Assembly: GCF_004010195.1 (NCBI RefSeq) | Contig: NC_057722.1 | Span: 20,459,911 to 20,523,910 of the forward strand | DNA from: Chiloscyllium plagiosum | Lineage: Eukaryota | Direction of reading: 5' to 3' | DNA length: 64,000 bases | Part shown: in pieces, positions 1-64,000 of the stretch | Position numbering within the stretch: position 1 is the first letter of the stretch | How the letters are laid out: the number at the start of each line of letters is the position of its first letter | Translations under genes and position numbers: made by a program | Notes under the pieces: model-generated | Told to the model about the DNA's origin: nothing | The model's database searches: none | Seen by the model: only the letters and a program-made list of their open reading frames with translations

Positions 1-562
1 TTTATCCTATTGGTGAGCTGTGTGGTGGGGTCAAACTCCCTCTTTTGGTAGGTGTTGGTATCTGCAAGTAGTTGTTGTGCTTTTTGGATGTACTCTGCTT
101 TGTCCAGGATGACCGTCATTCTGCCTTTGTCTGTTGGTAGTATGATTATGTTCTTATCGTTTCTTAGTGATTTCAGTGCTTCCCTCTCCTTGGTTTTGAG
201 GTTATGTGTTTGTCTTTTCCTTATTATCATAGTTACGACCGTTTGTCTCACTGTTTGTTGTGTCTCTTCTGTCAGTCCATTGTTCCTGAGTGTGCATTCT
301 AGTGCTGCTAGGAAGTCTGCTGTCTTGGCGTCCCTGTGGTTGTAGTTGAGTCCCTTGGCCAGTATTGTTCTTTCCGTGTCTGTGAGCTGTCTGTGGGAGA
401 GGTTTTTAACCCAGGTGTGTGTTGTAGTGTCCTCTTTGTTGTGTGTTAGTTTAGCCATTTTTTCTTTTAGTGCCATTTTTTTGCGGTGTGTTGTCCTGTT
501 CTGTCCTATGGTGACAGCCTGTTCTATGGTCCGGGTCCATTCGTGATTCGTGGTTTTTGAAA
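1..562 (-). mobile_element. Penelope-like retroelement, RT-region fragment (runs off the window edge)
   Basis: Minus-strand translation gives ...NDKNIIILPTDKGRMTVILDKAEYIQKAQQLLADTNTYQ..., typical of the PLE RT N-terminal 'ADKG' region. Confidence 0.8.
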
Positions 563-1535
563 TTAACGACTTTTGGCGCGCAATTTCATGTCGATAACTC
601 CCAAGAGGGTCTTTTTACCCTTAGAATTTCTCAGCTTTATCCACACTGACTCTACATCCCCTGATTCTAGGTCCCCCTGCGCAAGGGACTGAATATCACC
701 CCTTACCAACATGGCCACCCCACCCCCTCTGCCTGTCAGTCTGTCCTTCCGATAGCAATTGTAGCCTTGAATATTCATTTCCCAGGCCCTATCCACTTGA
801 AGCCACGTCTCAGTTATCCCCACAATATCGTATCTGCCAATTTCCAAAAGAGCCTCAAACTCATCCATCTTATTTCTAATGCTTCGTGCATTCATATATA
901 GTATTTTTAATTTGTTACTGCCCTCATCCTTCCCATCAACTCCTATTTCACTCAACCTTACAGCATGATCTCTTTTTGAGTTTTCTGCCTCATTGATACA
1001 GTTGTCTTTCTTGACTTCCCTTATTCCAACTTTCCCTTCAATTTCTTTCTTAAACATCCAATTTGTTCCCTCCCCCCACTACTTATTTTAAACATAACTG
1101 TGTTGGAGTAGCAAACCTGCCTGCCAGAATGCTGGTCCTTAACCTATTAAGGTGCAAACCGTCTCTCTTGTATAATTTATGCTTACCCCAAAACATACCC
1201 CAGTGATCCAAGAATTTAAATCCTTGCTTCCTGCACCAGTTCCCCAGCCACACGTTCAAGTCCATTATCTCCCTGTTTCTGGCTTCACTAGCCCGAGGAA
1301 CTGGAAGCAAACCGGAGATAACCACCCTGGACGTCCTGCTTTTCAGCTTTCTTTCTAGTTCTTCAAAGTCCCGCTATAGTATGTACCTCCTCTTCTTCCC
1401 GACATCATTTATGCCGACATGTACCACCACCTCTGGCTTTTCACCTTCATCCTTGAGGATTTCCTGCACTCTGTCTGTGATGTCTTTAACCCTGGCACCA
1501 GGAAGGCAACACACCATCCTTAAGTCCCGCCTGCT
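563..1535 (-). mobile_element. CR1 LINE 5' fragment: ORF1 SGNH esterase remnant plus ORF2 APE endonuclease N-terminus
   Basis: ORF1 motifs CCLPGARVKD, VHVGINDV, DGLHLN; ORF2 motifs YMNARSIRNK, GITETWL, YRKDR..GRGGGVA. Confidence 0.9.
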
Positions 1536-2245
1536 GCAATTTAATGAACTTTTATTGCAGGGACTGGTTTCATCAAACATACATTACAATTATATGGACA
1601 TGAACGTGTGGAGTCAAGCTACACAATTTGGATAAACTGCAACATGCTTCCTTCAGTGTGCCATCCTGCAAATGAACTGAGCTCAGTATGGTGGAGACTG
1701 AGAGTTTTACACTATTGGGTCAAACTCCTGGTGATATGATGATGACATCAGGAACATGTCTCTTAAAGGTATATTGCAAATTTGCCTGAGATATAAGACA
1801 GCGTCCACTTCTTTTTTAAAGGAAAGAAATTGCAAACAGATATATCTCATTTAATATAAGCACATGTTGTGAATTCAACAAACAAACATGCTAAAACAGA
1901 GTGATGGTGGGAAACGCCAGAGGAAATCTAGATTTATTTTGACAATTCTGGCTGAAAGGAAAATGATTCAGCCTTATAATTTGCACTTCTACCCTGGGCA
2001 TCCTCTCACTAGTTATTTTATTTTACATCACTGTAGCATTAGAGATCAGAGGAAATGAGAAACCAAGAAAATCAAAGATAAAAGACTAACTTCATTCAAT
2101 TTGGCTGAAACATTTTTCTCCAAGCATGTGAATTATCTTGGATTAATATGGTAAAGCTATGGATACGAGATATGTCAGTTATATTAAACTCTACAATTAG
2201 AATGAATGCAAAAACAAAACATGGTATTAATGCAAATAAACTTAC

Positions 2246-2377
2246 TAGACTTTTTATTTCTGATGAAGAGTCAGGTGAAAAAATGGATAATGGCAGGTCC
2301 AAAAAGAAACAATCCTCCGTAACAAGTTCTTCACATACTGAACACTTCATGGATTGAACCATTGTGATCTGATAAAG
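2246..2377 (-). CDS. USP-family deubiquitinase A (USP18/USP47-like), coding exon 5 (fingers CxxC, LDLPLSI); gene continues beyond the left edge
   Basis: ttctatcttatag acceptor and gtaagt donor; 132 nt, phase 0/0; LYQITMVQSMKCSVCEELVTEDCFFLDLPLSIFSPDSSSEIKSL. Confidence 0.88.
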
Positions 2378-3482
2378 CTATAAGATAGAAGCCAATGAAC
2401 ACATAGCCCATATTCTGTCATTCAGGATTTAATTATAATATCAAAATAAACCTAATGTTTTAAATCTCATGTAAAAAAATCCTTATGTTTTATTGATTTG
2501 TTTGACAAAAAGAGTCAGTCTTTCTTTTTAAAAGAGCACAATATATTTTGAAGGGGCTGGGCAATGAAAGAGCATAAATTACCTGGGAGATAAAATCCCT
2601 CAGTCCTTCTGGTGCTCTCCCTCTCCCTCTCATTATGAAGAGTGCAGCACAAGGGTTAAAAGTCATCAGCACTACTGGCACTTTCAACACTTCCTGCATT
2701 GGTGGAGTCTCTGCTTACTCTTAAAAGGGCAGTGACCCACAAGTCCTGAAATGCCAATTCCTTAGTCTTCATATATCAAGAAACATGGCTAGTTCAGTGA
2801 GATCAGCCTCACAGAAAATTCATGCAGCTTAGAGACTGGTTTGCAAAGTGAATAATGTTGTACTAACTCTTTCCTGACAAACATCTGGCTCACATGGATT
2901 TGTAAGTATGGAAAATTCTTTATGACAATATGGTGTCCTCACTAAGGGGGTTGATGAATAAATGGATTGTCCCCCAAAAGTAAGGGCAGCCAATTGACCA
3001 TCCCAGCTCCTGCCAGATCTCGCACAATTCATTGGATTTCTTAAACTATAGGGCAAACATATGTCCAAGATGTCACCAATTGCATGGGTACTAGTCCCAG
3101 CCATTCAAATGAGGAGACCACCTGCTGACATATATGCTCTTTTCTCGAGCAAAAGTAGTCCTAGCAAAATTACAGTTCAGATATCTTTATCAACAAGACT
3201 TTTTACCCACGTTCATTCATAGTAAAAAGATAATGAGAACAGTTATTTAAATTTGTTGGTGATATGCCAAGAGAGAGAGTGAGAGGGAAAGAGACAGAGA
3301 GGTGAAATGCTGAAAAACAAACTGGCAAAAGGATGTACATGATGAGAAAGATAAAGTGAGGGAGAAGAGTTGAAGATACTTAGGAGGATGTACCATAAAA
3401 AAGCACAGAAAAATTGGGAAGACGGCAACACAAATAAGGACAACTTCAAAAATAGTTAATAGGTGTCATAGTTGAATTTTAC

Positions 3483-3571
3483 CTTCAGAATGTTATCCCC
3501 TTGGCCCACTTCAGCATTCAATTTGTTGATCAGATTGCGAAAAAATTCTTCAATATCAAGCTGTTTAAAGA
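3483..3571 (-). CDS. USP deubiquitinase A, coding exon 4 (QQD-box equivalent)
   Basis: ttcctttcaag acceptor and gtaaaa donor; 89 nt, phase 1/0; VFKQLDIEEFFRNLINKLNAEVGQGDNILK, in frame with flanking exons. Confidence 0.85.
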
Positions 3572-3765
3572 CTTGAAAGGAAGAATGCTTAGAAATTATG
3601 CTTAATTGAAAATACAAGCATATACAATATATTTAACATGTTGACCTGGATTCCTTATATGTTGGCATCAGTGAAAGCTAATAAGTATAAACTTCTGCCA
3701 AAGAAGAACTTTGCAGTTAATCCTTCAATAGTGTATGCACTGAAGTGTTAAACTAGATAATGGAT

Positions 3766-4095
3766 TTTAGATTAGATTAGATTAGATTACTTACAGTGTG
3801 GAAACAGGCCCTTCGGCCCAACAAGTCCACACCGACCCGCCGAAGCGCACCCACCCAGACCCATTCCCCTACATTTACCTCTGCACCTAACACTACAGGC
3901 AATTTAGTGTGGCCAATTCACCTGACCCGCACATTTTTGGACTGTGGGAGGAAACCGGAGCACCCGGAGGAAACCCACGTAGACACGGGGAGAATGTGCA
4001 AACTCCACACAGTCGGTCGCCTGAGGCGGGAATTGAACCCGGGTCTCTGGCGCTGTGAGGCAGCAGTGCTAACCACTGTGCCACCATGCCGCCCA
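3766..4095 (-). mobile_element. HE1-type tRNA-derived shark SINE with (TAATC)n tail
   Basis: Pol III A/B-box head (GGTGGCACAGTGGTTAGC...GGTTCAATTCCC on minus), V-SINE-like core, (GATTA)n tail at 3766-3790. Confidence 0.9.
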
Positions 4096-5089
4096 CCAAT
4101 GAGAGTAGGCTTGAACCAACAAATTTGGATTTCGAGTTGATTATATTCCCAATAAGATTAATCAGCAAATACATTGCACACACAGTCTCTTCATTTAAGT
4201 CACCAATGAAGATTTTAAATATGAAACCCCAGCACTAAGCCTTGCCATGATTGTATTTAATAGCAGAGCAGGCTTAATGTGTTTGTGTTTGTGGTCTTCT
4301 GAAAGCCCTATTGAAAATCTTGGTGGCTACCTTATATTGATTATACATCTTTATGTTCTTCCCCAAAAGATGTATTATTTTCTAAATCCACTCTATCAAT
4401 ATCTTCTATAATTTTAAACACCACTCCTAAGTCACTCCTCAGCACCTTTTCTTTGAAAGGAGAAGAGACAAACCTCGCCAATATTTTCCTAATACATTTG
4501 CTGACACTCTTAGGTATCACCTGTATGAAAGTAAATTGCTTCAGTCAAAGGGTTCTGAATATTTGGAATTCTCTTCCCGAGCAGATTGTGTATGTTTCAT
4601 TACTAAATACGTTTAAGGCATGGATTGACAAATTCTTTGCCTCTCATAGAATTAAATGTTATGGGGAGAGGCTAAAGATCAGCCATGATTGTATTGAATG
4701 TCAGAGCAGGCTTAATGGTAGCTGCATTTGTGGTCCTTTAACCAAGGACCTGATCTAGTGTAAGTTATTGATACTTTTAATACTTAATAAAAATACTCAA
4801 CGTTGTCCACACCAGTCCAATATCGACACCTCCAAATCATCATTTTAATGGCATACCACAAAGACCCAGAGCTTGGCCTTCACAATTTTTACAAAGAGAT
4901 GTCTTTGGAAACTTAAGCGTTGTTTTCTTTAATGAGTCTCTATTATTAAGTTAAAGAACCACCTCAATCACAGAAAATTAACAAATGGCCTAGGCAACAA
5001 TATTGTGAACAAGAGAAACAATTTTTTGATGGATAAATAAGTAGATTTATATATTTGGAAGTTGAATGAATGGTTTGCCCAATGCTTAC

Positions 5090-5205
5090 CATTCAGTTGC
5101 AAGCTCATGGTCAACTCATTCGTCCTTATGTACTTTTCTTCTTTGCTTTCCAACTTATTGAACAAGTTTTGTAACTCACGTACAAATGCCACATTTGAAT
5201 TTAAC
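5090..5205 (-). CDS. USP deubiquitinase A, coding exon 3
   Basis: polyT-cag acceptor and gtaagc donor; 116 nt, phase 2/1; LNSNVAFVRELQNLFNKLESKEEKYIRTNELTMSLQLN, matching the USP 'LQxLFxxL' helix. Confidence 0.88.
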
Positions 5206-6306
5206 CTGAAAAAAAAATTGTATTTTTACATTTAAGAAAATTGATTGCTTGAGCACCTAACAAACAGAATAATCTTGAATTTCCTAATGGAGAAATTCAT
5301 AATCTGTCAAAGTCTACAAATAGTTATCAGTCATCTTTCAAATAGAAATATATACTTGGGCATATAAATAAAGGAAGTAAAATTGCTTTGTTGATAATTT
5401 CAGTGGCAAAGGAAACCAGAAATCCCTTCTTGTATTCAAACTAATTTTTTGGATGAATTTTACCTCTAAACATATTCGTTACAATAAGCAGGATAAAACT
5501 TTATGCCATTTGATAGGAAGTCACAAAAGGTTTGGTAATGTAGAATGCTCCCATTCCAAGCTATTTTTGGAGTTAATTGGTGTGATGCTATGTGAACAAG
5601 AGTGTTGCATATTTTAACGAAAACAATACTCCAGCTAGTGCTTTGTCCAGTATTCCATTTTATATTTTGGATTAATTTGCACATTTTATGATATTTCTTG
5701 CCTTTTGTTGAAGTTTGAAAAGAATTAATTTGTAAGTCCTATTAAGAAAAGTATAATTTTTGTAATATTGCACTTTTGAAAGTGATTAGTGGCTGCAGAC
5801 AATATTCTCTCACTCTATTTTTAACACTCCATAACAAAGGGTGGTGAGGTGTGGTAATGGGACAAATTACATGTATAGTATGATTTCTCTACCCAGCACA
5901 AAAATGTTCTTTAAATTCACACCAACATTTCACCTAAACATTTTTCTTTTTCCTAGTTTAGAGCTTTTTGAATTTGTTGAGTAGTCAGTATTAAATGATA
6001 AGCAGTTTGAGATTATAGACTTGCTGTCATCATATTTCTCCTCTCCCATTTCACTTTCCAACTCACTTCCCCACTTAACCCCACTCCCTGACTCAGTGCC
6101 TGATTACTGAAAAGGTTTCAAAATGCACTGAACTCCTCTGGGTTTCAGTTACTCATGATTCACTTCACATTGAGAATTTTTGCCTCTCGTGTGGCCGCAT
6201 ACAATTGTTTCTCAATGTCTGAATAGAAGTTGACCAACTTTCCCAATTGTAGATTTTTCTAATGCTGAACCTTTACACAAACAGAATGAGCACTCCTAAA
6301 ACCTAC

Positions 6307-6403
6307 TTGTAAATGGACTGTTTAACTTCTGGAGTCAAGAACCATGTTTGAAGTAATGTGTTCAGAAAACATGTGGCTCCTTGATTGATGAGGCCCACAG
6401 AAG
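6307..6403 (-). CDS. USP deubiquitinase A, coding exon 2 (catalytic Cys box)
   Basis: catgcag acceptor and gtaggt donor; 97 nt, phase 1/2; [32 protein letters not shown] is a canonical USP Cys box (GLxNxGxTC[FY]xN). Confidence 0.93.
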
Positions 6404-6567
6404 CTGCATGAATACAGAGACAAAAGGGAAAAGTTGATTAGGAACACAAGAGTAATTTTCCTGCTTAGACGATCTTGACGATAACCTGCATTTATAAGAT
6501 GCTCCTCACATGTAGCGAGACATATCAAAGTGCTTTCTTAAATTGGATAAATATAGTAGGCACAATT

Positions 6568-6823
6568 TTAGATTAAATTCCCTATAGTGTGGAAACAGGC
6601 CCTTCAGCCCAAAGTGTCTACACCAACCCAGACCCATTCCCCTACATTTACCCCTGACTATGGGCAATTTAGCATGGCCAATTCACCTGACCTGCACATC
6701 TTTGGACTGTGGGAGGAAACTGAAGCACCCGGAGGAAACCCACGCAGACACAGGGAGAATGTGCAAACTCCACACAGACAGTCACCCGAGGCTGGAATCG
6801 AACCTGGGACCCTGGTGCTGTGA
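6568..6823 (-). mobile_element. HE1-type SINE (5'-truncated)
   Basis: Same core as 3766-4095 (CTGCACATCTTTGGACTGTGGGAGGAAAC...GTGCAAACTCCACACAGAC). Confidence 0.85.
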
Positions 6824-7124
6824 AGTTAGGAAGTTAGAAATTAGAAACAGTGTTTGAATACACATTTGCAAAAGCATAAAATTAGCTTGAAACAGATAAA
6901 TGAATGGGTCAGTCTTTAAAATTCATTTTTCTTAGAAAGTGCCTAAGCTTTCACCAACATGCAAACCTGTACAAAGAATTCAGTATTCTTAGAAAAAAGT
7001 GGTGAGTTTGAACGAAAAGTCCTTGTTGGAACACATAACTAGAAGCATGAAACTATACTAAGGAGCACGATCAGTGTGGGACTGAATCAGTAAAACGGAA
7101 GTGAACTGAGTTACTGGACATGAG

Positions 7125-7295
7125 TGTGTTGATGGAAAAGCACAGCAGGTCAGGCAGCAGCTGAGGAGCAGGAGAATCTATGTTTCAGGCTGGAGCCCTT
7201 CTCAATTCCTGATGAAGGGCTCCGGTCCGAAACGTTGATTCTCCTGCTTGACCTGCTGTGCTTTTCCAGCAACACACAGGCCTCACTTTCTTCCT
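7125..7295. mobile_element. Non-autonomous Penelope-type inverted-repeat element with hammerhead core
   Basis: GAAAAGCACAGCAGGTCAGG ... TGACCTGCTGTGCTTTTCC inverted arms; CTGATGAAGGGCTCCGGTCCGAAACG core. Confidence 0.7.
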
Positions 7296-7849
7296 CTGAG
7301 TTACTGGAGATGTTTGGAAATTAGGTTCTAAGTGGAAATTCAGTGTAAAGGAAACAAGGTTCCCTTAACTAAAATTACCTGCAAGAAATAAACTCTCCAG
7401 AGTGAGTTATCAGTTAGAAGAGGATAAAAGGCATGGATTGAGAGACTCACCCGCAGTGAGACCAGTGGTGGATATAGACAGGTTAAAGCGAGTGGGCAAA
7501 AACTTGGCAGATGGAATGTAATGTGATAATGTCAGGTTATGCACTTTGGCAGGAAAAATAGAGAAGCTGAATATTATTTAAATGAAGAAAGACTGCAGAA
7601 CAAAGGGCTTTGTTATCTGTTTCAACAAGGAGTTTTTTTTAAATCAAACTGACGTTTCTAAGAATAATGAATTCTCTGGACAGGTTTGCATGTTGGTGAA
7701 AGTTTAAATAATTTCTAACAAAAATGAATTTTAAAGACTAACCCATCTGTTTAAATATTTCAAATTAATTTTTATGCATATGCAAATGTGTATTTAAACA
7801 GTATTTGTACTGTTTATAATTTCCACGAATCACAAAAATCTAGCTTCCA

Positions 7850-9505
7850 AGTTCACTGAATAATAGGGAAGGCTTCCAGAATGTTGATTTTCATTTCAAA
7901 GGTAATGAAGTCCAGAAGTAGAGAGATTTTGCTAAAACTATACAAGGCATTAATTAGGTGAATAGTGTGAATGGCTTTGATCCCTTTATCTGAGGAAAGA
8001 AATACTGTACAGGCATTGGAGGGCAGTGACTTGACATTGCCTTTCTTGCAGAGTGCTGTTGATGCGAGGTCAGTAAATATATTCAAGGCTGAGATGGGCT
8101 GATTTTTAATCAGTAAGGGAATCAAGGTCTATGCAAAAAAGTAGCACACATCCTGCTGAATGGATGGAGTACAAGGGCCAACAAAGGAGCAACAACTACT
8201 CAAGGAATTATGACAGGAAACTTGCAAGGGATATAAAATTCAGTAAGAAAAAAATGTATAGTTACATAAAGGGAAAATGGGTCATCAGGAACAATGTTGG
8301 CCCACTAAAGACCGAAAATGGAGACACTCCCATTGACTGTGGGGAAATGATAGACATGTTGATTATTTACTGTGCCTCAGTATTGACTATAGAATAGGAA
8401 GATAGCTTACTGGAAGACCAGAAGAAATTAATAGTGGATCAGGCCAGGGACTAAATGATATTGAAGAAAGTAAAACATGGATAGTGAAGACATGAAGTTA
8501 AATAGCATAGATAGTAAATAATAGGTAAACAGTGGCAAAAACAAAAACACAGGTACAGGCGAATGTTAAGAGTTTGTGAGTCCATTCAGTATTCTAACAA
8601 CAGTAGGGAAGAAACATTAATTGAATTGAAAAGTTACAAATCTCTGGCATCTGATGGTTTCCATCCAAGAGTGTTAAAGGAAGTAGCACACATTATAAAT
8701 GCCCAAACTAGTTGAGTCATCCATCTGGATTAGAAAATTGCACATCACTCACTTTTTAAGAAGTACGAAAGAGGAAAACTCCAGAATTACAGACCAGTTA
8801 GCCTCACATCGATGGCAGAGAAAGTGTTGAAGTCTATAATGAAGGATGGGATAACGGAACACTGTGAAAATGTTCAGTTAATCAGGGAGGGCCAGCATGG
8901 ATTCATATATGGCATTTATATCTACAGACAGGAATTGAAGGATACAGATACTATGCTGTGATTAGACAAAACTCTGATCAGACTTCACTTGGAGTGTTGT
9001 GAGCAGATTTGGGCAGCACACCAAAGGAAGTATATATCAGCTTAAAGGGAGTACAACTTAGGTTTACAAGAATGATATCTGGACCTCGGGGATAAAGTTA
9101 TAAAGAGAGATTATACAAATTAGGCCTGTTTTCTCTAGCATTTAGAAGGTTTATGGATATTCTCAAGATATAAACAGGAAGGGACAGGGTAGATAAAGAT
9201 AAACTATTTCCACTGCTTGAGAATTCCAGACCTCGGGGGCATAATCTAAAAATTAGTGCTACTCCATTAAGGAGAAATATTAAAAACAATTTCTGCATAC
9301 AAAGGGTGGTAGACGTTTGAAATTCGCTTCCAGAAATAGTAGCAGATATAGATTGGGTTAATAATTTTAAATCTGAGATGAATAATTTTTTGTTAAACAG
9401 AAGTGTTGAGGGATATCGGCCAAAGACAGTTATATTGAGTTAAGCCATGATCTCACTGAATGGCAAACAGACTTGGGAGGTCTATTCATGTTCCTGTATT
9501 CCTAT
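7850..9505 (+). mobile_element. Degenerate CR1 LINE ORF2/3' fragments
   Basis: Fragments encoding FHPRVLKEV, NYRPVSLT and QHGF; CR1 3' end with TTCCTGT/TTCCTAT repeats. Confidence 0.75.
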
Positions 9506-9939
9506 AAAGAGTAATGGCAGGTGATTGATATGAAATGACATAATGACCAATCAAAAGTCTGGTCAGATAACCTGATATGCCAGAGGGTACTTTGAAATAA
9601 AGTTAGCTCTTAGTAGCTTAAAAGGCCTTGACCACAATCCATCCAATCTAATTAAATTTAAATCAATGATGAATTGTCTGCTTAAAGAGAAATATAAACA
9701 CATGTGAACTGAAGCCATTACAAGTTGACCAAGGTTGAACCTGAGCATTCAAGGATACGTGGGATCCAGGAGGAGAACAAGCTGGGAAAAGGTGGTGGGG
9801 TAGCTCTATTAAGTAAGGATGACATTACTATAAAAGTGTGAGATAATGATAGTTCTAAAGATCAAACTGTAGAATCATTTTGGATAGAGGTTAAATAAAA
9901 CCAAAAAAGTTAGGGAATCGCTTGTGGGAGTAGTTTTTA

Positions 9940-10082
9940 AGGAGAAAGTGAGGTCTGCAGATGCTGGAGATCAGAGCTGAAAATGTGTTGCTGGAAAAGC
10001 GCAGCAGGTCAGGCAGCATCCAGGGAACAGGAGAATCGACGTTTCGGGCATAAGCCTGAAGAAGGGCTTATGCCCGAAACGT
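9940..10082. mobile_element. Penelope-type non-autonomous element with hammerhead core
   Basis: ACGTTTCGGGCATAAGCC-TGAAGAAG-GGCTTATGCCCGAAACGT palindrome; CTGAAGA...GAAAC core at 10056-10082. Confidence 0.7.
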
Positions 10083-10588
10083 GTAGGTGTTTGGCTGAAG
10101 ATTTCTGCTGGTTTGTGCCCATGCTAGCTAGAACGTCCTGGAATATTTTGGACATGAAATGTGTAAACTCTGACCGATTTCTGAGAGCACACTACACCGA
10201 GTGACGTGACGGGCTCGTCAAATCTCACACCTTTTGCGCTGAAATGGTTCTTAGTGGAACAGCCACATCATGGGTAGAGCTCCAAAAAGACCACTCAGCA
10301 TCACCTCTAAGGCAATTGGTTATGGCTTCCACGGTTGCCAATAGCAACTGACAGCCACAGGTTGTAGCAGAATGAAAACTGGACACGGATTTCCCATGCT
10401 TGCTTCTCAATCAGCACTGTCTGAGGGCTGCGGTAATTTTAATCAGTAGGTGCCAGAAAGTTTATGTTTGTTGTGCTAACAGCAACAGGGCTTAACCTCG
10501 ACGGCGATCCCATTTTTTTTCAGGGATCATCCGGTCTTGAGCTTTGGTGCAGACTTTGCGTATTGTAGGTGTCTCCATATTGCAGTCC

Positions 10589-10601
10589 AGTTTCAGCTTT
10601 C
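10589..10601 (+). promoter_or_regulatory. ISRE/IRF-like site in intron 1 of USP-A
   Basis: AGTTTCAGCTTTC (3-nt spacer variant), 60 nt into intron 1. Confidence 0.35.
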
Positions 10602-10660
10602 AAAGTACACGAAAGAATGCAATTACAATTTTACCGTCATGTCACTGACCTGAAACTTAC

Positions 10661-10766
10661 GTTTTCCTCTGCAAATGTTACCTGTAAATCTTTCCATGTA
10701 TTTTCTTCTTTCCTCCCTCATGCTATCTGCTGTCATTGACCTGTTCTTTTTTACACAATTGCCCAT
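10661..10766 (-). CDS. USP deubiquitinase A, probable first coding exon
   Basis: ATG at 10766 (in-frame upstream ATG at 10853 also possible); MGNCVKKNRSMTADSMREERRKYMERFTGNICRGK; gtaagt donor in phase 1 joins the Cys-box exon in frame; CpG-rich region with CCAAT at about 10873-10878. Confidence 0.7.
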
Positions 10767-11245
10767 CGGCGTAGCTGCAAACAAAATACAGGTAGCAGCT
10801 GCACATATCCAGAGCACAGATGCCGCCTGCTCGCTTGGAAAGCGACTTGTCATCCGCTACATTAATTCGTCAGATTGGTTGGGCGTTAACACAAAGGTGA
10901 CCCGAGCTCCTTACCGGTGTTTCCAGAGGGATCAATGCCGCTAAGATGAAACGCAAATAAGAAAAGTCTGTACAAAGGCCACGTGCCAAACCGAAAAATC
11001 AACAAGATAAACGTGATCGAGTATCTGGCTGCTCGTTGAACCAAAGTGAGCCACCACATCATGAAACGTTTCACTCCCAAATCTTGCTACGTTTGACCAA
11101 GTAACTTTTTTTCACCCCTGAATAAAACAATCTCTTTTATTATCAGAAATATTCATAATTTCCCGCTTGCAGTGGTGCAAAGTGTTTAACTATCTGTTTC
11201 AGCTTGCCAAGTTTCTCTTAGGCAGAGGAGAGTTCAGAGAGGTTA

Positions 11246-11256
11246 AGTTTCACTTT
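11246..11256 (+). promoter_or_regulatory. ISRE upstream of USP-A
   Basis: AGTTTCACTTT (ISRE consensus AGTTTCNNTTT), about 480 nt upstream of ATG 10766; identical 11-mer upstream of the Ubl gene. Confidence 0.5.
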
Positions 11257-12327
11257 ACTGTAATGTAGGCGCGGTCCAGGCAATGAGAATGTGCGGAAAC
11301 TACTGGCTTGCTGGGAAATGACTCTGCTCCCTTTTGGGTGGGTCTCAGTTATTAATCTTTGTTGTTGTTGTTGCTCCTTCTGTATAGCTTTCAGAGCGGA
11401 CTGCTGCTGAAACTTCTGCAACAATTACCAACGACATTCAAATCCAGTGGCAGACTATAGTAGTGTGAGAAACAATGCTTACACACTTTAATAATTGCAG
11501 TCCGAGACAAAATCTGAATCAGTAGTGTCCTTTATTTTTACACTTGCAAGTGGGTGTGATGTCCAGTGCCAGGCAAGGCAGAGGACATACACACACCAAA
11601 TTCAACAAACTCTCGATATTTATATAATTTGGTTCCTACATTTTTTTCTTATTTCATTGTCCCCCCCCCCCCATTTACATCCTCCACTTCCCTAAGACTG
11701 GTCCCACCACTCCTGCTTATCTCTTGCCTTATCCAGCCTTGTCTGTGACAAAATGTTTATTTCTGGCCTCACAAGGCCATTTGACCCCATCCCGCTGCAG
11801 GTCATTGTTAGGCATATTCTTTCTTCATCAGTATCTACTCTTTCCATCTGGGCCTCTCCCGAGGCCATTCTGATCCCTATGACCTCTTTAATTAGGGTTT
11901 GTTCCTGTGTCTCTGTAAAAGTGGGAAACAGATGTTTACACCTACTGTTTGTACAGGTGTATCTAGCTTAACTTCATCCCCTCACGACTTCTTATCTATT
12001 TGCCCATAATATCTACCATTGTTTTGCAATCACGTTTCACGCTGACATACAATTTTAGCTAATACAAAAACAATTATATATTTCCTCCACATAGTTTCTA
12101 TTCTTGTTGACTCAGCTCTTGGCTGAAACAATTACACACTGGTGTGAGTTCATTTACTTTGTATCAGAAATTATAATTGCAGAACTGCAGAAGTAACATT
12201 AATTTACCTATATCCCACAGTAGGGAAAGAAAATGGTTATCCCGTGAATGTGAACCCTGTCAAAAGTTTCAGCTTGATTTAATTCGGATGGAATTGCCAC
12301 TAGATCCAATTCCACCCCTCCCCACAC

Positions 12328-13270
12328 ATGAACATAGAACAGTACAGTACAGGCCCTTCGGCCCTTGATGTTGTGCTGACCTTTTATCCTAATCTAAGAT
12401 CAACGGACATAAATACCCTTCATTTTACTATCATCCATTTGCCTATCCAAGGGTCTCTTAAATGTCCTTAATGTATCTGACTCTACTACTACAGCTGGCA
12501 GTGTATTCCACGCACCCTTCACTCTCTGTGTAAAATGATCTGACTTCTGACATCTCCCCTAAACCTTCCTCCAATCACGTTAAAATTATGCCCCCTTGTG
12601 ATAGCCATTTCAGCCCAGGGAAAAAGTCTCTGACTATTCACTCTATCTATGCCTCTCATTATCTTGCACACCTCTACCAAGCTACCTCTCACCCATCTTA
12701 ATTCCAGTGAGAAAAAGCCCTAGTTCGCTCAACCTTTCTTCATAAGACATGCCCTCCAGTCCAGGCAGCATCCTGGTAAATCTCCTCTGCACCATCTCTG
12801 GAGCATTCACATCCTTCCTATAATGAGGTGACCAGAACTGAACACAATACTCCCAAGTATGGTGTAACCAGGACTATATAGAGCTGCAGCATAACCTCGC
12901 TGCTGTTAAGTTCAAACCACTGCTAATGAAAGCCTACAACCATATGCTTCCTTAACAATCCTATCAACTTGGGTGGCAACTTTGACGGATCAATGTACAT
13001 GGACCCCAAGACCCCAAGATCCACACTGCCAAGAATCCTGCCTTTAACCCTGTATCTGCATTCAAATACGACCTGCCAAAATGAATTACTTCACACTTTT
13101 CCTGGTTGAACTTCATCTGCCACTTCCCAGATCCAGTTCTGGATCCTGTCAATATCTTAGTGCAACCTACATCAGTCTTCCACACTTTCCATCACTCCAC
13201 CAGCCTTTGTGTCATTGGCAAACTTGCTAACCCACCCTTCCACTTCCTCATCAAAGTAATTTATAAAAAT
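12328..13270 (-). mobile_element. CR1 LINE 3' fragment
   Basis: WQMKFNQEKCEVIHFG; CR1 3' tail (TTCTATGTTC on minus). Confidence 0.85.
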
Positions 13271-13649
13271 CACAAGCAAAAATCATTTATATAAATGACA
13301 GAAAACACTGGACCTACTTGTGTTTGTTCTGCATTATTTTTCTTGAAATATGTGAAATAAAGAAATAAAATCAATAAAGACTGATGTGAATGGATTGATC
13401 TAGTTTTTCTGCACATTGTGGATGCATGAAGCAACTTATTCATAGAGGACCAAAGTGACCAACTGTTAAATACATTTTAGAAATTGCATTCACCAAAATC
13501 CCAATGTATTTTCTTGAGTCTGGGCTATTCAATCATGAAAGTTTCAAATTTATTTAATAAGAGTCAGGTAGATGAGTTAACTCCAGGAAAGATTGGAGAT
13601 GGAGACAGGTTGTGCAGGAGTCTCCTGTCACAATCTTCATCGCAAACAA

Positions 13650-13870
13650 TAGTGTGGAAACAGGCCCTTTGGCCCTTACAGGCAATGTAGCACAGCCAAT
13701 TCACCTAACCTGCACACCTTTGGACTGTGGGAGGAAACCGGAACACCCAGAGGGGACCCATGCAGACATGGGGAGAATGTGCAAACTCCACACAGACAGT
13801 TGCCTGAGGCAGGCATTGGACCTGGGTCCCTGGCACTGTGAGGCAGCATTGCTAACCACTGAGCCACTGT
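13650..13870 (-). mobile_element. HE1-type SINE
   Basis: Conserved SINE core and A-box head. Confidence 0.85.
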
Positions 13871-13939
13871 GAGGAATTTGTTAAGTGTGTACAAAACATT
13901 TTCTGATTCAGTATGTGGATGTAACTACGAGAGAAGGTG

Positions 13940-16432
13940 CAAAACTTGACCCACTCTTGGGACATAAGGCAGGGCAGGTGACTGAAGTGTCAGTGGGGGG
14001 AGTACTTTGGGGCCAGTGACCATAGTTCTATTTTTTTTTAAATAGTGATGGAAGAGGATAGACCAGATCTAAAAGTAGAAGTTCTAAATTGGAGAAAGGG
14101 AAATTTTAACGGTATTAGGCAAGAACTTTCAAGAGTTGAATGGTGGGTGGATATTCGCAGGTAAAGGGACGGCTGGAAAATAGGAAGCCTTCAGAAATGA
14201 GATAACGAGAGTCCAGGGATAGTATATTCCTGTTAGGGTGAAAGAAAAGACTGCTCCGTGAAGGGAATGGTGAATGACTAGTGAAATGAGGTTTGGTTAA
14301 GAAAAAGAAGGAAGCATATGTCAGGTTTTGACAAGAGAGCTGGAGTGAATCCTTAGAAGAGAATAAAGGCAGTAGCAGTATACTGATAGAAATAAGAAGG
14401 GCAAAAGGGGAACATGAGATAGATTTGACAAACAGGGCTATGGAAAATCTAAAGGGACTCGATAAATACATTAAGGACAAAAGGGTAACTAGGGAGAAAA
14501 TAGGACCCCTCAAAGCAAGGTGGCCTATGTGTAGTAATGGGAGAGATACTAAAAGAGAATTTTGCATCAGTGTTTACTGTGGAGAAGGACATGGAAAATA
14601 TACAATGTGGGGAAATTGATGGTGACATCTTGAAAAATATCCACATTACAGAGGAGGAGGTGCTGAATGTCTTAAAATGCATAAAGGTGAGAAATCTCCA
14701 GGACCTAATAGGTGTACCCTGAAACTCCGTGGGAAGCTAGGGAAGTGATTGCTGGGCCCCTTGCTGAGATATTAGTATCATGGATACAGAGAGGTGAGGT
14801 GCCGGAAGACTGGAGGTTGGCTAACGTGGTGCCACTATTTAAGAAAGGTAGTAAGGAAAAGCCAGGGAACTATAGACCGGTGAGCCTGACATAAGTGGTG
14901 GGCAAGTTTTTGGAGGGATTCCTGAGGGACAGGATTTACATGTATTTGCAAAGGCAAGGACTGATCAAGGGTAGTCAACATGGCTTTGTGAGTGGGAAAT
15001 CATGTCTCACAAACTTGATTGAGTTTTTTGAAGAAGTAACTGAGAGGATTGATGAGGACAGAGTGGTGGATGTGATCTGTATGGACTTTAGTAAGGCGTC
15101 AACAAGGTTCCTCATGGTAGACTGGTAGCAAGGTTAGATCTCGGAATACAGAAAGAACTAACCATTTGGATACAGAACTGGCACAAAGGTAGAAGACAGA
15201 GGGTGGTGGTGGAGGGATGCTTTTCAGACTGGAGGCCTGTGACCAGTGGAGTGTCACAAGGATTGGTGCTGGGTCTACAGCTTTTCATTGCTTATTTAAA
15301 AGATTTGAATGTGAACATGAGAGGTATAGTTAGTAAGTTTTCAGATGACATCAAAATTGCAGGTGTAGTGGAGAGCAAAGAAGGTTACCTCAGAGTGCAC
15401 TGGGATCTTCATCTATTGGGCCAATGGACTGAGGAGTGGCAGATGGAGTTTAATGTAGATAAATGTGACGTGCTGCATTTTGGAAAGGCAAATCAGGATA
15501 TGACTTATACACTTAATGATAAAGCCCTGGGGAGTGTTGCTGAACAAAGAGACCTTGGAGTGCAGGCTCATAGTTCCTTGAAAGTGGAGTTGCAGGTTGA
15601 TAGGATAGTGAAGAAGGCGTTTGGTATATTTTCCATTTTTGGTCAGACCATTGAGTACAGGAGTTGGGAGGTCGTATTGCAGCTGTACAGTACCTTGTTT
15701 AGGCCATTTTCAGAATATTGCATGCAATTCTGGTCTCCCTCCTGTCGGAGGGATGTTGTGAAACTTGAAAGGGTCCTGAAAAGATTGACAAAGATGTTGC
15801 CAGGGTTGGAGGATTTGAGCTATGGGAAAGACCAAATAGACTGGAGCTGTTTTCCTGGAGTGTCGGAGGCTGAGGGGTGATCTTATTGAGGTTTATAAAA
15901 TCATGAGAGACATGGATAGGGTAAATAGACAAGGTCTTTTCCCTGGGGTGGGAGTGTCCAGAACTAGAGGGCATAGCTTTATGGTGAGAGCGGAAAAATT
16001 TAAAAGGGACCTAAGGGGTAACTTTTTCACACAACGGGTGGTGCGTTTGTGGAATGAGCTGCCAGAGGAAGTGGTGGAGACTGGTATAATTACAACATTT
16101 AAAAGGTATCTTGGTGAGTATATGAATAAGAAAGGTTTAGAGGATATGGGCCAAGTGCTGGCAAATAAGACTAGATTAAAAATCACACAACACCAGGTTA
16201 TAGTCCAATAGGTTTAATTGGAAGCACACTCGCTTTCGGAGTGATGCTCCTTCATCAGGTGCTTCCAATTAAACCTGTTGGACTATAACCTGGTGTTGTA
16301 TGATTTTTAACTTTGTACACCCCAGTCCAACACCGGCATCTCCAAATCAGGACTAGATTAGGTTAGGATATCTGGTCGGCATGGACGAGTTGGACTGAAG
16401 GGTCTGTTTCCGTGCTGTACATCTCTATGACC
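13940..16432 (+). mobile_element. CR1 LINE ORF2 (end of APE, RT) through the 3' end, frameshifted
   Basis: PEDWRLANVVPLFKKG..NYRPVSLT, SQHGF..GKSCLTNLIEFFEEVT, KFSDD, WQMEFNVDKC; 3' tail CTCTATGA. Confidence 0.95.
16179..16350. mobile_element. Palindromic hammerhead-bearing element nested in the CR1 3' end
   Basis: 10-bp direct repeat GACTAGATTA at 16169-16178 and 16351-16360; inverted arms; minus-strand CTGATGAAGGAGCATCACTCCGAAAG at 16231-16259. Confidence 0.75.
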
Positions 16433-18379
16433 CTCACGCTCTAAGAACGGACTTGCTGCTATAAACAAGTGACCTTGCAACAAATGTCTTCCAGTTGAAA
16501 GTGCTCCAAAGTCAATAAAAACTGTAACGTAAGCCAAAATTGAGGTCATAAATTTTAGGTTGTGGATCTATTGAGAGAAGGAGAATGGAAATGTTAGGTA
16601 ATCTCAATCACCCTATTTCCCACCGAGAGACATTGTGATATTATTCCATATTTTTCAGCTTTCCCATGGGGGAGCAGCTGAAAGAGAGACATACATACCA
16701 TCCTCCATTTAATCCCCTTTTATGTCAGAAAAACAGCTTTAACATTTTAGTATGTCTGGACAAGTATAATTCCATAGCCTCTGTAGTCATTCCTGGAAAT
16801 CTCTTCCATGTTTTCTCAAAAAGCCTTCACTTCCTTCCTAAAGCATGGTATCCAGATTGTAACGCAACTTGAGCTGAAATAGTCATTTATAAAGGCTTCG
16901 CACAACTTCCAGCTTTGTATTCTGGGCCTCTATTTATAAAGCCAAAATCCCATTTCTTTTATTGACTCCTTTGTTGAACTTTGCGCCTTAAAACATTTGT
17001 ATACATAATTTGTATGTCTCCCTTGTTTTGCACCCTCTTTAAGATTGGACCATGTAGTATATATTGCCTCACCTCATTCTTCTGGCCTATATACACACCA
17101 GCCCATACTTCTGTGCCTAATTTCAGTTGCCATGTATTGTGCATTCAACCAAACCATGTGCCTTTACCTGAATAACAATTATCCTTCCTATATCTTATAT
17201 TACATATCATTAGCAATACTGGGCCTGCTGCTAAACCTTATAGAACCTTCTCCCTGTGTGGCTGTTCAACCTGAAAAATAATCATGTATCCACCAGCCCC
17301 TAACCAATTTTATACACATGCTGCTAGATTCTCCTTTAACCTTAGGCTTCACTTTTGCTTACAAGTGTAACATCTCACACTCTATCAATTGTCCTTTGAA
17401 AGTTTTAGATGTGAGTAATTTTTTGACATTATCACTTTTATTCATCAGCATTTTACATAACTTTGGAGAAACTTATCATAAAACGATTGTATTTTGATAG
17501 TTAACTATCTTATTTTAAAATATGCGTTCTATACCCTAACAACTCGGTGTGTGAAAATGTTTTTTTTTCTGACATCACTCTTGCTTATTTTACCCTTCAT
17601 TCTTGTTCCTTTAATGAAGGGAACAGTTTTTCCCCATCTACACTATCCAACCCATTCATGATTTTGAAAGTCTATTGAATCTCCTCTCAGCTTTCTTCGC
17701 TCTGAGGAGAACAGTCCAATCTATTATTTCTACTTACATTTCTCCTGTGAAATTACAAAGTTTCAAATCTTAGTCTCCTTATGGTTGAAAAATGTAGAGA
17801 AAGACAAAGGACGGAGTATTTCCCTCTCCTTGTCACCAAACTCTATTTTCAACTGAATCGCTGTGCTCTCACTCCATAATCAAGGTACTCTATGTCAATG
17901 CACTTAACCTGTCTGCAGGAAGAGGAACCTGGCAAAAGGATGCAAGTTCTATCTGTAGCTTGGTTCCAAATTGAAGATCTAATGTAGTGTGAGAGTTGGT
18001 CTGAAAAGCAATGATGATATCCATGGGCATGCAGTGGCATGGTTGAATCTAGAGTCGTCTGAAAGCCTGGAGAAATAAACAGTTAGTTAACCATTCTGAT
18101 GTTTCGGTCAGGAATTGCATAATTTAATCTTTTGAGCAACAAAAGGAGCATTGAGAACTGCATAGAAATGGGGTGAGTTTAGTTCATTTTGAGATGTAAA
18201 TGCTTAGAAATAAAGTAGTCTTTGCACATTCGTGAGACTGAGAACTTGAGACTTAAAACCTCATGAGAAAAACAGCATTTTTTCTCTAAAAGCCGATTTG
18301 TTTTTTCATTTTTGCTGCATTTTTCCAACTTTTTTGCCATTGCACACTCCGCTAGAGGGAGTTGAAAATTCCATCTATA

Positions 18380-19200
18380 CCATACCCATCTTTCCTTTTG
18401 AATACTACCTCGTGATCAAGGGAGAAGAAGACAGTAAATAGACCAGTTGTCCAGGAAAGGTGAACAATTTCCCAGACTGAAGGGGATGATATTGTGGATA
18501 CTCCATTTCCTGACAGTGTGGTACTAGTTCAGGTAAATCGTATGGTTCAGTGTGGTGCCAAGGTGAGACAACATAGCCCTGGGAAAGATTCAATAATTCA
18601 TTCTGAATAGGGAGATTGGATGCCAGTTTTTCCAAGAGCAGAGATCCTATATCAGAGGCAACAGGACAATGACGGCTCTGCCCCACAAGATGGGAATCTC
18701 TCTGGTTGTGAAACATTCCTGCAGGAACCATGGGTAGTACTTCCCCGGATTGTCCCAGAATGCCTTATAAAATTCCACAGCCAACCTGTCCAGCTGAGAA
18801 AATGTGTCCCTTCAGAGCTGGTTGAGGGCCCCAGTTGGCTGTGCCAAGTTAAGCTGAGCATTAAGTTTTTCAACAGGCCTCAGACTGACCTGAGATAGGT
18901 CCTCTAGCAGAACTCTGCAAGCATTCTCACTGGAGAAAATAGAACAAGAACAGGTTCCAATCTTAGCTCCGATTCTCTCTCTGCCTCCAAGAGGAAGGCT
19001 AATTTGTTGGCCACCAGTGTAAACATCTGTTTACAGAATCCATGCCTTTTTTTTCCAGTGAATAGAAAGGGTAGCTGCAGTCCTAGAGGAATTGAATTTG
19101 CAAGCTCATGTACACAGTTTAGGACCCAAGGAATTGAAGGTTTCTCAGTACAGCCTTCCCTTTCTATTACTTCAGCAGGATTAAGTCTACAATGGCCTGG
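18380..19200 (-). mobile_element. Degenerate Tx1-like (L1 clade) non-LTR retrotransposon RT fragment
   Basis: Minus-strand translation LDRLAVEFYKAFWD...WGRAVIVLLP..DLCSWKNWHPISL, with stops, resembles Tx1 ORF2 (DGLTVEFF.AFWD...NWRPVSLL). Confidence 0.7.
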
Positions 19201-19219
19201 AATGAGACTTTTTATTTAC

Positions 19220-20245
19220 ATACTTTTGCTGGGTTGTGAGCATCTTTGACTGGCCAGCTTTTAGTGTCCATATCTAGTTGTCCTTGCGAAAGTGCTGGTG
19301 AGCTGCTTTCTTGAAGTGCTGCAGTGTCTGTGCTGTAAGTAGACCCACAATACGTTTAAGGAGGGAATTCCAGCATTTTCACCCACCAACAGTGAAGGAA
19401 TGGTGATATATTTCCAAGTCAGGATGATGAGTGGTTTGGAAGAGAATTTGTATATGCTGGTATTTGATGCCCTTGACCTTCCAAATAAAAGTAGTTGTGG
19501 GTTTGAAAGATTCTAAGGATCTTGACAAATTCCTGCAGTGCATCTTGTGCATAGTAGCCACTGCTGATAGTGTCAGTGGTGGAGGACGTGGATGAAAGTG
19601 CCAATCAAGCAGACTGCTTTATCCCAGATGGTGACAAGCTTCTTGAATATTGTTAGAGATACATGCATCCAGGTAAGTGGGGAGTATCCATCACACTCCT
19701 GACTGGTGCCTTGTCGATGGTAGACAGGCTTTGGGGAATCAGGAGGTGAGTTACTCAGCATAAAGTATTTCTAACCTCTGAGCTGCTTTTGGAGCTGCTG
19801 TATGAATATGGCAAGTCCAGTTGAGCTTCTGGTCAATGGTAACCCCCCAGGATATTGACAGTGGGGAAGTCAGTGATGGCAAAGCCACTGAATGTCAGTG
19901 GGTTGCTTCTTAGATTATCTCTTGTTGGAGAAGTTCATTACCTAGCATTTATGTAGCAGGAACGTTACTTGCCACTTATCAGTCCAAGCCTGTGTATTGT
20001 CCAGATCTTGGTGGATTTGGACAGGGACCTTTCAGTAGCTGAGAAGTCACAAATGGTGCTGTAGATTGTACAATCATCAGTGAACATCCCCACGTCTGAC
20101 TTGATGATAGAGGGAACATCATTGTTGAAGCAGCCGAAAATGGTTGGGCCTTGGCCATGACCCTGAGGAACTCCTGCAGAGATGTCCTGGAGCTGAGATG
20201 ACTGAGCTCCAGCAACCACAACCATCTTCCAATGTGTCAGGTGAC
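19220..20245 (-). mobile_element. CR1/L2-group LINE RT 3' fragment
   Basis: DISAGVPQG...GPTIFGCFNND...VGMFTDD motifs with decayed downstream sequence. Confidence 0.8.
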
Positions 20246-21094
20246 CAACAGCATTATTTTGTTTCTGTTTCTTTTCTCAGTTTGAGCTGGAGATTTACGG
20301 GAACCGGGGGCTTGTTTGTTTATGAAAAATGATGGTTTTAACATCCTGTTTCACAATTCTACACTTCCTGTTAGTGATAGCTTATTTGACTAATTGCAGG
20401 TGTGAAAGGAACTTACAGTGGTGGATTCATTTTCTTTCTCATTTTCTACTCCACATCCTCCTATTTCAAAGGGGGTAACCTTGAAGTGCAGCAGTAACAC
20501 TTTTGAGATATGGTGAGATATGGGATGGTCCATTTGTGTCACTGAAGACTGGGAGAATGAAAAAGAAGTCACACACTAAGCCCATAGCATGAGAAGGGGG
20601 AAAGGTTGTTCTTAGTGTAATTCATTTTGACATATAAAATCAGGTGAAAAGCACTTTTTGGATGGGCATGAGAATAATCACCATTTGAAATTCCCCTTCA
20701 GGTCACACACCATCTAGACTGGGATGTGAGCCATTGTTTCTTCATCAACTCTGACTGAAATTCTGCAACACTCTCCCCAACACTCTGTGGGATTATCTAC
20801 ACCGCAGAAACTGTTCAATGGAGAAGCTCCCCAGGAGCTTTCAGTTGGGGGCAGGGCAACAAATCTGGAGTGAGGTGTTCTGGAAGTTTGGAGCACCATG
20901 GAAATTTGGTGCTTTTTTTGGTTTCAGTTCAAAGATGGCAAGGTTTTTTTTTGTGGTTCATATGGTTGTAAGGCCGAATTATAAACTTCAGCTCCAACTG
21001 GGCAGAGACAGGGAGTCAGCAACAGCATAAACTGAGGGCCAAGATTGGGGGATAGTGAGCTTAATGCATAGGAGCAAAGTGAATCTATTAGAGC

Positions 21095-21425
21095 ATAGAA
21101 TCATAGACTCCCCAGTGGGGAAGCAGGCCAGTTGGCCCATTGCATCCACACACACCTGTTGAAGAGCATCTCACCCAGACCCACTCCATTTCTGAGGCCC
21201 TGCATTTCCGACAGCTAATCCACTTAATTTGCACATCCCTGGACTTAAGGGCAATTTAGCATTGCCAGGCCACCTAACCAGGACTGTGGAAGGAAACAGG
21301 AGTACCCAAAGGAAACCCATGCAGACATGGTGAGAATGTGCAAACTCCACAAGGCTGAAATTAAACCTGAGTCTCTGGCTGTGTAAGGCGGCAGAGCTAA
21401 CCACTGAGCCAGTATGCCACCCCAA
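21095..21425 (-). mobile_element. HE1-type SINE (diverged)
   Basis: SINE head and core recognisable. Confidence 0.75.
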
Positions 21426-24284
21426 GAACAGTAAGGAGAAGTGACTTAGAAGGGTCCTCAAGTGAAGCCATATTGGTAGAACTTAAAATCCAAAAAGGAC
21501 AGTCACATTGCTGGAAATATAACAAAGGTCTCAGACAGTCTGAGAGAAGTGGAAGAACAGGTATGTAGGCAAATTTCAGAAAGGTGCAGAGGTAATTGAG
21601 TAGTGATAAAAGGGGATTTAAATTTCCTCAACATTAGCAGGGGTAGTCATAGTGTGAAATGTTTAGAGGGAGCAGAATTCTTAAAATGTATGGAAGAGAG
21701 ATTGTAAGCCAGTATGTAGAAGGCTCCACAAGAGAGGGGCAGACATTGACTTAATATTAGGGAATGAAGCAAGACGAGTTGAAGTATCCACCAACTTTAC
21801 AGGCATTGAGTTCCAGATTTTCTCCACCCTCAGTGAAAAAAAATCATGTCCCCTTTAAACCTTCTACGATCTACCTTAAATCTAAGCCCTCTGAATATTG
21901 ATCTCCCTGACTATGCCTGTCATAATTTCATACATCTCAATCATGTCTTGGTCTCCTCTGTTCCAAGGAAAACAACCACAGTCCACCCAATCTCTATACA
22001 TAATTAAAACTCTCCTTTCCGGTGCAATCACGTCTGACCTATAACGTGGATTCCAAACTATACACAATACTCTAGCTTTGGCCTAATCAGTGTTTTATAC
22101 AGTTCTTCCATAATATCTGCAGCTTCTTGACCATCTAGTGCTCTGACCTGTGACAAGTTGCCTGCTGCTCCCTGTGTGTTAATAAGCAATGCAAGCCACA
22201 GAGGCTGACACATTCTCAGCACAAAATAAAAGACTGGTAAGAAAGAATGCTAAGATACATCCTGGAAATGCATGAGTGGATGCATGAGTAGATGGGCGTC
22301 CTTGCAGCAAAGTGACTTTGCAGAATGATGCAAGTCATAAGTGCCACTCAACACCAATGTCAAGTCCTGGAGGACTGAAGTGATTTGAATTTTGGATTAG
22401 TGGTGTTGGAAGAGCACAGCAGTTCAGGCAGCATCCGAGGAGCAGCAAAATCGACGTATTGGTCAAAAGCCTTTCATCAGGAATAAGTGATTTGAAAGCA
22501 GGCATGATATTGTGGCGAGGCTAGTGACTTGGTGAGGTCAACATGCATGGATGGAGAATGGAGGAGAATGTTATGCTTGGGGCCACAGGGACATAGTGGA
22601 GAAGACAGAGTTGTCTGAAGCCCAGGAGAAGCAAGCAGCGAGCTGCTTCCATCAGTAACTGCTCTGACTTTCATGTTGGGAATTGGTGCTCTCTCATTTC
22701 TCAGGGAAGGAGAGAATTGGGAACTGCAAAGAACTGAATCAAGCTGAGCTAATAATAAAATGCATGGAAATAAGGTAGTCACCACTCATTAATGAGACCA
22801 TTGAGAACCTGATTTTTTCCATTTGTTGCTGTAATTTATCTTCTTTCTCACCATTGCCCATGTGATGGAAGGAGAGGAAAATTCAACCACATAAAAATCT
22901 ATGCACACTAGACCGTATAGGTTTCTGATTCTCTGCCAAAAAAAGATTTTGAAAAAGTTGCCTCTGTCTGGTAATTCAAAAAAATTACTTCTTGAAACAC
23001 CTTTGTATTCCTGTGGTAAAGTCACTCAATGATACACGATGAGGTCATTCAATATGATGTATTGATGTGCTCATCTGTCAACAGCTGAATATGCCAAAGC
23101 AGTGGGATGTGCACTCACTTTCACATCTCCCCAACATAAGGAAGAAGTCATGATCTTTGTGTACCATTCAAGTTCCCTCCTTGAGAGATGTAGTTAGCAA
23201 CTTAAACTGCAGCTCGCAGCTTTTAATAGGGATCATTTCTCCTTTGTAAACTTGCCATTAAAAATGGGCTATTTTGTACATTTTTCCTGAGTGAGAAGAT
23301 AGTATAATGATATGTTGTACCTGAAGAAAATGGAAGGAAAACTCTTAAGGGAGTTAGAAACCATAAGTAAGAGCCATTTCTGGATGTTTTTTGCCTACGG
23401 AGATTGTGCTTGAGCTGTATTGGGTCATAAAGTCAATAAGAATAACATTGCTCTTGTGCACCACAGGATCCATAAGGATGGCATGTTTCTCTGTGCGTCA
23501 AGATACAGAGCTGACACCTTGAACTACTTGCTCTGCTTGCAAATCAGCAAATTAGTGACTAGCAAAAGATTTTTATGTTTTGAGGACATAGCATAATATT
23601 TGCAAAATCATCATTTCTGGGATGGTGTAAGTGTTTGCTACATGCACCTATAGTTTTGGAACAATATTTCCCTGGAATGCCTATTCTATGTCCTGAGGGC
23701 AACTTTGTGAAAGTTGAGATTGTAGACAGAAGGTATATTGTGGGTTTCCTAAATTGTGTGACCCTCAACTAGATATCTTATAGCTGGCCAGGCGTTTGCA
23801 ATATAAAGGAATGGTAACACTAGATGTCAAGGAAGGGCGTCTAGTGCTGGATAATGGATGAGGAGGAAAAGGTCTCCACATAGTACAGTTCTTTTCTGTA
23901 ATGCTTAACTTCAAAAGATCAGCCATGATTGTATTGAATGGTAGAGCAGGCTCAGGGGAGTGAATTGCTTACTCCTAGTTCTGATGTTTTTATGTGCCCT
24001 GTATGCTAACAATGATTGTATGAGGATGATGCATTTTAGGAGGAATAAAGCAGCTCTCCATTTCATTATCACACGATATCGTCCACATGAGTTTGTTTTA
24101 TGGGGAAAAGTAAATGAGGAACAATAACATGCATGCATCAATCTGTGGGTATAGTTCCATTAACAGGCAAGTGTTTTTGTTCCAGAAAAATGAATGATTT
24201 CAGAGATATTGCAGCTGATGATCACGCTGCTACTGTTGCAGCTTTCCCCTATTTTATTATCCTTCTAGCTTGCTGTGTTACTTG

Positions 24285-24590
24285 GAGTGGCACGGTGGCA
24301 CAGTGGTTAGCACTGCTGCCTCACAGCGCCAGAGACCCAGGTTTGATTCCCACCTTAGGCAACTGTCTGTGTGGAGTTTGCACATTCTCCCTGTGTCTGT
24401 GCGGGTTTCCTTTGGGTGCTCCAGTTTCCACCCAAAATCCAAAATGTGCAGGTTAGGTGAACTGGCCATTCTAAATTGCCCGTAATGTTAGGTGTAGGGG
24501 AATGGGTCTGGGTGGGTTGCTCTTCAGAGGGTCAATGTGGACTTGTTGGGCCAAAGGACCTGTTTCCACACTGTAAGTAATCTAATCTAA
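24285..24590 (+). mobile_element. HE1-type SINE
   Basis: GTGGCACGGTGGCACAGTGGTTAGC head; (TAATC)n tail. Confidence 0.9.
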
Positions 24591-25504
24591 TTTTTTTCAG
24601 TTTTCTCACCCAGCTGCCCATAGCTTGTCCTCAGCTGCCATTGTTAAGCTGAGTTCTGAACAACAGCTGGAATAAGATGGACAGCTCTGTGATTGTATTG
24701 TCAAATCTGACAGGGAAACAACCTGACAAACGTGGATGTGCACACACTGCCAAATTACTAACAGCCATTGCAACATTGAGCCAAAGTGTAATATGCCATG
24801 CTGAGAAAAATAGTGACATTTTTATTTTTGTTGTCAAAATGTGATTGACTGTGACAATACTCAAGCACAATCCACATTGAGAAGCCCAGGAAATCAAGCA
24901 AGTCAGGATTTGAGGTTTTCACATCAAATGCGTATTTATTATATTCACAATCGTAAATCAGAGTGATTGCATTCCTACTTTACATCAGTAGGAAGATAAA
25001 CTTTATCTCTGCCATCTCTCCTGCTTTCGGATCTGCTGCAGCCATCCACTGTTTACAAGTTGTAATGAGGAATATGTATTTTAGCAGTCTGTGGTGACTC
25101 GATCAACTTCAATTACCAGAGAATCCAGAATTCAATTCAGAACAGCTTTTGGATTTCAAGTGGGCCTGCATATGTTCAGTTACACACAGCAAACTGTGTG
25201 AACATGCACATATGAAGACTGGCCATGCCATAACCAGCTCACAGGTTGCTGCTAATACGGGCTCCTGACCCACAGGTCATCTACTACTTCGGCTTTCATT
25301 TTCTCCCTTCACAGGTTTTTTTCTTACTTTAATCTACTTCCCATCTGCGGAGAGAATGAGCCAGTGCAGGGGACATTAAGAGCATGGGGAAGAGCAAGCA
25401 CAGTGCAGGGCATTGAGCCCACTGTGACAGTGTTAGAGGTCTCCTGGCATGAGCAGTGGTGACGAGAACAGGCAACCTGAGATCACCTGGCCTCTGAGAC
25501 AGGG

Positions 25505-25715
25505 AGTGTGGTGCTGGAAAAGCACAGCAGGTCAGGCAGCATCCGAGGAGCAGGAGAATCAACGTTTTGGGCATCAGCCTTTCATCATTCCTGAAGAAGG
25601 GCTTGTGCCCGAAACGTCGATTCTCCTGCTCCTCAGATGCAGCCTGACCTGCTGCCCTTTTCCAGCACCACATTCTCGAATCTGATCTCCAGCATCTGCA
25701 GTCCTCGCTTTCTCC
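25505..25715. mobile_element. Penelope-type inverted-repeat element with an intact minimal hammerhead core
   Basis: Inverted arms; CTGAAGA-A-GGGC-TTGT-GCCC-GAAAC-GTC at 25591-25618. Confidence 0.75.
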
Positions 25716-28700
25716 TCTACAGCAGGGAGAGCAAGTCCAACATGGAAGAGATCGAACCCTGTGCGGAGTACAAAGTTAAAAATTACACAACACCAGGTTA
25801 TAGTCCAACAGGTTTATTTGGAAATACAAGCTTTTGGAGCACTGCTTCTTCATCAGGTAGCTAGTGGGGCAGAATCATAGGACACAGAATTTATAGCAAA
25901 ACATCATAGTGTCATCCAACTGATGCGATATATCGAACAAACTGCGATTGCTGTTAAGTCTCCACCTCCACACCTGTGGGGAGTGCAAGCCCAGCATGGC
26001 TAAACTCTTAGGAAGGTCTGCAATATTGAACTTTTGACTATATTTCCTTATATTTATACTTTATACTTAATCACCCTTGTACCTAAGATGGCACTGGAAA
26101 TGGTGATATTGTCCACTTTTGTATCATTGTACTTGGATACAGTGGCAATAAAAATCCAACTCTAATTCTAAATCACAACTAATGACAGCTGAGCTTTCTC
26201 AGTATTTCAGGCATAAAATTATTTCTGGTATGAAGTTTTGGTTCTTTCAGTAGCTTCAGATAAAAAAATGGTTATTCTGGTTAGAGGATGGTAGACCCTG
26301 GTTTACTTTTCTACCAGGTTCAATTGCTCTTTCTTTGAGAGTTTTCTAAACAGTTCTATGGGAGCTTTTAATGAGAGAGCAACAGAGCTTCAGTTTAATA
26401 CCCTGTCTGAAATATGTCCCCTCCAACAGAACATCTGTCTCCAAGTTCTGCACGAGACTGTCAGCCTAGATTTTTGCAGTCACATCTCCGGAATGGGCCT
26501 GGAACCCAGATCTTTTGAGTTAGAAGATGAATGCTATCAATTAACTGAGCCACTACAGATGCAACAGAAATAAAATGCCTCACAGGAAAAGTAGATCAAC
26601 TGTAATTAATGATGCAAGTTAAAGGTAGTATTAAACAAAAGGAGGAGGTTTAACAGAATAGAAAGCTTCAAGGCTTAGAACAATTTTAGAATTTAGCAAA
26701 AGGTGACCAAGAATTTGATAAAAAAGAAAGTATGCAAGAGACAAGTTGTCCGTGGTACGTACAGGTGAAGAGTCTTAGTTTAAGCTGAGGAATGAAAAAC
26801 AGTCCCTGAAGATGATTGTTGCACAAGACCTTCACCTTAAACTTCTCCTGCCTTTATAGACAGCTTGTTGTCATCCTTTTTCCCCTCTGTAGAAATCCGT
26901 GAAAGCCATAACTGTGGGCAAATAGTCTGACCAGAATCCTTGAATTACGAACCAAAGTTGTCACCATTTGCAGCACCATCCCATATCAACTTTGCCAACT
27001 TTAAATAGCACAAGAAACCTCAGTAATTCCACAGACTCAGGGATCGTGAAGAATTTATTGCACAACTAAACTTAGCATAGTTGATGATCTCTTTAAGTAA
27101 ATTGTTGGGGGAAGGGGTTGGTATCAGAAGAAGGCTAACAAGCGGTTGAAAGCACATTTTTAGTTGGATATGTTGAAGAAAGCATGTTAGTTGAAGGAAT
27201 GAAGTTCAAAATGGTAGCAAGAGTATCAATTCAATCTTACACACTGATTGATAATCTGCCTCCATTGTGCATTTCATGCAGTACACTCTTACAATTCTTT
27301 CTCAACACTTCAAACATTGGTGTCCAGCATGCAATAGGTGGAAGTGTTTGTGTGTTTAGTGTGATTGCCATTTTGTTCCCAAAAGGCACCCTTAATATTA
27401 AAACTATAGATGCATTAGACTTGAGTTTTGCGGTCTTAAAAATTATTGGGCTTTACCAGAACCATGTCTGGATTGTTATCTGCAGTTGAGGTCTCTTCAT
27501 CCAGTGGGATTGAAAGAAATTTCTGTTAATTAAATTTGACCTTAAAGAATCAAAACTGTACTTAGTAAGTTATTGCACCATGTTCATTTATTTGATTATA
27601 AGCAGACAGTTTATAGTAAAATTGCAAGTAAAGATACCCTTATTTGGTTTAAAGATTCCAGTTCCTTCATACAGCTTCTAATTTAACATAAATGACTGAG
27701 GAAAATCTCTCTTCCGTTTAAATGTTAATCGCTCACATTCCCACATGCTTTGAAATGTAAGGTTCAGCAATTACTTCAAGCCATTATTATTCAATTAATC
27801 TTTCCAAGCAAGCATAATCAAACATTCCACCACATATGCTCGCTTGTATTTCATCAATGTTACATGTAATTACCAGAAAAGTGGATTTACTCTTGAAGTT
27901 CATCTGTTTGATCAATGAAATCTCCACTTTGATATTGAGAAAAATTACAGAGGGACTACTCAAAGTCAGGATTGTGATCTCAAAGGGGTTGAGAGCTGAA
28001 CCTTTGTGGTCATGGGCTCCAAAGCAGTAATGGCAGTCACGAGGCTTTGACTGATTTTTAATAGGTGTCAGGCCTGTGTTTTCAGAGGCTCTTCTGGCTA
28101 CTCTGCTCTGTAGGGTCTCCCCATCACCTCTACCCCACCTCCCTGGCTCTCAGAGTCCTCGCCGAAGAGCTGTGACAATTTTGAAGCCTCAAAATAGAGC
28201 TTCTGTGGGAAAAAGGTTGGGAAGCACATTTCAAAGTTTTAATAAACTGCTGGAGGAAGTTAAAAGATGTAAATGTTTTTCGGATATTGGGACAAAAGAG
28301 CCCACACTATTTGACTGAATTCACTGACTTTTTTTGTAATGGGGGTGAGGGGATCTTGCACATTGGCTGAAGAGCCAATGAGAGCCTTGTTTAGGGCACG
28401 CTCACTGTGTCAACTGCCATAAATGATGGACTTTCCCAGAATCAATGACTTTGGGAATTGTTACTTCTCAAACGCTCTATTGTACAGCAATACCATCACA
28501 GTGGTAATAGCTGCCGCTAGTGTGACACCCAGCTGAGGCCAAATATTGCCAGTGATTCTCAGGACAAAGGGAAGCAATGGGAGGAGGGGGTAAGGGTGGA
28601 CGGGAGGGGGAAGAGGTGGACCAGCAGCAAGGGTTGTCAGTGGGGGCCCCTTGCCAATGCAAGGTCCTTTAACCAGACACCATGTCTTTAAATGAGGGAC

Positions 28701-29521
28701 CCATCCCTCATGTCAGAGGCCTGCAAGCAAATTTTTCAGAGCTTGTTTGTTACCTACCTGTTACTGTGATAATTTCAGTGATTATGGGATTAGGTTGTTC
28801 AGTATGATTAATTGCTTGATTAGGTGTACACACTTTGGCATTGAGTAAGAAATCCCAGGCAGTGGGCTGTGGAAGGGGTCATCTCTACCAATGGTCTGCC
28901 CCTCTTCTGTGGTTATGTTCATGCCCGGGCATCACTGGAGAGGGAGCACACAGTGCCCATCGTTTCTCTCGATGCCTTTAGGGAGAGGTGGGCACTACAG
29001 GGGGTATAGCACTTCATTCTCTGCCACGAATTCCATTTTGCTTTAGTCCCCTCCCTCTTTCCCTGACCTCTCTCACTTTTTAACATTAGCCTTGCCCTCA
29101 ACAGGCATAGCTTGCAAATTAGCTACATGGGTGTATTCCTGGGGTGGTGGGGAAAAAAGTGTTAATAAACCCTTTTTACAAAGCTGTCTTCATTTGCTGT
29201 CTCACTATAAAACATAAAAATAATCACAGGTGATTTTGGGGGAAAAAATACATAGATTCTGGGCAGGCCCGGAATAGACAACTGTAATGGGCTGGGCGCG
29301 TTTGTGGTGCACATTAGTGTCACAATTCTGGAAAAAGAAAGAGAAGGCTGTCCATAGGCCTTCCATGAGGGATTGAAGTGAACGTTCAAAGTTTAAGGGT
29401 ACCCATGTGTGACCTCACACTTGATTGAAAATCCCTGCCAACGGATTCTTTGAGGGGAAGAAATTAAATTCAGCCCATTAAATCCTGTGTTATCTTATTG
29501 TGAACATCACTAGTGATACAA

Positions 29522-29989
29522 CTAATGAGAACCTCTTTGTTTCCAGACTGGTATTGAATTTTGCCTTGGTGCCATCTCTTTTGCACAATAACCATACCAT
29601 GACCCTTGTCTGGTTGCCTGGCACGTAGCCGTCAGCTCAAGGCAGACAAAGCAAAATTCGACAAAACACCTACTGCATCTAATATTTTTACAACCAAATT
29701 GGTTGTGCTCAAGCAGCCTGCCACAAGTAGGACAGGCCCGAATAGAAGGGCAATTTGTCACAACAGTATCTGGGAGGTTAATTAATGGGCAGGTACGCAG
29801 TGTATCCAATTCTATGTTGGTGCATCCTTCATTGTCACATCGATCAGAACGTGGCCCAGGTCCTTTCCATGGTTTCAGGCATTGCCAGCAGAATTCAAAA
29901 ACACTCTGTTTCTCAGCAGTACAGATTACGCAGTGGACACTTAGGTTAGCCAGGTCTTTGCGTTCAACAAATGTGCTGCATCCTGGACA
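29522..29989 (-). CDS. RBR-type E3 ligase, exon 4 (IBR + RING2/Rcat, stop)
   Basis: tttaccactag acceptor, phase 0; 468 nt; CPGCSTFVERKDLANLSVHCVICT..FEFCWQCLKPW (IBR) and RACPTCGRLLEHNQFGCKNIRCSRCFVEFCFVCL (RING2)...WKQRGSH*. Confidence 0.93.
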   Translation of the reverse strand, partial: CPGCSTFVERKDLANLSVHCVICTAEKQSVFEFCWQCLKPWKGPGPRSDRCDNEGCTNIELDTLRTCPLINLPDTVVTNCPSIRACPTCGRLLEHNQFGCKNIRCSRCFVEFCFVCLELTATCQATRQGSWYGYCAKEMAPRQNSIPVWKQRGSH

Positions 29990-30189
29990 CTAGTGGTAAA
30001 AATAAGGCCAAATATTTAGTGACATGAATATATACACATTGATAACTCAGATTGCAACCATGAAAGGTGCAAACCCCCAGAAGTTGCTGATGCTTCTGTT
30101 ATCAATGATGATGTGTTAACAGTTTCACCATCACTCCTATGATAAAATCAAGACCCTAAATCCACTCCTCACAACACCCCAGGATTGCT

Positions 30190-31230
30190 ACACTCCTACA
30201 ATGAACAAAAGGAAGTAAAAGAAATAAATTAGAGTATGAAAGGAAGCTAGCTAGGAATGTAAAACCAGATAGCAAGTGCTTCATATAGGAATCTGAAAGG
30301 TAAAATAATAAGTAAAGGGAGTAATGGACCTCCAGAGCATGAAAATGGGGAGTTAAGAGTAGATAAGCCTGTACTGCGCTGTATTCTTCTATGTTCTATG
30401 TTCTATGTTCTAAAATAATAAGTAAAGGGAGTAATGGACCTCCAGAGCATGAAAATGGGGAGTTAAGAGTAGATAATAAAGTAATGGTGGATGAAATAAC
30501 ATCTTCACCACAGAGCATATTTTTAAAATTGCCAATAATAGCTATAAACCAGGAATGGAAGGGAGAGAGGAACATAATGAGATCACAATCATGTGGAAAT
30601 CTGTATTAAACAAACTGCTGGACCTAGAGGCTGACAAGTCTCTGGGTCCAGATGAACTTCATTCCAGAGACTTGAAAGAGGTGGCAATTAAGGAAGTAAA
30701 TGCATTTGTCGAAATTTTCCAAACTTCCTTTGAATCAAGAAAGATTCCACTGGACTATACAAGAAAGCCAAAATAACTAATCTATTTATGAAGGAAAGTG
30801 TGCATATAATAGGAAACTGCAGGCAAGTTCACTTGATGTCTGGTGTGAGAAAGCTTTAAGAATCAATTATTGAAGTGATTACTGCTGCACACTTAGAAAA
30901 ATTCAAGGTAATTGGTAAGGGTCAACATGGTTGTGTTGAAAGGAAATCATTTTTAACCAATTTATTGGAGTATTTTGAAAGAGTAACTTGTACTAAGGAT
31001 AAAGGGGAGCCAGCAGACATACTCTACTCAGATTTCCAGACGCATTTGACAAGTTGCTGCATCAAAGGTTATTGTACAAAGTGGAAGTTCACAGAGTAAG
31101 GGGTAATAATCAAGCATAGATGGAAGATTTGCCAGCTGACAAAAAACAGGGAATATGTGTAAATTGATGGTGTGCTATTGAAATCTGTATTGGGGCTCAA
31201 ACTTTGGACAGTTTACTTCAATGACGCAAA
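30190..31230 (+). mobile_element. Degenerate CR1 ORF2 fragment in RBR intron 3
   Basis: DKSLGPDELHSRDLKEVA, GQHGC..KSFLTNLLEYFERVT motifs. Confidence 0.8.
30301..30476 (+). repeat. 66-bp perfect direct duplication flanking a 44-bp CR1 3' tail
   Basis: 30301-30366 is identical to 30411-30476; insert GCCTGTACTGCGCTGTATTC(TTCTATG)n. Confidence 0.85.
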
Positions 31231-31302
31231 TCTTCAACATTTAATTACATCTATATGTGACGTGACAGTTAACTTGCATTGTTATTTCTGTAGTAAACTT
31301 AC

Positions 31303-31476
31303 TGATTGGTATTCACAGTACTCAGCTGCAGCCAACACAGCAACAGTTTCCTCAAAATATTGCTGCTCTTCTGCGGTCAGAACCGCCAGTTTGCGAACTT
31401 CATCATAGGGCCATTCATGTCCACATTTCTCTGTCGTTCCCTCCTTTAGTGCTGGGCAGAAGAACTTATACTGACC
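31303..31476 (-). CDS. RBR-type E3 ligase, exon 3 (end of RING1 and linker)
   Basis: catag acceptor and gtaagt donor; 174 nt, phase 0/0; GQYKFFCPALKEGTTEKCGHEWPYDEVRKLAVLTAEEQQYFEETVAVLAAAEYCEYQS. Confidence 0.92.
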
Positions 31477-32083
31477 CTATGGTTCCAAAGTTAAATGCAA
31501 ATGAAGGCTTCAGACTTCAATTCAGTGAGCATCATGTGTGTGGCAGAGTAGTATATCATTCAGTTACAATTCGCTAACCGAGTTCCCAACTCACTCAGGT
31601 AGATTCAATGTGGTAAAAGTGATAAATAAGTTTCAGATTTTTATTTTAAATTGTTGAAGATAGAACTAAATATTATAATACTAATAAAATGCCAAATTTG
31701 AAATAAATAGATGACAAGAAGCAAAGTAACATCATACAGTACAATGTGCAGTGATTTATTTTGATGTACAATAAGTAGTGGTATGTTCACAAGGCCCACA
31801 TATTCAGAATATCATTTTTAACAAGTGTTATGTACTCCAGACTACCTGAAACTTCTCCTCAGGGAGATTGTGGTCTAGCAAAGTTTGACACATTCACTGC
31901 AGCACATTTTATTGCACGAGAAACTAGGGACAAGAATGATTCAATTATATTGATAAAATTCAAATTCAGAAAAAAAACATATAAAGCATCACTGCAGGTG
32001 GAATAAAGCATTGTTGTATTTTTACACATTTATATAGTTTCTTTAAATTTGACAGACTCAATTTAAAAGCCAAAAATGCTTAC

Positions 32084-32181
32084 CTGATCGAGGAGACTTC
32101 GACACCAACTAGTCAGTGAATTTGGATCAACTGCATGTTTGCAGGACATTTCTGCTCGCAAAATATTAGGATCATCATCTC
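32084..32181 (-). CDS. RBR-type E3 ligase, exon 2 (degenerate RING1)
   Basis: tttcag acceptor and gtaagc donor; 98 nt, phase 1/0; GDDDPNILRAEMSCKHAVDPNSLTSWCRSLLDQ. Confidence 0.92.
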
Positions 32182-32321
32182 CTGAAATGGCAGGGAACAC
32201 AGTCACTTTTGAAAGAATGCTATTTGGGAATCAGCAAATGTGAATTACCAATAACAGAAGGGCCAGTTTAAACATTGACCTTGGACTAATATCTGATGAA
32301 CATCTTAACATGATGATGGAT

Positions 32322-33187
32322 TTTTGCAAGGTTTGTGAAGGTTTGTCGCTCAGGTTGAGGTTTAGGGAGTAGGTTTGCTCACTGAGCTGTAGGTTTGATA
32401 TCCAGACATTTCATTACCTGGCTAGGTAACATCATCAGTGGCGACCTCCAAGTGAAGCGAAGCTGTTGTCTCCTGCTTTCTATTTATATCTTTCTCTTGG
32501 ATGGGGTTCCTGGGGTTTGTGGTGATGTCATTTCCTGTTCGTTTTCTGAGGGGTTGATAGATGTGTGTTTGTTTATGGCGTTGTGGTTGGAGTGCCAGGC
32601 CTCTAAGAATTGTCTGCATATCTTTGCATAGCCTGTCCCAGGATAAATGTGTTGTCCCAGTCGAAATGGTGTTTTTTTTCAATCCGTGTGTAGGGCTATG
32701 AGGGAGAGAGGGTTGTGTCTTTTTGTGGCTAGCTGGTGTTCATGTATCCTGGTGGCTAACTTTCTTCCTGTTTGTCCTACGTAGTGTTTGTGACAGTCCT
32801 TGCATGGAATTTTGTAGATGACGCTGGTTTTGTCCATGGGTTGTACTGGGTCTTTTAAGTTTGTTAGTTTTTGTTTGAGAGTGTTGGTGGGTTTGTGTGC
32901 TACTAGATTTCTGAGGGGTCTTAGTAGTCTGGCTGTTATTTCTGAAATGACAGCCAGACTACTAAGACCCCTCGGAATCCTAGTAGCACACAAACCCACC
33001 AACACTCTCAAACAAAAACTAACAAACTTAAAAGACCCAGTACAACCCATGGACAAATCCAATGTCATCTACAAAATTCCATGCAAGGACTGTCACAAAC
33101 ACTACGTAGGACAAACAGGAAGAATAGCCAGGTAATGAAACGTCTGGATATCAAACCTACAGCTCAGCGAACAAACCTACACCCTAA
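32322..33187. mobile_element. Penelope-like element (GIY-YIG endonuclease 3' end plus pLTR) with an internal inverted duplication
   Basis: VIYKIPCKDCHKHYVGQTGR..TRIHEH GIY-YIG motif on both strands; 12-bp flanking direct repeat ATGATGATGGAT (32310-32321, 33188-33199). Confidence 0.88.
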
Positions 33188-33635
33188 ATGATGATGGATA
33201 TATGCAACAAAACACAACATGGAATGGTCTGCTGAATTTTATTTGTGTTAATGTTCATCTCTATTTTAAAATTGTATGTAATATTTTAAAATGCCCATCC
33301 ATATTCTCAAAGAAAATACACAATTGAAAACATGTCTTTTTCCAATTTTCCTGATTTAATTTTTAAAATATACAAACTACCCAGGCAAACCTTCAAGTGA
33401 GAGGTGAGTGTTGCCAAACTTCCAGGATTGTCCGACAAAGAATCAAAGATTAATCCCCTGGACATTGCTGTGAATATCTCAGTAAATTAAAAGGACTTTG
33501 AAATAAATGCTTGTCTCCTCACATCTTTGAACAATTTTGCTTATTGGTTTTAATAATATTAAAGATCTGGAATATATTATTTGAGTGACTGAATCAAGGT
33601 TGCATGGTGATATAAAATACAGACCATTAATCATT

Positions 33636-33810
33636 AATTGGGAGATGCCGGTGTTGGACTGGGGTGTACAAAGTTAAAAATCACACAACACTAGGTTATA
33701 GTCCAACAGGTTTAATTGGAAGCACACTAGCTTTCGGAGCGGCGCTCCGAAAGCTAGTGTGCTTCCAATTAAACCTGTTGGACTCTAACCTGGTGTTGTG
33801 TGATTTTTAA
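33636..33810. mobile_element. Palindromic non-autonomous element (same family as 16179-16350)
   Basis: About 68-bp arms with a 3-nt loop centred at 33742; flanking direct repeat CATTAATCATT (33625-33635, 33811-33821). Confidence 0.8.
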
Positions 33811-34338
33811 CATTAATCATTCAAGTTAAATTACTTTAAAAATCTTTGGGCTTTAGTTTGAGAGGAAGTCATTTAAATTGAGCTGGCATAATTTAAAATG
33901 GCCACTGAAATTACTGGAACCTGAAAATTGCTGAGCTCAACAGGAATTTATAAAGAAGTGACGAAATAACAAGGCAAAGCAACTATTGCTATATGTAAAT
34001 TTCTGAAACGGAACACCACTTTGAAACTGAAAATGTGATCCAACGGGAATTATCCAGTCACTAATATTCATTAACTGGAATATAGATCTCACACAGGCCT
34101 TCACATTTTCTATGAGGAAGTGACATTTGCACTACAGTTATAGCTGGAACAAAGATCATCCTCCAAATTTCATGGTTTCGTTTTTAAGTCACCTTGCGCT
34201 GGCATGTTATAACAGACCTCTGGAGGAGGTGGGATTTAAGCCCGGCTGTCCTGGCACAGAGATAGGGACATTACTACTGCACGTCAAGAGCCCCCAAATA
34301 AGGTAGATTGAAACCTTCCCCACCTCACCATCCATATA

Positions 34339-34551
34339 CAGGGCGACCCCGGGTATCTGCAGAATCATTTTCCGTACTTTCAGTTACCCGCAGATTACTG
34401 CGGCCCAAACATATTATAGGGAGCCAGGGGTCCGGAGGTTGCCTGGAAGGTACATTTCCCATTGAAGTGAATGGGTTCGCTCCCATCCGCGGTTTCCGGC
34501 TTCCGTGGTAGATCCTGGAACGCATCCCCCACGGGTATGTGGGGGCTACTG
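34339..34551. mobile_element. Tc1/mariner (Tigger-like) MITE
   Basis: Starts TA|CAG; imperfect TIRs; right end reads CAGTAGCCCCCACATACCCGTGGGGATGCGTTCCAGGA on minus, resembling Tigger/MER2 termini. Confidence 0.55.
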
Positions 34552-35172
34552 GACGTAAAAGGATATCTGGGGAGCTCTGACAATGATCACCAAAATTTGA
34601 CTGGATGGCTAATTTGTGATTGAAAGTGATGGCAACAGCATGGATTCAATTCCTTCATCAGCTGAAGTCGCTATGAAGGACTTGCCTTCTCAACTGTTCC
34701 CTCAGCTAAGGCATGGTGACGGTAGGGTAAAATCACGACTGGATTGTTATTCTTTAATTAGAGATTGGGACAATGTCGACTTTACTTTCACTTCTCAATA
34801 TCTGGGAATGTGAACATGAATACACCATAATTCTACTGGCAAAGTAAATAAGCTTCAACCTTGATCATTTATATACAAGACAAAACATCGAAATGTTTAG
34901 TGCATATTTCAGAAGTATATTTAAGTGTATCAGTAACATCATTTTATTTGCACTTAAATCAGCTCTTAACCAGTTGAAGTCACACCGCCTTGATCTGAAA
35001 GGACGTGGTCATCTCGAAGAAAAATCAAAAGATGTTTAAAGACCTTTGAAAAAAATAATTTATCATGTTAATCGATGATCACGAATTTGCGAATAAAAAT
35101 TCTAAAACTAAATTCTTGTTGCTGGTTCAAAACTTGACATGCAGATAACAGAAAGCATATATTTTAATTTAC

Positions 35173-35260
35173 CTGTGATCTCATCCTTCCTTTTCACAAA
35201 TTTCAGCGTACGGTCGTCTGGATCGTAACGCTTTTCTATTTGTTGTCGTAGCGTTGTCAT
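35173..35260 (-). CDS. RBR-type E3 ligase, first coding exon
   Basis: ATG at 35260; MTTLRQQIEKRYDPDDRTLKFVKRKDEIT; gtaaat donor, phase 1. Exons of 88+98+174+468 nt give an uninterrupted 275-aa ORF. Confidence 0.88.
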
Positions 35261-35300
35261 CTCCCAGCTGTATAATGTGATCTCTGTACAGAAACACTGA

Positions 35301-35324
35301 ATATAAATTTGACTGGAAAGCCCC
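35301..35324 (-). promoter_or_regulatory. NF-kB site plus TATA-like element upstream of the RBR gene
   Basis: GGGGCTTTCC on minus (35324-35315) matches GGGRNYYYCC; followed by TTTATAT, about 45 nt upstream of the ATG. Confidence 0.6.
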
Positions 35325-35856
35325 TTCCACAAGTCAGTACAGGAAGATGGCAGCATTCACTGCTATTTAAATGATAATACACAACGCAGTTCTCGCCATA
35401 TTTTGCCGGTGATAAGCCAACCTCGATATAAGTCACACACTGTTTCTTTTTATGCAATGTTACCATGTATTAGCTGGCAGCAGATTAGAGGTGACAAATT
35501 ATTTTTAGCATAACCGCTGTTGCAGACAATGCTGAATACTTAAGCTCAGGAAATACTTTTTTGACTTTTTTTATATTAGACATTGGGTTGCTGACAACGC
35601 TACCAAAATGAGTTTATTATATATCACCAGTTACACTAAGAATTTGGTGATTATGGGCGTTCTTAATCTGCTGCATTCCTTAACAGGTTGGTGCTCCCAG
35701 AATGTTGTTAAATTCCAGCATAGTGGCCCATGATATTAAAGAAATGTTCACATATGCCTATATCAATGTTGTGAAAAACTTGGAGCTGATGATGACTCCA
35801 CATATAAACTGCCTGTGTCTTTCTGAACAATAGAGTTTACTAGTGAGGTTAATTTG

Positions 35857-36143
35857 GGTGGCACAGTGGCTCAGTGGTTAGCACTGCTGCCTCACAGTGC
35901 GAGGGACCTGGGTTCAATTCCTGCCTTTGGTGACTGTCTGTGTGGAGTTTGCACATTCTCTGTGTCTGTGTGGGTTTCCTCCCACAATTCAAAGATGTAC
36001 AGGCCAGGTGAATTGACCATGCTAAATTGTCCCATAGCATTAGGCACGTTAATCAGGTTAGGGGTATGGGTGAGTTACTCTTCAGAGGGTCGGTGTGGAT
36101 GTAATGGGCTGAAAGGCCTGTTTGCATATGGTAGGTAATCTAA
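35857..36143 (+). mobile_element. HE1-type SINE
   Basis: Head, core and TAATCTAATC tail. Confidence 0.85.
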
Positions 36144-36589
36144 TCCTTTCTATGTTATTTGAGTGAATTGTTGCAATGGGCTCTATCATGCACATTACAA
36201 CCATGGAATGTTTTAATTCAGGAATTACTTTTTCTGCTTTGTAGTAGAGGTAACAATTAAACAAACTTTTGTGACAATTATGGTACGGAATTTGAGAATG
36301 TTGCAACAGCTACATCCAACTCCATCCCATGGCTTCTCCCCCATCCTCCTGACTTGAGCTTTCTGAGTATCAAAAAGGCTTCAAGGAGTCAGGGTATGAA
36401 TCATTCATTACAGAGCTCTCAGTTTCTGTCCTACCTTTGGAGCCACAGTTTTAATACAGCAGGTCCAGTTAAAGTTTCAGTCAATGATGACTGCCGACAT
36501 ATATTGATGGAAGGAGATTCAGTCATCTTGCTGTTGTTTCTTGGTAGTCAAAATTGACATTGGCTTCAATGGATTGGCATCAAATCAGT

Positions 36590-37110
36590 AAAAAAAAAAC
36601 CTAGAGGAGGAATTCCTGGATAGTGTACAGATGTTTTCTGGATTAATGTGTACAGGAACCAATTGGAAAACAAGGATGGGAGAGTGAACTATGAGGAGGA
36701 TGTGGAGATGCTTCAGTGCGATATGGATAAGTTGAGTGAGTGACCAAATGCATGGCAGATGAAGTGTAATGTTGATATATTTAAATCTATCAACTTTGGT
36801 AGCAAAAACAGTAAGGCAGATTACTATCTGAATGACAATTAATTGGAAAAGGGGGTGGCACAATGTTCTTGTACATCTGTCATGGAAGATAAGCATACAG
36901 GTACAGCAGATGGAGAATAAGCAAATAGTATACAGGCCTTCATAGTGAGAGGATTTGAGTCCAGATCCAGGAGACACAATTTAAGGATATGGGGTGGGTC
37001 AATTAGTACAGAGATGAGGAGAACTTCCTTCACGAACAGACCCTGTGGGAGTCTATGCTGCAGAATGCTGTTAAAGCTAAAAGTATTGAATATTTTCAAG
37101 GAAGACTTAG
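36590..37110 (+). mobile_element. Fragmented CR1 LINE
   Basis: WQMKCNV-like RT remnant and 3' region. Confidence 0.65.
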
Positions 37111-37199
37111 ATATAGAAATAGTCATTGTTCCAAGAAAATGGGCAGAGTTGGTGAAGTGCAGCCATGTCAGCCATCAAAGAATTTAGTCTCATTTAAGG

Positions 37200-37810
37200 A
37201 AGGGAAAAAAAGTGTTTGACTTGCCAAACATAAGTGATGAGATTAAGCATCACATTGGTCAATACAGTACTGATAGCAAATGCCATGTTAAGTAAGCTAA
37301 AGAACCCCCTATCACACATGACATGGCAGACAGATCATGGGTGAAGCTGGGAATGGTCTTGCTCACTCCTGCAGGAACTGATTATCTTCTAAGAATTAGT
37401 TAATATTCTGAATTCTGGGAATTGGACTAGTAAGATCATAAAATGTCTAAAAGAATACTTTGGTCAGTACAACATTCCAGATATTGTAGTGAGTGGCAAG
37501 GTTAAATTAAGCATTTAGCTGTTCCCTAAAAGACGGGGAAATTCAACACTGCATCATCTCTGTTCTATCTCTGGTCAAATCAAAAGTCTAAAATGGCAAT
37601 GAAATTCCTCCAGGATCATGATGAAATCAAGCAAATACAGCATGGACTTGTGCAAGGCAATTAAATGGAGAAAGTCATCTAATGAATGTATGGAAAGTAG
37701 TCCAATCCAAAGACTCCCTCAAGCTACACTTTCTATAATGTAAAATCTGCTGAACCAGAAGTATTAACGGGCATGAGTGACAAAATCAGCAAAATGACAG
37801 AAAGCCAAGT
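37200..37810 (+). mobile_element. Gypsy-type LTR retrotransposon integrase remnant
   Basis: EPPITHDMADRSWVKLGMVL...DYLL...YSEFWELD and KCLKEYFGQYNIPDIVVS resemble a Gypsy integrase core; contains stops. Confidence 0.65.
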
Positions 37811-37819
37811 CTTACTTTG

Positions 37820-39100
37820 ATAAACTGAGGGCAAGCTGAGGGATTCTGGCAAAGTTTGCAGATGATACAAAGATAGGTAGAGGGACAGATAGTATTGAGG
37901 AGGTGGGGAGGCTGCAGAAGGATTTGAACAGATTAGGAGAATGGGCGAAGAAGTGGCAAATGGAGTACAACATGAGAAGGTGGGAGGGAAGAAGAGTAGA
38001 AGCATGGACTACTTTGTAAATGGGGAGAAAATTCAGAAGTCCAAAGGCATTTGGTATGCTTTCATTTATTGGTCAGAGCATTGAGTATAGGAGTTGGGAG
38101 GTCATGCTGCATCTGTACAGGACATTGGTTAGGCTACTTTTGAAATATTGTGTGTAATTCTGGTCTCACTCCTATTGAAAGGATGTTGTGAAACTTTAAC
38201 AGGTACAGAAAAGATTTACAAAGATGCTGCCAGGGTTGGAGGGTTTCATCTATAGGGAGAGATGAAATAGGTTGGGACTGTTTTCCCTGGAGTGTCGTAG
38301 GCTTAGGGGTGACCTTGTACAGGTTTATAAAATCAAGAAGGTCATTGATAACTTAAGTAGACAAGGTCTTTTCCCTGGGAGGGGTGAGTATAGAACTAGA
38401 AGGCATAGGGTTAGGGTGAGAGGGGAAAAATTTAAAAGGGACCGAAGGGGTAACTTTTTCACGTAGAGGGTGGTGATTGTGTGGAATGAGCTGCCAGAGG
38501 AAGTGATGGATGCTGGTCCAATTACAACTTTTAAAAGCATTTGGATTGGTAAATGAATAGGAAGGGTTTAGAGGGATATGGGCCAAATGCTGGCAAATGG
38601 GACTAGATTATGTTAGGGTATCTGATGGGCAGAGAAGAGTTGGACCGAAGGATCTGTTTCCATTCTATACATCTCTATGACTCTTAGTCTATACTTGATG
38701 GGGTTTAGAAGAAGGAGGGTGGATCTTGTTGAAACTTACAGAATACCGAATGGCCTGGACAGAGTGGATATTGGGAAGATGTTTCCGTAGGTAGGAGAGA
38801 CTAGGACACGAGGGCATAGCTTTAGAGTAAAAGGAAGACCTTTAAGAATGAAGATAAGAAGAAACTTCTTCAACCAGAGAGTGGTGAATCGATGGTATTC
38901 ACTGCCACAGAAGGCTGTAGAGGCCAGGTCATTGAATAGATTTAAGATGGAGATAGATAGGTTCTTGTTGTCAAGGGGATCAAGGGTTATGTGGAGAAAG
39001 CAGAAAAATGGGGTTGAGAAACTTATCAGCCATGATTGAATGGCAGAGCAGACTCAATAGGCTGAATGGCTTAATTTCTGCTCCTATTTCTTCTGGTTTT
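37820..39100 (+). mobile_element. Nested CR1 3' fragments
   Basis: KFADDTK, WQMEYN, GLFSLE.RRLRGDL, GNFFT; two CR1 3' tails. Confidence 0.85.
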
Positions 39101-40214
39101 ATGGTCGAAAACTGCCAAATCATTGCCCAACCTGAGCATTAGTGAGACAATCAGCGTGGATATAGGGTTTGGTTTGCAACTTCGTGATGCGAAATGATAC
39201 CAAGAACATCGGTTCAAATCCCACACCAGATAAAGTTACCATGAAAGTTCAACCTTCTCCACCTCTCCCCTTACCTGAGGTGTGATAACCCTCACGTTAA
39301 ACCATCACCAGTCATCTTTCTCAATGAAGGAGAAGCCTTATGGGGCTATGATGATTTTTACTAAATAAACTTGCAAACCTCTCAACAATAAACAGACCAG
39401 ATGGCAACTTATGATCATATTGTTTCGTTGTCACTTCAAGCATATGTATGAAATAATTGTGAAAGACAAGATATATCCTTGCGACTGAGGGCATCTATCC
39501 ACAACTAAAGAAGCTGTGCCATCAATGTAGTCAACTTACCAGGAAGGCTTTATCACACCACTCACACTGAGTACAGAACAACAATCAGTCTCAGAGGTCC
39601 ATCATTCCCCAGCAGCAGAGCTGGATCAGCAGCCCCACTTACCATGGCAACAATACTTTCACTGCCCAGCGATGGCACACTCCCCTGGAATGAGAAGTTG
39701 TTATCAGGTGAACAGCAAACAACAGTGTGCTCCATTTGGATTTAAATCACCTGTGTGATCTAAGGACTACATCTGTAATACATGTGCAGAGACCAGGGAA
39801 TGGAATAGACAAGTGTTAATACACAGTCTGATTAAGGAATTATAATTTTCTTTATGGCCATTTATAATAGTTACTTTGAATGATTTGATACTTATAAATA
39901 ATCATGCATGTAAAATCTTTTACATTTATGAAAAGGTAGATGATCAGAGAAGTGCATTTTTACTTGGTGTTTGGCTGGCTTTCAGTAATCATGTGACCTC
40001 AACCTCTACTGTACTTGCGTATGTGTGCATACTGTGCCAGTCATTAAACAGACACTCATGTTATGAAACTTCATAATATCTAAGAATTTGGAGTCTAAAG
40101 TGGAGGGAAATGGATTTTTGATTCCAGTTTTGTGAAGATCTGACTTTTTACAAAACGTTCAGCAAATCAAAAACATTGATTTCAAAATTGTATCAGCAAG
40201 AGGTTATGTGATTT

Positions 40215-41247
40215 TAGAGGGTGGTGATTGATGGGAAATGTTCATCCTGGAGCTCAGTTGCCAGTGTTGTGCCACAAGGATCTGTTTTGAGGTCACTACT
40301 GTGACCCCAAAATGACCTCGATGTGGGCGTAGAAGAATGGGTTAGTAAATTTGTGGATGACACGAAGGTAGGCAGAGTTGTGTATAGTGCCGAGGGATGT
40401 TGCGGGCTACAGAGGGACATAAATAAGATGCAGAGCTGGACTGAGAAGTGGCATATGGAGTTTAATCCGGAAAAGTGCGAGTAGTTCACTTCGGAAGAAA
40501 TAACAGGAATGCAGAGTACTGGGCTAATGGTAAAATTCTTGGCAGTGTAGATGAACAGAGAGATTTCGGTGTCTTGGTGCATAAATCCCTGAAAGTTGCC
40601 ACCCAGGTTAATACGGTTGTTAAGAAGGCATATAGTGTGTTGGCATTTATTGGTAGGGGGAATTGAGTTTCGGAGCCACGAGGTCATGCTTCAGCTGTAC
40701 AAGACACTGGTAAGGCTGCACCTGAAGTATTGCATGCAGTTCTGGTCATCACATTATAGGAAGCATGTGGAAGCTTTGGAAAGGGTTCAGAAGAGATTTA
40801 CGAGGATGTTGCCTGGTATGAAAGGAAGGTCTTACGAGGAAAGTCTGAGGGAACTGAGGCTGTTTTCATTGGAGAAAAGAAGGTTGAGAGGTGACTTAAT
40901 CGAGACATATGAGATAATCAGAGGGTTAGATAGGGTGGACAGTGAGAGCTTTTTTCCTCAGATGGTGAAGGCAAGCATGAGGGACATAGCTTTAAATTAA
41001 CGAGTGATAGATTTAGAACAGAGTTAGGGGTAGTTTCCTCACTCAGAGATTAGTAGGGGTGTGGAACGGCCTGCCTGCAACAGTAGTAGACTCACCAATG
41101 TTAAGGGCATTTAAATGGACATTGGACACACATATGGATAATAATGGAACTGTGTAGGTTAGATGAGCAATAGATTATTTTCACAGGCCGATGCAACATT
41201 GAGGGCTGAAGGGCCTGTACTGCGCTATAATGTTCTATGTTCTATGT
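40215..41247 (+). mobile_element. CR1 LINE RT 3' fragment
   Basis: KFVDDTK, LYKTLVRLHLKYCMQFWS, LFSLEKRRLRGDL; (TTCTATG)n tail. Confidence 0.9.
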
Positions 41248-41485
41248 AATGCAGCAAGCAGTGCATTGTATTTGAAATATCAGCTGGTCTATTTTCTCAG
41301 CAGATGCAGTTTGAACCATTGACTGTCTCCATTCTTTGTGTTTCTTCTTCAGATATCCATCAATTGCAGCATTTGGCTTTAGATCTCCAACCTAAACCTT
41401 TCTTCAGAAGAAAGAATTAAGAAAATGGGCAACAATTTCTCTTGTTCAGAATTGCAACCTTCATGTCTATTCATTAATCAGTGTG

Positions 41486-41800
41486 CATGGTGGCTCAGTG
41501 GTTAGCACTGCTGCCTCGCAGGAACCCTGGTTCCTGCCTCGGGCAATTGTCTGCGTGGAGTTTGCACATTCTCCTCGTGTCTGTGTGGGTTTCCTCCTGG
41601 TGCTCCGGTTTTGACCCACAGTCCAAAGATGTACAGGTCAGGTGAATTGGCCATGCTAAATTGTCCATAGTGATAGGTGCATTAGTAGGGAGGAGGGGAA
41701 TGGATCTGGGTGGGTTACTCTTCGGAGGGTCAGGGTGGACTTGTTGGGCCAAAGGGCCTGTTTCCACACTGTAGGGAATCTAATTTAATCTAATCTAATA
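41486..41800 (+). mobile_element. HE1-type SINE
   Basis: Head, core and (TAATC)n tail. Confidence 0.88.
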
Positions 41801-42744
41801 GCAAAAATTGTCCATCTTAAAGATACATAATAGAAAATTCAACTGATGTTGTGCACTTGAAAACCTCAGAACGTCCCAAAGGATCTAGTGATGAAGTGTA
41901 AGCACGGTAGGAAATGTAGCTGCTAATTTATACGCAATGAAGTCCTGCATACAACAATATGATAATGATCAGGTAATCTTATTTAATGCTGTAGATTTGG
42001 AGATAAATATTGGACTGAACTCCTCTACCCATTGTGATAACACCTAAATGACAAGTGAAGGAACTTTCTGCCCATTTAATGCTTTTCATCGATGATGTCA
42101 GAATGATAAGTCTCTAAGCTCACCTATTTCACTCATTCTAGCATTACTAACATCTCCAATCAGTTACACTGATCCTTCAATCACACCTTGACACTTCAAC
42201 TCATCTACCTTGTCCCCCCAACTATCTCCAACCCCCAAAATACTCACTTACCCTCCAACCATCCTCCAAATATCCCAACTGCCCTTGACTGTCAGACTAG
42301 CCCTGCACCTTCATCTAATCCCAAATTTAAATCCCAACCATATATCTTGACATTGCAACAACACCCCCAACCCAACTACACCTAGCACCAACTACCCATG
42401 CCCCAAATAAACCCCCACCCAACCTAACTACAATCTCCAACCTCCAGATTACTCCCTTAAGGAGTACTATCTACCATCTGCACAACTGCGCCCCCCCCAC
42501 CCCCAACAACCTGGCTTGACTCGCCCTCGATCTGACTCTCCCTCCCAAACTGACGCAACTACTCACTCCACCTACCTAATACCTCAGCCATCTGCCTACC
42601 TAGCCACTATCATTCTACCTAACCACTTAATTCACCCATCTTCCCAGTTAACCGCTTACCAGACTCATTTATCCACCCTACCACCTTATGTATTGATGCA
42701 TTTATCCTCTCACCCATTCATTGCATTCAAACCATTTGGACAGG

Positions 42745-43050
42745 ATGGCATGGTGGCTTGGCATTGATGCTTCACAGCACTGGGGAACTAGGTTCAATTC
42801 TATCTTCAGGCAAGTCTCTGTGTGGAGTTTACACATTCTGCCTGTGTCTATATGGGTTTCCTCTGGGTGCTCCAGTTTCCTCCCACAGTCCAAAGATGTG
42901 AAGGTTAGCTGGATTGGCCATGCTAATTTGTCCATAATGTCCAGGGGTGTGCAGGCTAGGTGGGTTAGCCATGGGAAATGCAGGGTTGCATTGAAAGGTC
43001 AGTGTGGACTCGGTGGGCCAAATGGTCTGCTTCCACACTGTAGAGATTTT
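42745..43050 (+). mobile_element. HE1-type SINE (diverged)
   Basis: SINE core recognisable. Confidence 0.8.
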
Positions 43051-43376
43051 ATTATATGGAAAGCTCATTTTCGCAATGGTGACCATAAAACTATCAATTG
43101 TTGTAAACAAAAAGCCATCTCTTTCAGTCAGCATTGAGGATGGGAAATTGGCTGTCCTTACATATGATTCCAGAATCCGATAAATTAGATTGATTCTTAA
43201 CTGACCCTCCAAAATGGCCTGGCAAACCACTGAGTTGTGGACTTTCTTAAAGGTAATCAGATTGGGCAACAAACCTTATCCTGGCCAGAGATGTTCATGT
43301 TTCATAGACGGTAACACTGAACTTTAATATTACTACAGGTCTCTGGAGCCATTTAACTTCTGGCGTCGCTCTGTGG

Positions 43377-43382
43377 TTTATT
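43377..43382 (-). terminator. Candidate polyadenylation signal of the Ubl gene
   Basis: AATAAA on minus, about 385 nt after the stop codon, at the end of an AT-rich 3' UTR. Confidence 0.5.
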
Positions 43383-43766
43383 AAATACACAATCCGTATT
43401 AATAATGCTAGCATAAAATAAAGTTACTGCCAAGGAACATATCAGTTAAATATAATGCAATATGTACTTTAATTAGCTAAAACTAAAAAAAAATGTACAA
43501 TTGGTTTCACTACTAATCATTGTAAAGCTAAAACAAATTTTATAGCAATTATAGAATATAACAGATCACGTAAGACGGCAGACCAAACAAATACGCTCTT
43601 CTACGTGCTAAATATTAAAATACAAGAAATACATAGTGGTGTTAACATCTCGGTTATGTCTGCCTTCCTCCAATAACAGAGTAATTTCCCGTTATCAGAA
43701 TTCAATCAGACGGATCCATCAGGCCATTGGAAGATTTTGTTTTCGCGGAGTGATGAGCCCTTCTCT

Positions 43767-43888
43767 CTAGTCCCCTCCACCAGGCAGACGTAACACCAAG
43801 AGGATTGTTGATTTGTCCGTGATGCTGTATTCAGAGAATTTTTTGTTATCTTCCAATTGTTTGTTGGCAAAAAGAAGGCGCAGATCAC
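43767..43888 (-). CDS. Ubiquitin-like modifier, exon 2 (C-terminal half, LRLPGG-GD-stop)
   Basis: ccatcgcag acceptor, phase 1; [40 protein letters not shown], aligning to ubiquitin [36 protein letters not shown]. Confidence 0.93.
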
Positions 43889-44210
43889 CTGCGATGGCTA
43901 ATCCACCAAAAGAAACAGAAACGGAGAAAAATGAATAAACCTAAAAAAAAACCTCAAGAACATCCTAAATACTATGGTTAGTTATTATTCCAATTTTAAC
44001 CTTAAAAGGATTTAGACCCCGCATCCCTTCGGTAAGTTAAATTCTAAAGTTTGGGTTAAGCGCTTTAAAACCCAAAGATTTGAATCGGTATCATGTAGTT
44101 TAATTCTCATTTTGTACCACCAGGTGATATGATTGTCCACTCAATTCTTTAGCTGATTACTGCTATCACTTTCAAAAGCCCACTCTCGTGCTCTGTTATT
44201 GCTCACGTAC

Positions 44211-44355
44211 CTGCTTCTCCCGGCACTTTCTTCAATAACAATTCCTTAAACTTGAGAATGGGCATCGCATTAAATTCTGCCTCAGTGTGTGAAACATCAA
44301 CAGTCATTTTTTCCCCTTTCAACCCTACGACAAACACTTGAAAGATTTTCCCCAT
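44211..44355 (-). CDS. Ubiquitin-like modifier, exon 1 (N-terminal beta-grasp half)
   Basis: ATG at 44355; MGKIFQVFVVGLKGEKMTVDVSHTEAEFNAMPILKFKELLLKKVPGEA; CAG|gtacgt donor, phase 1. Spliced product is 88 aa; from memory it resembles teleost zgc:194655-like Ubls (not searched). Confidence 0.92.
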
Positions 44356-44438
44356 TGTACGGTCTGCGGCAGAAGATTTGGAAGTTGCTATCTCCTGCGT
44401 AGTTTTCAAGATCAATTGCAAATGAAATAAATGCATTC

Positions 44439-44450
44439 AGTTTCACTTTT
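44439..44450 (+). promoter_or_regulatory. ISRE upstream of the Ubl gene
   Basis: AGTTTCACTTTT, 84 nt upstream of the ATG; GAS-like TTCCTGAAA at 44507-44515. Confidence 0.65.
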
Positions 44451-44615
44451 AATTTCAGTGTGATGTAAGCACTGAACGATCTCAATAGGATGTAACTGGA
44501 AAAAACTTCCTGAAATTGCTCCGTGTCAAATATCCATAATAAATTAAGAAGTGTTTTACTACATTAAGGCCATCTCACAACACAATAAAATACTGCTCAC
44601 CACACCTTCTTAAGG

Positions 44616-44675
44616 GACTGACAATAAAGTTGGCCCAGCCAGTGACTGACAATAAAGTTGGCCCAGCCAGTGACT
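44616..44675 (+). repeat. 28-bp tandem duplication
   Basis: GACTGACAATAAAGTTGGCCCAGCCAGT x2 within a retroelement 3' tail. Confidence 0.8.
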
Positions 44676-44929
44676 TCCACTGCCTATACGTGAACAAAAG
44701 GTCATCTGTACTTTCCATACTGTAACCATGGGTTGAGGATTAGTGTTGATTATTTACATTTTTTTGATTGAGATTGATTTGGAGCTGCTGAAATTGGAAA
44801 AGCCTATGACTGCATAGGAGACAGGTATGTCCAATTGGTATTTGTACATCAATGACAACAATGGTTGCCTACTTTTTAAATTTTCTTGTTGCTGACTTGT
44901 ATGTATTTTCATGCTTTGATATGATGTGG

Positions 44930-45300
44930 CATTGAAACTAGAAACATTTGACTCCTCTAGCCTGCTCAGCCATTCAATATGATCACTGAGCTCAGTATCA
45001 TAATCCCACTCTGTTCCCCCATATAACTTGATCCCCTTAACCACAACAGCTATAACCACCTCCTTCTTTAAAACTCAATGTTTTGGCCTCAACCACTTTC
45101 TGTGTCAGTGAATTCCACAGGCTTACTACGCTCCAGGAGAAGAAATGTCTCCTCATCTCAGTTCTAAAAGGTTTGCAACTTACTATTGAACTCTGATTTC
45201 TAGTTCTGGACTGTCCCACAACAGGGAGTGCCTTTCCTGCATCTAAATTGTTTTGCCCTGTTGGAATGTTATCAGTACCTGAGATTCCCATTCTTTTATC
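44930..45300 (-). mobile_element. CR1 3' fragment
   Basis: FRTEMRRHFFS..VVSLWNSL..KVVEA. Confidence 0.75.
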
Positions 45301-46009
45301 TCAAGGCCAGCTATTTTCTTCTATTCATTGATAGAATATGATATCACTGATCCCTAATTGCTCAAAGGGCAGTTAAGTGTTAACCACATTGCTGTGGGTC
45401 TGGAGTCAGAAATAGGCCTGACAAGGTAAGAATAGCAGAATTCCTTCCCTAAAGGGCACAATGAACCAAATGAGTTTTTAATGACGATTGACAATGATCA
45501 CATGTTTGTCCCATTGACCTCGCTTTATTTTTGTTTACTAACTTAAGTTTCATCATCTGCCCTAGGACATTCGAACCTAGATCCCCAGAACTTTAGCTTG
45601 ATATTCAGGATTACTTGTCCATTGCTATTACCATTAGATCACAACCTCCCCCGGCACCACATCCACAAACATTTACTCCATACACCACTGATTCATAGTG
45701 GTAACAGTATGTACTATCTATAAGATGAATTGTAACAACTTCAAGGCTTTTTAGGCAGCATCTTCCAAACACATGAGGACTACCATCCAGAAGGACAAGA
45801 GCAGCAGGTGGGCATGCAGATGGAAAAATAACCATTGATGAAATTCTTGGAACTCTCCTAATGGCACAGTATAGTTTTTTTTAAATCTACCTGTTCAGAA
45901 ATGGTATTACACACATCTGATAGAGATGGGACTTGAACCCAGCTCACCTGGGTATGGACATTACCACAGTACCACAAGAGTCCTACTGGCAATATGGATG
46001 CATTTACAA

Positions 46010-47515
46010 AAAATAAAATTAGATCATATGGAACACAGGGATAAGTAGCCACTTGGATACATAACTGGCTCAAAGTTAGGGGACAGAGTGTAGTGATGGA
46101 GGATTGCTTTTTGGACTGGAGGCCTGTGACCAGTGATGTGCCTCAAGGATTGGTGGTTGGTCCACTGCCATTCCTGAAGAAGGGCTTATGCCCGAAACAT
46201 CGATTCTTCTGTTCCCTGGATGCTGCCTGACCTCATTTTCAGCTCTGATCTCCAGCATCTGCAGACCTCAATTTCTCCACTGCTTTTTGCCAATTATGTA
46301 AATGATTTGGAAGCAAATTTGAAAGGTATGGTTAGTAAGTTTGCAGATCACATCAAAATTGATGGTGTAATGGACAGCCAAGAAGGTTAGGAGAAAGTGA
46401 GGACTGCAGATGCTAGAGAGTTGAAAAGCGTGATGCTGAAAAACACAGCAGGTCAGGCAGCATCCAAGGAGCGGGATAGCTTTTCATCAGGAATGAGGAG
46501 GGGGAAGGGGTTGAGGGATAAGTGAGAGGTGGGGATGGGGCTGGGGGAAGGTAGCTGGGAAGGTGATAGGTGAATGCAGGTGGTGGGGGGTAATTGTGAT
46601 AGGTTGATGGGAAGGGTGGAGCGGATAGGTGGGAAGGAAGATGGACAGATAGTACAAGTCAAGAGAGTGGTGCTGAGTTGGAAGGTTGGGCCTGGGATGA
46701 GGTGGGGGGAGAGGAAAGTTGGAAACAGGGTACAACTGGATCTTAATCAGATGGGCTAATAGGCCAAACAGTGACAGATAGAGTTTAATTTAGATAAATG
46801 TGAGGTGCTGCATTTTGGAAAGGCCAATCAGGGCAGGACTTTATACACTTAATGGTAAGGTCCTGGGAGTGTTGCTGAAAATAGAGAGCTTGGAGTGCAG
46901 GTTCATAGCTCCATGAAAGTGGAGTTGCAGGTAGACAGGATAGTGAAGAAGATGTTTGGTACATTTGCCTTTTTTGGTCAATGCATTTAATATAGGAGTT
47001 GGGAGGTCATATTGCGGCTGTACAGGACATTGGTCAGGCCACTTTTGCGATACTGTGTTCAGTTCTGGTCTCCCTGCTACAGGAAAAATGTTGCCAAACT
47101 TGAAAGGGTTCAGAAAAAATTTACAGATGTTGCCAGGGTTGCAGGATTTGAGCTATAGGCAAGGGTGGTTTTCTTAAATTCCTGAGGGGTATGGATAGGG
47201 TGAATAACCAAGGTCTTTTCCCAGAATCGCAGAGTCCAGACTAGAGGGAATAGGTTTAAATTGAGAAGGACCTAAGAGGCAACTTTTTCACACAGAAGGT
47301 GATGTGTGTGTGGAACCAGCTGCCAGAGGAAGTGGGTAGAGGCGGGTACAGTTACAACATTTTAAAAGGCATCTGGATGGGTGCATGAATAGGATGGACT
47401 TAGAGCGATATGGGCTAAATGCTGGCAAATGGGACTAGATTAGGTTGGGATATCTGGTCGGCATGGACGAGTTGGACCGAAGGGTCTGTATCCATGCTCT
47501 GCAGCTCTCTAACTC
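46010..47515 (+). mobile_element. CR1 RT/3' fragment with two nested Penelope-type hammerhead elements (about 46170-46280 and 46390-46730)
   Basis: WRPVTS..PQG, KFAD, EFNLDKCEVLHFG, 3' tail; CTGAAGAAGGGCTTATGCCCGAAAC at about 46174-46198. Confidence 0.85.
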
Positions 47516-47832
47516 GATGGGTCTGTGTGAACTTTATCAACCTGAAAAACCAAGAGAAAGTCTGTAAATAAAATAACTATGCGGTTCATATTGTTCGGTG
47601 AACTGCATTTCATATATCATCCAACAGCAAAACAACCAGCTAATCCAACAACACTAATTTCGTTAATCTTAGTTTGAAATCTTGCCCTGTTTGCGAAGAT
47701 TTTTTTTGCGGATAAAAATATCTAGTTGCCGGAAATCTGACATTAAGCAAATCAGTGAATGTTGTACATTTCTGGGCGTTCCATTTACAGTGGTATGTGT
47801 TGCTAAGCTTCAGTTGTGCTAAGTAACAGGAG

Positions 47833-47846
47833 AGTTTCGCTTTCTC
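47833..47846 (+). promoter_or_regulatory. Perfect ISRE upstream of USP-B
   Basis: AGTTTCGCTTTCTC matches AGTTTCNNTTTCNC, about 170 nt upstream of ATG 48013, in a CpG-rich region. Confidence 0.75.
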
Positions 47847-48012
47847 TCCCTCGTTTTCAAATGGCGTGACGAAGGCAGCAGCTTCTGCAAATGCCGTCAG
47901 TAGGGTTTCAGAGCTGCAGTTATGTCATCCAGGAAAGTTACTGCTTTGTCCTCCGTGCCATTCCTGTCACAGTGAATCTGCAAGGTCGTGTCAGAGAAGT
48001 CCCAAGACTGCA

Positions 48013-48207
48013 ATGGAGGTATCCCACACATCGGGGCACAGCAAGAGGAATGCAGGGAGAAGGGAGCAGAGCCGGGCTACAGTGAGTTCCACTTCCCAGG
48101 TCCCCACCAGCAGACCGGGCTCCGGCCCCAGGAGTGTTTCTGTAAACCGGCACTGCACCCCGTCACCGCCGGCGCAGACACAGCTCAGGAGGACGGGAAC
48201 AGCCCAG
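48013..48207 (+). CDS. USP18-like deubiquitinase B, probable first coding exon (disordered N-terminus)
   Basis: gcaATGG Kozak; MEVSHTSGHSKRNAGRREQSRATVSSTSQVPTSRPGSGPRSVSVNRHCTPSPPAQTQLRRTGTAQ; CAG|gtaaca donor, phase 0; no homology support for this exon. Confidence 0.55.
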
Positions 48208-48397
48208 GTAACAGCAGAACTCGTACTTTCTACTGTATTTACCCACACCGCCCCGCCCTCCATTTCTCGTTATTATTGGTCATGTGACGCGTCAAGATAA
48301 ATGTTTTCCTGTTATTACCATCTTACTGACAAATTTTTATCGCCCCGCCTTTCCTCATAATCTGGAATTGTCTCTGTGAAGATACACCCAGAAAAAC

Positions 48398-48577
48398 TGA
48401 TTTGGAGGAGCTGGTGTTGGACTGGGGTGGACCAAGTTAAAAATCACACAACGCCAGGTTATAGTCCAACAGATTTATTTGGAAGAATTAGCTTTCAAAG
48501 CGCTGTTTCTTCTTCAGGTGGTCGTCGCAAATAAACCTGTTGGACTATAACCTGGTGTTGTGTGATCTTTAACTTTG
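48398..48577. mobile_element. Palindromic hammerhead-family element
   Basis: AAAATCACACAAC.CCAGGTTATAGTCCAACAG ... CTGTTGGACTATAACCTGGTGTTGTGTGAT inverted arms. Confidence 0.75.
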
Positions 48578-50690
48578 CCCAGAAAGAATGTCTACCATGG
48601 TAATCCCTCTGTCAAATTTTGTTTGACAGCATGGAATATTTCATATTTATAAAAGACACCCTGACAATACACGTCATTGTTATAGGGTAGGCATGATGGG
48701 CACCAAAACAGACAGCTGCCAACGTGGGAAATAGTTCTGTAACTTAACAGTCAAATACAGATAACAGTTGGTGGGAAGGTGTTTGTGGGGTAGTGGTACT
48801 GTCACCATCTCTAAGCCAGGAGACCACCTGCTGAATAGATTGATTAGAAAATAACAAGAGTTGCTGGGTTGAAATAGTACTGCTAACTGCACCTCATTGG
48901 CCAGAAGGCTGCATGTGGGCAAAAAGGTGTGCTGCAGCATTTTGATTTCAGCAGGCAGCTAATTGTTCACGTCTAGAGACAAGAAATTTGTCTCATAACG
49001 TTCAAAATTTAGAAAATTCTGATGAGGCTCAAATGCCAGTGATAGAATAAAGGGCATTTTTCATCTCATGATTTCAGAGATGTTTCAAAGGACATTACAT
49101 ATAAACAATATCTTGACATGTTGTAATTGCCATAATATTTGGTGTATTTACTCAGTCATCTGCAAGAAAACTAGATACAAAGACAAGTTGGTGGAATTTA
49201 CGTGGTCCAGACAAACTGCAATTCCAGTTATCAATCACATTAAATTATGAGCAATATGGTGAAATCTTTCAATCTTGTGATGATTCTGTGGCTTTAAAAG
49301 GTTATTTTGTCCTTTTTTAAGAAAGAGGGGTTTTAAGATAGTGGTGCTGAGCTATTTGGTGAAAAGGCAGTGAGCAGCTAGTCCGATCTTGGTTGTGTTT
49401 TGAATGTTGGAACAATAGAAGCAGCCTGATTGGGGGTGGTCAAGCCTCACAAATCCAGTATCTTTAGTTTTAACTTTCAGTGGCAGAAGCTGCTGGGGTT
49501 TTGTAACACTATACATCTCTCTCTGCTACAGCTAAAAGCTGGAGTTCTGTCTTTCTCAGAATTGTCTTTTGATGTTCTTTTCTCCTGCATTGGAGAATTA
49601 CATGTGAGACAATCTGTTTTCTAAATTTGTGTTTTGCCAAGGCTGTGTTTATGGGATGTTGCTATACTGGAACAGGTAATTAGTAATAGTTACTGTATCA
49701 ATTGTTCTGTTAAGTTTTCCAATAGAGTTAAGTTATTCCAAGTTCCTCTTTCTTTTGTTGCATTTTAACTATGGTGTTTGAATAAATTGTGTTTTGCTTA
49801 ATGGCAAGTAATTTGAACATTCAAATTGCATCTGGAACACAGCACCTTGCATTTACCTTAGAAAATAAGAAAAGTTAGGGTCTAGGCTTCCTTCTTAATA
49901 TATTTTTGAAGAGGTCTGATCTGTTCCATAACAATCTGAGGAAGTGATTTTTACATATAGTGGCAACTTTGTGTTTAGTTGCTCAAAAGTGCCCTCTTCA
50001 CAAGTATTCTTCACCCCTATCTTTCCTTAAACTTGTTTTCATATCTAAACCGGAACACTGACACAGGCAACACAAATGAGCAGTATGTTAATTTTTTAAA
50101 GACAGGTGTTGCCAGAGTTGCTGTGATTCTCCAGCACTTCCTGCTTTTGAGTCTTACAAAACCAAAGCACAGAAGGAGATAATATGGTCTGTCAAGTTTA
50201 TCCATCTCTCTGCAAGAACAATTTATCTAGTCTGACTTCAGTAATCATGCCTGACTTTGTTTAAAAGTCTATGGTAGCAGAATTTAGCCCAGTACAATAG
50301 CTGAAGGGTGTAGGGTCAGGGAGCTGAAAGGCCTAACATGCTAAACTAATGCCAGTGTAAGAATTTGGTTTGGCAGGTAAATTTAAATATTCTACTTGTA
50401 GTTATAATGAAATTAAAGCAGTTGTAAGAGTTTGCTTTGTTTCATACCTCAATGATTTGCAAAACAAGCTTCTAAATGTGTGTATGACTTTTCTCGTAAA
50501 TTATTTTTATCCTTTACTTAAGTCTTGTTTCATAAATACATTGCTGGCAAATTTACTAATCTTGCTTGATTTTGTATAAAAGATCTATAGGAGCAGAATA
50601 TAGACCAAAATGAAGTTTTATAATGGATTCAGTCTATATCATATTATATTCTGTTGACCTAAAATATTTATCTGTTCTATTAACTAAAAG

Positions 50691-50825
50691 CAAAGACTTC
50701 CAAATAGCTTATACGATGAAACAAACAGGAGAGAAGTTGGATCTGGAGTTTTCAGCTATCAAATGTATGATCAAGTTGGATGTCATGTAAACAAGAATCC
50801 CTGTTTACCCAGAAAGGAATCTGCG
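50691..50825 (+). CDS. USP-B, candidate coding exon 2
   Basis: aag acceptor and GCG|gtaagc donor; 135 nt open, phase 0/0; QRLPNSLYDETNRREVGSGVFSYQMYDQVGCHVNKNPCLPRKESA; no homology support. Confidence 0.45.
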
Positions 50826-51747
50826 GTAAGCACGAGCAATATTTTTAATTGACTTATTGAATTAACAATATACACTTTCACTTTTTTGGGCTTATTTGAA
50901 AAACACCATCTTGTTGCAAGGACTATCTGTGCTTTATATTGTTGTGATAATTCTTAGAGAAATTAGGTTACTTAAATCTATAATAGTGGTTTGACTTATA
51001 AAGAAGCAACTGTTTACAAATTAATAGAAATTATTCTTACATTGGATATTTTCTGGAAGGAACTCAAGTTCCATACATTCAAGAATGGTGAGTGAAAAAT
51101 ATGTTGAAACAATCTTAAAAATATCAAAGGTAATGATTTCATCAGTGCAGTTAAGAATTGTTTGGTTGATGTATTTATAAATTGTGCAACCTTGTTGGAG
51201 AATGACAATATCCTCCTTCTTAAACACTATTAGAACCCTTTCTGATTTTTCATTTTTTTAAAAATTGTTCTTTTATTAATTTTGGTTTGAAGCTGTGAAT
51301 TGGTTGCTGTGAGCTAAAATGACTTTTGGACTGTGGGTCAAAAGCTTGTATTCAAAGGTAAATAAAGGAAAACAAGCTTTTGTTTATTGCTGAGGCAAAG
51401 CCTGGCAGCTAATTGCAGGTTGGTTCCTGATCAAAAGGTTTGGCAGATGCTTCGTCACTGGGGAAGAATATTATATTTAAACAGATAGCAAGTTAGTAAC
51501 TATTCAGTTCTGTACCTGGGAATTGTTTCCAGCAAATCTGGAAATGACCTTATGCTCAAGCAGATGTTGAACGGTAATTGAGACCTTGTGCAGGAGATGA
51601 TCAGTCTGTCAGGGATTATCGAGTTTGACTTGGGTTTTGGACTAAGTTTTAAAAAAAAAGCTACTAATACTACAGCATGAAAATTTGACAGCTCCCTGCC
51701 TAACCTCCCCTTAGCAGTGCTTGCAAGCTCAGAGAATAGAAAACTAA

Positions 51748-52045
51748 GGCGGCATGGTGGCTCAGTGGTTAACACTGCAGCATCACAGCACCAGGGTCCC
51801 AGGTTTGGGCGACTGTGTGTGTAGAGCTTGCACATTCTCCCTGTGTCTGCGTGGGTTTCCTCCAGATGCTCCGGTTTCCTCCCACAAAGATATGCAGGTT
51901 CGGTGAATTGGCCATGCTAAATTGCCCATAGTGTTAGGTGCATCATTCAGAGGGAAATGGGTCTGGGTGGGTTATTCTTCGAAGGGTCAGTATGGACTGG
52001 GTGGGCTGAAGGGCCTCTTTCCACACTGTAGGGAATCTAGTCTAA
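51748..52045 (+). mobile_element. HE1-type SINE
   Basis: Head, core and tail. Confidence 0.88.
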
Positions 52046-55000
52046 ATTATAATTATTACTGCTTAAGTGAACTGTAAATGTGACCCTGGTGGACATCTCC
52101 AAAAAGTTGATGAAGAAGTCTTCACCTATGCTTGTGGAACAATGCATCATGAAAATCACTGTTAGGTAATCGGCCAGTTTTGTTATTTTCCTTGATTTAT
52201 CCCGAAACTGTGTTTTCTGCCTGTCATTTGTGTGAATGGGACTGAAAATAGGGTTTATGCCTTTGATAAATTAGACTATTTTGTTGTTTAATTTTTGCTC
52301 TGCTGAAGTTAACATGTTGTTAATAAATTGCTAAGAGTTTGGCAAGCTACACGCTGGTGGCTGGAATTGGTTACTCATAAAGTCTGGGATTGATTATTCA
52401 AAAATTCCACTCGGAACCATTAGGATCAATTTTGACAGTTTTCGAAGGCTTTAATTTTATAGTGTTATGAATACAAAGGTAAGAAGGCTGATTTTGTTTG
52501 GCTGTCTGTCTCCATGTCGTAACAAAAGACAAATTTTATGATCCCCTGTTGAATACAACTCCTTTCTCCTTCTTGTACTGAACCACAGATGAATCACAAG
52601 GTTACATTCAACCAGATAGATTCCTCAGCATTTGATCCACTGTGTTCTTCATTGGAGTTGTAGAAAACTAATCCTGTTTTCTTTCAGTGCCCTGAATCTC
52701 CATCCGCTTTCTAATATATATCCAATATTTAGTTTTGAAAATTCCAATCGCCACTATTCTGTGCTTAAATATCCCAATTCCTAACAATCTGAAAAAGAAG
52801 TTTTTTTTACCGTTTAAAAAAAATTTACCCATGAAATGTGACTGTTTTTAATAGACCAGCATTTATTGACCATTCCTAATTGCCTGGGAGAATGCAGTGG
52901 AGAGCTTCCTTCATGTATCGCTGCCATTCTTGGATGTGGAGATACCCTTGGTGCTGTTAGGAAAAAAGTTCCACGACTTTGACCCAGTGATGTTGTTATG
53001 AGCAGGCTCAATTTTTTAGAGTTTCAGATAGGAAACTCCAAATTGTTAATCTCTTGGGTGAGGAAGAATGAACTGATTCTATTCACCATCCCTCTGGTTA
53101 ATTGCATCAAGGTTAATTTTTAAAAAAAGGATCCTTTTCTTTGAGGATACCTTTCTCCCCAACCAGATTTACGTTCTAAAAGGAGTTAATTTGCCATGCT
53201 TTCTTGAGTTAATGAGAGAGTGAGTTTATTGTTTTTTAAGCACAAGAAGAAATTATAATGGAACATTTTACAAACAGATTAGGCCAAGATGTAAATCTGA
53301 AAAAAATTCATAAAGTCTGAGTCATTTGTGAAGAAGAGATAGTGAGAAGTTGTGATTGTTACATGGGAAGATACTGATTGTGCTGACATTGGTAGTTGAA
53401 CAATTAATTTTCTGATTTTGAGTTTACGGATTGAATCTAGTTATATTTTCCCTGGTTTATTTCAACAGTGGCTAGCACTCCAAGTTAGAGAGTGAGTTTT
53501 CTTTTCTTTACCTGCAGTGTAGAGGTGTGTAATGGCTGTTGTCATACTGTAACCTTTGCATCGCACAACTGTACATACTTGTGGGTCAGGTCACTAACAT
53601 GCACAGAGCAAAGGTCGCGGTTAGTTTTTAATCCCTGCAAGACTAAAACATAACGAGAGGTAGTCAGCTTCTTCTTATTGTTCCATTTTTTTAGTCTTTC
53701 TTTTTGAAGTTTTCCTAGCTCTGTACAGGTGTGGGCACACCATGAGTCTATACAAGAATCTGAAAGTCAGTGATTGAATTTAAACCTGCAGTTATCTTTT
53801 ACTATCAGCTGTGGTGCCCTCATTTAATAAACAAACATATGCTGAAATTATAAGTTTAATAATTCTGTAAGCACTTCAAAGTTTTGATCTGTCATCATGA
53901 CACAATGAAGAGACCTTTTAAAAGACAGTTTAAAATTGATTACCTCCTGTTCTTGGCTCCATAAGCAGAAGAAATACTTTTTCTTTCTTTACATAGAGAA
54001 AATAGATCTGGAATTTCATACTACCTTCACAAACGTAGACCAGGATGTGCTATCAAAATAACAGTAAGGCTGTTGGCACTAAGGTTGCTCATTAGTAACT
54101 GATACTGCAACTTCAAGGGATTGGCTGATGTGTGATTAAGTATCAATGTCTAAAAGTAACTTTCCCAAGTTTCATCTCTTTGCCATTAGCTTACTTTAAA
54201 CAGCAGCTCATCCTTATAGCTTGGCTGTTTCTTTTATCTTATTTGCTTATAGAGACTTGGGTTTCATTTTACAAGTCTAAGTTTAAATTTTATCAGCCTC
54301 TGAGCAAAGAGGGCAACAGTGAGGCAGTTCAGAAAATATAGCTAGTTTTAGGGAAAATGCTGGTTGCAATTAAGAGTTGTAGACCAGGAGCCTTGATGCG
54401 AAGTGGGTGCAGTTGCAGAGACAATGTGAGGCAGCTGAGAGCAAATGGTGGCACTTGCCCTTGAAGAGCAGAGAAGGTCATTAACTTGCTTCCTGCACTG
54501 CTGGGAGTTCTTCCAGAATATGCACGCTGCGCTGACCCAGTTGCCAACTTCACCCATACTGGCAGGGTCTGGTGGCGTGATCTCTTTTCTGTTGAGGAAG
54601 GAGAACAGTCTTACTCTCCAATACTCTGCCAAGTGTGACCTCCAGATCCCTGATGTTAAATCAGTGTGTTAAGTTGCCTTTGTCACTATTCTTTGGGGTA
54701 AGTCTTCCCACGTTGCAACCATGAATGGAAGTTCCTGGGCTTACAGCGTTTGACCTGTGGTTTAAACATGATGCTGCCAGCAGAAATCGTAGTCAGTCCC
54801 TGCAGCATTGCGTACTTCCACTGCTGGTGAGTGCGAGATAGCATGAGAGTAACTGGAGAGTTGTAGTGCATATATAATGAGCTCCGCAGCAGAGAATTGT
54901 GGGACAGAGCTTGCCAGAGCTCAGAGTTAAAACATGCATTAAACTCAGAGTTAACACTTTCCCAATGTTTTGATAAAATTCAATCATGGGTACTCATTTT

Positions 55001-56895
55001 ACATGGTGATAAATATCAATGACTGCCATTTGAGCTCTAGGTAAAAAAAAGTATGGTTTTTCAGGCCTAGTTGTATAAGAAGTTATTTTTGGATAATACA
55101 AATGCAGCAATATAACTCAATTGGATTTTACATAAGATTTTCATTAAATCATTGTATCATGAAGAAAATAGATAACTATGCCTACAGAGAGCAGTTTGGA
55201 GAAGGAGGCTAGCTGATTTCTCAAAAAGAACATAACTCATAGAATCATAGAGTAAAGACTTAATTCTGCACACCCATATGTCCCGGAGCATTCAAAGACA
55301 CATTGGGCCAGATTTTCAATGTAGCTATGGGAAAATGATATGCAAGTCAATTTCATGTCCCAATCGTGTGCCTAAACTGGAAACATAAGTGGTTAAAATC
55401 GGTCAGCTGGTGACCTCAGTGTGCAGTCAGAGATAGCAAGCTCCTCTGGGAGCTGACTGTATGAAGTCAGCAGTAAAAGCAGCTGACAAAGCAGGTGTTA
55501 TGGACTGCCCGTCCTAAGAGGAATGGGCCTAGAGGATGAGATGGTGGGAAGTGGCCCCTTCAGTTAACCTTTTAAATATAATTTCAGTAAAACTCTTCAT
55601 TGGTCCTGTGGTGACCAAAATGTACACCAGCCTGTTCAGGATTCCTAAAATCAGATTTCAGAATTGCTTTCTTGCACATTCCAGCTTTGTACTATGCTCC
55701 TAAAGGAGTTTAAGGGGCTATTAACTGGCAGCATGACAATTTAACAAAGAAACTGACTGGTTGACTGTTTGTAAATCAAATTTGGAATCATTCTGCATGT
55801 GCCAAATTCTGAGGCATGGTTCCTTAGAATACTGTCAGGGCCGTTTGGTGTGTATCGATGTATAGCCTAGTATCTAGAACTCTTTAATTTATCCTCAGCT
55901 TGCAAATCCTTTTGGCAAGGATAAGATCTTCCCTTTCTTGTATTTAACTTCTTTGAGTACCCAAAGAAATAGTGAGGTCAATATAAGTCAGTGTTGCACA
56001 AACTGTTGCACAAAATATTAGTTAAGAAACTGAGCTGTCAAATAAATACAGTGGCTGCAAGAGCAGGTCAGGCATTGGGAATCCTGCAGTGAGTAACTAA
56101 TCTTCAGAGTCCTGAAAATCTGTCCACCACAAGACAGCAAACACTCAAGAAACTTACCACTATTCAGGACCAAGTAGCTGCTTGATTGGCATCAAATTCA
56201 CAAATATTCATTCCTTTCGCCACCAACATTCAGTGCAATGCAAAAATTCACTGAGAGTCTATACACAGTGCCTTCCACATCCGCAGCCATGACCACCTAG
56301 AAAGAAAATGGCAGCAGATACATGGGAATACCACCATCTGCTAGTTCCCTTCTAAGCCACTAACCATCCTGACTTGGAAATATATCATTGTTCCTTTGTC
56401 ACTGGGTCAAAGTCCTGAAACTCTCTCCATTATGGTGTTATTGGTCTGCCTGAGCCAAATGCATTTCGGCAGTTCAAGAAGGAAGCTCACCACCACCTTC
56501 TCAAGGGAGATTAGGGATGGGCAATAAATGCTTGCCTGGCCAGCAAACCAAAACTGAAGTTTTAAAACTTCTAAGCCAGTAATAACAATGAGTATGTCAT
56601 TGTTAGATCAACAATTTTTTTTTCTGGAATAGCACACTAACAATAATAACTTAATGCTATGTTAGGCCTATTTTTGAATGTGCAGAATCGTGAATATATC
56701 ACTCATTGATATCTTTAATATATGTGGTACATTTGTTTAATCTGGTTGTACAATCCCAATGTCTGAGTTTGCACACCTGAATTTATTGCTCCATTTTATT
56801 TGTCATGGAAATGCTTATTAGCATTAATCTATCATTCGCAAAACTTGAATGAATTTGCATGAAGGATGATCAAACTTCGCATCCATCTCTTTCAG

Positions 56896-56962
56896 GAAAG
56901 AAAACCAGAAAGAGGTGAAAGTCTGCATTCTTTTGAAAATGCAAATCGTTTAACAGATTGCG
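56896..56962 (+). CDS. USP-B, candidate coding exon 3
   Basis: catctctttcag acceptor and G|gtaacc donor; 67 nt, phase 0/1; ERKPERGESLHSFENANRLTDC; supplies the phase needed by the Cys-box exon. Confidence 0.55.
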
Positions 56963-58307
56963 GTAACCACAAACAAAACATTGTTGACGCAGAAAATCAA
57001 CAAAAGTCACTCAGAAGTTCTCATAACAATGAAAGTAAGTGCATGCACAGAAATTTTATGAATGTAGAATATTTTTTAAAAATAATGTTAAAGATGTAAC
57101 CAAATGAATCTTAGGAGTATTAATCGACTTCAACAATCAAAGAAAGCATTCAGTTAGGTGCCCCATAACAATTAAACAAATCTTCCTTGCGTCTTTTCCT
57201 TACCTAGTTGATGCTCCTGAAAATGTGAAAATTTATTAAGAGCTTCCATCTTATTGAAGCTTCAAGCCAATTCATATCCAAGAATCTGCTTTTAAAAAGT
57301 ACATTTTGACATCTGTGACAAATTGCAGCACGGTAGCTGAGACAAACCATTCTAAAACAACACTACAACTAAAATAATCCAAACATTGTTTGAAAAAAAT
57401 TCTCCAATCCTCCACTGTTGACCAATCCTTTAAACAAATTACAGATCTGCAAATTTGCCAAACATTAATCTGTTCTTCTCTGGGCTATATGCTATCTGAA
57501 TACCACATTGTGTTGAAATCTGTCTCTTAATTTTGAGATCTATTGTTTCAAGGTTATTGGGCAAAGATATTTAAATAGAAGCAAAGTACTGAGGATGCTG
57601 AAGATCTGAAGTAAAAAAAGAAAACATTGGAGAAACTCAGTAGGTTTAGTGGCAACTGCTGGGACAAACAGAGTTAACATTTCAAGTCATTATGATCACT
57701 TGGGAACAGGCAAAACAATACTTCACACCATCCTCTGCAGCAGGTATGATAAGAAAAACCTGTCTCTTCATTAGTTGCAGTTTTGTCCCACAGGGACAGA
57801 TGAGAATTCGTATTGCCTATGGAGTCAGCTGGAATAGCTTAAACCGTATTGGTTTTATTTTCAATGAATATTGCCTGTATTACTAGATTGTTAGCATATG
57901 CATCTGGTACAACATGCAACATCATTAATGCATCTCTCGTCTGTTTGGGTAAAGATATACAAATTGCTGTGTGGAATTTTCTGGTTCGTATGTTCTTGGG
58001 AATGCACCATGTAGAACTGACATTCAAAGCACCAGCTTGTCTCAATAATACTGCTCTAATCTGAATCAAATGATTGTCCAACTGTGAAATGTATTCATAT
58101 AAATTAGTCTAATGCTCCATTGAAGCACCGAAGAAGTACATTACCAAACAAATTAAACTTATCTACTTGTACAGAAGACACGAATAGTAACAAATGTAAT
58201 GTTTCTACCCTGTGACTCATGCAATACAATTTTAACAGACAGACAGCTATTTCATTTTTTTTTGTAGAGACTTGTGCAAATTGACTACTATGATTCAAGT
58301 TCTACAG

Positions 58308-58578
58308 GACAGCATGGTGCTCGGTGATTAACAGTGCAGCCTCACAGTGCCAGGGTCCTGGGTGTGATTCCACCCTTGGGTGACTCTCCGTGTAGAGTCT
58401 GCACATTCTCCCAGTGTTTGTGTGGGTTTCATCCCACATTGAAAAGATGAGCAGGCTAGGTGGATTAACCATGGGAAATGCAGGGTTACAGGGATTTGGT
58501 GGGATGCTGTTTAGAAGGTTGGTGTGAACTTGATGGGCTGAATGGCCTGCTTCCACACTGTAAGGATATTATGATTCT
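58308..58578 (+). mobile_element. HE1-type SINE (diverged)
   Basis: Head and core recognisable. Confidence 0.8.
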
Positions 58579-58748
58579 CATCAAGACAGGGGAGGGGGAG
58601 AGGGTCACAAAATTTGAGTTAGTTGGATGTGATATTATGAGACTTTGTTTTTATCTTTATTGCTTGACTTGCTGAGTGGAGGAAATAACTTGGGGGTGGG
58701 GGTGGGTTCATCACAAAGAAGTGGGTAATGTATTATTTCTTTTCATAG

Positions 58749-58845
58749 CATTTGTGGCACTCATCAATATAAGGAATAACTGCTGTGTAAATGCCCTTCT
58801 GCAGACCTTGTTTATAATTCCAGAATATAGAGACCTACTTTTGAA
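58749..58845 (+). CDS. USP18-like deubiquitinase B, catalytic Cys-box exon; gene continues beyond the right edge
   Basis: ttatttcttttcatag acceptor and gtaagt donor; 97 nt, phase 1/2 (same as USP-A); AFVALINIRNNCCVNALLQTLFIIPEYRDLLL; the CC motif recalls USP18 (GLHNIGQTCCLNSL). Confidence 0.88.
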
Positions 58846-59321
58846 GTAAGTTCTGGTTTTGCTGATTTACTTGCATTTTTTCTGTTTTATAACTAATTAA
58901 GACTACTGTTATATCACACAATTTATCTTCTAGCAGATTTTGCAAAATTTAGTATATTTGAGAAACACCTTTTGTTATATTTTACATGTGCACAAGCAAT
59001 ACTACCCTAACCTAATTGAAGGCTCTTTTTTGATAACTGTATAACTCATTGAAAAGGTAACCAGACTGAATTTTGGCTTAATGAGGAAATTATGCTTCAG
59101 TTATATTGAACGTTTAGTCAGAACACATCTGGATATTGGATTCAGTTTAGAGTAATGAAACACAACAATAATAATTTAGGTTTACCTAGTATCTTTAACA
59201 TAATGAAAGGTAAAAGCATTATATTAAAAAGTAACAGCAGAGAACATAAGGAGATTTTAGTTTAGATGACCAAAATGTTTAATTCAAGAGAATGGTGCTT
59301 CAAGATGTTTTGCATAGACTT

Positions 59322-59533
59322 TGTTAAAAATCACACAACATCAGGTTATAGTGAAACAGGTTTATTTGGAATCACTAGCTTTTGGAGCTAGTGTTTCCTT
59401 TGGTTGCTACCACCTGATGAAGCAGCAGCACTTCAAAAGCTAGTGCTTCCAAATAAACCTGTTGGACTATAACCTGGTGTTGTATGATTTTTAACTTTGT
59501 TCACCCCAGTCCAACACCAGCACCTCCAAATCA
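59322..59533. mobile_element. Palindromic hammerhead-family element
   Basis: Inverted arms; degenerate CTGATGAAGCAGC..CTTCAAAAGC core; flanking CATAGAC direct repeat. Confidence 0.7.
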
Positions 59534-59693
59534 CATAGACATTATAATGGAACATTGAGACAAAAATAAAAATGGCTGGAAAAGCTCAGCAGTTCTCGCA
59601 GCATCTGTGAAGAGAAACAACAGTTAATGGTTTGAGTCAGTTCTAAGGAAAGCTCACTGGATTGGAAATGTTAACTTTGACTTCTCTTCATAT

Positions 59694-60000
59694 ATGGTGG
59701 CTCAGTGGTTAGCACTGCTGCCTCACAGCGCCAGAGACCCGGGTTCAATTCCCGCCTCAGGCAACTGTCTGTGTAGAGTTTGCACATTCTCCCCGTGTCT
59801 GCGTGGGTTTCCTCCGGGTGCTCCGGTTTCCTCCCACAGTACAAAAATGTGCAGGTCAGGTGAATTGGCCATGCTAAATTGCCTGTAGTGTCAGGTGAAG
59901 GGGTAAATGTAGGGGAATGGGTCTGGATGGTTGCTCTTTGGAGGGTTGGTGGGGACTTGTTGGGCTGAAGGGCCTGTTTCCACACTGTAAGTGATCTAAT
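59694..60000 (+). mobile_element. HE1-type SINE
   Basis: Near-consensus head and core. Confidence 0.9.
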
Positions 60001-61989
60001 CATATGCTGCCAGACCTGCTGAGTTTTAGTTCTCGTTTCTGATTTACAACATTCAAAGTTCTTTTGGTTTTTATAATGGAACACCAAAACTGGACTACAG
60101 AGGGAGATATTAGGCAGATGGCCCAATGGTCAATCAAAGTGGTTTGACAAGGAGTATCTTATAAAGTGAAAGATAGGCAGAGAGTTTAAGAGTGCAATTT
60201 TCATAACTTAGGACCGTGGCAGCTGGAACAATGCTGAGGAATATCTCATAGTGGCCTGGAGGAAATTTCAGAAATGTGGACGAAGAAGGACAAGAAGGGA
60301 ATTGAAACTAAGCATGAGTATTTAGTCAGTGTAATCAATGAGCACAGGAGTGATAGGTGAACATGATTTGGTGTGAACTATAAATTCACAAAGTGTCATT
60401 AGACAGCATGTTCAAAACTCAGTACTGCTACCGTTTAAGAGTGACAAAGGCAGCAGTTACATGGTGAACAAGTCATAGTTCCTTTACTGTTGGGTCAAAA
60501 TTCTGGAACTCCATCCCTAACAATATTGTGGCTCTACCGACACCAAATGAAATTCAACAGTTCAAAAAGAAATTTCTGCCCAACACCACTTTCTGAAAGG
60601 CAATTTGGGATAGACAATAAATGCTGGCCCAGCCAGTGACCCCTACAACCCATGAATGAATAAAAATAGGACTTGGGCACCAATGTTTTGAAAGACCCTG
60701 AATTTGCCAAGGGTAAAATGGAGGAGATTAGTTTGGAGTACACAGAATAGTCCTGTCTCGAGGAACATAGTTAAAAGAAATACAACACCCGGTTATAGTC
60801 CAACTGGTTTATGCTTGAAACATCAATTCGCCTGCTCCTTGGATGCTGCCTGACCGGCTGTGCTTTTCCTGCACCACACTCTTCAACTCTGATCTCCACC
60901 ATCTGCAGTTCTCACTTTCTCCTTTGTCCACCCCAGTCCAACACCAGCTGCTTCACATCATAGAGGAACATAGACATGAGCAAGGATTTCAGATGCAGAG
61001 GTGCTGAGGGATGGGCGAAGGCAAGCGATGTTACATTGATGGAAATAAGCCATCACTCTACTGATGGCACAGATATTTATTTTAGGGTTAAATTTGACAC
61101 CAGGTTCATGAACAGATTGGTTCAGTCTCAGACAGTTGTCAGCCGAAGTGATGGGGTAAGTAGCTAAGAAGCAGAGTTTGAAAACAGTTTAAAAACAGTT
61201 TCTGTACAGTGACAGAGGCAAAAATTGACTTGGAAGGATTCAAAAATGAAGTTCAAGGGTACAAATTTGGGACTATGGGGAAAATTGAAAAGTTTTCAAG
61301 GATTGTGCTGTAAAGGGTTAGTTTTTGAGCAGAGGAATAATAATATAACATTTAAAGGAAAGAAGGACAACATCTGAAGAAAGATTCATTTACAGTATTG
61401 GCCAACAGAAGGGGATGTTGAGTGTCAGAAGGTTAGGTGGAACAAATCAAAGAAGCAGGATGTGTGTTTCAAGAATAATGTGAGCTCAGAGAATATGAGG
61501 AGAGTTAGGACAGAAACAATAAAAAAAACTATTTGAATTCAGGGCTAGAACATGGGAGAGCTTTAAAGAAAGTTAGCCTTGGTGGGCTGGTAAAGGCAAC
61601 AGATTGTGTGGACTCAATTTTAGTGATAAATATATCCAGGAGTTCCTTGCACATGTTGTTGCAAGTGAATGTGAAGGAGATGGGAGAGAGTTTTAAGAAA
61701 ATGGTTTACTGTAGAGAAAAGAAGCTAGAGATTATTTTGTCATTCCAGGGCAATCACGGAATAGTAAGCAGTTCAAACGGACAAAAACAGAATGCAATAT
61801 TGTTTTATGTGTTCAACAAGGTCTGGCAGTGAACAACGAAACCTGCCATATCCATTCATATTGGAGTCTTCAGTAACCAAAGCTGTATGCTGTACTGGTG
61901 AATGGTCACAATAATTTTAATGGGGACTAGGGCATTAAAATGTGGAATTGAGGCTAAAGTTTGACTAATTAGTAGCTGCAGAAATGTTG

Positions 61990-63520
61990 AAGTAAAGGGG
62001 GAAACCAGATGTTATATGGTTTAAAGTGCTTACAGGATGTTTTCTGGATCACTATGTTGATCAACCAACTAGACAAGAGGCCATCCTATACTTGGTATTG
62101 TGCAGTGAGAAAGGAATAATTGGCAATCCAGTAGTATGAGGCCCCTTGGGGAAGACTGACCATAATATAGTGGAATTCTTTCACTGAAATGGAGAGTGAT
62201 GGAGTTGATTCTGAGATTAGGATCCTCAATCTAAATAAAGGAAACTATGATGTTATGAAGTACGTGATAATGATGATAGATTGGGAATATTACTTTGGGA
62301 AAAAAAACATGATGGTGCAGAGGCAATACCAAGCATTTAACGTAAGCAATTGCATGGAGCAACTGCCACAATTGTTTATTCCTGTCTGGCACAAAAATAC
62401 AATGAGAAAGGTGGCTTGACCATGGCTAAATAGGGAAATTAGGGATAGTAATAAATCCATGGAAGGGACATACAAATTGGCCAAAAAAGAAGCAAACTTG
62501 GGGTTTGGCAGCGGTGAGATTTCAGCAAAGAAGGACAAAAGGGTTGGTTATGGGTGGAACAATAGAAAATAAGGGTAAACTTACGGGGAACATGCAAACT
62601 GATTGTAAAAGCTTTTACAGATATATGAAGAGAAAAGGCTTAGTGAAGACAAATGTAAGTCCCTTACACTCAGACACAGGGGAGGTTATAATGGGGAACA
62701 GAGAGATGGCAGACTGACTAAATACCTGTCTTGTTTTTGTCTTCAAAAACGAAGGACACAAATAACATCCCAAAAATGGTGGGGAACTTAACAAGAGGGA
62801 GTAGCTGAAGGATATCAGTATTAGTAAGGAAATGGTGTTGGGGAAATGGATGAAAGTAAAGGCTGATAAATCTCTAGGGACTGACTATCTAGATCCCAGA
62901 GTACTTAAGGAAGTGGCCCTGGAAATGGTGATGTATTGGTGGTCACCTTTCTGTAGATGGCCTACAATGTCTGGATTGTAGGGTAGCTAATGTAACCCCA
63001 GTAATTAGAAAGGAGGTAGAGCGAAAACAGGAAATTATAGAATTATGAAGGGTTTACGAGACTGATTCTTGGGTGGGTAGGATTGATCTATGAAGAGAGA
63101 CTTGACCAATTATGACATTATTAACTGGAGTTTCGAAGACTGAAGGAGAATTTCTATAAAATAATGACAGGGATAGACAGGGCAAATGCAGGAAGGATGT
63201 TCCAATAAACATGGAGTCTAGAACTAATGATCACAGTTTCAGGGGTAAGTCATTTATGAGTGAGATGAGGAGAAATTACTTCACCCAAAGAATGGTGAGC
63301 TTGTGGAATTCTCTGCAACACAAAATGGTTGAAGCCAAAGCATTTAATGTTTTCAAGAAGGAGGTAGACCCAGTTCTTTGGAATAAAGGGATCAAAGGGA
63401 ATAGGGATAAAGCAGGAACAGGGTACTGAGTTGGATGATCAGCCATGATCATATTGAATGGCAGAGCAGGCTTGAAGGGCTGAATGGCCTACTCCTCTTT
63501 CATTTTCTATGTTCCTATGG
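61990..63520 (+). mobile_element. Degenerate CR1 ORF2 (end of APE, linker, 3' end)
   Basis: LGKTDHNIVEF, LNLNKGNYD, DCKSFYRYMKRK, PRVLKEVA, EMRRNYFTQRMVSLWNSL; TTCTATGTTCCTATG tail. Confidence 0.85.
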
Positions 63521-64000
63521 ATCTATAGTTAGGATTTTGAAAGTGTAATTGTAAGTGACTAACTGTAAATGAATTCTGGGAGAGTTCTTCGGTGGGTGAA
63601 TACATCAACAACAAATTTTTATATAGCACCTTCAACATAATTAAACAGCATGAAAAGATTATAAAATAAAATATATTGAGCCACACAAGGCGATATTAAG
63701 CCAGATAACCAAAAGCATGATTAAATCATTCCGTTTTAAGAAGTGTCTTAAAGGAAGAAAGCGAAGTAGAGAAAGAGGGAAGTTTAGGGGAGGATTTTCA
63801 GAGCATCAGGAGTTCTGGGAACTCAGCCACTGAAGGGATGAAGCCATTAGTGGAGCTCTAAAAGATGGGAATATATAACAGCCCAGACCTAGAGCAACAC
63901 AGAGATCTTGGAGGGTTATCAAAGTGGGAGAGATTACAGAGAGAGAGGGACATGAGACCATGAAGTGATTTAAAAACAAGGATGAGAATTTGAAACCAGG

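Follow-up and report, generated by a model that had tools for sequence, protein, structure and literature searches.

The list of ubiquitin-like proteins (Ubls) known to be conjugated in vertebrates is short and has been built from human genes. One described system close to the locus reported here is that of ISG15 (ISG15, UBA7, UBE2L6, HERC5 or ARIH1, and USP18), with which it shares a Ubl precursor carrying Gly-Gly and a tail, ISRE-like promoters, an inducible ligase and USP18-family proteases in the cluster, inducibility being taken from salmon relatives. It differs from the ISG15 system in that its Ubl is single-domain, has LPGG rather than LRGG, is encoded by two exons and lies clustered with its candidate enzymes. 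On the side of the ligases, a clade of RING1-IBR-RING2 (RBR) proteins was named ARIT in a recent salmon paper (Grimholt et al. 2025, PMC12234341), which suggests that ARIT may act as a ligase for ISG15 and records its persistence in echidna, elephant and monkeys.

In the window, the whole 64-kb stretch of Chiloscyllium plagiosum DNA analysed, we found USP-A, an RBR ligase (RBR1) and a Ubl on the minus strand and USP-B on the plus strand, with GT-AG junctions and open frames throughout (Table 1), which confirmed the four genes, their order and their strands as given in an earlier note on this DNA. The RBR1 and Ubl models were backed by public shark proteins, the spliced RBR1 product being of 275 aa and the Ubl precursor, from two exons, of 91 aa; exon 1 of USP-A and exons 1 and 2 of USP-B were placed solely by splice phase and open frame. 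The whole cluster outgrows the window: in all it holds a single-domain Ubl, the RBR ligases RBR1 and RBR2, and the proteases USP-A, USP-B and USP-C, further exons of USP-B being located at 67.8 and 68.6 kb, right of the window. The window is part of one gap-free stretch; the assembly is locally disordered, the last exons of USP-C lying ~165 kb from its others on the opposite strand and the second half of USP-B apparently on an unplaced contig (C98424), to which it was assigned by exon order and phase. The note had also ascribed all host genes of the window to one pathway, and no other host gene was found by Pfam on 137 of the 617 non-repeat ORFs plus 29 ORFs (~27 non-repeat), a scan which also missed two true exons and is thus a weak negative. 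A candidate extra gene at 49-55 kb was without Pfam support, and in the flanks the 147 ORFs scanned out of 1640 gave retroelement domains and one weak DUF match. As the note had said, the window contained neither an E1 nor an E2, and the flank and contig scans gave none either, there being no E2 match on the cluster's contig (C13) among 101 scored candidates and no E1 among 32; an E1 on contig C17 resembles UBA2 by its motifs. The note's term 'operon-like' holds for the clustering but not for a shared transcription unit, the genes having separate promoters and lying on both strands.

Table 1. Features of the cluster within the window (positions counted from its first nucleotide).
Feature	Position	Strand	Basis or remark
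USP-A fingers exon	2246..2377	-	gene runs on left of window to His-box exon at ~-19,100
USP-A QxD exon	3483..3571	-	Pfam UCH E 0.015; USP-C exon match E 3e-7
USP-A exon 3	5090..5205	-	GT-AG, frame kept
USP-A Cys-box exon (NQGATC)	6307..6403	-	Pfam UCH E 3.2e-5; 75% identity over 28 aa with USP-C exon
USP-A coding exon 1 (inferred; begins MGNC)	10682..10766	-	phase fits exon 2, open frame; CpG-rich
ISRE-like site	11246..11256		490 bases upstream of inferred USP-A start
RBR1 exon 4, IBR and RING2, catalytic Cys220 in GCKN	29522..29989	-	Pfam IBR; Cys220 in 120/120 relatives
RBR1 exon 3, end of RING1 plus RING1-IBR helix	31303..31476	-	tblastn, frame check, structure model
RBR1 exon 2, RING1 without first zinc site's cysteines	32084..32181	-	tblastn to shark orthologues; frame check
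RBR1 (ARIT family) exon 1	35173..35260	-	tblastn to shark orthologues; frame check
kB-like site, weak	35315..35324	-	64 bases upstream of conserved RBR1 ATG
Ubl exon 2 (final 12 protein letters not shown)	43767..43897	-	frame check; family alignment
Ubl exon 1 (zgc:194655 family)	44211..44355	-	matches public shark proteins; frame check
ISRE-like site	44439..44449		94 bases upstream of conserved Ubl ATG
ISRE-like site	47833..47843		~170 bases upstream of inferred USP-B start
USP-B first coding exon (inferred)	48013..48207	+	phase and frame; CpG-rich
USP-B exon 2 (inferred)	56896..57034	+	phase 0 to 1, linking exon 1 and Cys exon
USP-B Cys-box exon (CCVNALLQ)	58749..58845	+	Pfam UCH E 7.5e-4; gene runs on right of window

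The Ubl matched Pfam ubiquitin at E 4.5e-9 and was 35% identical to ubiquitin over 84 aa and 32% identical to the C-domain of the shark ISG15-like protein, and a 99/99 branch set its family off from ubiquitin and the ISG15-like domains. This bore out the suggestion of a modifier distinct from both ubiquitin and ISG15. Gly-Gly was kept in all 64 aligned rows of the family and was followed in every one by a variable tail of 1-56 aa; Pro precedes it in 60 rows, Arg occupies the ubiquitin-72 position in 61, and the motif reads LRLPGG in 46 and LRLRGG in one. With a ubiquitin-family domain and a conserved Gly-Gly before a variable tail, the protein has the sequence marks of a type I modifier; it is not of the ISG15 kind, which has two Ubl domains ending LRLRGG, and the ISG15-like genes of this shark lie on another contig (C25). 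A representative-sequence search with the Ubl gave matches dominated by polyubiquitins, and neither atlas searches nor a fold search among viral proteins yielded decisive matches. No Ubl-RBR fusion was seen among 242 Ubl-bearing proteins scanned, and a public model of such a fusion (P0375), which looks like a mis-joined prediction, was rejected. In the mostly open-access literature, where names written with a colon may be missed, no paper was found on zgc:194655, ch211-212k18.15 or the cluster; the Ubl family is a small ubiquitin-like protein so far unstudied.

The alignment-based model of RBR1 showed the RBR fold (pLDDT 89) and gave 36 PDB matches at E<=0.001, all those among the matches listed being RBRs, the nearest RBR structures being 13-20% identical to it. 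RBR1 resembles Parkin, HOIP and HOIL-1, as well as RNF216, in its fold and its catalytic cysteine, but unlike them it has no flanking domains, no CxxC before the C-x-H of RING1 (97 of 97 rows) and, in 108 of 120 relatives, Cys-Lys-Asn in place of Cys-x-His. The canonical two-zinc RING1 was absent, the first CxxC occurring in 0 of 97 rows and C-x-H-x2-C-x2-C in 0 of 95, with the second-site ligands kept; judged from these alignments, a one-zinc RING1 is a family-wide variant. The shark protein is an ARIT, being RBR-only, without a transmembrane segment and clustering with teleost, reptile and mammal ARIT, and like zebrafish ARIT (si:ch211-212k18.15) it has ~270 aa; in the available part of PMC12234341 the alligator row starts as sequence P0064 and the salmon IBR start equals P0056. 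That part mentions neither an adjacent Ubl nor the USP18-like linkage, and neither the missing RING1 zinc site nor two paralogue groups. In our trees tetrapod ARITs grouped with shark RBR2, not RBR1 (98/96; with outgroups 86/85). A lamprey ARIT record grouped with a percomorph and is probably contamination, and therefore we make no claim for jawless vertebrates.

Introns of phases 1 and 2 flank the Cys exon in both USP-A and USP-B. The His-box exon of USP-A had USP47 as its best PDB match (E 1.4e-5), and USP-A and USP-C may belong to the USP18-like (USP47-like) clade of short USPs, sister to USP18 and related to USP47; the probable His exon of USP-B matched USP18 first at 32.1 bits, a margin of 0.5 bit over USP47 at 31.6. 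The CCVNALLQ of USP-B is made of the same eight residues as in salmon and zebrafish USP18 in the alignment of PMC12234341; its Cys exon alone matched USP28 first, weakly. USP-B is probably USP18 or else a near paralogue of it, and so probably serves ISG15; with the ISG15-like genes on another contig, the earlier claim of two USPs dedicated to the new Ubl gained no support. No other USP18 was detected in the genome by a UCH scan, which also missed USP-B's own C13 exons, so that a further USP18 may exist. A USP pair on C32 and a USP at C13:39.8 Mb, which by their motifs look like USP8/USP50 and USP13 respectively, were set aside as USP18 candidates.

ISREs had been claimed upstream of USP-A, the Ubl and USP-B, and ISRE-like motifs do lie there. 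The pattern AAA[GC][TC]GAAA[CG], which was picked after sight of these three sites, occurs 16 times in 384 kb; five of the 16 lie <=500 bases upstream of the six cluster starts against 0.13 expected (binomial 1.5e-7), so that five of the six starts have one, and with the three homology-anchored ATGs alone the count is two of 16 (p=0.002). The sole independent match is that of RBR2, outside the window, because the first exon of USP-C was partly chosen by its motif; within 1 kb of RBR1 there is no such site. The claimed NF-kB site at RBR1 is present at its position, but control by NF-kB gained no support, as this single match in the window is fewer than the 6.6-11 per window in shuffles. The kB-like site falls within the coding part of one public RBR isoform model. 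Further upstream of the USP-B ISRE-like site lie two GAS-like sites, a motif common at 0.65 per kb. Innate-immune regulation gained support from salmon relatives that are both linked and induced: in PMC12234341 ARIT and 'USP18-like' (USP47-like) respond to virus and IFN-gamma, with log2 values of 6.30/4.49/13.45 for ARIT.1 and 1.99/2.26/4.93 for USP18-like, and its supplement places the two 157 kb apart on chr 7. In that paper's table ARIT ranks with the genes of strongest induction. In the mostly open-access literature this was the only paper to combine two of ARIT, USP18-like and RBR, and the available supplement does not contain the name zgc:194655.

Ubl and RBR share a contig in 19 of the 20 fish species having both, with consecutive accessions or locus tags in nine species and with non-consecutive accessions on one contig in six further species; in Anguilla they lie on different contigs. 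The linkage is kept in cartilaginous fishes, ray-finned fishes (percomorphs included) and the coelacanth, so that the synteny check proposed for Ubl, RBR and USP came out positive for the first two, and for the USPs beyond this shark in salmon alone. No tetrapod Ubl appeared among 82 family matches (8000 scored candidates), and in lungfish we found RBR1-type genes but no Ubl. Together with the grouping of tetrapod ARITs with RBR2 this fits a joint loss of Ubl and RBR1, and since tetrapods, among which we found no Ubl, still have ARIT, some members of that clade probably do not depend on the Ubl. One could argue that the genes are linked for common interferon control, the Ubl being handled by enzymes encoded elsewhere, while the RBRs use ubiquitin or ISG15 and the USPs strip ISG15 or ubiquitin. 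The resemblance of USP-B to USP18, the ISG15-like genes on C25, and the suggestion of ARIT as an ISG15 ligase and its presence in echidna, elephant and monkeys (PMC12234341), where we did not find the Ubl, agree with this; however, that the genes are direct neighbours in sharks, coelacanth and percomorphs alike would exceed what shared regulation usually needs and the ARITs that persist in tetrapods are of the RBR2 type, and we consider this explanation unlikely.

Furthermore, we predicted the complex of the Ubl with RBR1, which scored 0.85 while the best of three controls scored 0.01; the runs agreed in >=95% of contacts and partner pLDDT was >=90. Among microbial pairs, 51 of 78 solved ones reached the mark against 2 of 108 mismatched; among eukaryote pairs the figures were 71 of 105 solved and 2 of 126 unrelated. 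Given a single Ubl copy, the model docked it against the RING1-IBR helix (residues 97-116) and against IBR strand 126-129, with which Ubl strand 81-86 pairs, and the RBR1 interface residues are conserved (E104 in 95/97, A108 in 88/97, R130 in 97/97). This predicted pose, on the RING1-IBR helix together with the second IBR strand, is similar to that in Parkin, HOIP and HOIL-1, as well as RNF216, and equals the allosteric ubiquitin site of solved RBR-ubiquitin complexes, allosteric activation by ubiquitin or Ubls being common to RBRs (PMC9834252); the high score may therefore reflect solved complexes already learned by the predictor, and Ubl and ubiquitin are indistinguishable by it. Pose and conserved interface would suit a Ubl that is activator and not cargo, which, free or attached to a target by another ligase, binds RING1-IBR and turns on RBR1 to transfer ubiquitin or ISG15, as with phospho-ubiquitin for Parkin. 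We regard this as quite unlikely, as Gly-Gly in 64 of 64 rows, with a disposable tail, would be superfluous in an activator that only acts free, and the donor site is similar in geometry to the allosteric site (PMC9834252), and one Ubl copy cannot occupy both. That the genes are clustered by chance, that they are decayed or that the assembly is at fault, as the split USP-C and the displaced half of USP-B might suggest, is highly improbable in view of the open frames, the intact catalytic residues, the gap-free stretch and the recurrence of the linkage in other species, which largely refutes it for Ubl and RBR.

Combined together, these results lead us to favour, tentatively, an interferon-induced ubiquitin-like conjugation module of fishes, with conjugation putative. 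In such a module interferon would act through the ISREs, as reported for induction of the salmon RBR and USP18-like relatives and presumably in the shark and for the Ubl. A protease of the cluster, USP-A or USP-C being the likeliest, would cut the Ubl precursor behind its Gly-Gly, and the mature Ubl would be charged by an E1 used in common with other modifiers (UBA1, UBA6 or UBA7) and by an E2 whose gene lies elsewhere. RBR1 would then take it on Cys220 and hand it to substrates, and free or conjugated Ubl may also dock on the predicted RING1-IBR site and activate RBR1. USP-A or USP-C would remove the tag, and USP-B, probably USP18, would act from this locus too, on ISG15 and in interferon feedback.

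As the salmon relatives of the ligase and proteases are induced in the antiviral response, the cluster may be an overlooked protein-tagging system. It is possible, if doubtful, that jawed vertebrates have had a Pro-Gly-Gly modifier system with a one-zinc-RING1 RBR and USP18-family proteases, clustered and interferon-induced for >400 million years, and that tetrapods lost it along with RBR1 and retain as remnants USP18, which would have arisen in the cluster, and a second ARIT with a CaaX tail. With small proteins, and with zebrafish and salmon cell lines available, this can be tested directly. If true, it would give ARIT a candidate partner and the origin of USP18 a setting, and a modifier kept in fishes and not found in tetrapods would amount to an antiviral tagging route invisible to human-centred work.

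All four genes claimed by the earlier note exist in the window, namely those of a single-domain ubiquitin-like modifier (Ubl), an RBR ligase (RBR1) and two USP proteases (USP-A and USP-B), each with a model showing GT-AG junctions and zero internal stops; for USP-A exon 1 and USP-B exons 1 and 2 the placement is putative, from phase and frame. About 28% of the window, C13:20,459,911-20,523,910, is repeat by self-comparison. Public Chiloscyllium proteins XP_043557929-931 correspond to the RBR and the Ubl, which are therefore annotated but uncharacterised. Within the 384 kb examined around the window, the cluster is larger than the window itself and adds a second RBR ligase (RBR2), the remainder of USP-A and a third protease, USP-C. 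Because the last exons of USP-C, at -84 and -81 kb, sit on the plus strand, the arrangement suggests that the block between the two assembly gaps is flipped. USP-B breaks off at the second gap and its second half appears to lie on the unplaced contig C98424, which carries exactly the exons that USP-B lacks, correctly ordered and phased and with both His and Asp preserved. Top-scored candidates gave no E2 (101 scored) and no E1 (32 scored) on the contig of the window.

Features of the cluster and related loci (window coordinates unless a contig or stretch is named; negative values lie left of the window)
Feature	Position	Strand	Remark
Ubl			two exons, 91 aa
RBR1			four exons, 275 aa
RBR2	-41577 to -50768	-	second gene of the ARIT clade; four-exon plan like RBR1
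USP-A, putative start	10766-10755	-	MGNC; five exons inside window
USP-A, remainder	His box near -19.1 kb
USP-B			three exons inside window
USP-B, apparent second half	C98424:513-16333
USP-C	100.8 to 81.6 kb; whole stretch ~107,600 to 81,600	-	strong ISRE-like site at 107,818
USP-C, last exons	-84,041 to -81,105	+	other side of cluster, opposite orientation
Assembly gaps	-91 kb; +69.6 kb		500 bases each
Self-similar stretch	70,100-74,900		just right of the gap ending USP-B; probably tandemly duplicated
LTR-retroelement/provirus-like stretches (L012, L019, L027)	~119-127 kb; 210-213 kb		right of cluster; broken, with RNase H and integrase domains
Exon ~137 kb left of window	L036:2165-2491	-	resembles an ephexin/NGEF-type gene by one motif; no Pfam match
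Divergent ARIT-like genes	C43:15.93 Mb; C17:57.52 and 57.73 Mb; C99069:10 kb		four genes
Two-domain LRLRGG genes	C25:15.35-15.42 Mb; C93721 (unplaced)		at least five, intronless; two distinct ISG15-like types

The Ubl is single-copy in this genome and belongs to the zgc:194655 family, which accounted for 82 of 101 matches; the named sources were sharks, rays, chimaera, coelacanth and ray-finned fishes, with no named tetrapod among the family matches (8000 candidates scored). In an alignment of 64 of these 82 members, from which 14 extended or irregular models and four fragments without a C-terminus were left out, Gly-Gly was kept in all 64 with a variable tail of 1 to 56 residues behind it, the preceding residue was Pro in 60, and an Arg equivalent to ubiquitin Arg72 was present in 61; the 14 irregular models likewise finish in Pro-Gly-Gly and a tail. 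An invariant Gly-Gly with a variable tail is the signature of processed, conjugated Ubls. On structural grounds, Pro in place of Arg74 would be expected to hamper general deubiquitinases and favour dedicated ones. Some shark and teleost copies have a long tail after Gly-Gly (P0211, P0260, P0292, P0303, P0353, P0354, P0357, P0362 and P0291), one Xiphophorus model among them having two such domains in tandem. That the modifier is neither ubiquitin nor ISG15, as had been proposed, is borne out by its low identity with ubiquitin (35%) and with an ISG15-like domain from shark (32%), and by a tree in which a 99/99 branch sets the 23 Ubl-family rows apart from all others. Two-domain LRLRGG genes are present on C25 and an unplaced contig, and the Ubl is therefore no substitute for an absent ISG15.

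The RBR1 structure model was confident (pLDDT 89) and matched RBRs at 13-20% identity. Its RING2 catalytic cysteine, Cys220, was conserved in 120/120 relatives, within Cys-Lys-Asn in 108. The first CxxC of RING1 was absent in all 97 of these that were aligned, with the second-site ligands retained, and E2 binding may therefore differ from that of other RBRs. Shark RBR2 fell into one group with every tetrapod row and with one copy each from a ray and a sevengill shark (98/96), and RBR1 was placed with fish, coelacanth and lungfish rows; with three long-branch outgroups the RBR2-tetrapod grouping was 86/85 and the RBR1 side was unresolved. An ARIT record labelled Lampetra planeri (P0121) nested with a percomorph fish and is probably contamination. 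The four divergent ARIT-like genes at other loci are 35-42% identical in the last exon, and all three that were inspected retain Gly-Cys where the catalytic residue is expected. The C-terminus of RBR2 is CaaX-like, as in 7/120 family rows, and the putative USP-A start, MGNC, resembles a myristoylation and palmitoylation signal; together these hint at membrane targeting.

Synteny across fishes had been named by the earlier note as a check, and for the Ubl and the RBR it was borne out. Fifty-five species had a recorded Ubl contig, 20 of them also an RBR record, and in 19 of these 20 both genes lay on one contig, Anguilla being the exception. Since a contig here is often an entire chromosome, adjacency weighs more than contig sharing. 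Accessions or locus tags were consecutive in nine species (Chiloscyllium plagiosum, Hemiscyllium, Mustelus, Latimeria, Scleropages on a 31.7-kb contig, Megalops atlanticus, Albula glossodonta on a 97-kb contig, Albula goreensis and Collichthys), close yet non-consecutive in Mobula hypostoma and Megalops cyprinoides, and non-consecutive in Callorhinchus, Polypterus, Heterodontus, C. punctatum, Xiphophorus, Rhincodon and Larimichthys. The close and the non-consecutive cases neither support nor contradict adjacency, because numbering is sometimes not positional.

As to the proposed interferon control, ISRE-like sites lay upstream of 5/6 cluster starts against 0.13 expected (p=0.002 at homology-anchored ATGs alone), the pattern being fitted to the window and RBR2, which also carries GAS-like sites upstream, being the one independent match. 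NF-kB control found no support, as RBR1 has only a kB-like site upstream, a single match where shuffles yield 6.6 to 11. In salmon, virus or IFN-gamma raised ARIT.1, of the RBR clade ARIT to which RBR1 and RBR2 belong (reported in teleosts, reptiles and monkeys, not humans), by log2 6.30, 4.49 and 13.45, and 'USP18-like', a USP47-like sister clade of USP18, by log2 1.99, 2.26 and 4.93 (PMC12234341). Its table places USP18-like at chr7:23.86 Mb, ARIT.1 and.2 at 24.02 and 24.10 Mb, USP18a 22 Mb off and USP18b on chr17; sections 3.2 and 3.6 and parts 2-4 of supplement file 1 carry no remark on this linkage, and a term search of the supplement gave no '194655'. Likewise, 'zgc' and 'ch211' are absent from the main texts of 10.1101/693333 and PMC13030082, and the gene names from the supplements of PMC13355688 and PMC10300353. 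Names for the ligase clade and for one of the protease clades date from 2025; we found in the literature no description of the Ubl or the cluster, nor any account in print of the conserved adjacency, the RING1 alteration or the split into paralogues.

The observation of the earlier note is thus confirmed and its interpretation partly supported; we tentatively favour a dedicated conjugation module. That the genes merely share a co-regulated neighbourhood seems rather unlikely, and draws on the resemblance of USP-B to USP18. CCVNALLQ is common to USP-B and salmon and zebrafish USP18, and USP18 was the first match, by a small margin, of its probable His exon, the Cys exon alone matching USP28 weakly. 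USP-B is likely to be USP18 itself or a near paralogue of it. The pair USP-A and USP-C, 75% identical over the Cys box and with the USP-A His exon nearest USP47, probably represent the USP18-like clade and are better candidates than USP-B for handling the Ubl. A predicted complex of Hemiscyllium RBR1 with mature C. punctatum Ubl scored 0.85, against 0.01 for the best of three controls, a value that may reflect solved complexes already learned by the predictor and is silent on preference over ubiquitin; the mark was attained by 51/78 solved and 2/108 mismatched microbial pairs, and by 71/105 solved and 2/126 unrelated eukaryote pairs. Contacts agreed between runs by at least 95%, with partner pLDDT of at least 90. 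In the predicted pose the Ile44-equivalent patch of the Ubl packs against the RING1-IBR helix, while the last Ubl strand lies alongside and pairs with IBR strand 126-129, at the allosteric site of solved RBR-ubiquitin complexes (PMC9834252). This raises the reading in which the Ubl would activate a ligase for ubiquitin or ISG15, though we still hold it improbable. An artefact is hardly credible. As a dedicated conjugation module, the cluster would resemble the ISG15 system in its working mode, but its modifier is not ISG15.

Follow-up and report, generated by a model that had tools for sequence, protein, structure and literature searches.

Which modifier, and which E2, would be served by a minimal RBR-type protein whose RING1 has an altered zinc site? 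This question is raised by a locus of the shark Chiloscyllium plagiosum, which lies in the window analysed here, a stretch of 64,000 nucleotides (contig NC_057722.1, positions 20,459,911 to 20,523,910 of the forward strand). A first-pass annotation had read the protein as an RBR ligase with a half-RING1 and a Cys-x-Asn active-site loop, and had proposed a non-standard E2 or Ubl partner within a dedicated pathway.

The gene, a member of the ARIT family (see below), consists of four minus-strand exons, which when joined encode 275 aa with a single terminal stop; all introns are GT-AG.

35173..35260, minus strand: ARIT coding exon 1, aa 1-30; RING1 loop L1, in which D26, I28 and T29 (codons 35185-35174) cover ligand positions 1 and 2.
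32084..32181, minus strand: ARIT exon 2, aa 30-62; C43 and H45 (zinc site II), D48 and S51 (site I substitutes) and the E2-facing W55.
31303..31476, minus strand: ARIT exon 3, aa 63-120; C69-P70 ... C80, a long loop bearing ligands 7 and 8; also the RING1-IBR helices.
29522..29989, minus strand: ARIT exon 4, aa 121-275 and stop; all-Cys IBR, linker C187/C200, and RING2 with H215 (29707-29705), the predicted catalytic C220 (29692-29690) and N222.

The three introns were all found spliced in public contigs, as CT..AC joints (X1, X3 and X15, that is 3/4 runs, from two studies; run X21 gave no reads), the RNA status of the contributing runs being guessed or unrecorded. The RefSeq model XP_043557929.1 contains the same 275 aa together with a 32-aa in-frame extension without CxxC. 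Moreover, one contig begins directly after an AG that lies 7 bases ahead of the start codon, which hints at a possible further 5' exon. The protein is an RBR module without flanking domains: the structural model and the fold matches run from RING1 to RING2, and 20 residues follow the last Cys. These results confirmed a real gene for a minimal RBR protein. The stated lack of a UBL add-on applies to the shark gene but not to distant relatives, in which a Ubl is fused to the RBR.

Sequence comparison places the shark gene in the ARIT clade, an RBR-only clade named in 2025 that extends from fish to monkeys and, in the covered parts of that paper, is described as IFN-gamma-induced in salmon (Grimholt et al., 2025; PMC12234341). 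Shark ARIT shares 55% identity over 258 aa with alligator ARIT (P0045; E 1e-101), whereas solved RBRs reach only E>=8e-04; P0045 agrees by eye with the alligator row of the alignment in the part of PMC12234341 covered. In a quick tree without other RBRs as outgroup, shark ARIT falls inside a 40-row vertebrate clade (SH-aLRT 95). As in the published clade, the protein is the RBR module only, with no apparent transmembrane tail, and the alignment in those parts of PMC12234341 displays the same site-I-less RING1 and upstream His. The same parts call the ARIT domains typical, report the loss of ARIT on the way to apes and humans, and place ARIT among the most strongly interferon-gamma-induced genes of the salmon table; they contain no remark on RING1, the active-site loop or the Ubl, nor on linkage to a USP18-like gene. 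The word 'shark' is absent from the main text. A literature search by titles and abstract starts, with most subscription journals outside its scope, returned nothing on the family beyond PMC12234341. A single record labelled as lamprey ARIT nests among teleosts and was hence not counted.

The Cys/His ligands of RING1 are C43, H45, C69 and C80, which are ligands 3, 4, 7 and 8 as first annotated, and the site I positions are D26, T29, D48 and S51. The Asp and Ser reported at positions 5 and 6 are indeed D48 and S51. Ligands 1 and 2 had been described as lacking; no Cys or His is found there, but exon 1 contains both positions, occupied by D26 and T29 with the conserved Ile28 between them, and they are therefore substituted rather than missing. 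The loss of zinc site I itself holds well beyond the shark, where 0/4 ligands remain: the alignment has no Cys or His at these positions in 117/117 close homologues and at most one ligand in 85/85 further relatives, and all four site II ligands occur in 115/119 homologues. The two-zinc cross-brace of canonical RBRs is thus absent from shark RING1, and by its sequence ARIT is filed as RBR-type, not canonical RBR.

An upstream exon with a CxxC pair was sought, and none restores RING1. A missing exon was rejected on three counts: ligand positions 1 and 2 lie within exon 1, two annotated alternative N-termini have no CxxC, and a CxxC occurs in the 26 residues ahead of the SCxH motif in only 1/115 homologues (P0008), where the extra stretch looks like a read-through intron. 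Species-specific decay was also rejected, as the oddities of both RING1 and the active site are family-wide across homologues.

Structure prediction did not support the 'half-RING1': the RING fold is complete and spans residue 23 to about residue 92. In this model, polar D26, T29, D48 and S51 are predicted to replace zinc I, as in SP-RINGs, and the domain resembles an SP-RING rather than half a domain. That the altered RING1 recruits a special E2, as first proposed, or that the protein is a non-catalytic scaffold, is improbable in our judgement. The position of the lost site speaks for a special E2 or Ubl, because site I is the zinc site proximal to the E2 and is likewise missing from SP-RINGs, a RING type that works with a Ubl, according to the parts of PMC10873205 covered; the long C69-C80 loop points the same way. 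However, U-boxes with hydrogen bonds in place of zinc still serve E2s (same parts of PMC10873205), I28/W55/P70 and C220 are conserved, and the E2-facing trio (hydrophobic 28, aromatic 55, Pro 70) is retained in full in 93/118 homologues. Furthermore, a search of contig NC_057722.1 turned up no E2 gene near the locus, with 0/52 Pfam matches to UQ_con (a lower bound). Taken as sequence features, the two oddities do not alone argue for an unusual E2.

The IBR and RING2 had been called intact. Each has a complete set of eight candidate ligands, but these are all Cys and the usual His ligand is absent from both, so that neither domain is canonical. The RING2 loop reads GCKNIRC as reported, with C220 as the predicted catalytic Cys and N222 at +2; C220 lies between predicted strands 212-214 and 222-224 and is present in 119/120 close homologues. 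The Asn was rejected as a special active-site residue: +2 is Asn in 103/120 and Tyr in 14/120 close homologues, and His in 32/127 further relatives. Nor is the +2 His of canonical RBRs, which is Asn in shark ARIT, universal among RBRs, since human RNF144A/B have Gln and HOIL-1 has Trp.

The first-pass annotation overlooked the family name ARIT and a near-invariant His. H215, five residues ahead of the catalytic Cys, is conserved in 119/120 close homologues, and C220, K221 and H215 are all near-invariant in the family. H215 and C220 co-occur in 115/127 further relatives and persist in 36/44 relatives without C187 or C200, indicating that they are not simply linker zinc ligands; a zinc site formed with C187 and C200 was accordingly disfavoured. 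H215, whose position relative to C220 comes from secondary structure only, may be a relocated catalytic base, for which HOIL-1 is a precedent.

A stand-alone ubiquitin-like gene lies 8.5 kb upstream of the ARIT gene.

44211..44355, minus strand: Ubl coding exon 1, assigned to the orthologue group whose RefSeq name is zgc:194655.
43767..43897, minus strand: Ubl coding exon 2, with a second possible acceptor at 43888; RLPGG, a two-residue tail and the stop; Pfam ubiquitin E 8.5e-08.

The encoded protein has a single domain with the ubiquitin fold (Pfam ubiquitin) and a Gly-Gly just before the C-terminus; its identity is 41% with ubiquitin and 36% with the ISG15-like C-terminal domain encoded in the same genome. 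RLPGG is invariant in 17/17 aligned stand-alone Ubls, and the tail beyond it varies. An N-terminal Ubl is fused to the RBR in 25/146 further relatives, including coral, clam, brachiopod and chytrid (Acropora, Ruditapes/Mercenaria, Lingula and Rhizophlyctis), with Gly-Gly at the Ubl-RBR junction in 21/25 and R-L/M-P-G-G in 12/21. By identity, the majority of fused Ubls are no nearer to the shark Ubl than to ubiquitin, and only 4/15 score above ubiquitin on a shark-Ubl profile; orthology is based on an insert shared by four fused Ubls and on the C-terminal motif. The 10-20 kb surveyed around three distant paralogues contained no Ubl.

USP-type protease exons are also found in the window.

6312..6407, minus strand: Cys-box exon of USP-type protease A, located between the two ARIT genes; the exons that follow lie at 3477-3578 and outside the window (L014, and L013 with the His box).
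3477..3578, minus strand: Gln-Asp box exon of USP-type protease A; it matches its counterpart exon in protease B at tblastn E 1.7e-06.
58748..58846, plus strand: USP-type Cys-box segment (protease C); Pfam UCH E 7.5e-04, below the curated cut-off.

The remainder of the protease C gene was not found. Linked within about 150 kb of this genome are the ARIT paralogue, USP-A, this ARIT, Ubl, USP-C and USP-B, with USP-type genes on both sides of the ARIT-Ubl pair, and a further USP His-box exon lies beyond the ARIT paralogue. With accession numbers as a proxy for adjacency, ARIT and Ubl are <=3 apart in 4/5 shark and ray pairs, and by the same kind of proxy their LOC numbers are consecutive in Mustelus. 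In addition, gene models fuse Ubl with ARIT in four teleosts and USP with ARIT in the elephant shrew. On salmon chr 7, about 157 kb separate USP18-like and ARIT.1, and interferon-gamma upregulates the two genes (log2 4.9 and 13.5), as given in the covered portions of PMC12234341 (Table 3 and supplement).

Weak matches to interferon elements in the shark window include two near the Ubl gene.

47834..47844, minus strand: weak ISRE-like element that precedes the Ubl start by 3.5 kb.
44440..44450, minus strand: weak IRF-element-like site that precedes the Ubl start by 85 bp.

The window contains 6 ISRE-like matches against 2.4 expected (3/100 shuffles reach 6) and 2 IRF-element-like matches against 0.53 expected (11/100 shuffles reach 2).

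What makes a Ubl partner within a dedicated pathway plausible is the gene linkage and the Ubl-RBR fusions, not the two motifs. Reading the sequences together, we put at slightly under even chances that shark ARIT is an RBR-type ligase with a one-zinc RING1 acting as the interferon-induced E3 for the adjacent Gly-Gly Ubl. In the putative mechanism, interferon would induce the whole cluster, as in salmon. A neighbouring USP18-like protease would trim the Ubl tail (or cut the fusion in non-vertebrates), exposing Gly-Gly, and could later strip the tag. Charging of the Ubl would fall to an E1 and a cysteine-reactive E2 from other loci, contig NC_057722.1 having 0/17 Pfam matches to the E1 domain ThiF (a lower bound). 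The E2 would dock at the RING1 face I28/W55/P70, and the Ubl would move to C220 and then to substrates, with H215 as the base in place of the usual +2 His.

A linked Ubl could instead be an activator rather than cargo, because RBRs have an allosteric ubiquitin site. The main rival, that ARIT is a ubiquitin E3 with a standard E2 and the Ubl its non-covalent activator or regulator, is on the unlikely side, though a serious contender. The E2-facing residues kept in most homologues fit it, as do the four human RBRs tested in the covered part of PMC5758712, all of which bind UbcH7 via RING1, and the allosteric activation of HOIL-1 by ubiquitin chains; a fusion suits a regulatory domain equally well as a precursor. 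Yet a regulatory domain needs no Gly-Gly, which is kept in 21/25 fusions and 17/17 stand-alone Ubls, and proteases are linked to the Ubl-ARIT pair. Somewhat less probable still is a role of ARIT as an interferon-induced ligase of ISG15 or ubiquitin, with the Ubl and USP genes as neighbours only through co-regulation. The covered parts of PMC12234341 raise ISG15 as a possible modifier and list UBA7 as the sole induced E1, and the linked proteases form a sister clade of USP18; against this, the ISG15-like genes lie on another contig, and co-regulation leaves the in-frame Ubl-RBR fusions of coral, molluscs, brachiopod and chytrid unexplained.

Returning to ARIT as the E3 for its Ubl neighbour, a broader and slightly more tentative proposal is that Ubl, ARIT and the USP18-like protease form an undescribed interferon-induced Ubl conjugation pathway parallel to ISG15. 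Such a pathway might have arisen from a Ubl-Gly-Gly-RBR precursor (chytrid, corals, molluscs) that separated into a cluster of genes in jawed vertebrates, and its RBR would combine an SP-RING-like RING1 with a catalytic His that has been relocated. To our knowledge, new conjugated ubiquitin-like modifiers are rare in vertebrates, and here the candidate modifier, E3 and protease lie within one cluster, testable at once with few purified proteins. The cargo of ARIT is relevant to fish immunity and to the question of what was shed in the human lineage. Should that cargo prove to be ubiquitin, an RBR family without RING1 zinc site I and the +2 His still tests the requirements of the RBR mechanism.

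Compared with known systems, ARIT has the RING1-IBR-RING2 order and fold of canonical RBR E3s (HOIL-1, ARIH1/2, parkin, HOIP, RNF216, RNF144). All Foldseek matches listed are RBRs (40 at E<=0.001), and in structural comparison HOIL-1 (Z 8.4 and 7.7) and ARIH2 (Z 7.5) score highest. In contrast to these enzymes, ARIT has a one-zinc RING1, an all-Cys IBR and RING2, and His at -5/-4 rather than +2, and the sequence similarity is marginal (best E 8e-04). As in the SP-RINGs of Siz/PIAS and Nse2, the E2-distal zinc site is retained and the proximal one lost (PMC10873205, parts covered). SP-RING proteins ligate a Ubl; the ARIT version differs in being the RING1 of a thioester-type RBR, and in structural comparison Nse2 gives a weak score (Z 3.3, with an rmsd of 2.9 over 62 residues) that many ordinary RINGs share. 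The UBR4 hemiRING is likewise a one-zinc RING with hydrogen bonds for the other zinc (same parts of PMC10873205), but it retains the proximal site, the opposite half, and 'hemiRING' is thus the wrong label for ARIT. Finally, the ISG15/USP18 system resembles the ARIT cluster in its interferon-induced Gly-Gly Ubl precursor, matching USP and own E3s, whereas the shark Ubl is single-domain and ends in RLPGG with a short tail, and its genes are clustered, and fused in non-vertebrates.

The shark ARIT gene comprises four exons on the minus strand joined by GT-AG introns and encodes a 275-aa protein, with the IBR domain (Pfam) located in exon 4. The three introns were seen as spliced joints in contigs from three of the four runs examined (two studies), and the same 275 residues are contained in the RefSeq shark model, which adds a 32-aa extension. 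An upstream exon with a CxxC was looked for, and the motif is absent from both this extension and the first exon of the second isoform; moreover, the start Met is shared with four orthologous shark models. Intron 1 contains an inverted pair of presumably retroelement endonuclease-like fragments (window 32379–33135), intron 3 contains what we take to be LINE-like remains, and loci L017, L020, and L021 contain remains that we assume to be LTR-element-like.

A search with exon 4 identified 250 relatives among 304 candidates (at least 273 aa), and the 120 of these that were listed come from sharks, rays, chimaera, bichir, lungfish, teleosts, amphibians, alligator, and colugos. The shark gene and these relatives belong to the clade that Grimholt et al. 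(2025; PMC12234341) named ARIT. The available sections of that paper describe ARIT, without a functional test, as RBR-only proteins of teleosts, reptiles, and monkeys that were not found in humans. They also report that interferon-gamma raises ARIT in salmon cells (log2 above 11) and that virus also induces it. In salmon, a USP18-like gene about 157 kb from ARIT.1 is co-induced. The shark gene is an ordinary member of this widespread, named but unstudied clade. Its neighbors are as follows.

44355–43767, minus strand (same as ARIT): ubiquitin-like (Ubl) gene, two exons, 8.5 kb upstream of ARIT
L009:9217–9654 and L010:5264–8333, minus strand: tandem ARIT paralogue, last exon with a CaaX-like end
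Between the two ARITs: USP-type protease gene (Cys, Gln-Asp, LKRF, and His boxes present)
Upstream of the ARIT–Ubl pair: USP-type gene, three boxes found
Flanking the ARIT–Ubl pair: lone USP-type Cys-box segment
Beyond the ARIT paralogue: USP-type His-box exon

The Ubl shares 41% sequence identity with ubiquitin and 36% with the C. plagiosum ISG15-like domain, and all 17 aligned orthologues end in RLPGG followed by a short variable tail. Ubl and ARIT accession numbers are near-consecutive in four of the five pairs looked up, the fifth pair having only a chromosome in common. USP and ARIT are fused in an elephant-shrew gene model. A scan of the ARIT contig detected neither an E1 nor an E2 (counts are lower bounds). 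An intronless seven-transmembrane receptor-like reading frame (L024:4609–5574, plus strand) lies about 115 kb upstream of the Ubl, and contig C25 (L031–L051) carries at least four clustered two-domain ISG15-like genes of two types.

In a quick tree of 54 rows, which left out the tandem ARIT copy 71–80 kb downstream, shark ARIT clusters with sequences from other cartilaginous fishes (support 95) and with those of teleosts (93), and the tetrapod ARITs join a second shark/ray paralogue (97), whose group the tandem copy matches in its loop and CaaX-like end. P0095, a protein record labelled Lampetra planeri, falls among the teleost sequences and is probably a contaminant or mislabelled. CaaX-like ends occur in 12 of 120 homologues; 11 of the 12 belong to the group whose Cys-Lys is followed by Tyr, which suggests, at the sequence level, that this branch is lipid-anchored. 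Four more distant ARIT paralogues were also observed (L003–L006, L057–L060, and L065; contigs C43, C99069, and C17). All three that were checked have exons that match the RING1 region, and the motif lacking zinc site I is seen in two of them; the His upstream of the catalytic Cys is kept in all four, and the L006 paralogue, which contains an in-frame stop, is missing the catalytic Cys itself.

Of 146 additional representatives (the best 150 of 1,211 matches, minus 4 already in the set), 25 carry an N-terminal Ubl, with Gly-Gly kept at the Ubl–RBR junction in 21; three of the other four are teleost gene models. The relatives P0306 and P0197 are fusions with a macrodomain or with a kinase and a Ubl-like segment. 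Among 20 representatives looked up, the named Ubl fusions are those of Acropora, Ruditapes/Mercenaria, Lingula, and Rhizophlyctis, and the Acropora form was also found on many 1–2 kb contigs, indicating more than a gene-model join. The kept Gly-Gly, the fusion, the protease clustering, and the co-induction make a small pathway the simplest account, which we propose tentatively as having slightly less than an even chance. The Ubl tail would be trimmed, E1 and E2 encoded elsewhere would charge the Ubl, ARIT would transfer it through C220 (activity predicted), and a USP would take the tag off. However, orthology between the fused and the stand-alone Ubls has weak sequence support, and no Ubl was found in the 10–20 kb examined around three distant ARIT paralogues. 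That ARIT is instead a ligase for ubiquitin, with the Ubl as its activator, appears rather unlikely, and that it serves ISG15 or ubiquitin, its neighbors being merely co-regulated, a little more so.

Transfer by ARIT would depend on C220, which is conserved in 119 of 120 close homologues, as is H215 (K221, 120/120); H215 and C220 occur together in 115 of 127 further relatives. The first-pass annotation considered the Cys-x-Asn active site special, which was not upheld: at position 222, 103 of the 120 have Asn and 14 have Tyr, and the corresponding +2 residue is His in 32 of the 127. Human RNF144A/B have Gln at +2. In the available parts of the respective reports, HOIL-1 has Trp at +2 with a His supplied from elsewhere (bioRxiv 2022.10.11.511834), and in NEDD4 the His precedes the Cys (PMC3940038). 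In the AlphaFold2 model of an orthologue 96% identical to shark ARIT (265/275; mean pLDDT 91), for which all listed Foldseek matches are RBR ligases, one hairpin turn between strands 212–214 and 222–224 holds H215 and C220. We infer that H215 may act as the base; since 29 relatives have both histidines, it may also serve another role. Two linker cysteines encoded in exon 4 (29522–29989), C187 (120/120) and C200 (116/120), are conserved extras that could form a putative six-Cys cluster with the four distal RING2 cysteines.

All ligands of RING1 zinc site II are kept in 115 of 119 close homologues, and Cys or His is absent from the site I positions in 117 of 117. The original observation of the gene and its oddities is correct. 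Of the further relatives, 85 of 146 cover the site I region, with no ligand in 72, one in 13, and two in none. Nine of these 13 have Cys at position 26 and Ile or Val two residues on, which assigns D26 and T29 to ligand positions 1 and 2 and makes I28 the hydrophobic residue that usually contacts the E2. The model can be superposed on RING domains over residues 23 to about 92 (RNF146 RING, rmsd 1.8 over 52; HOIP RING1, Z 6.6, rmsd 3.5 over 84), so that, rather than the half-RING1 first described, a whole RING1 fold is predicted, with conserved polar residues where zinc I would sit. RING1 positions 28, 55, and 70 face the E2, and their E2-facing character is jointly kept in 93 of 118. RING1 thus carries no positive sign of the non-standard E2 that had been proposed from it, although of its two zinc sites it is the one proximal to the E2 that is missing; we regard a special-E2 or scaffold role for ARIT as improbable. 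In the open-access literature searched, no description of the one-zinc RING1, the upstream His, or the Ubl–ARIT–USP linkage was found. By the definitions in the available sections of PMC10873205, the ARIT RING1 has the SP-RING zinc pattern, in contrast to the UBR4 hemiRING, which has the opposite one.
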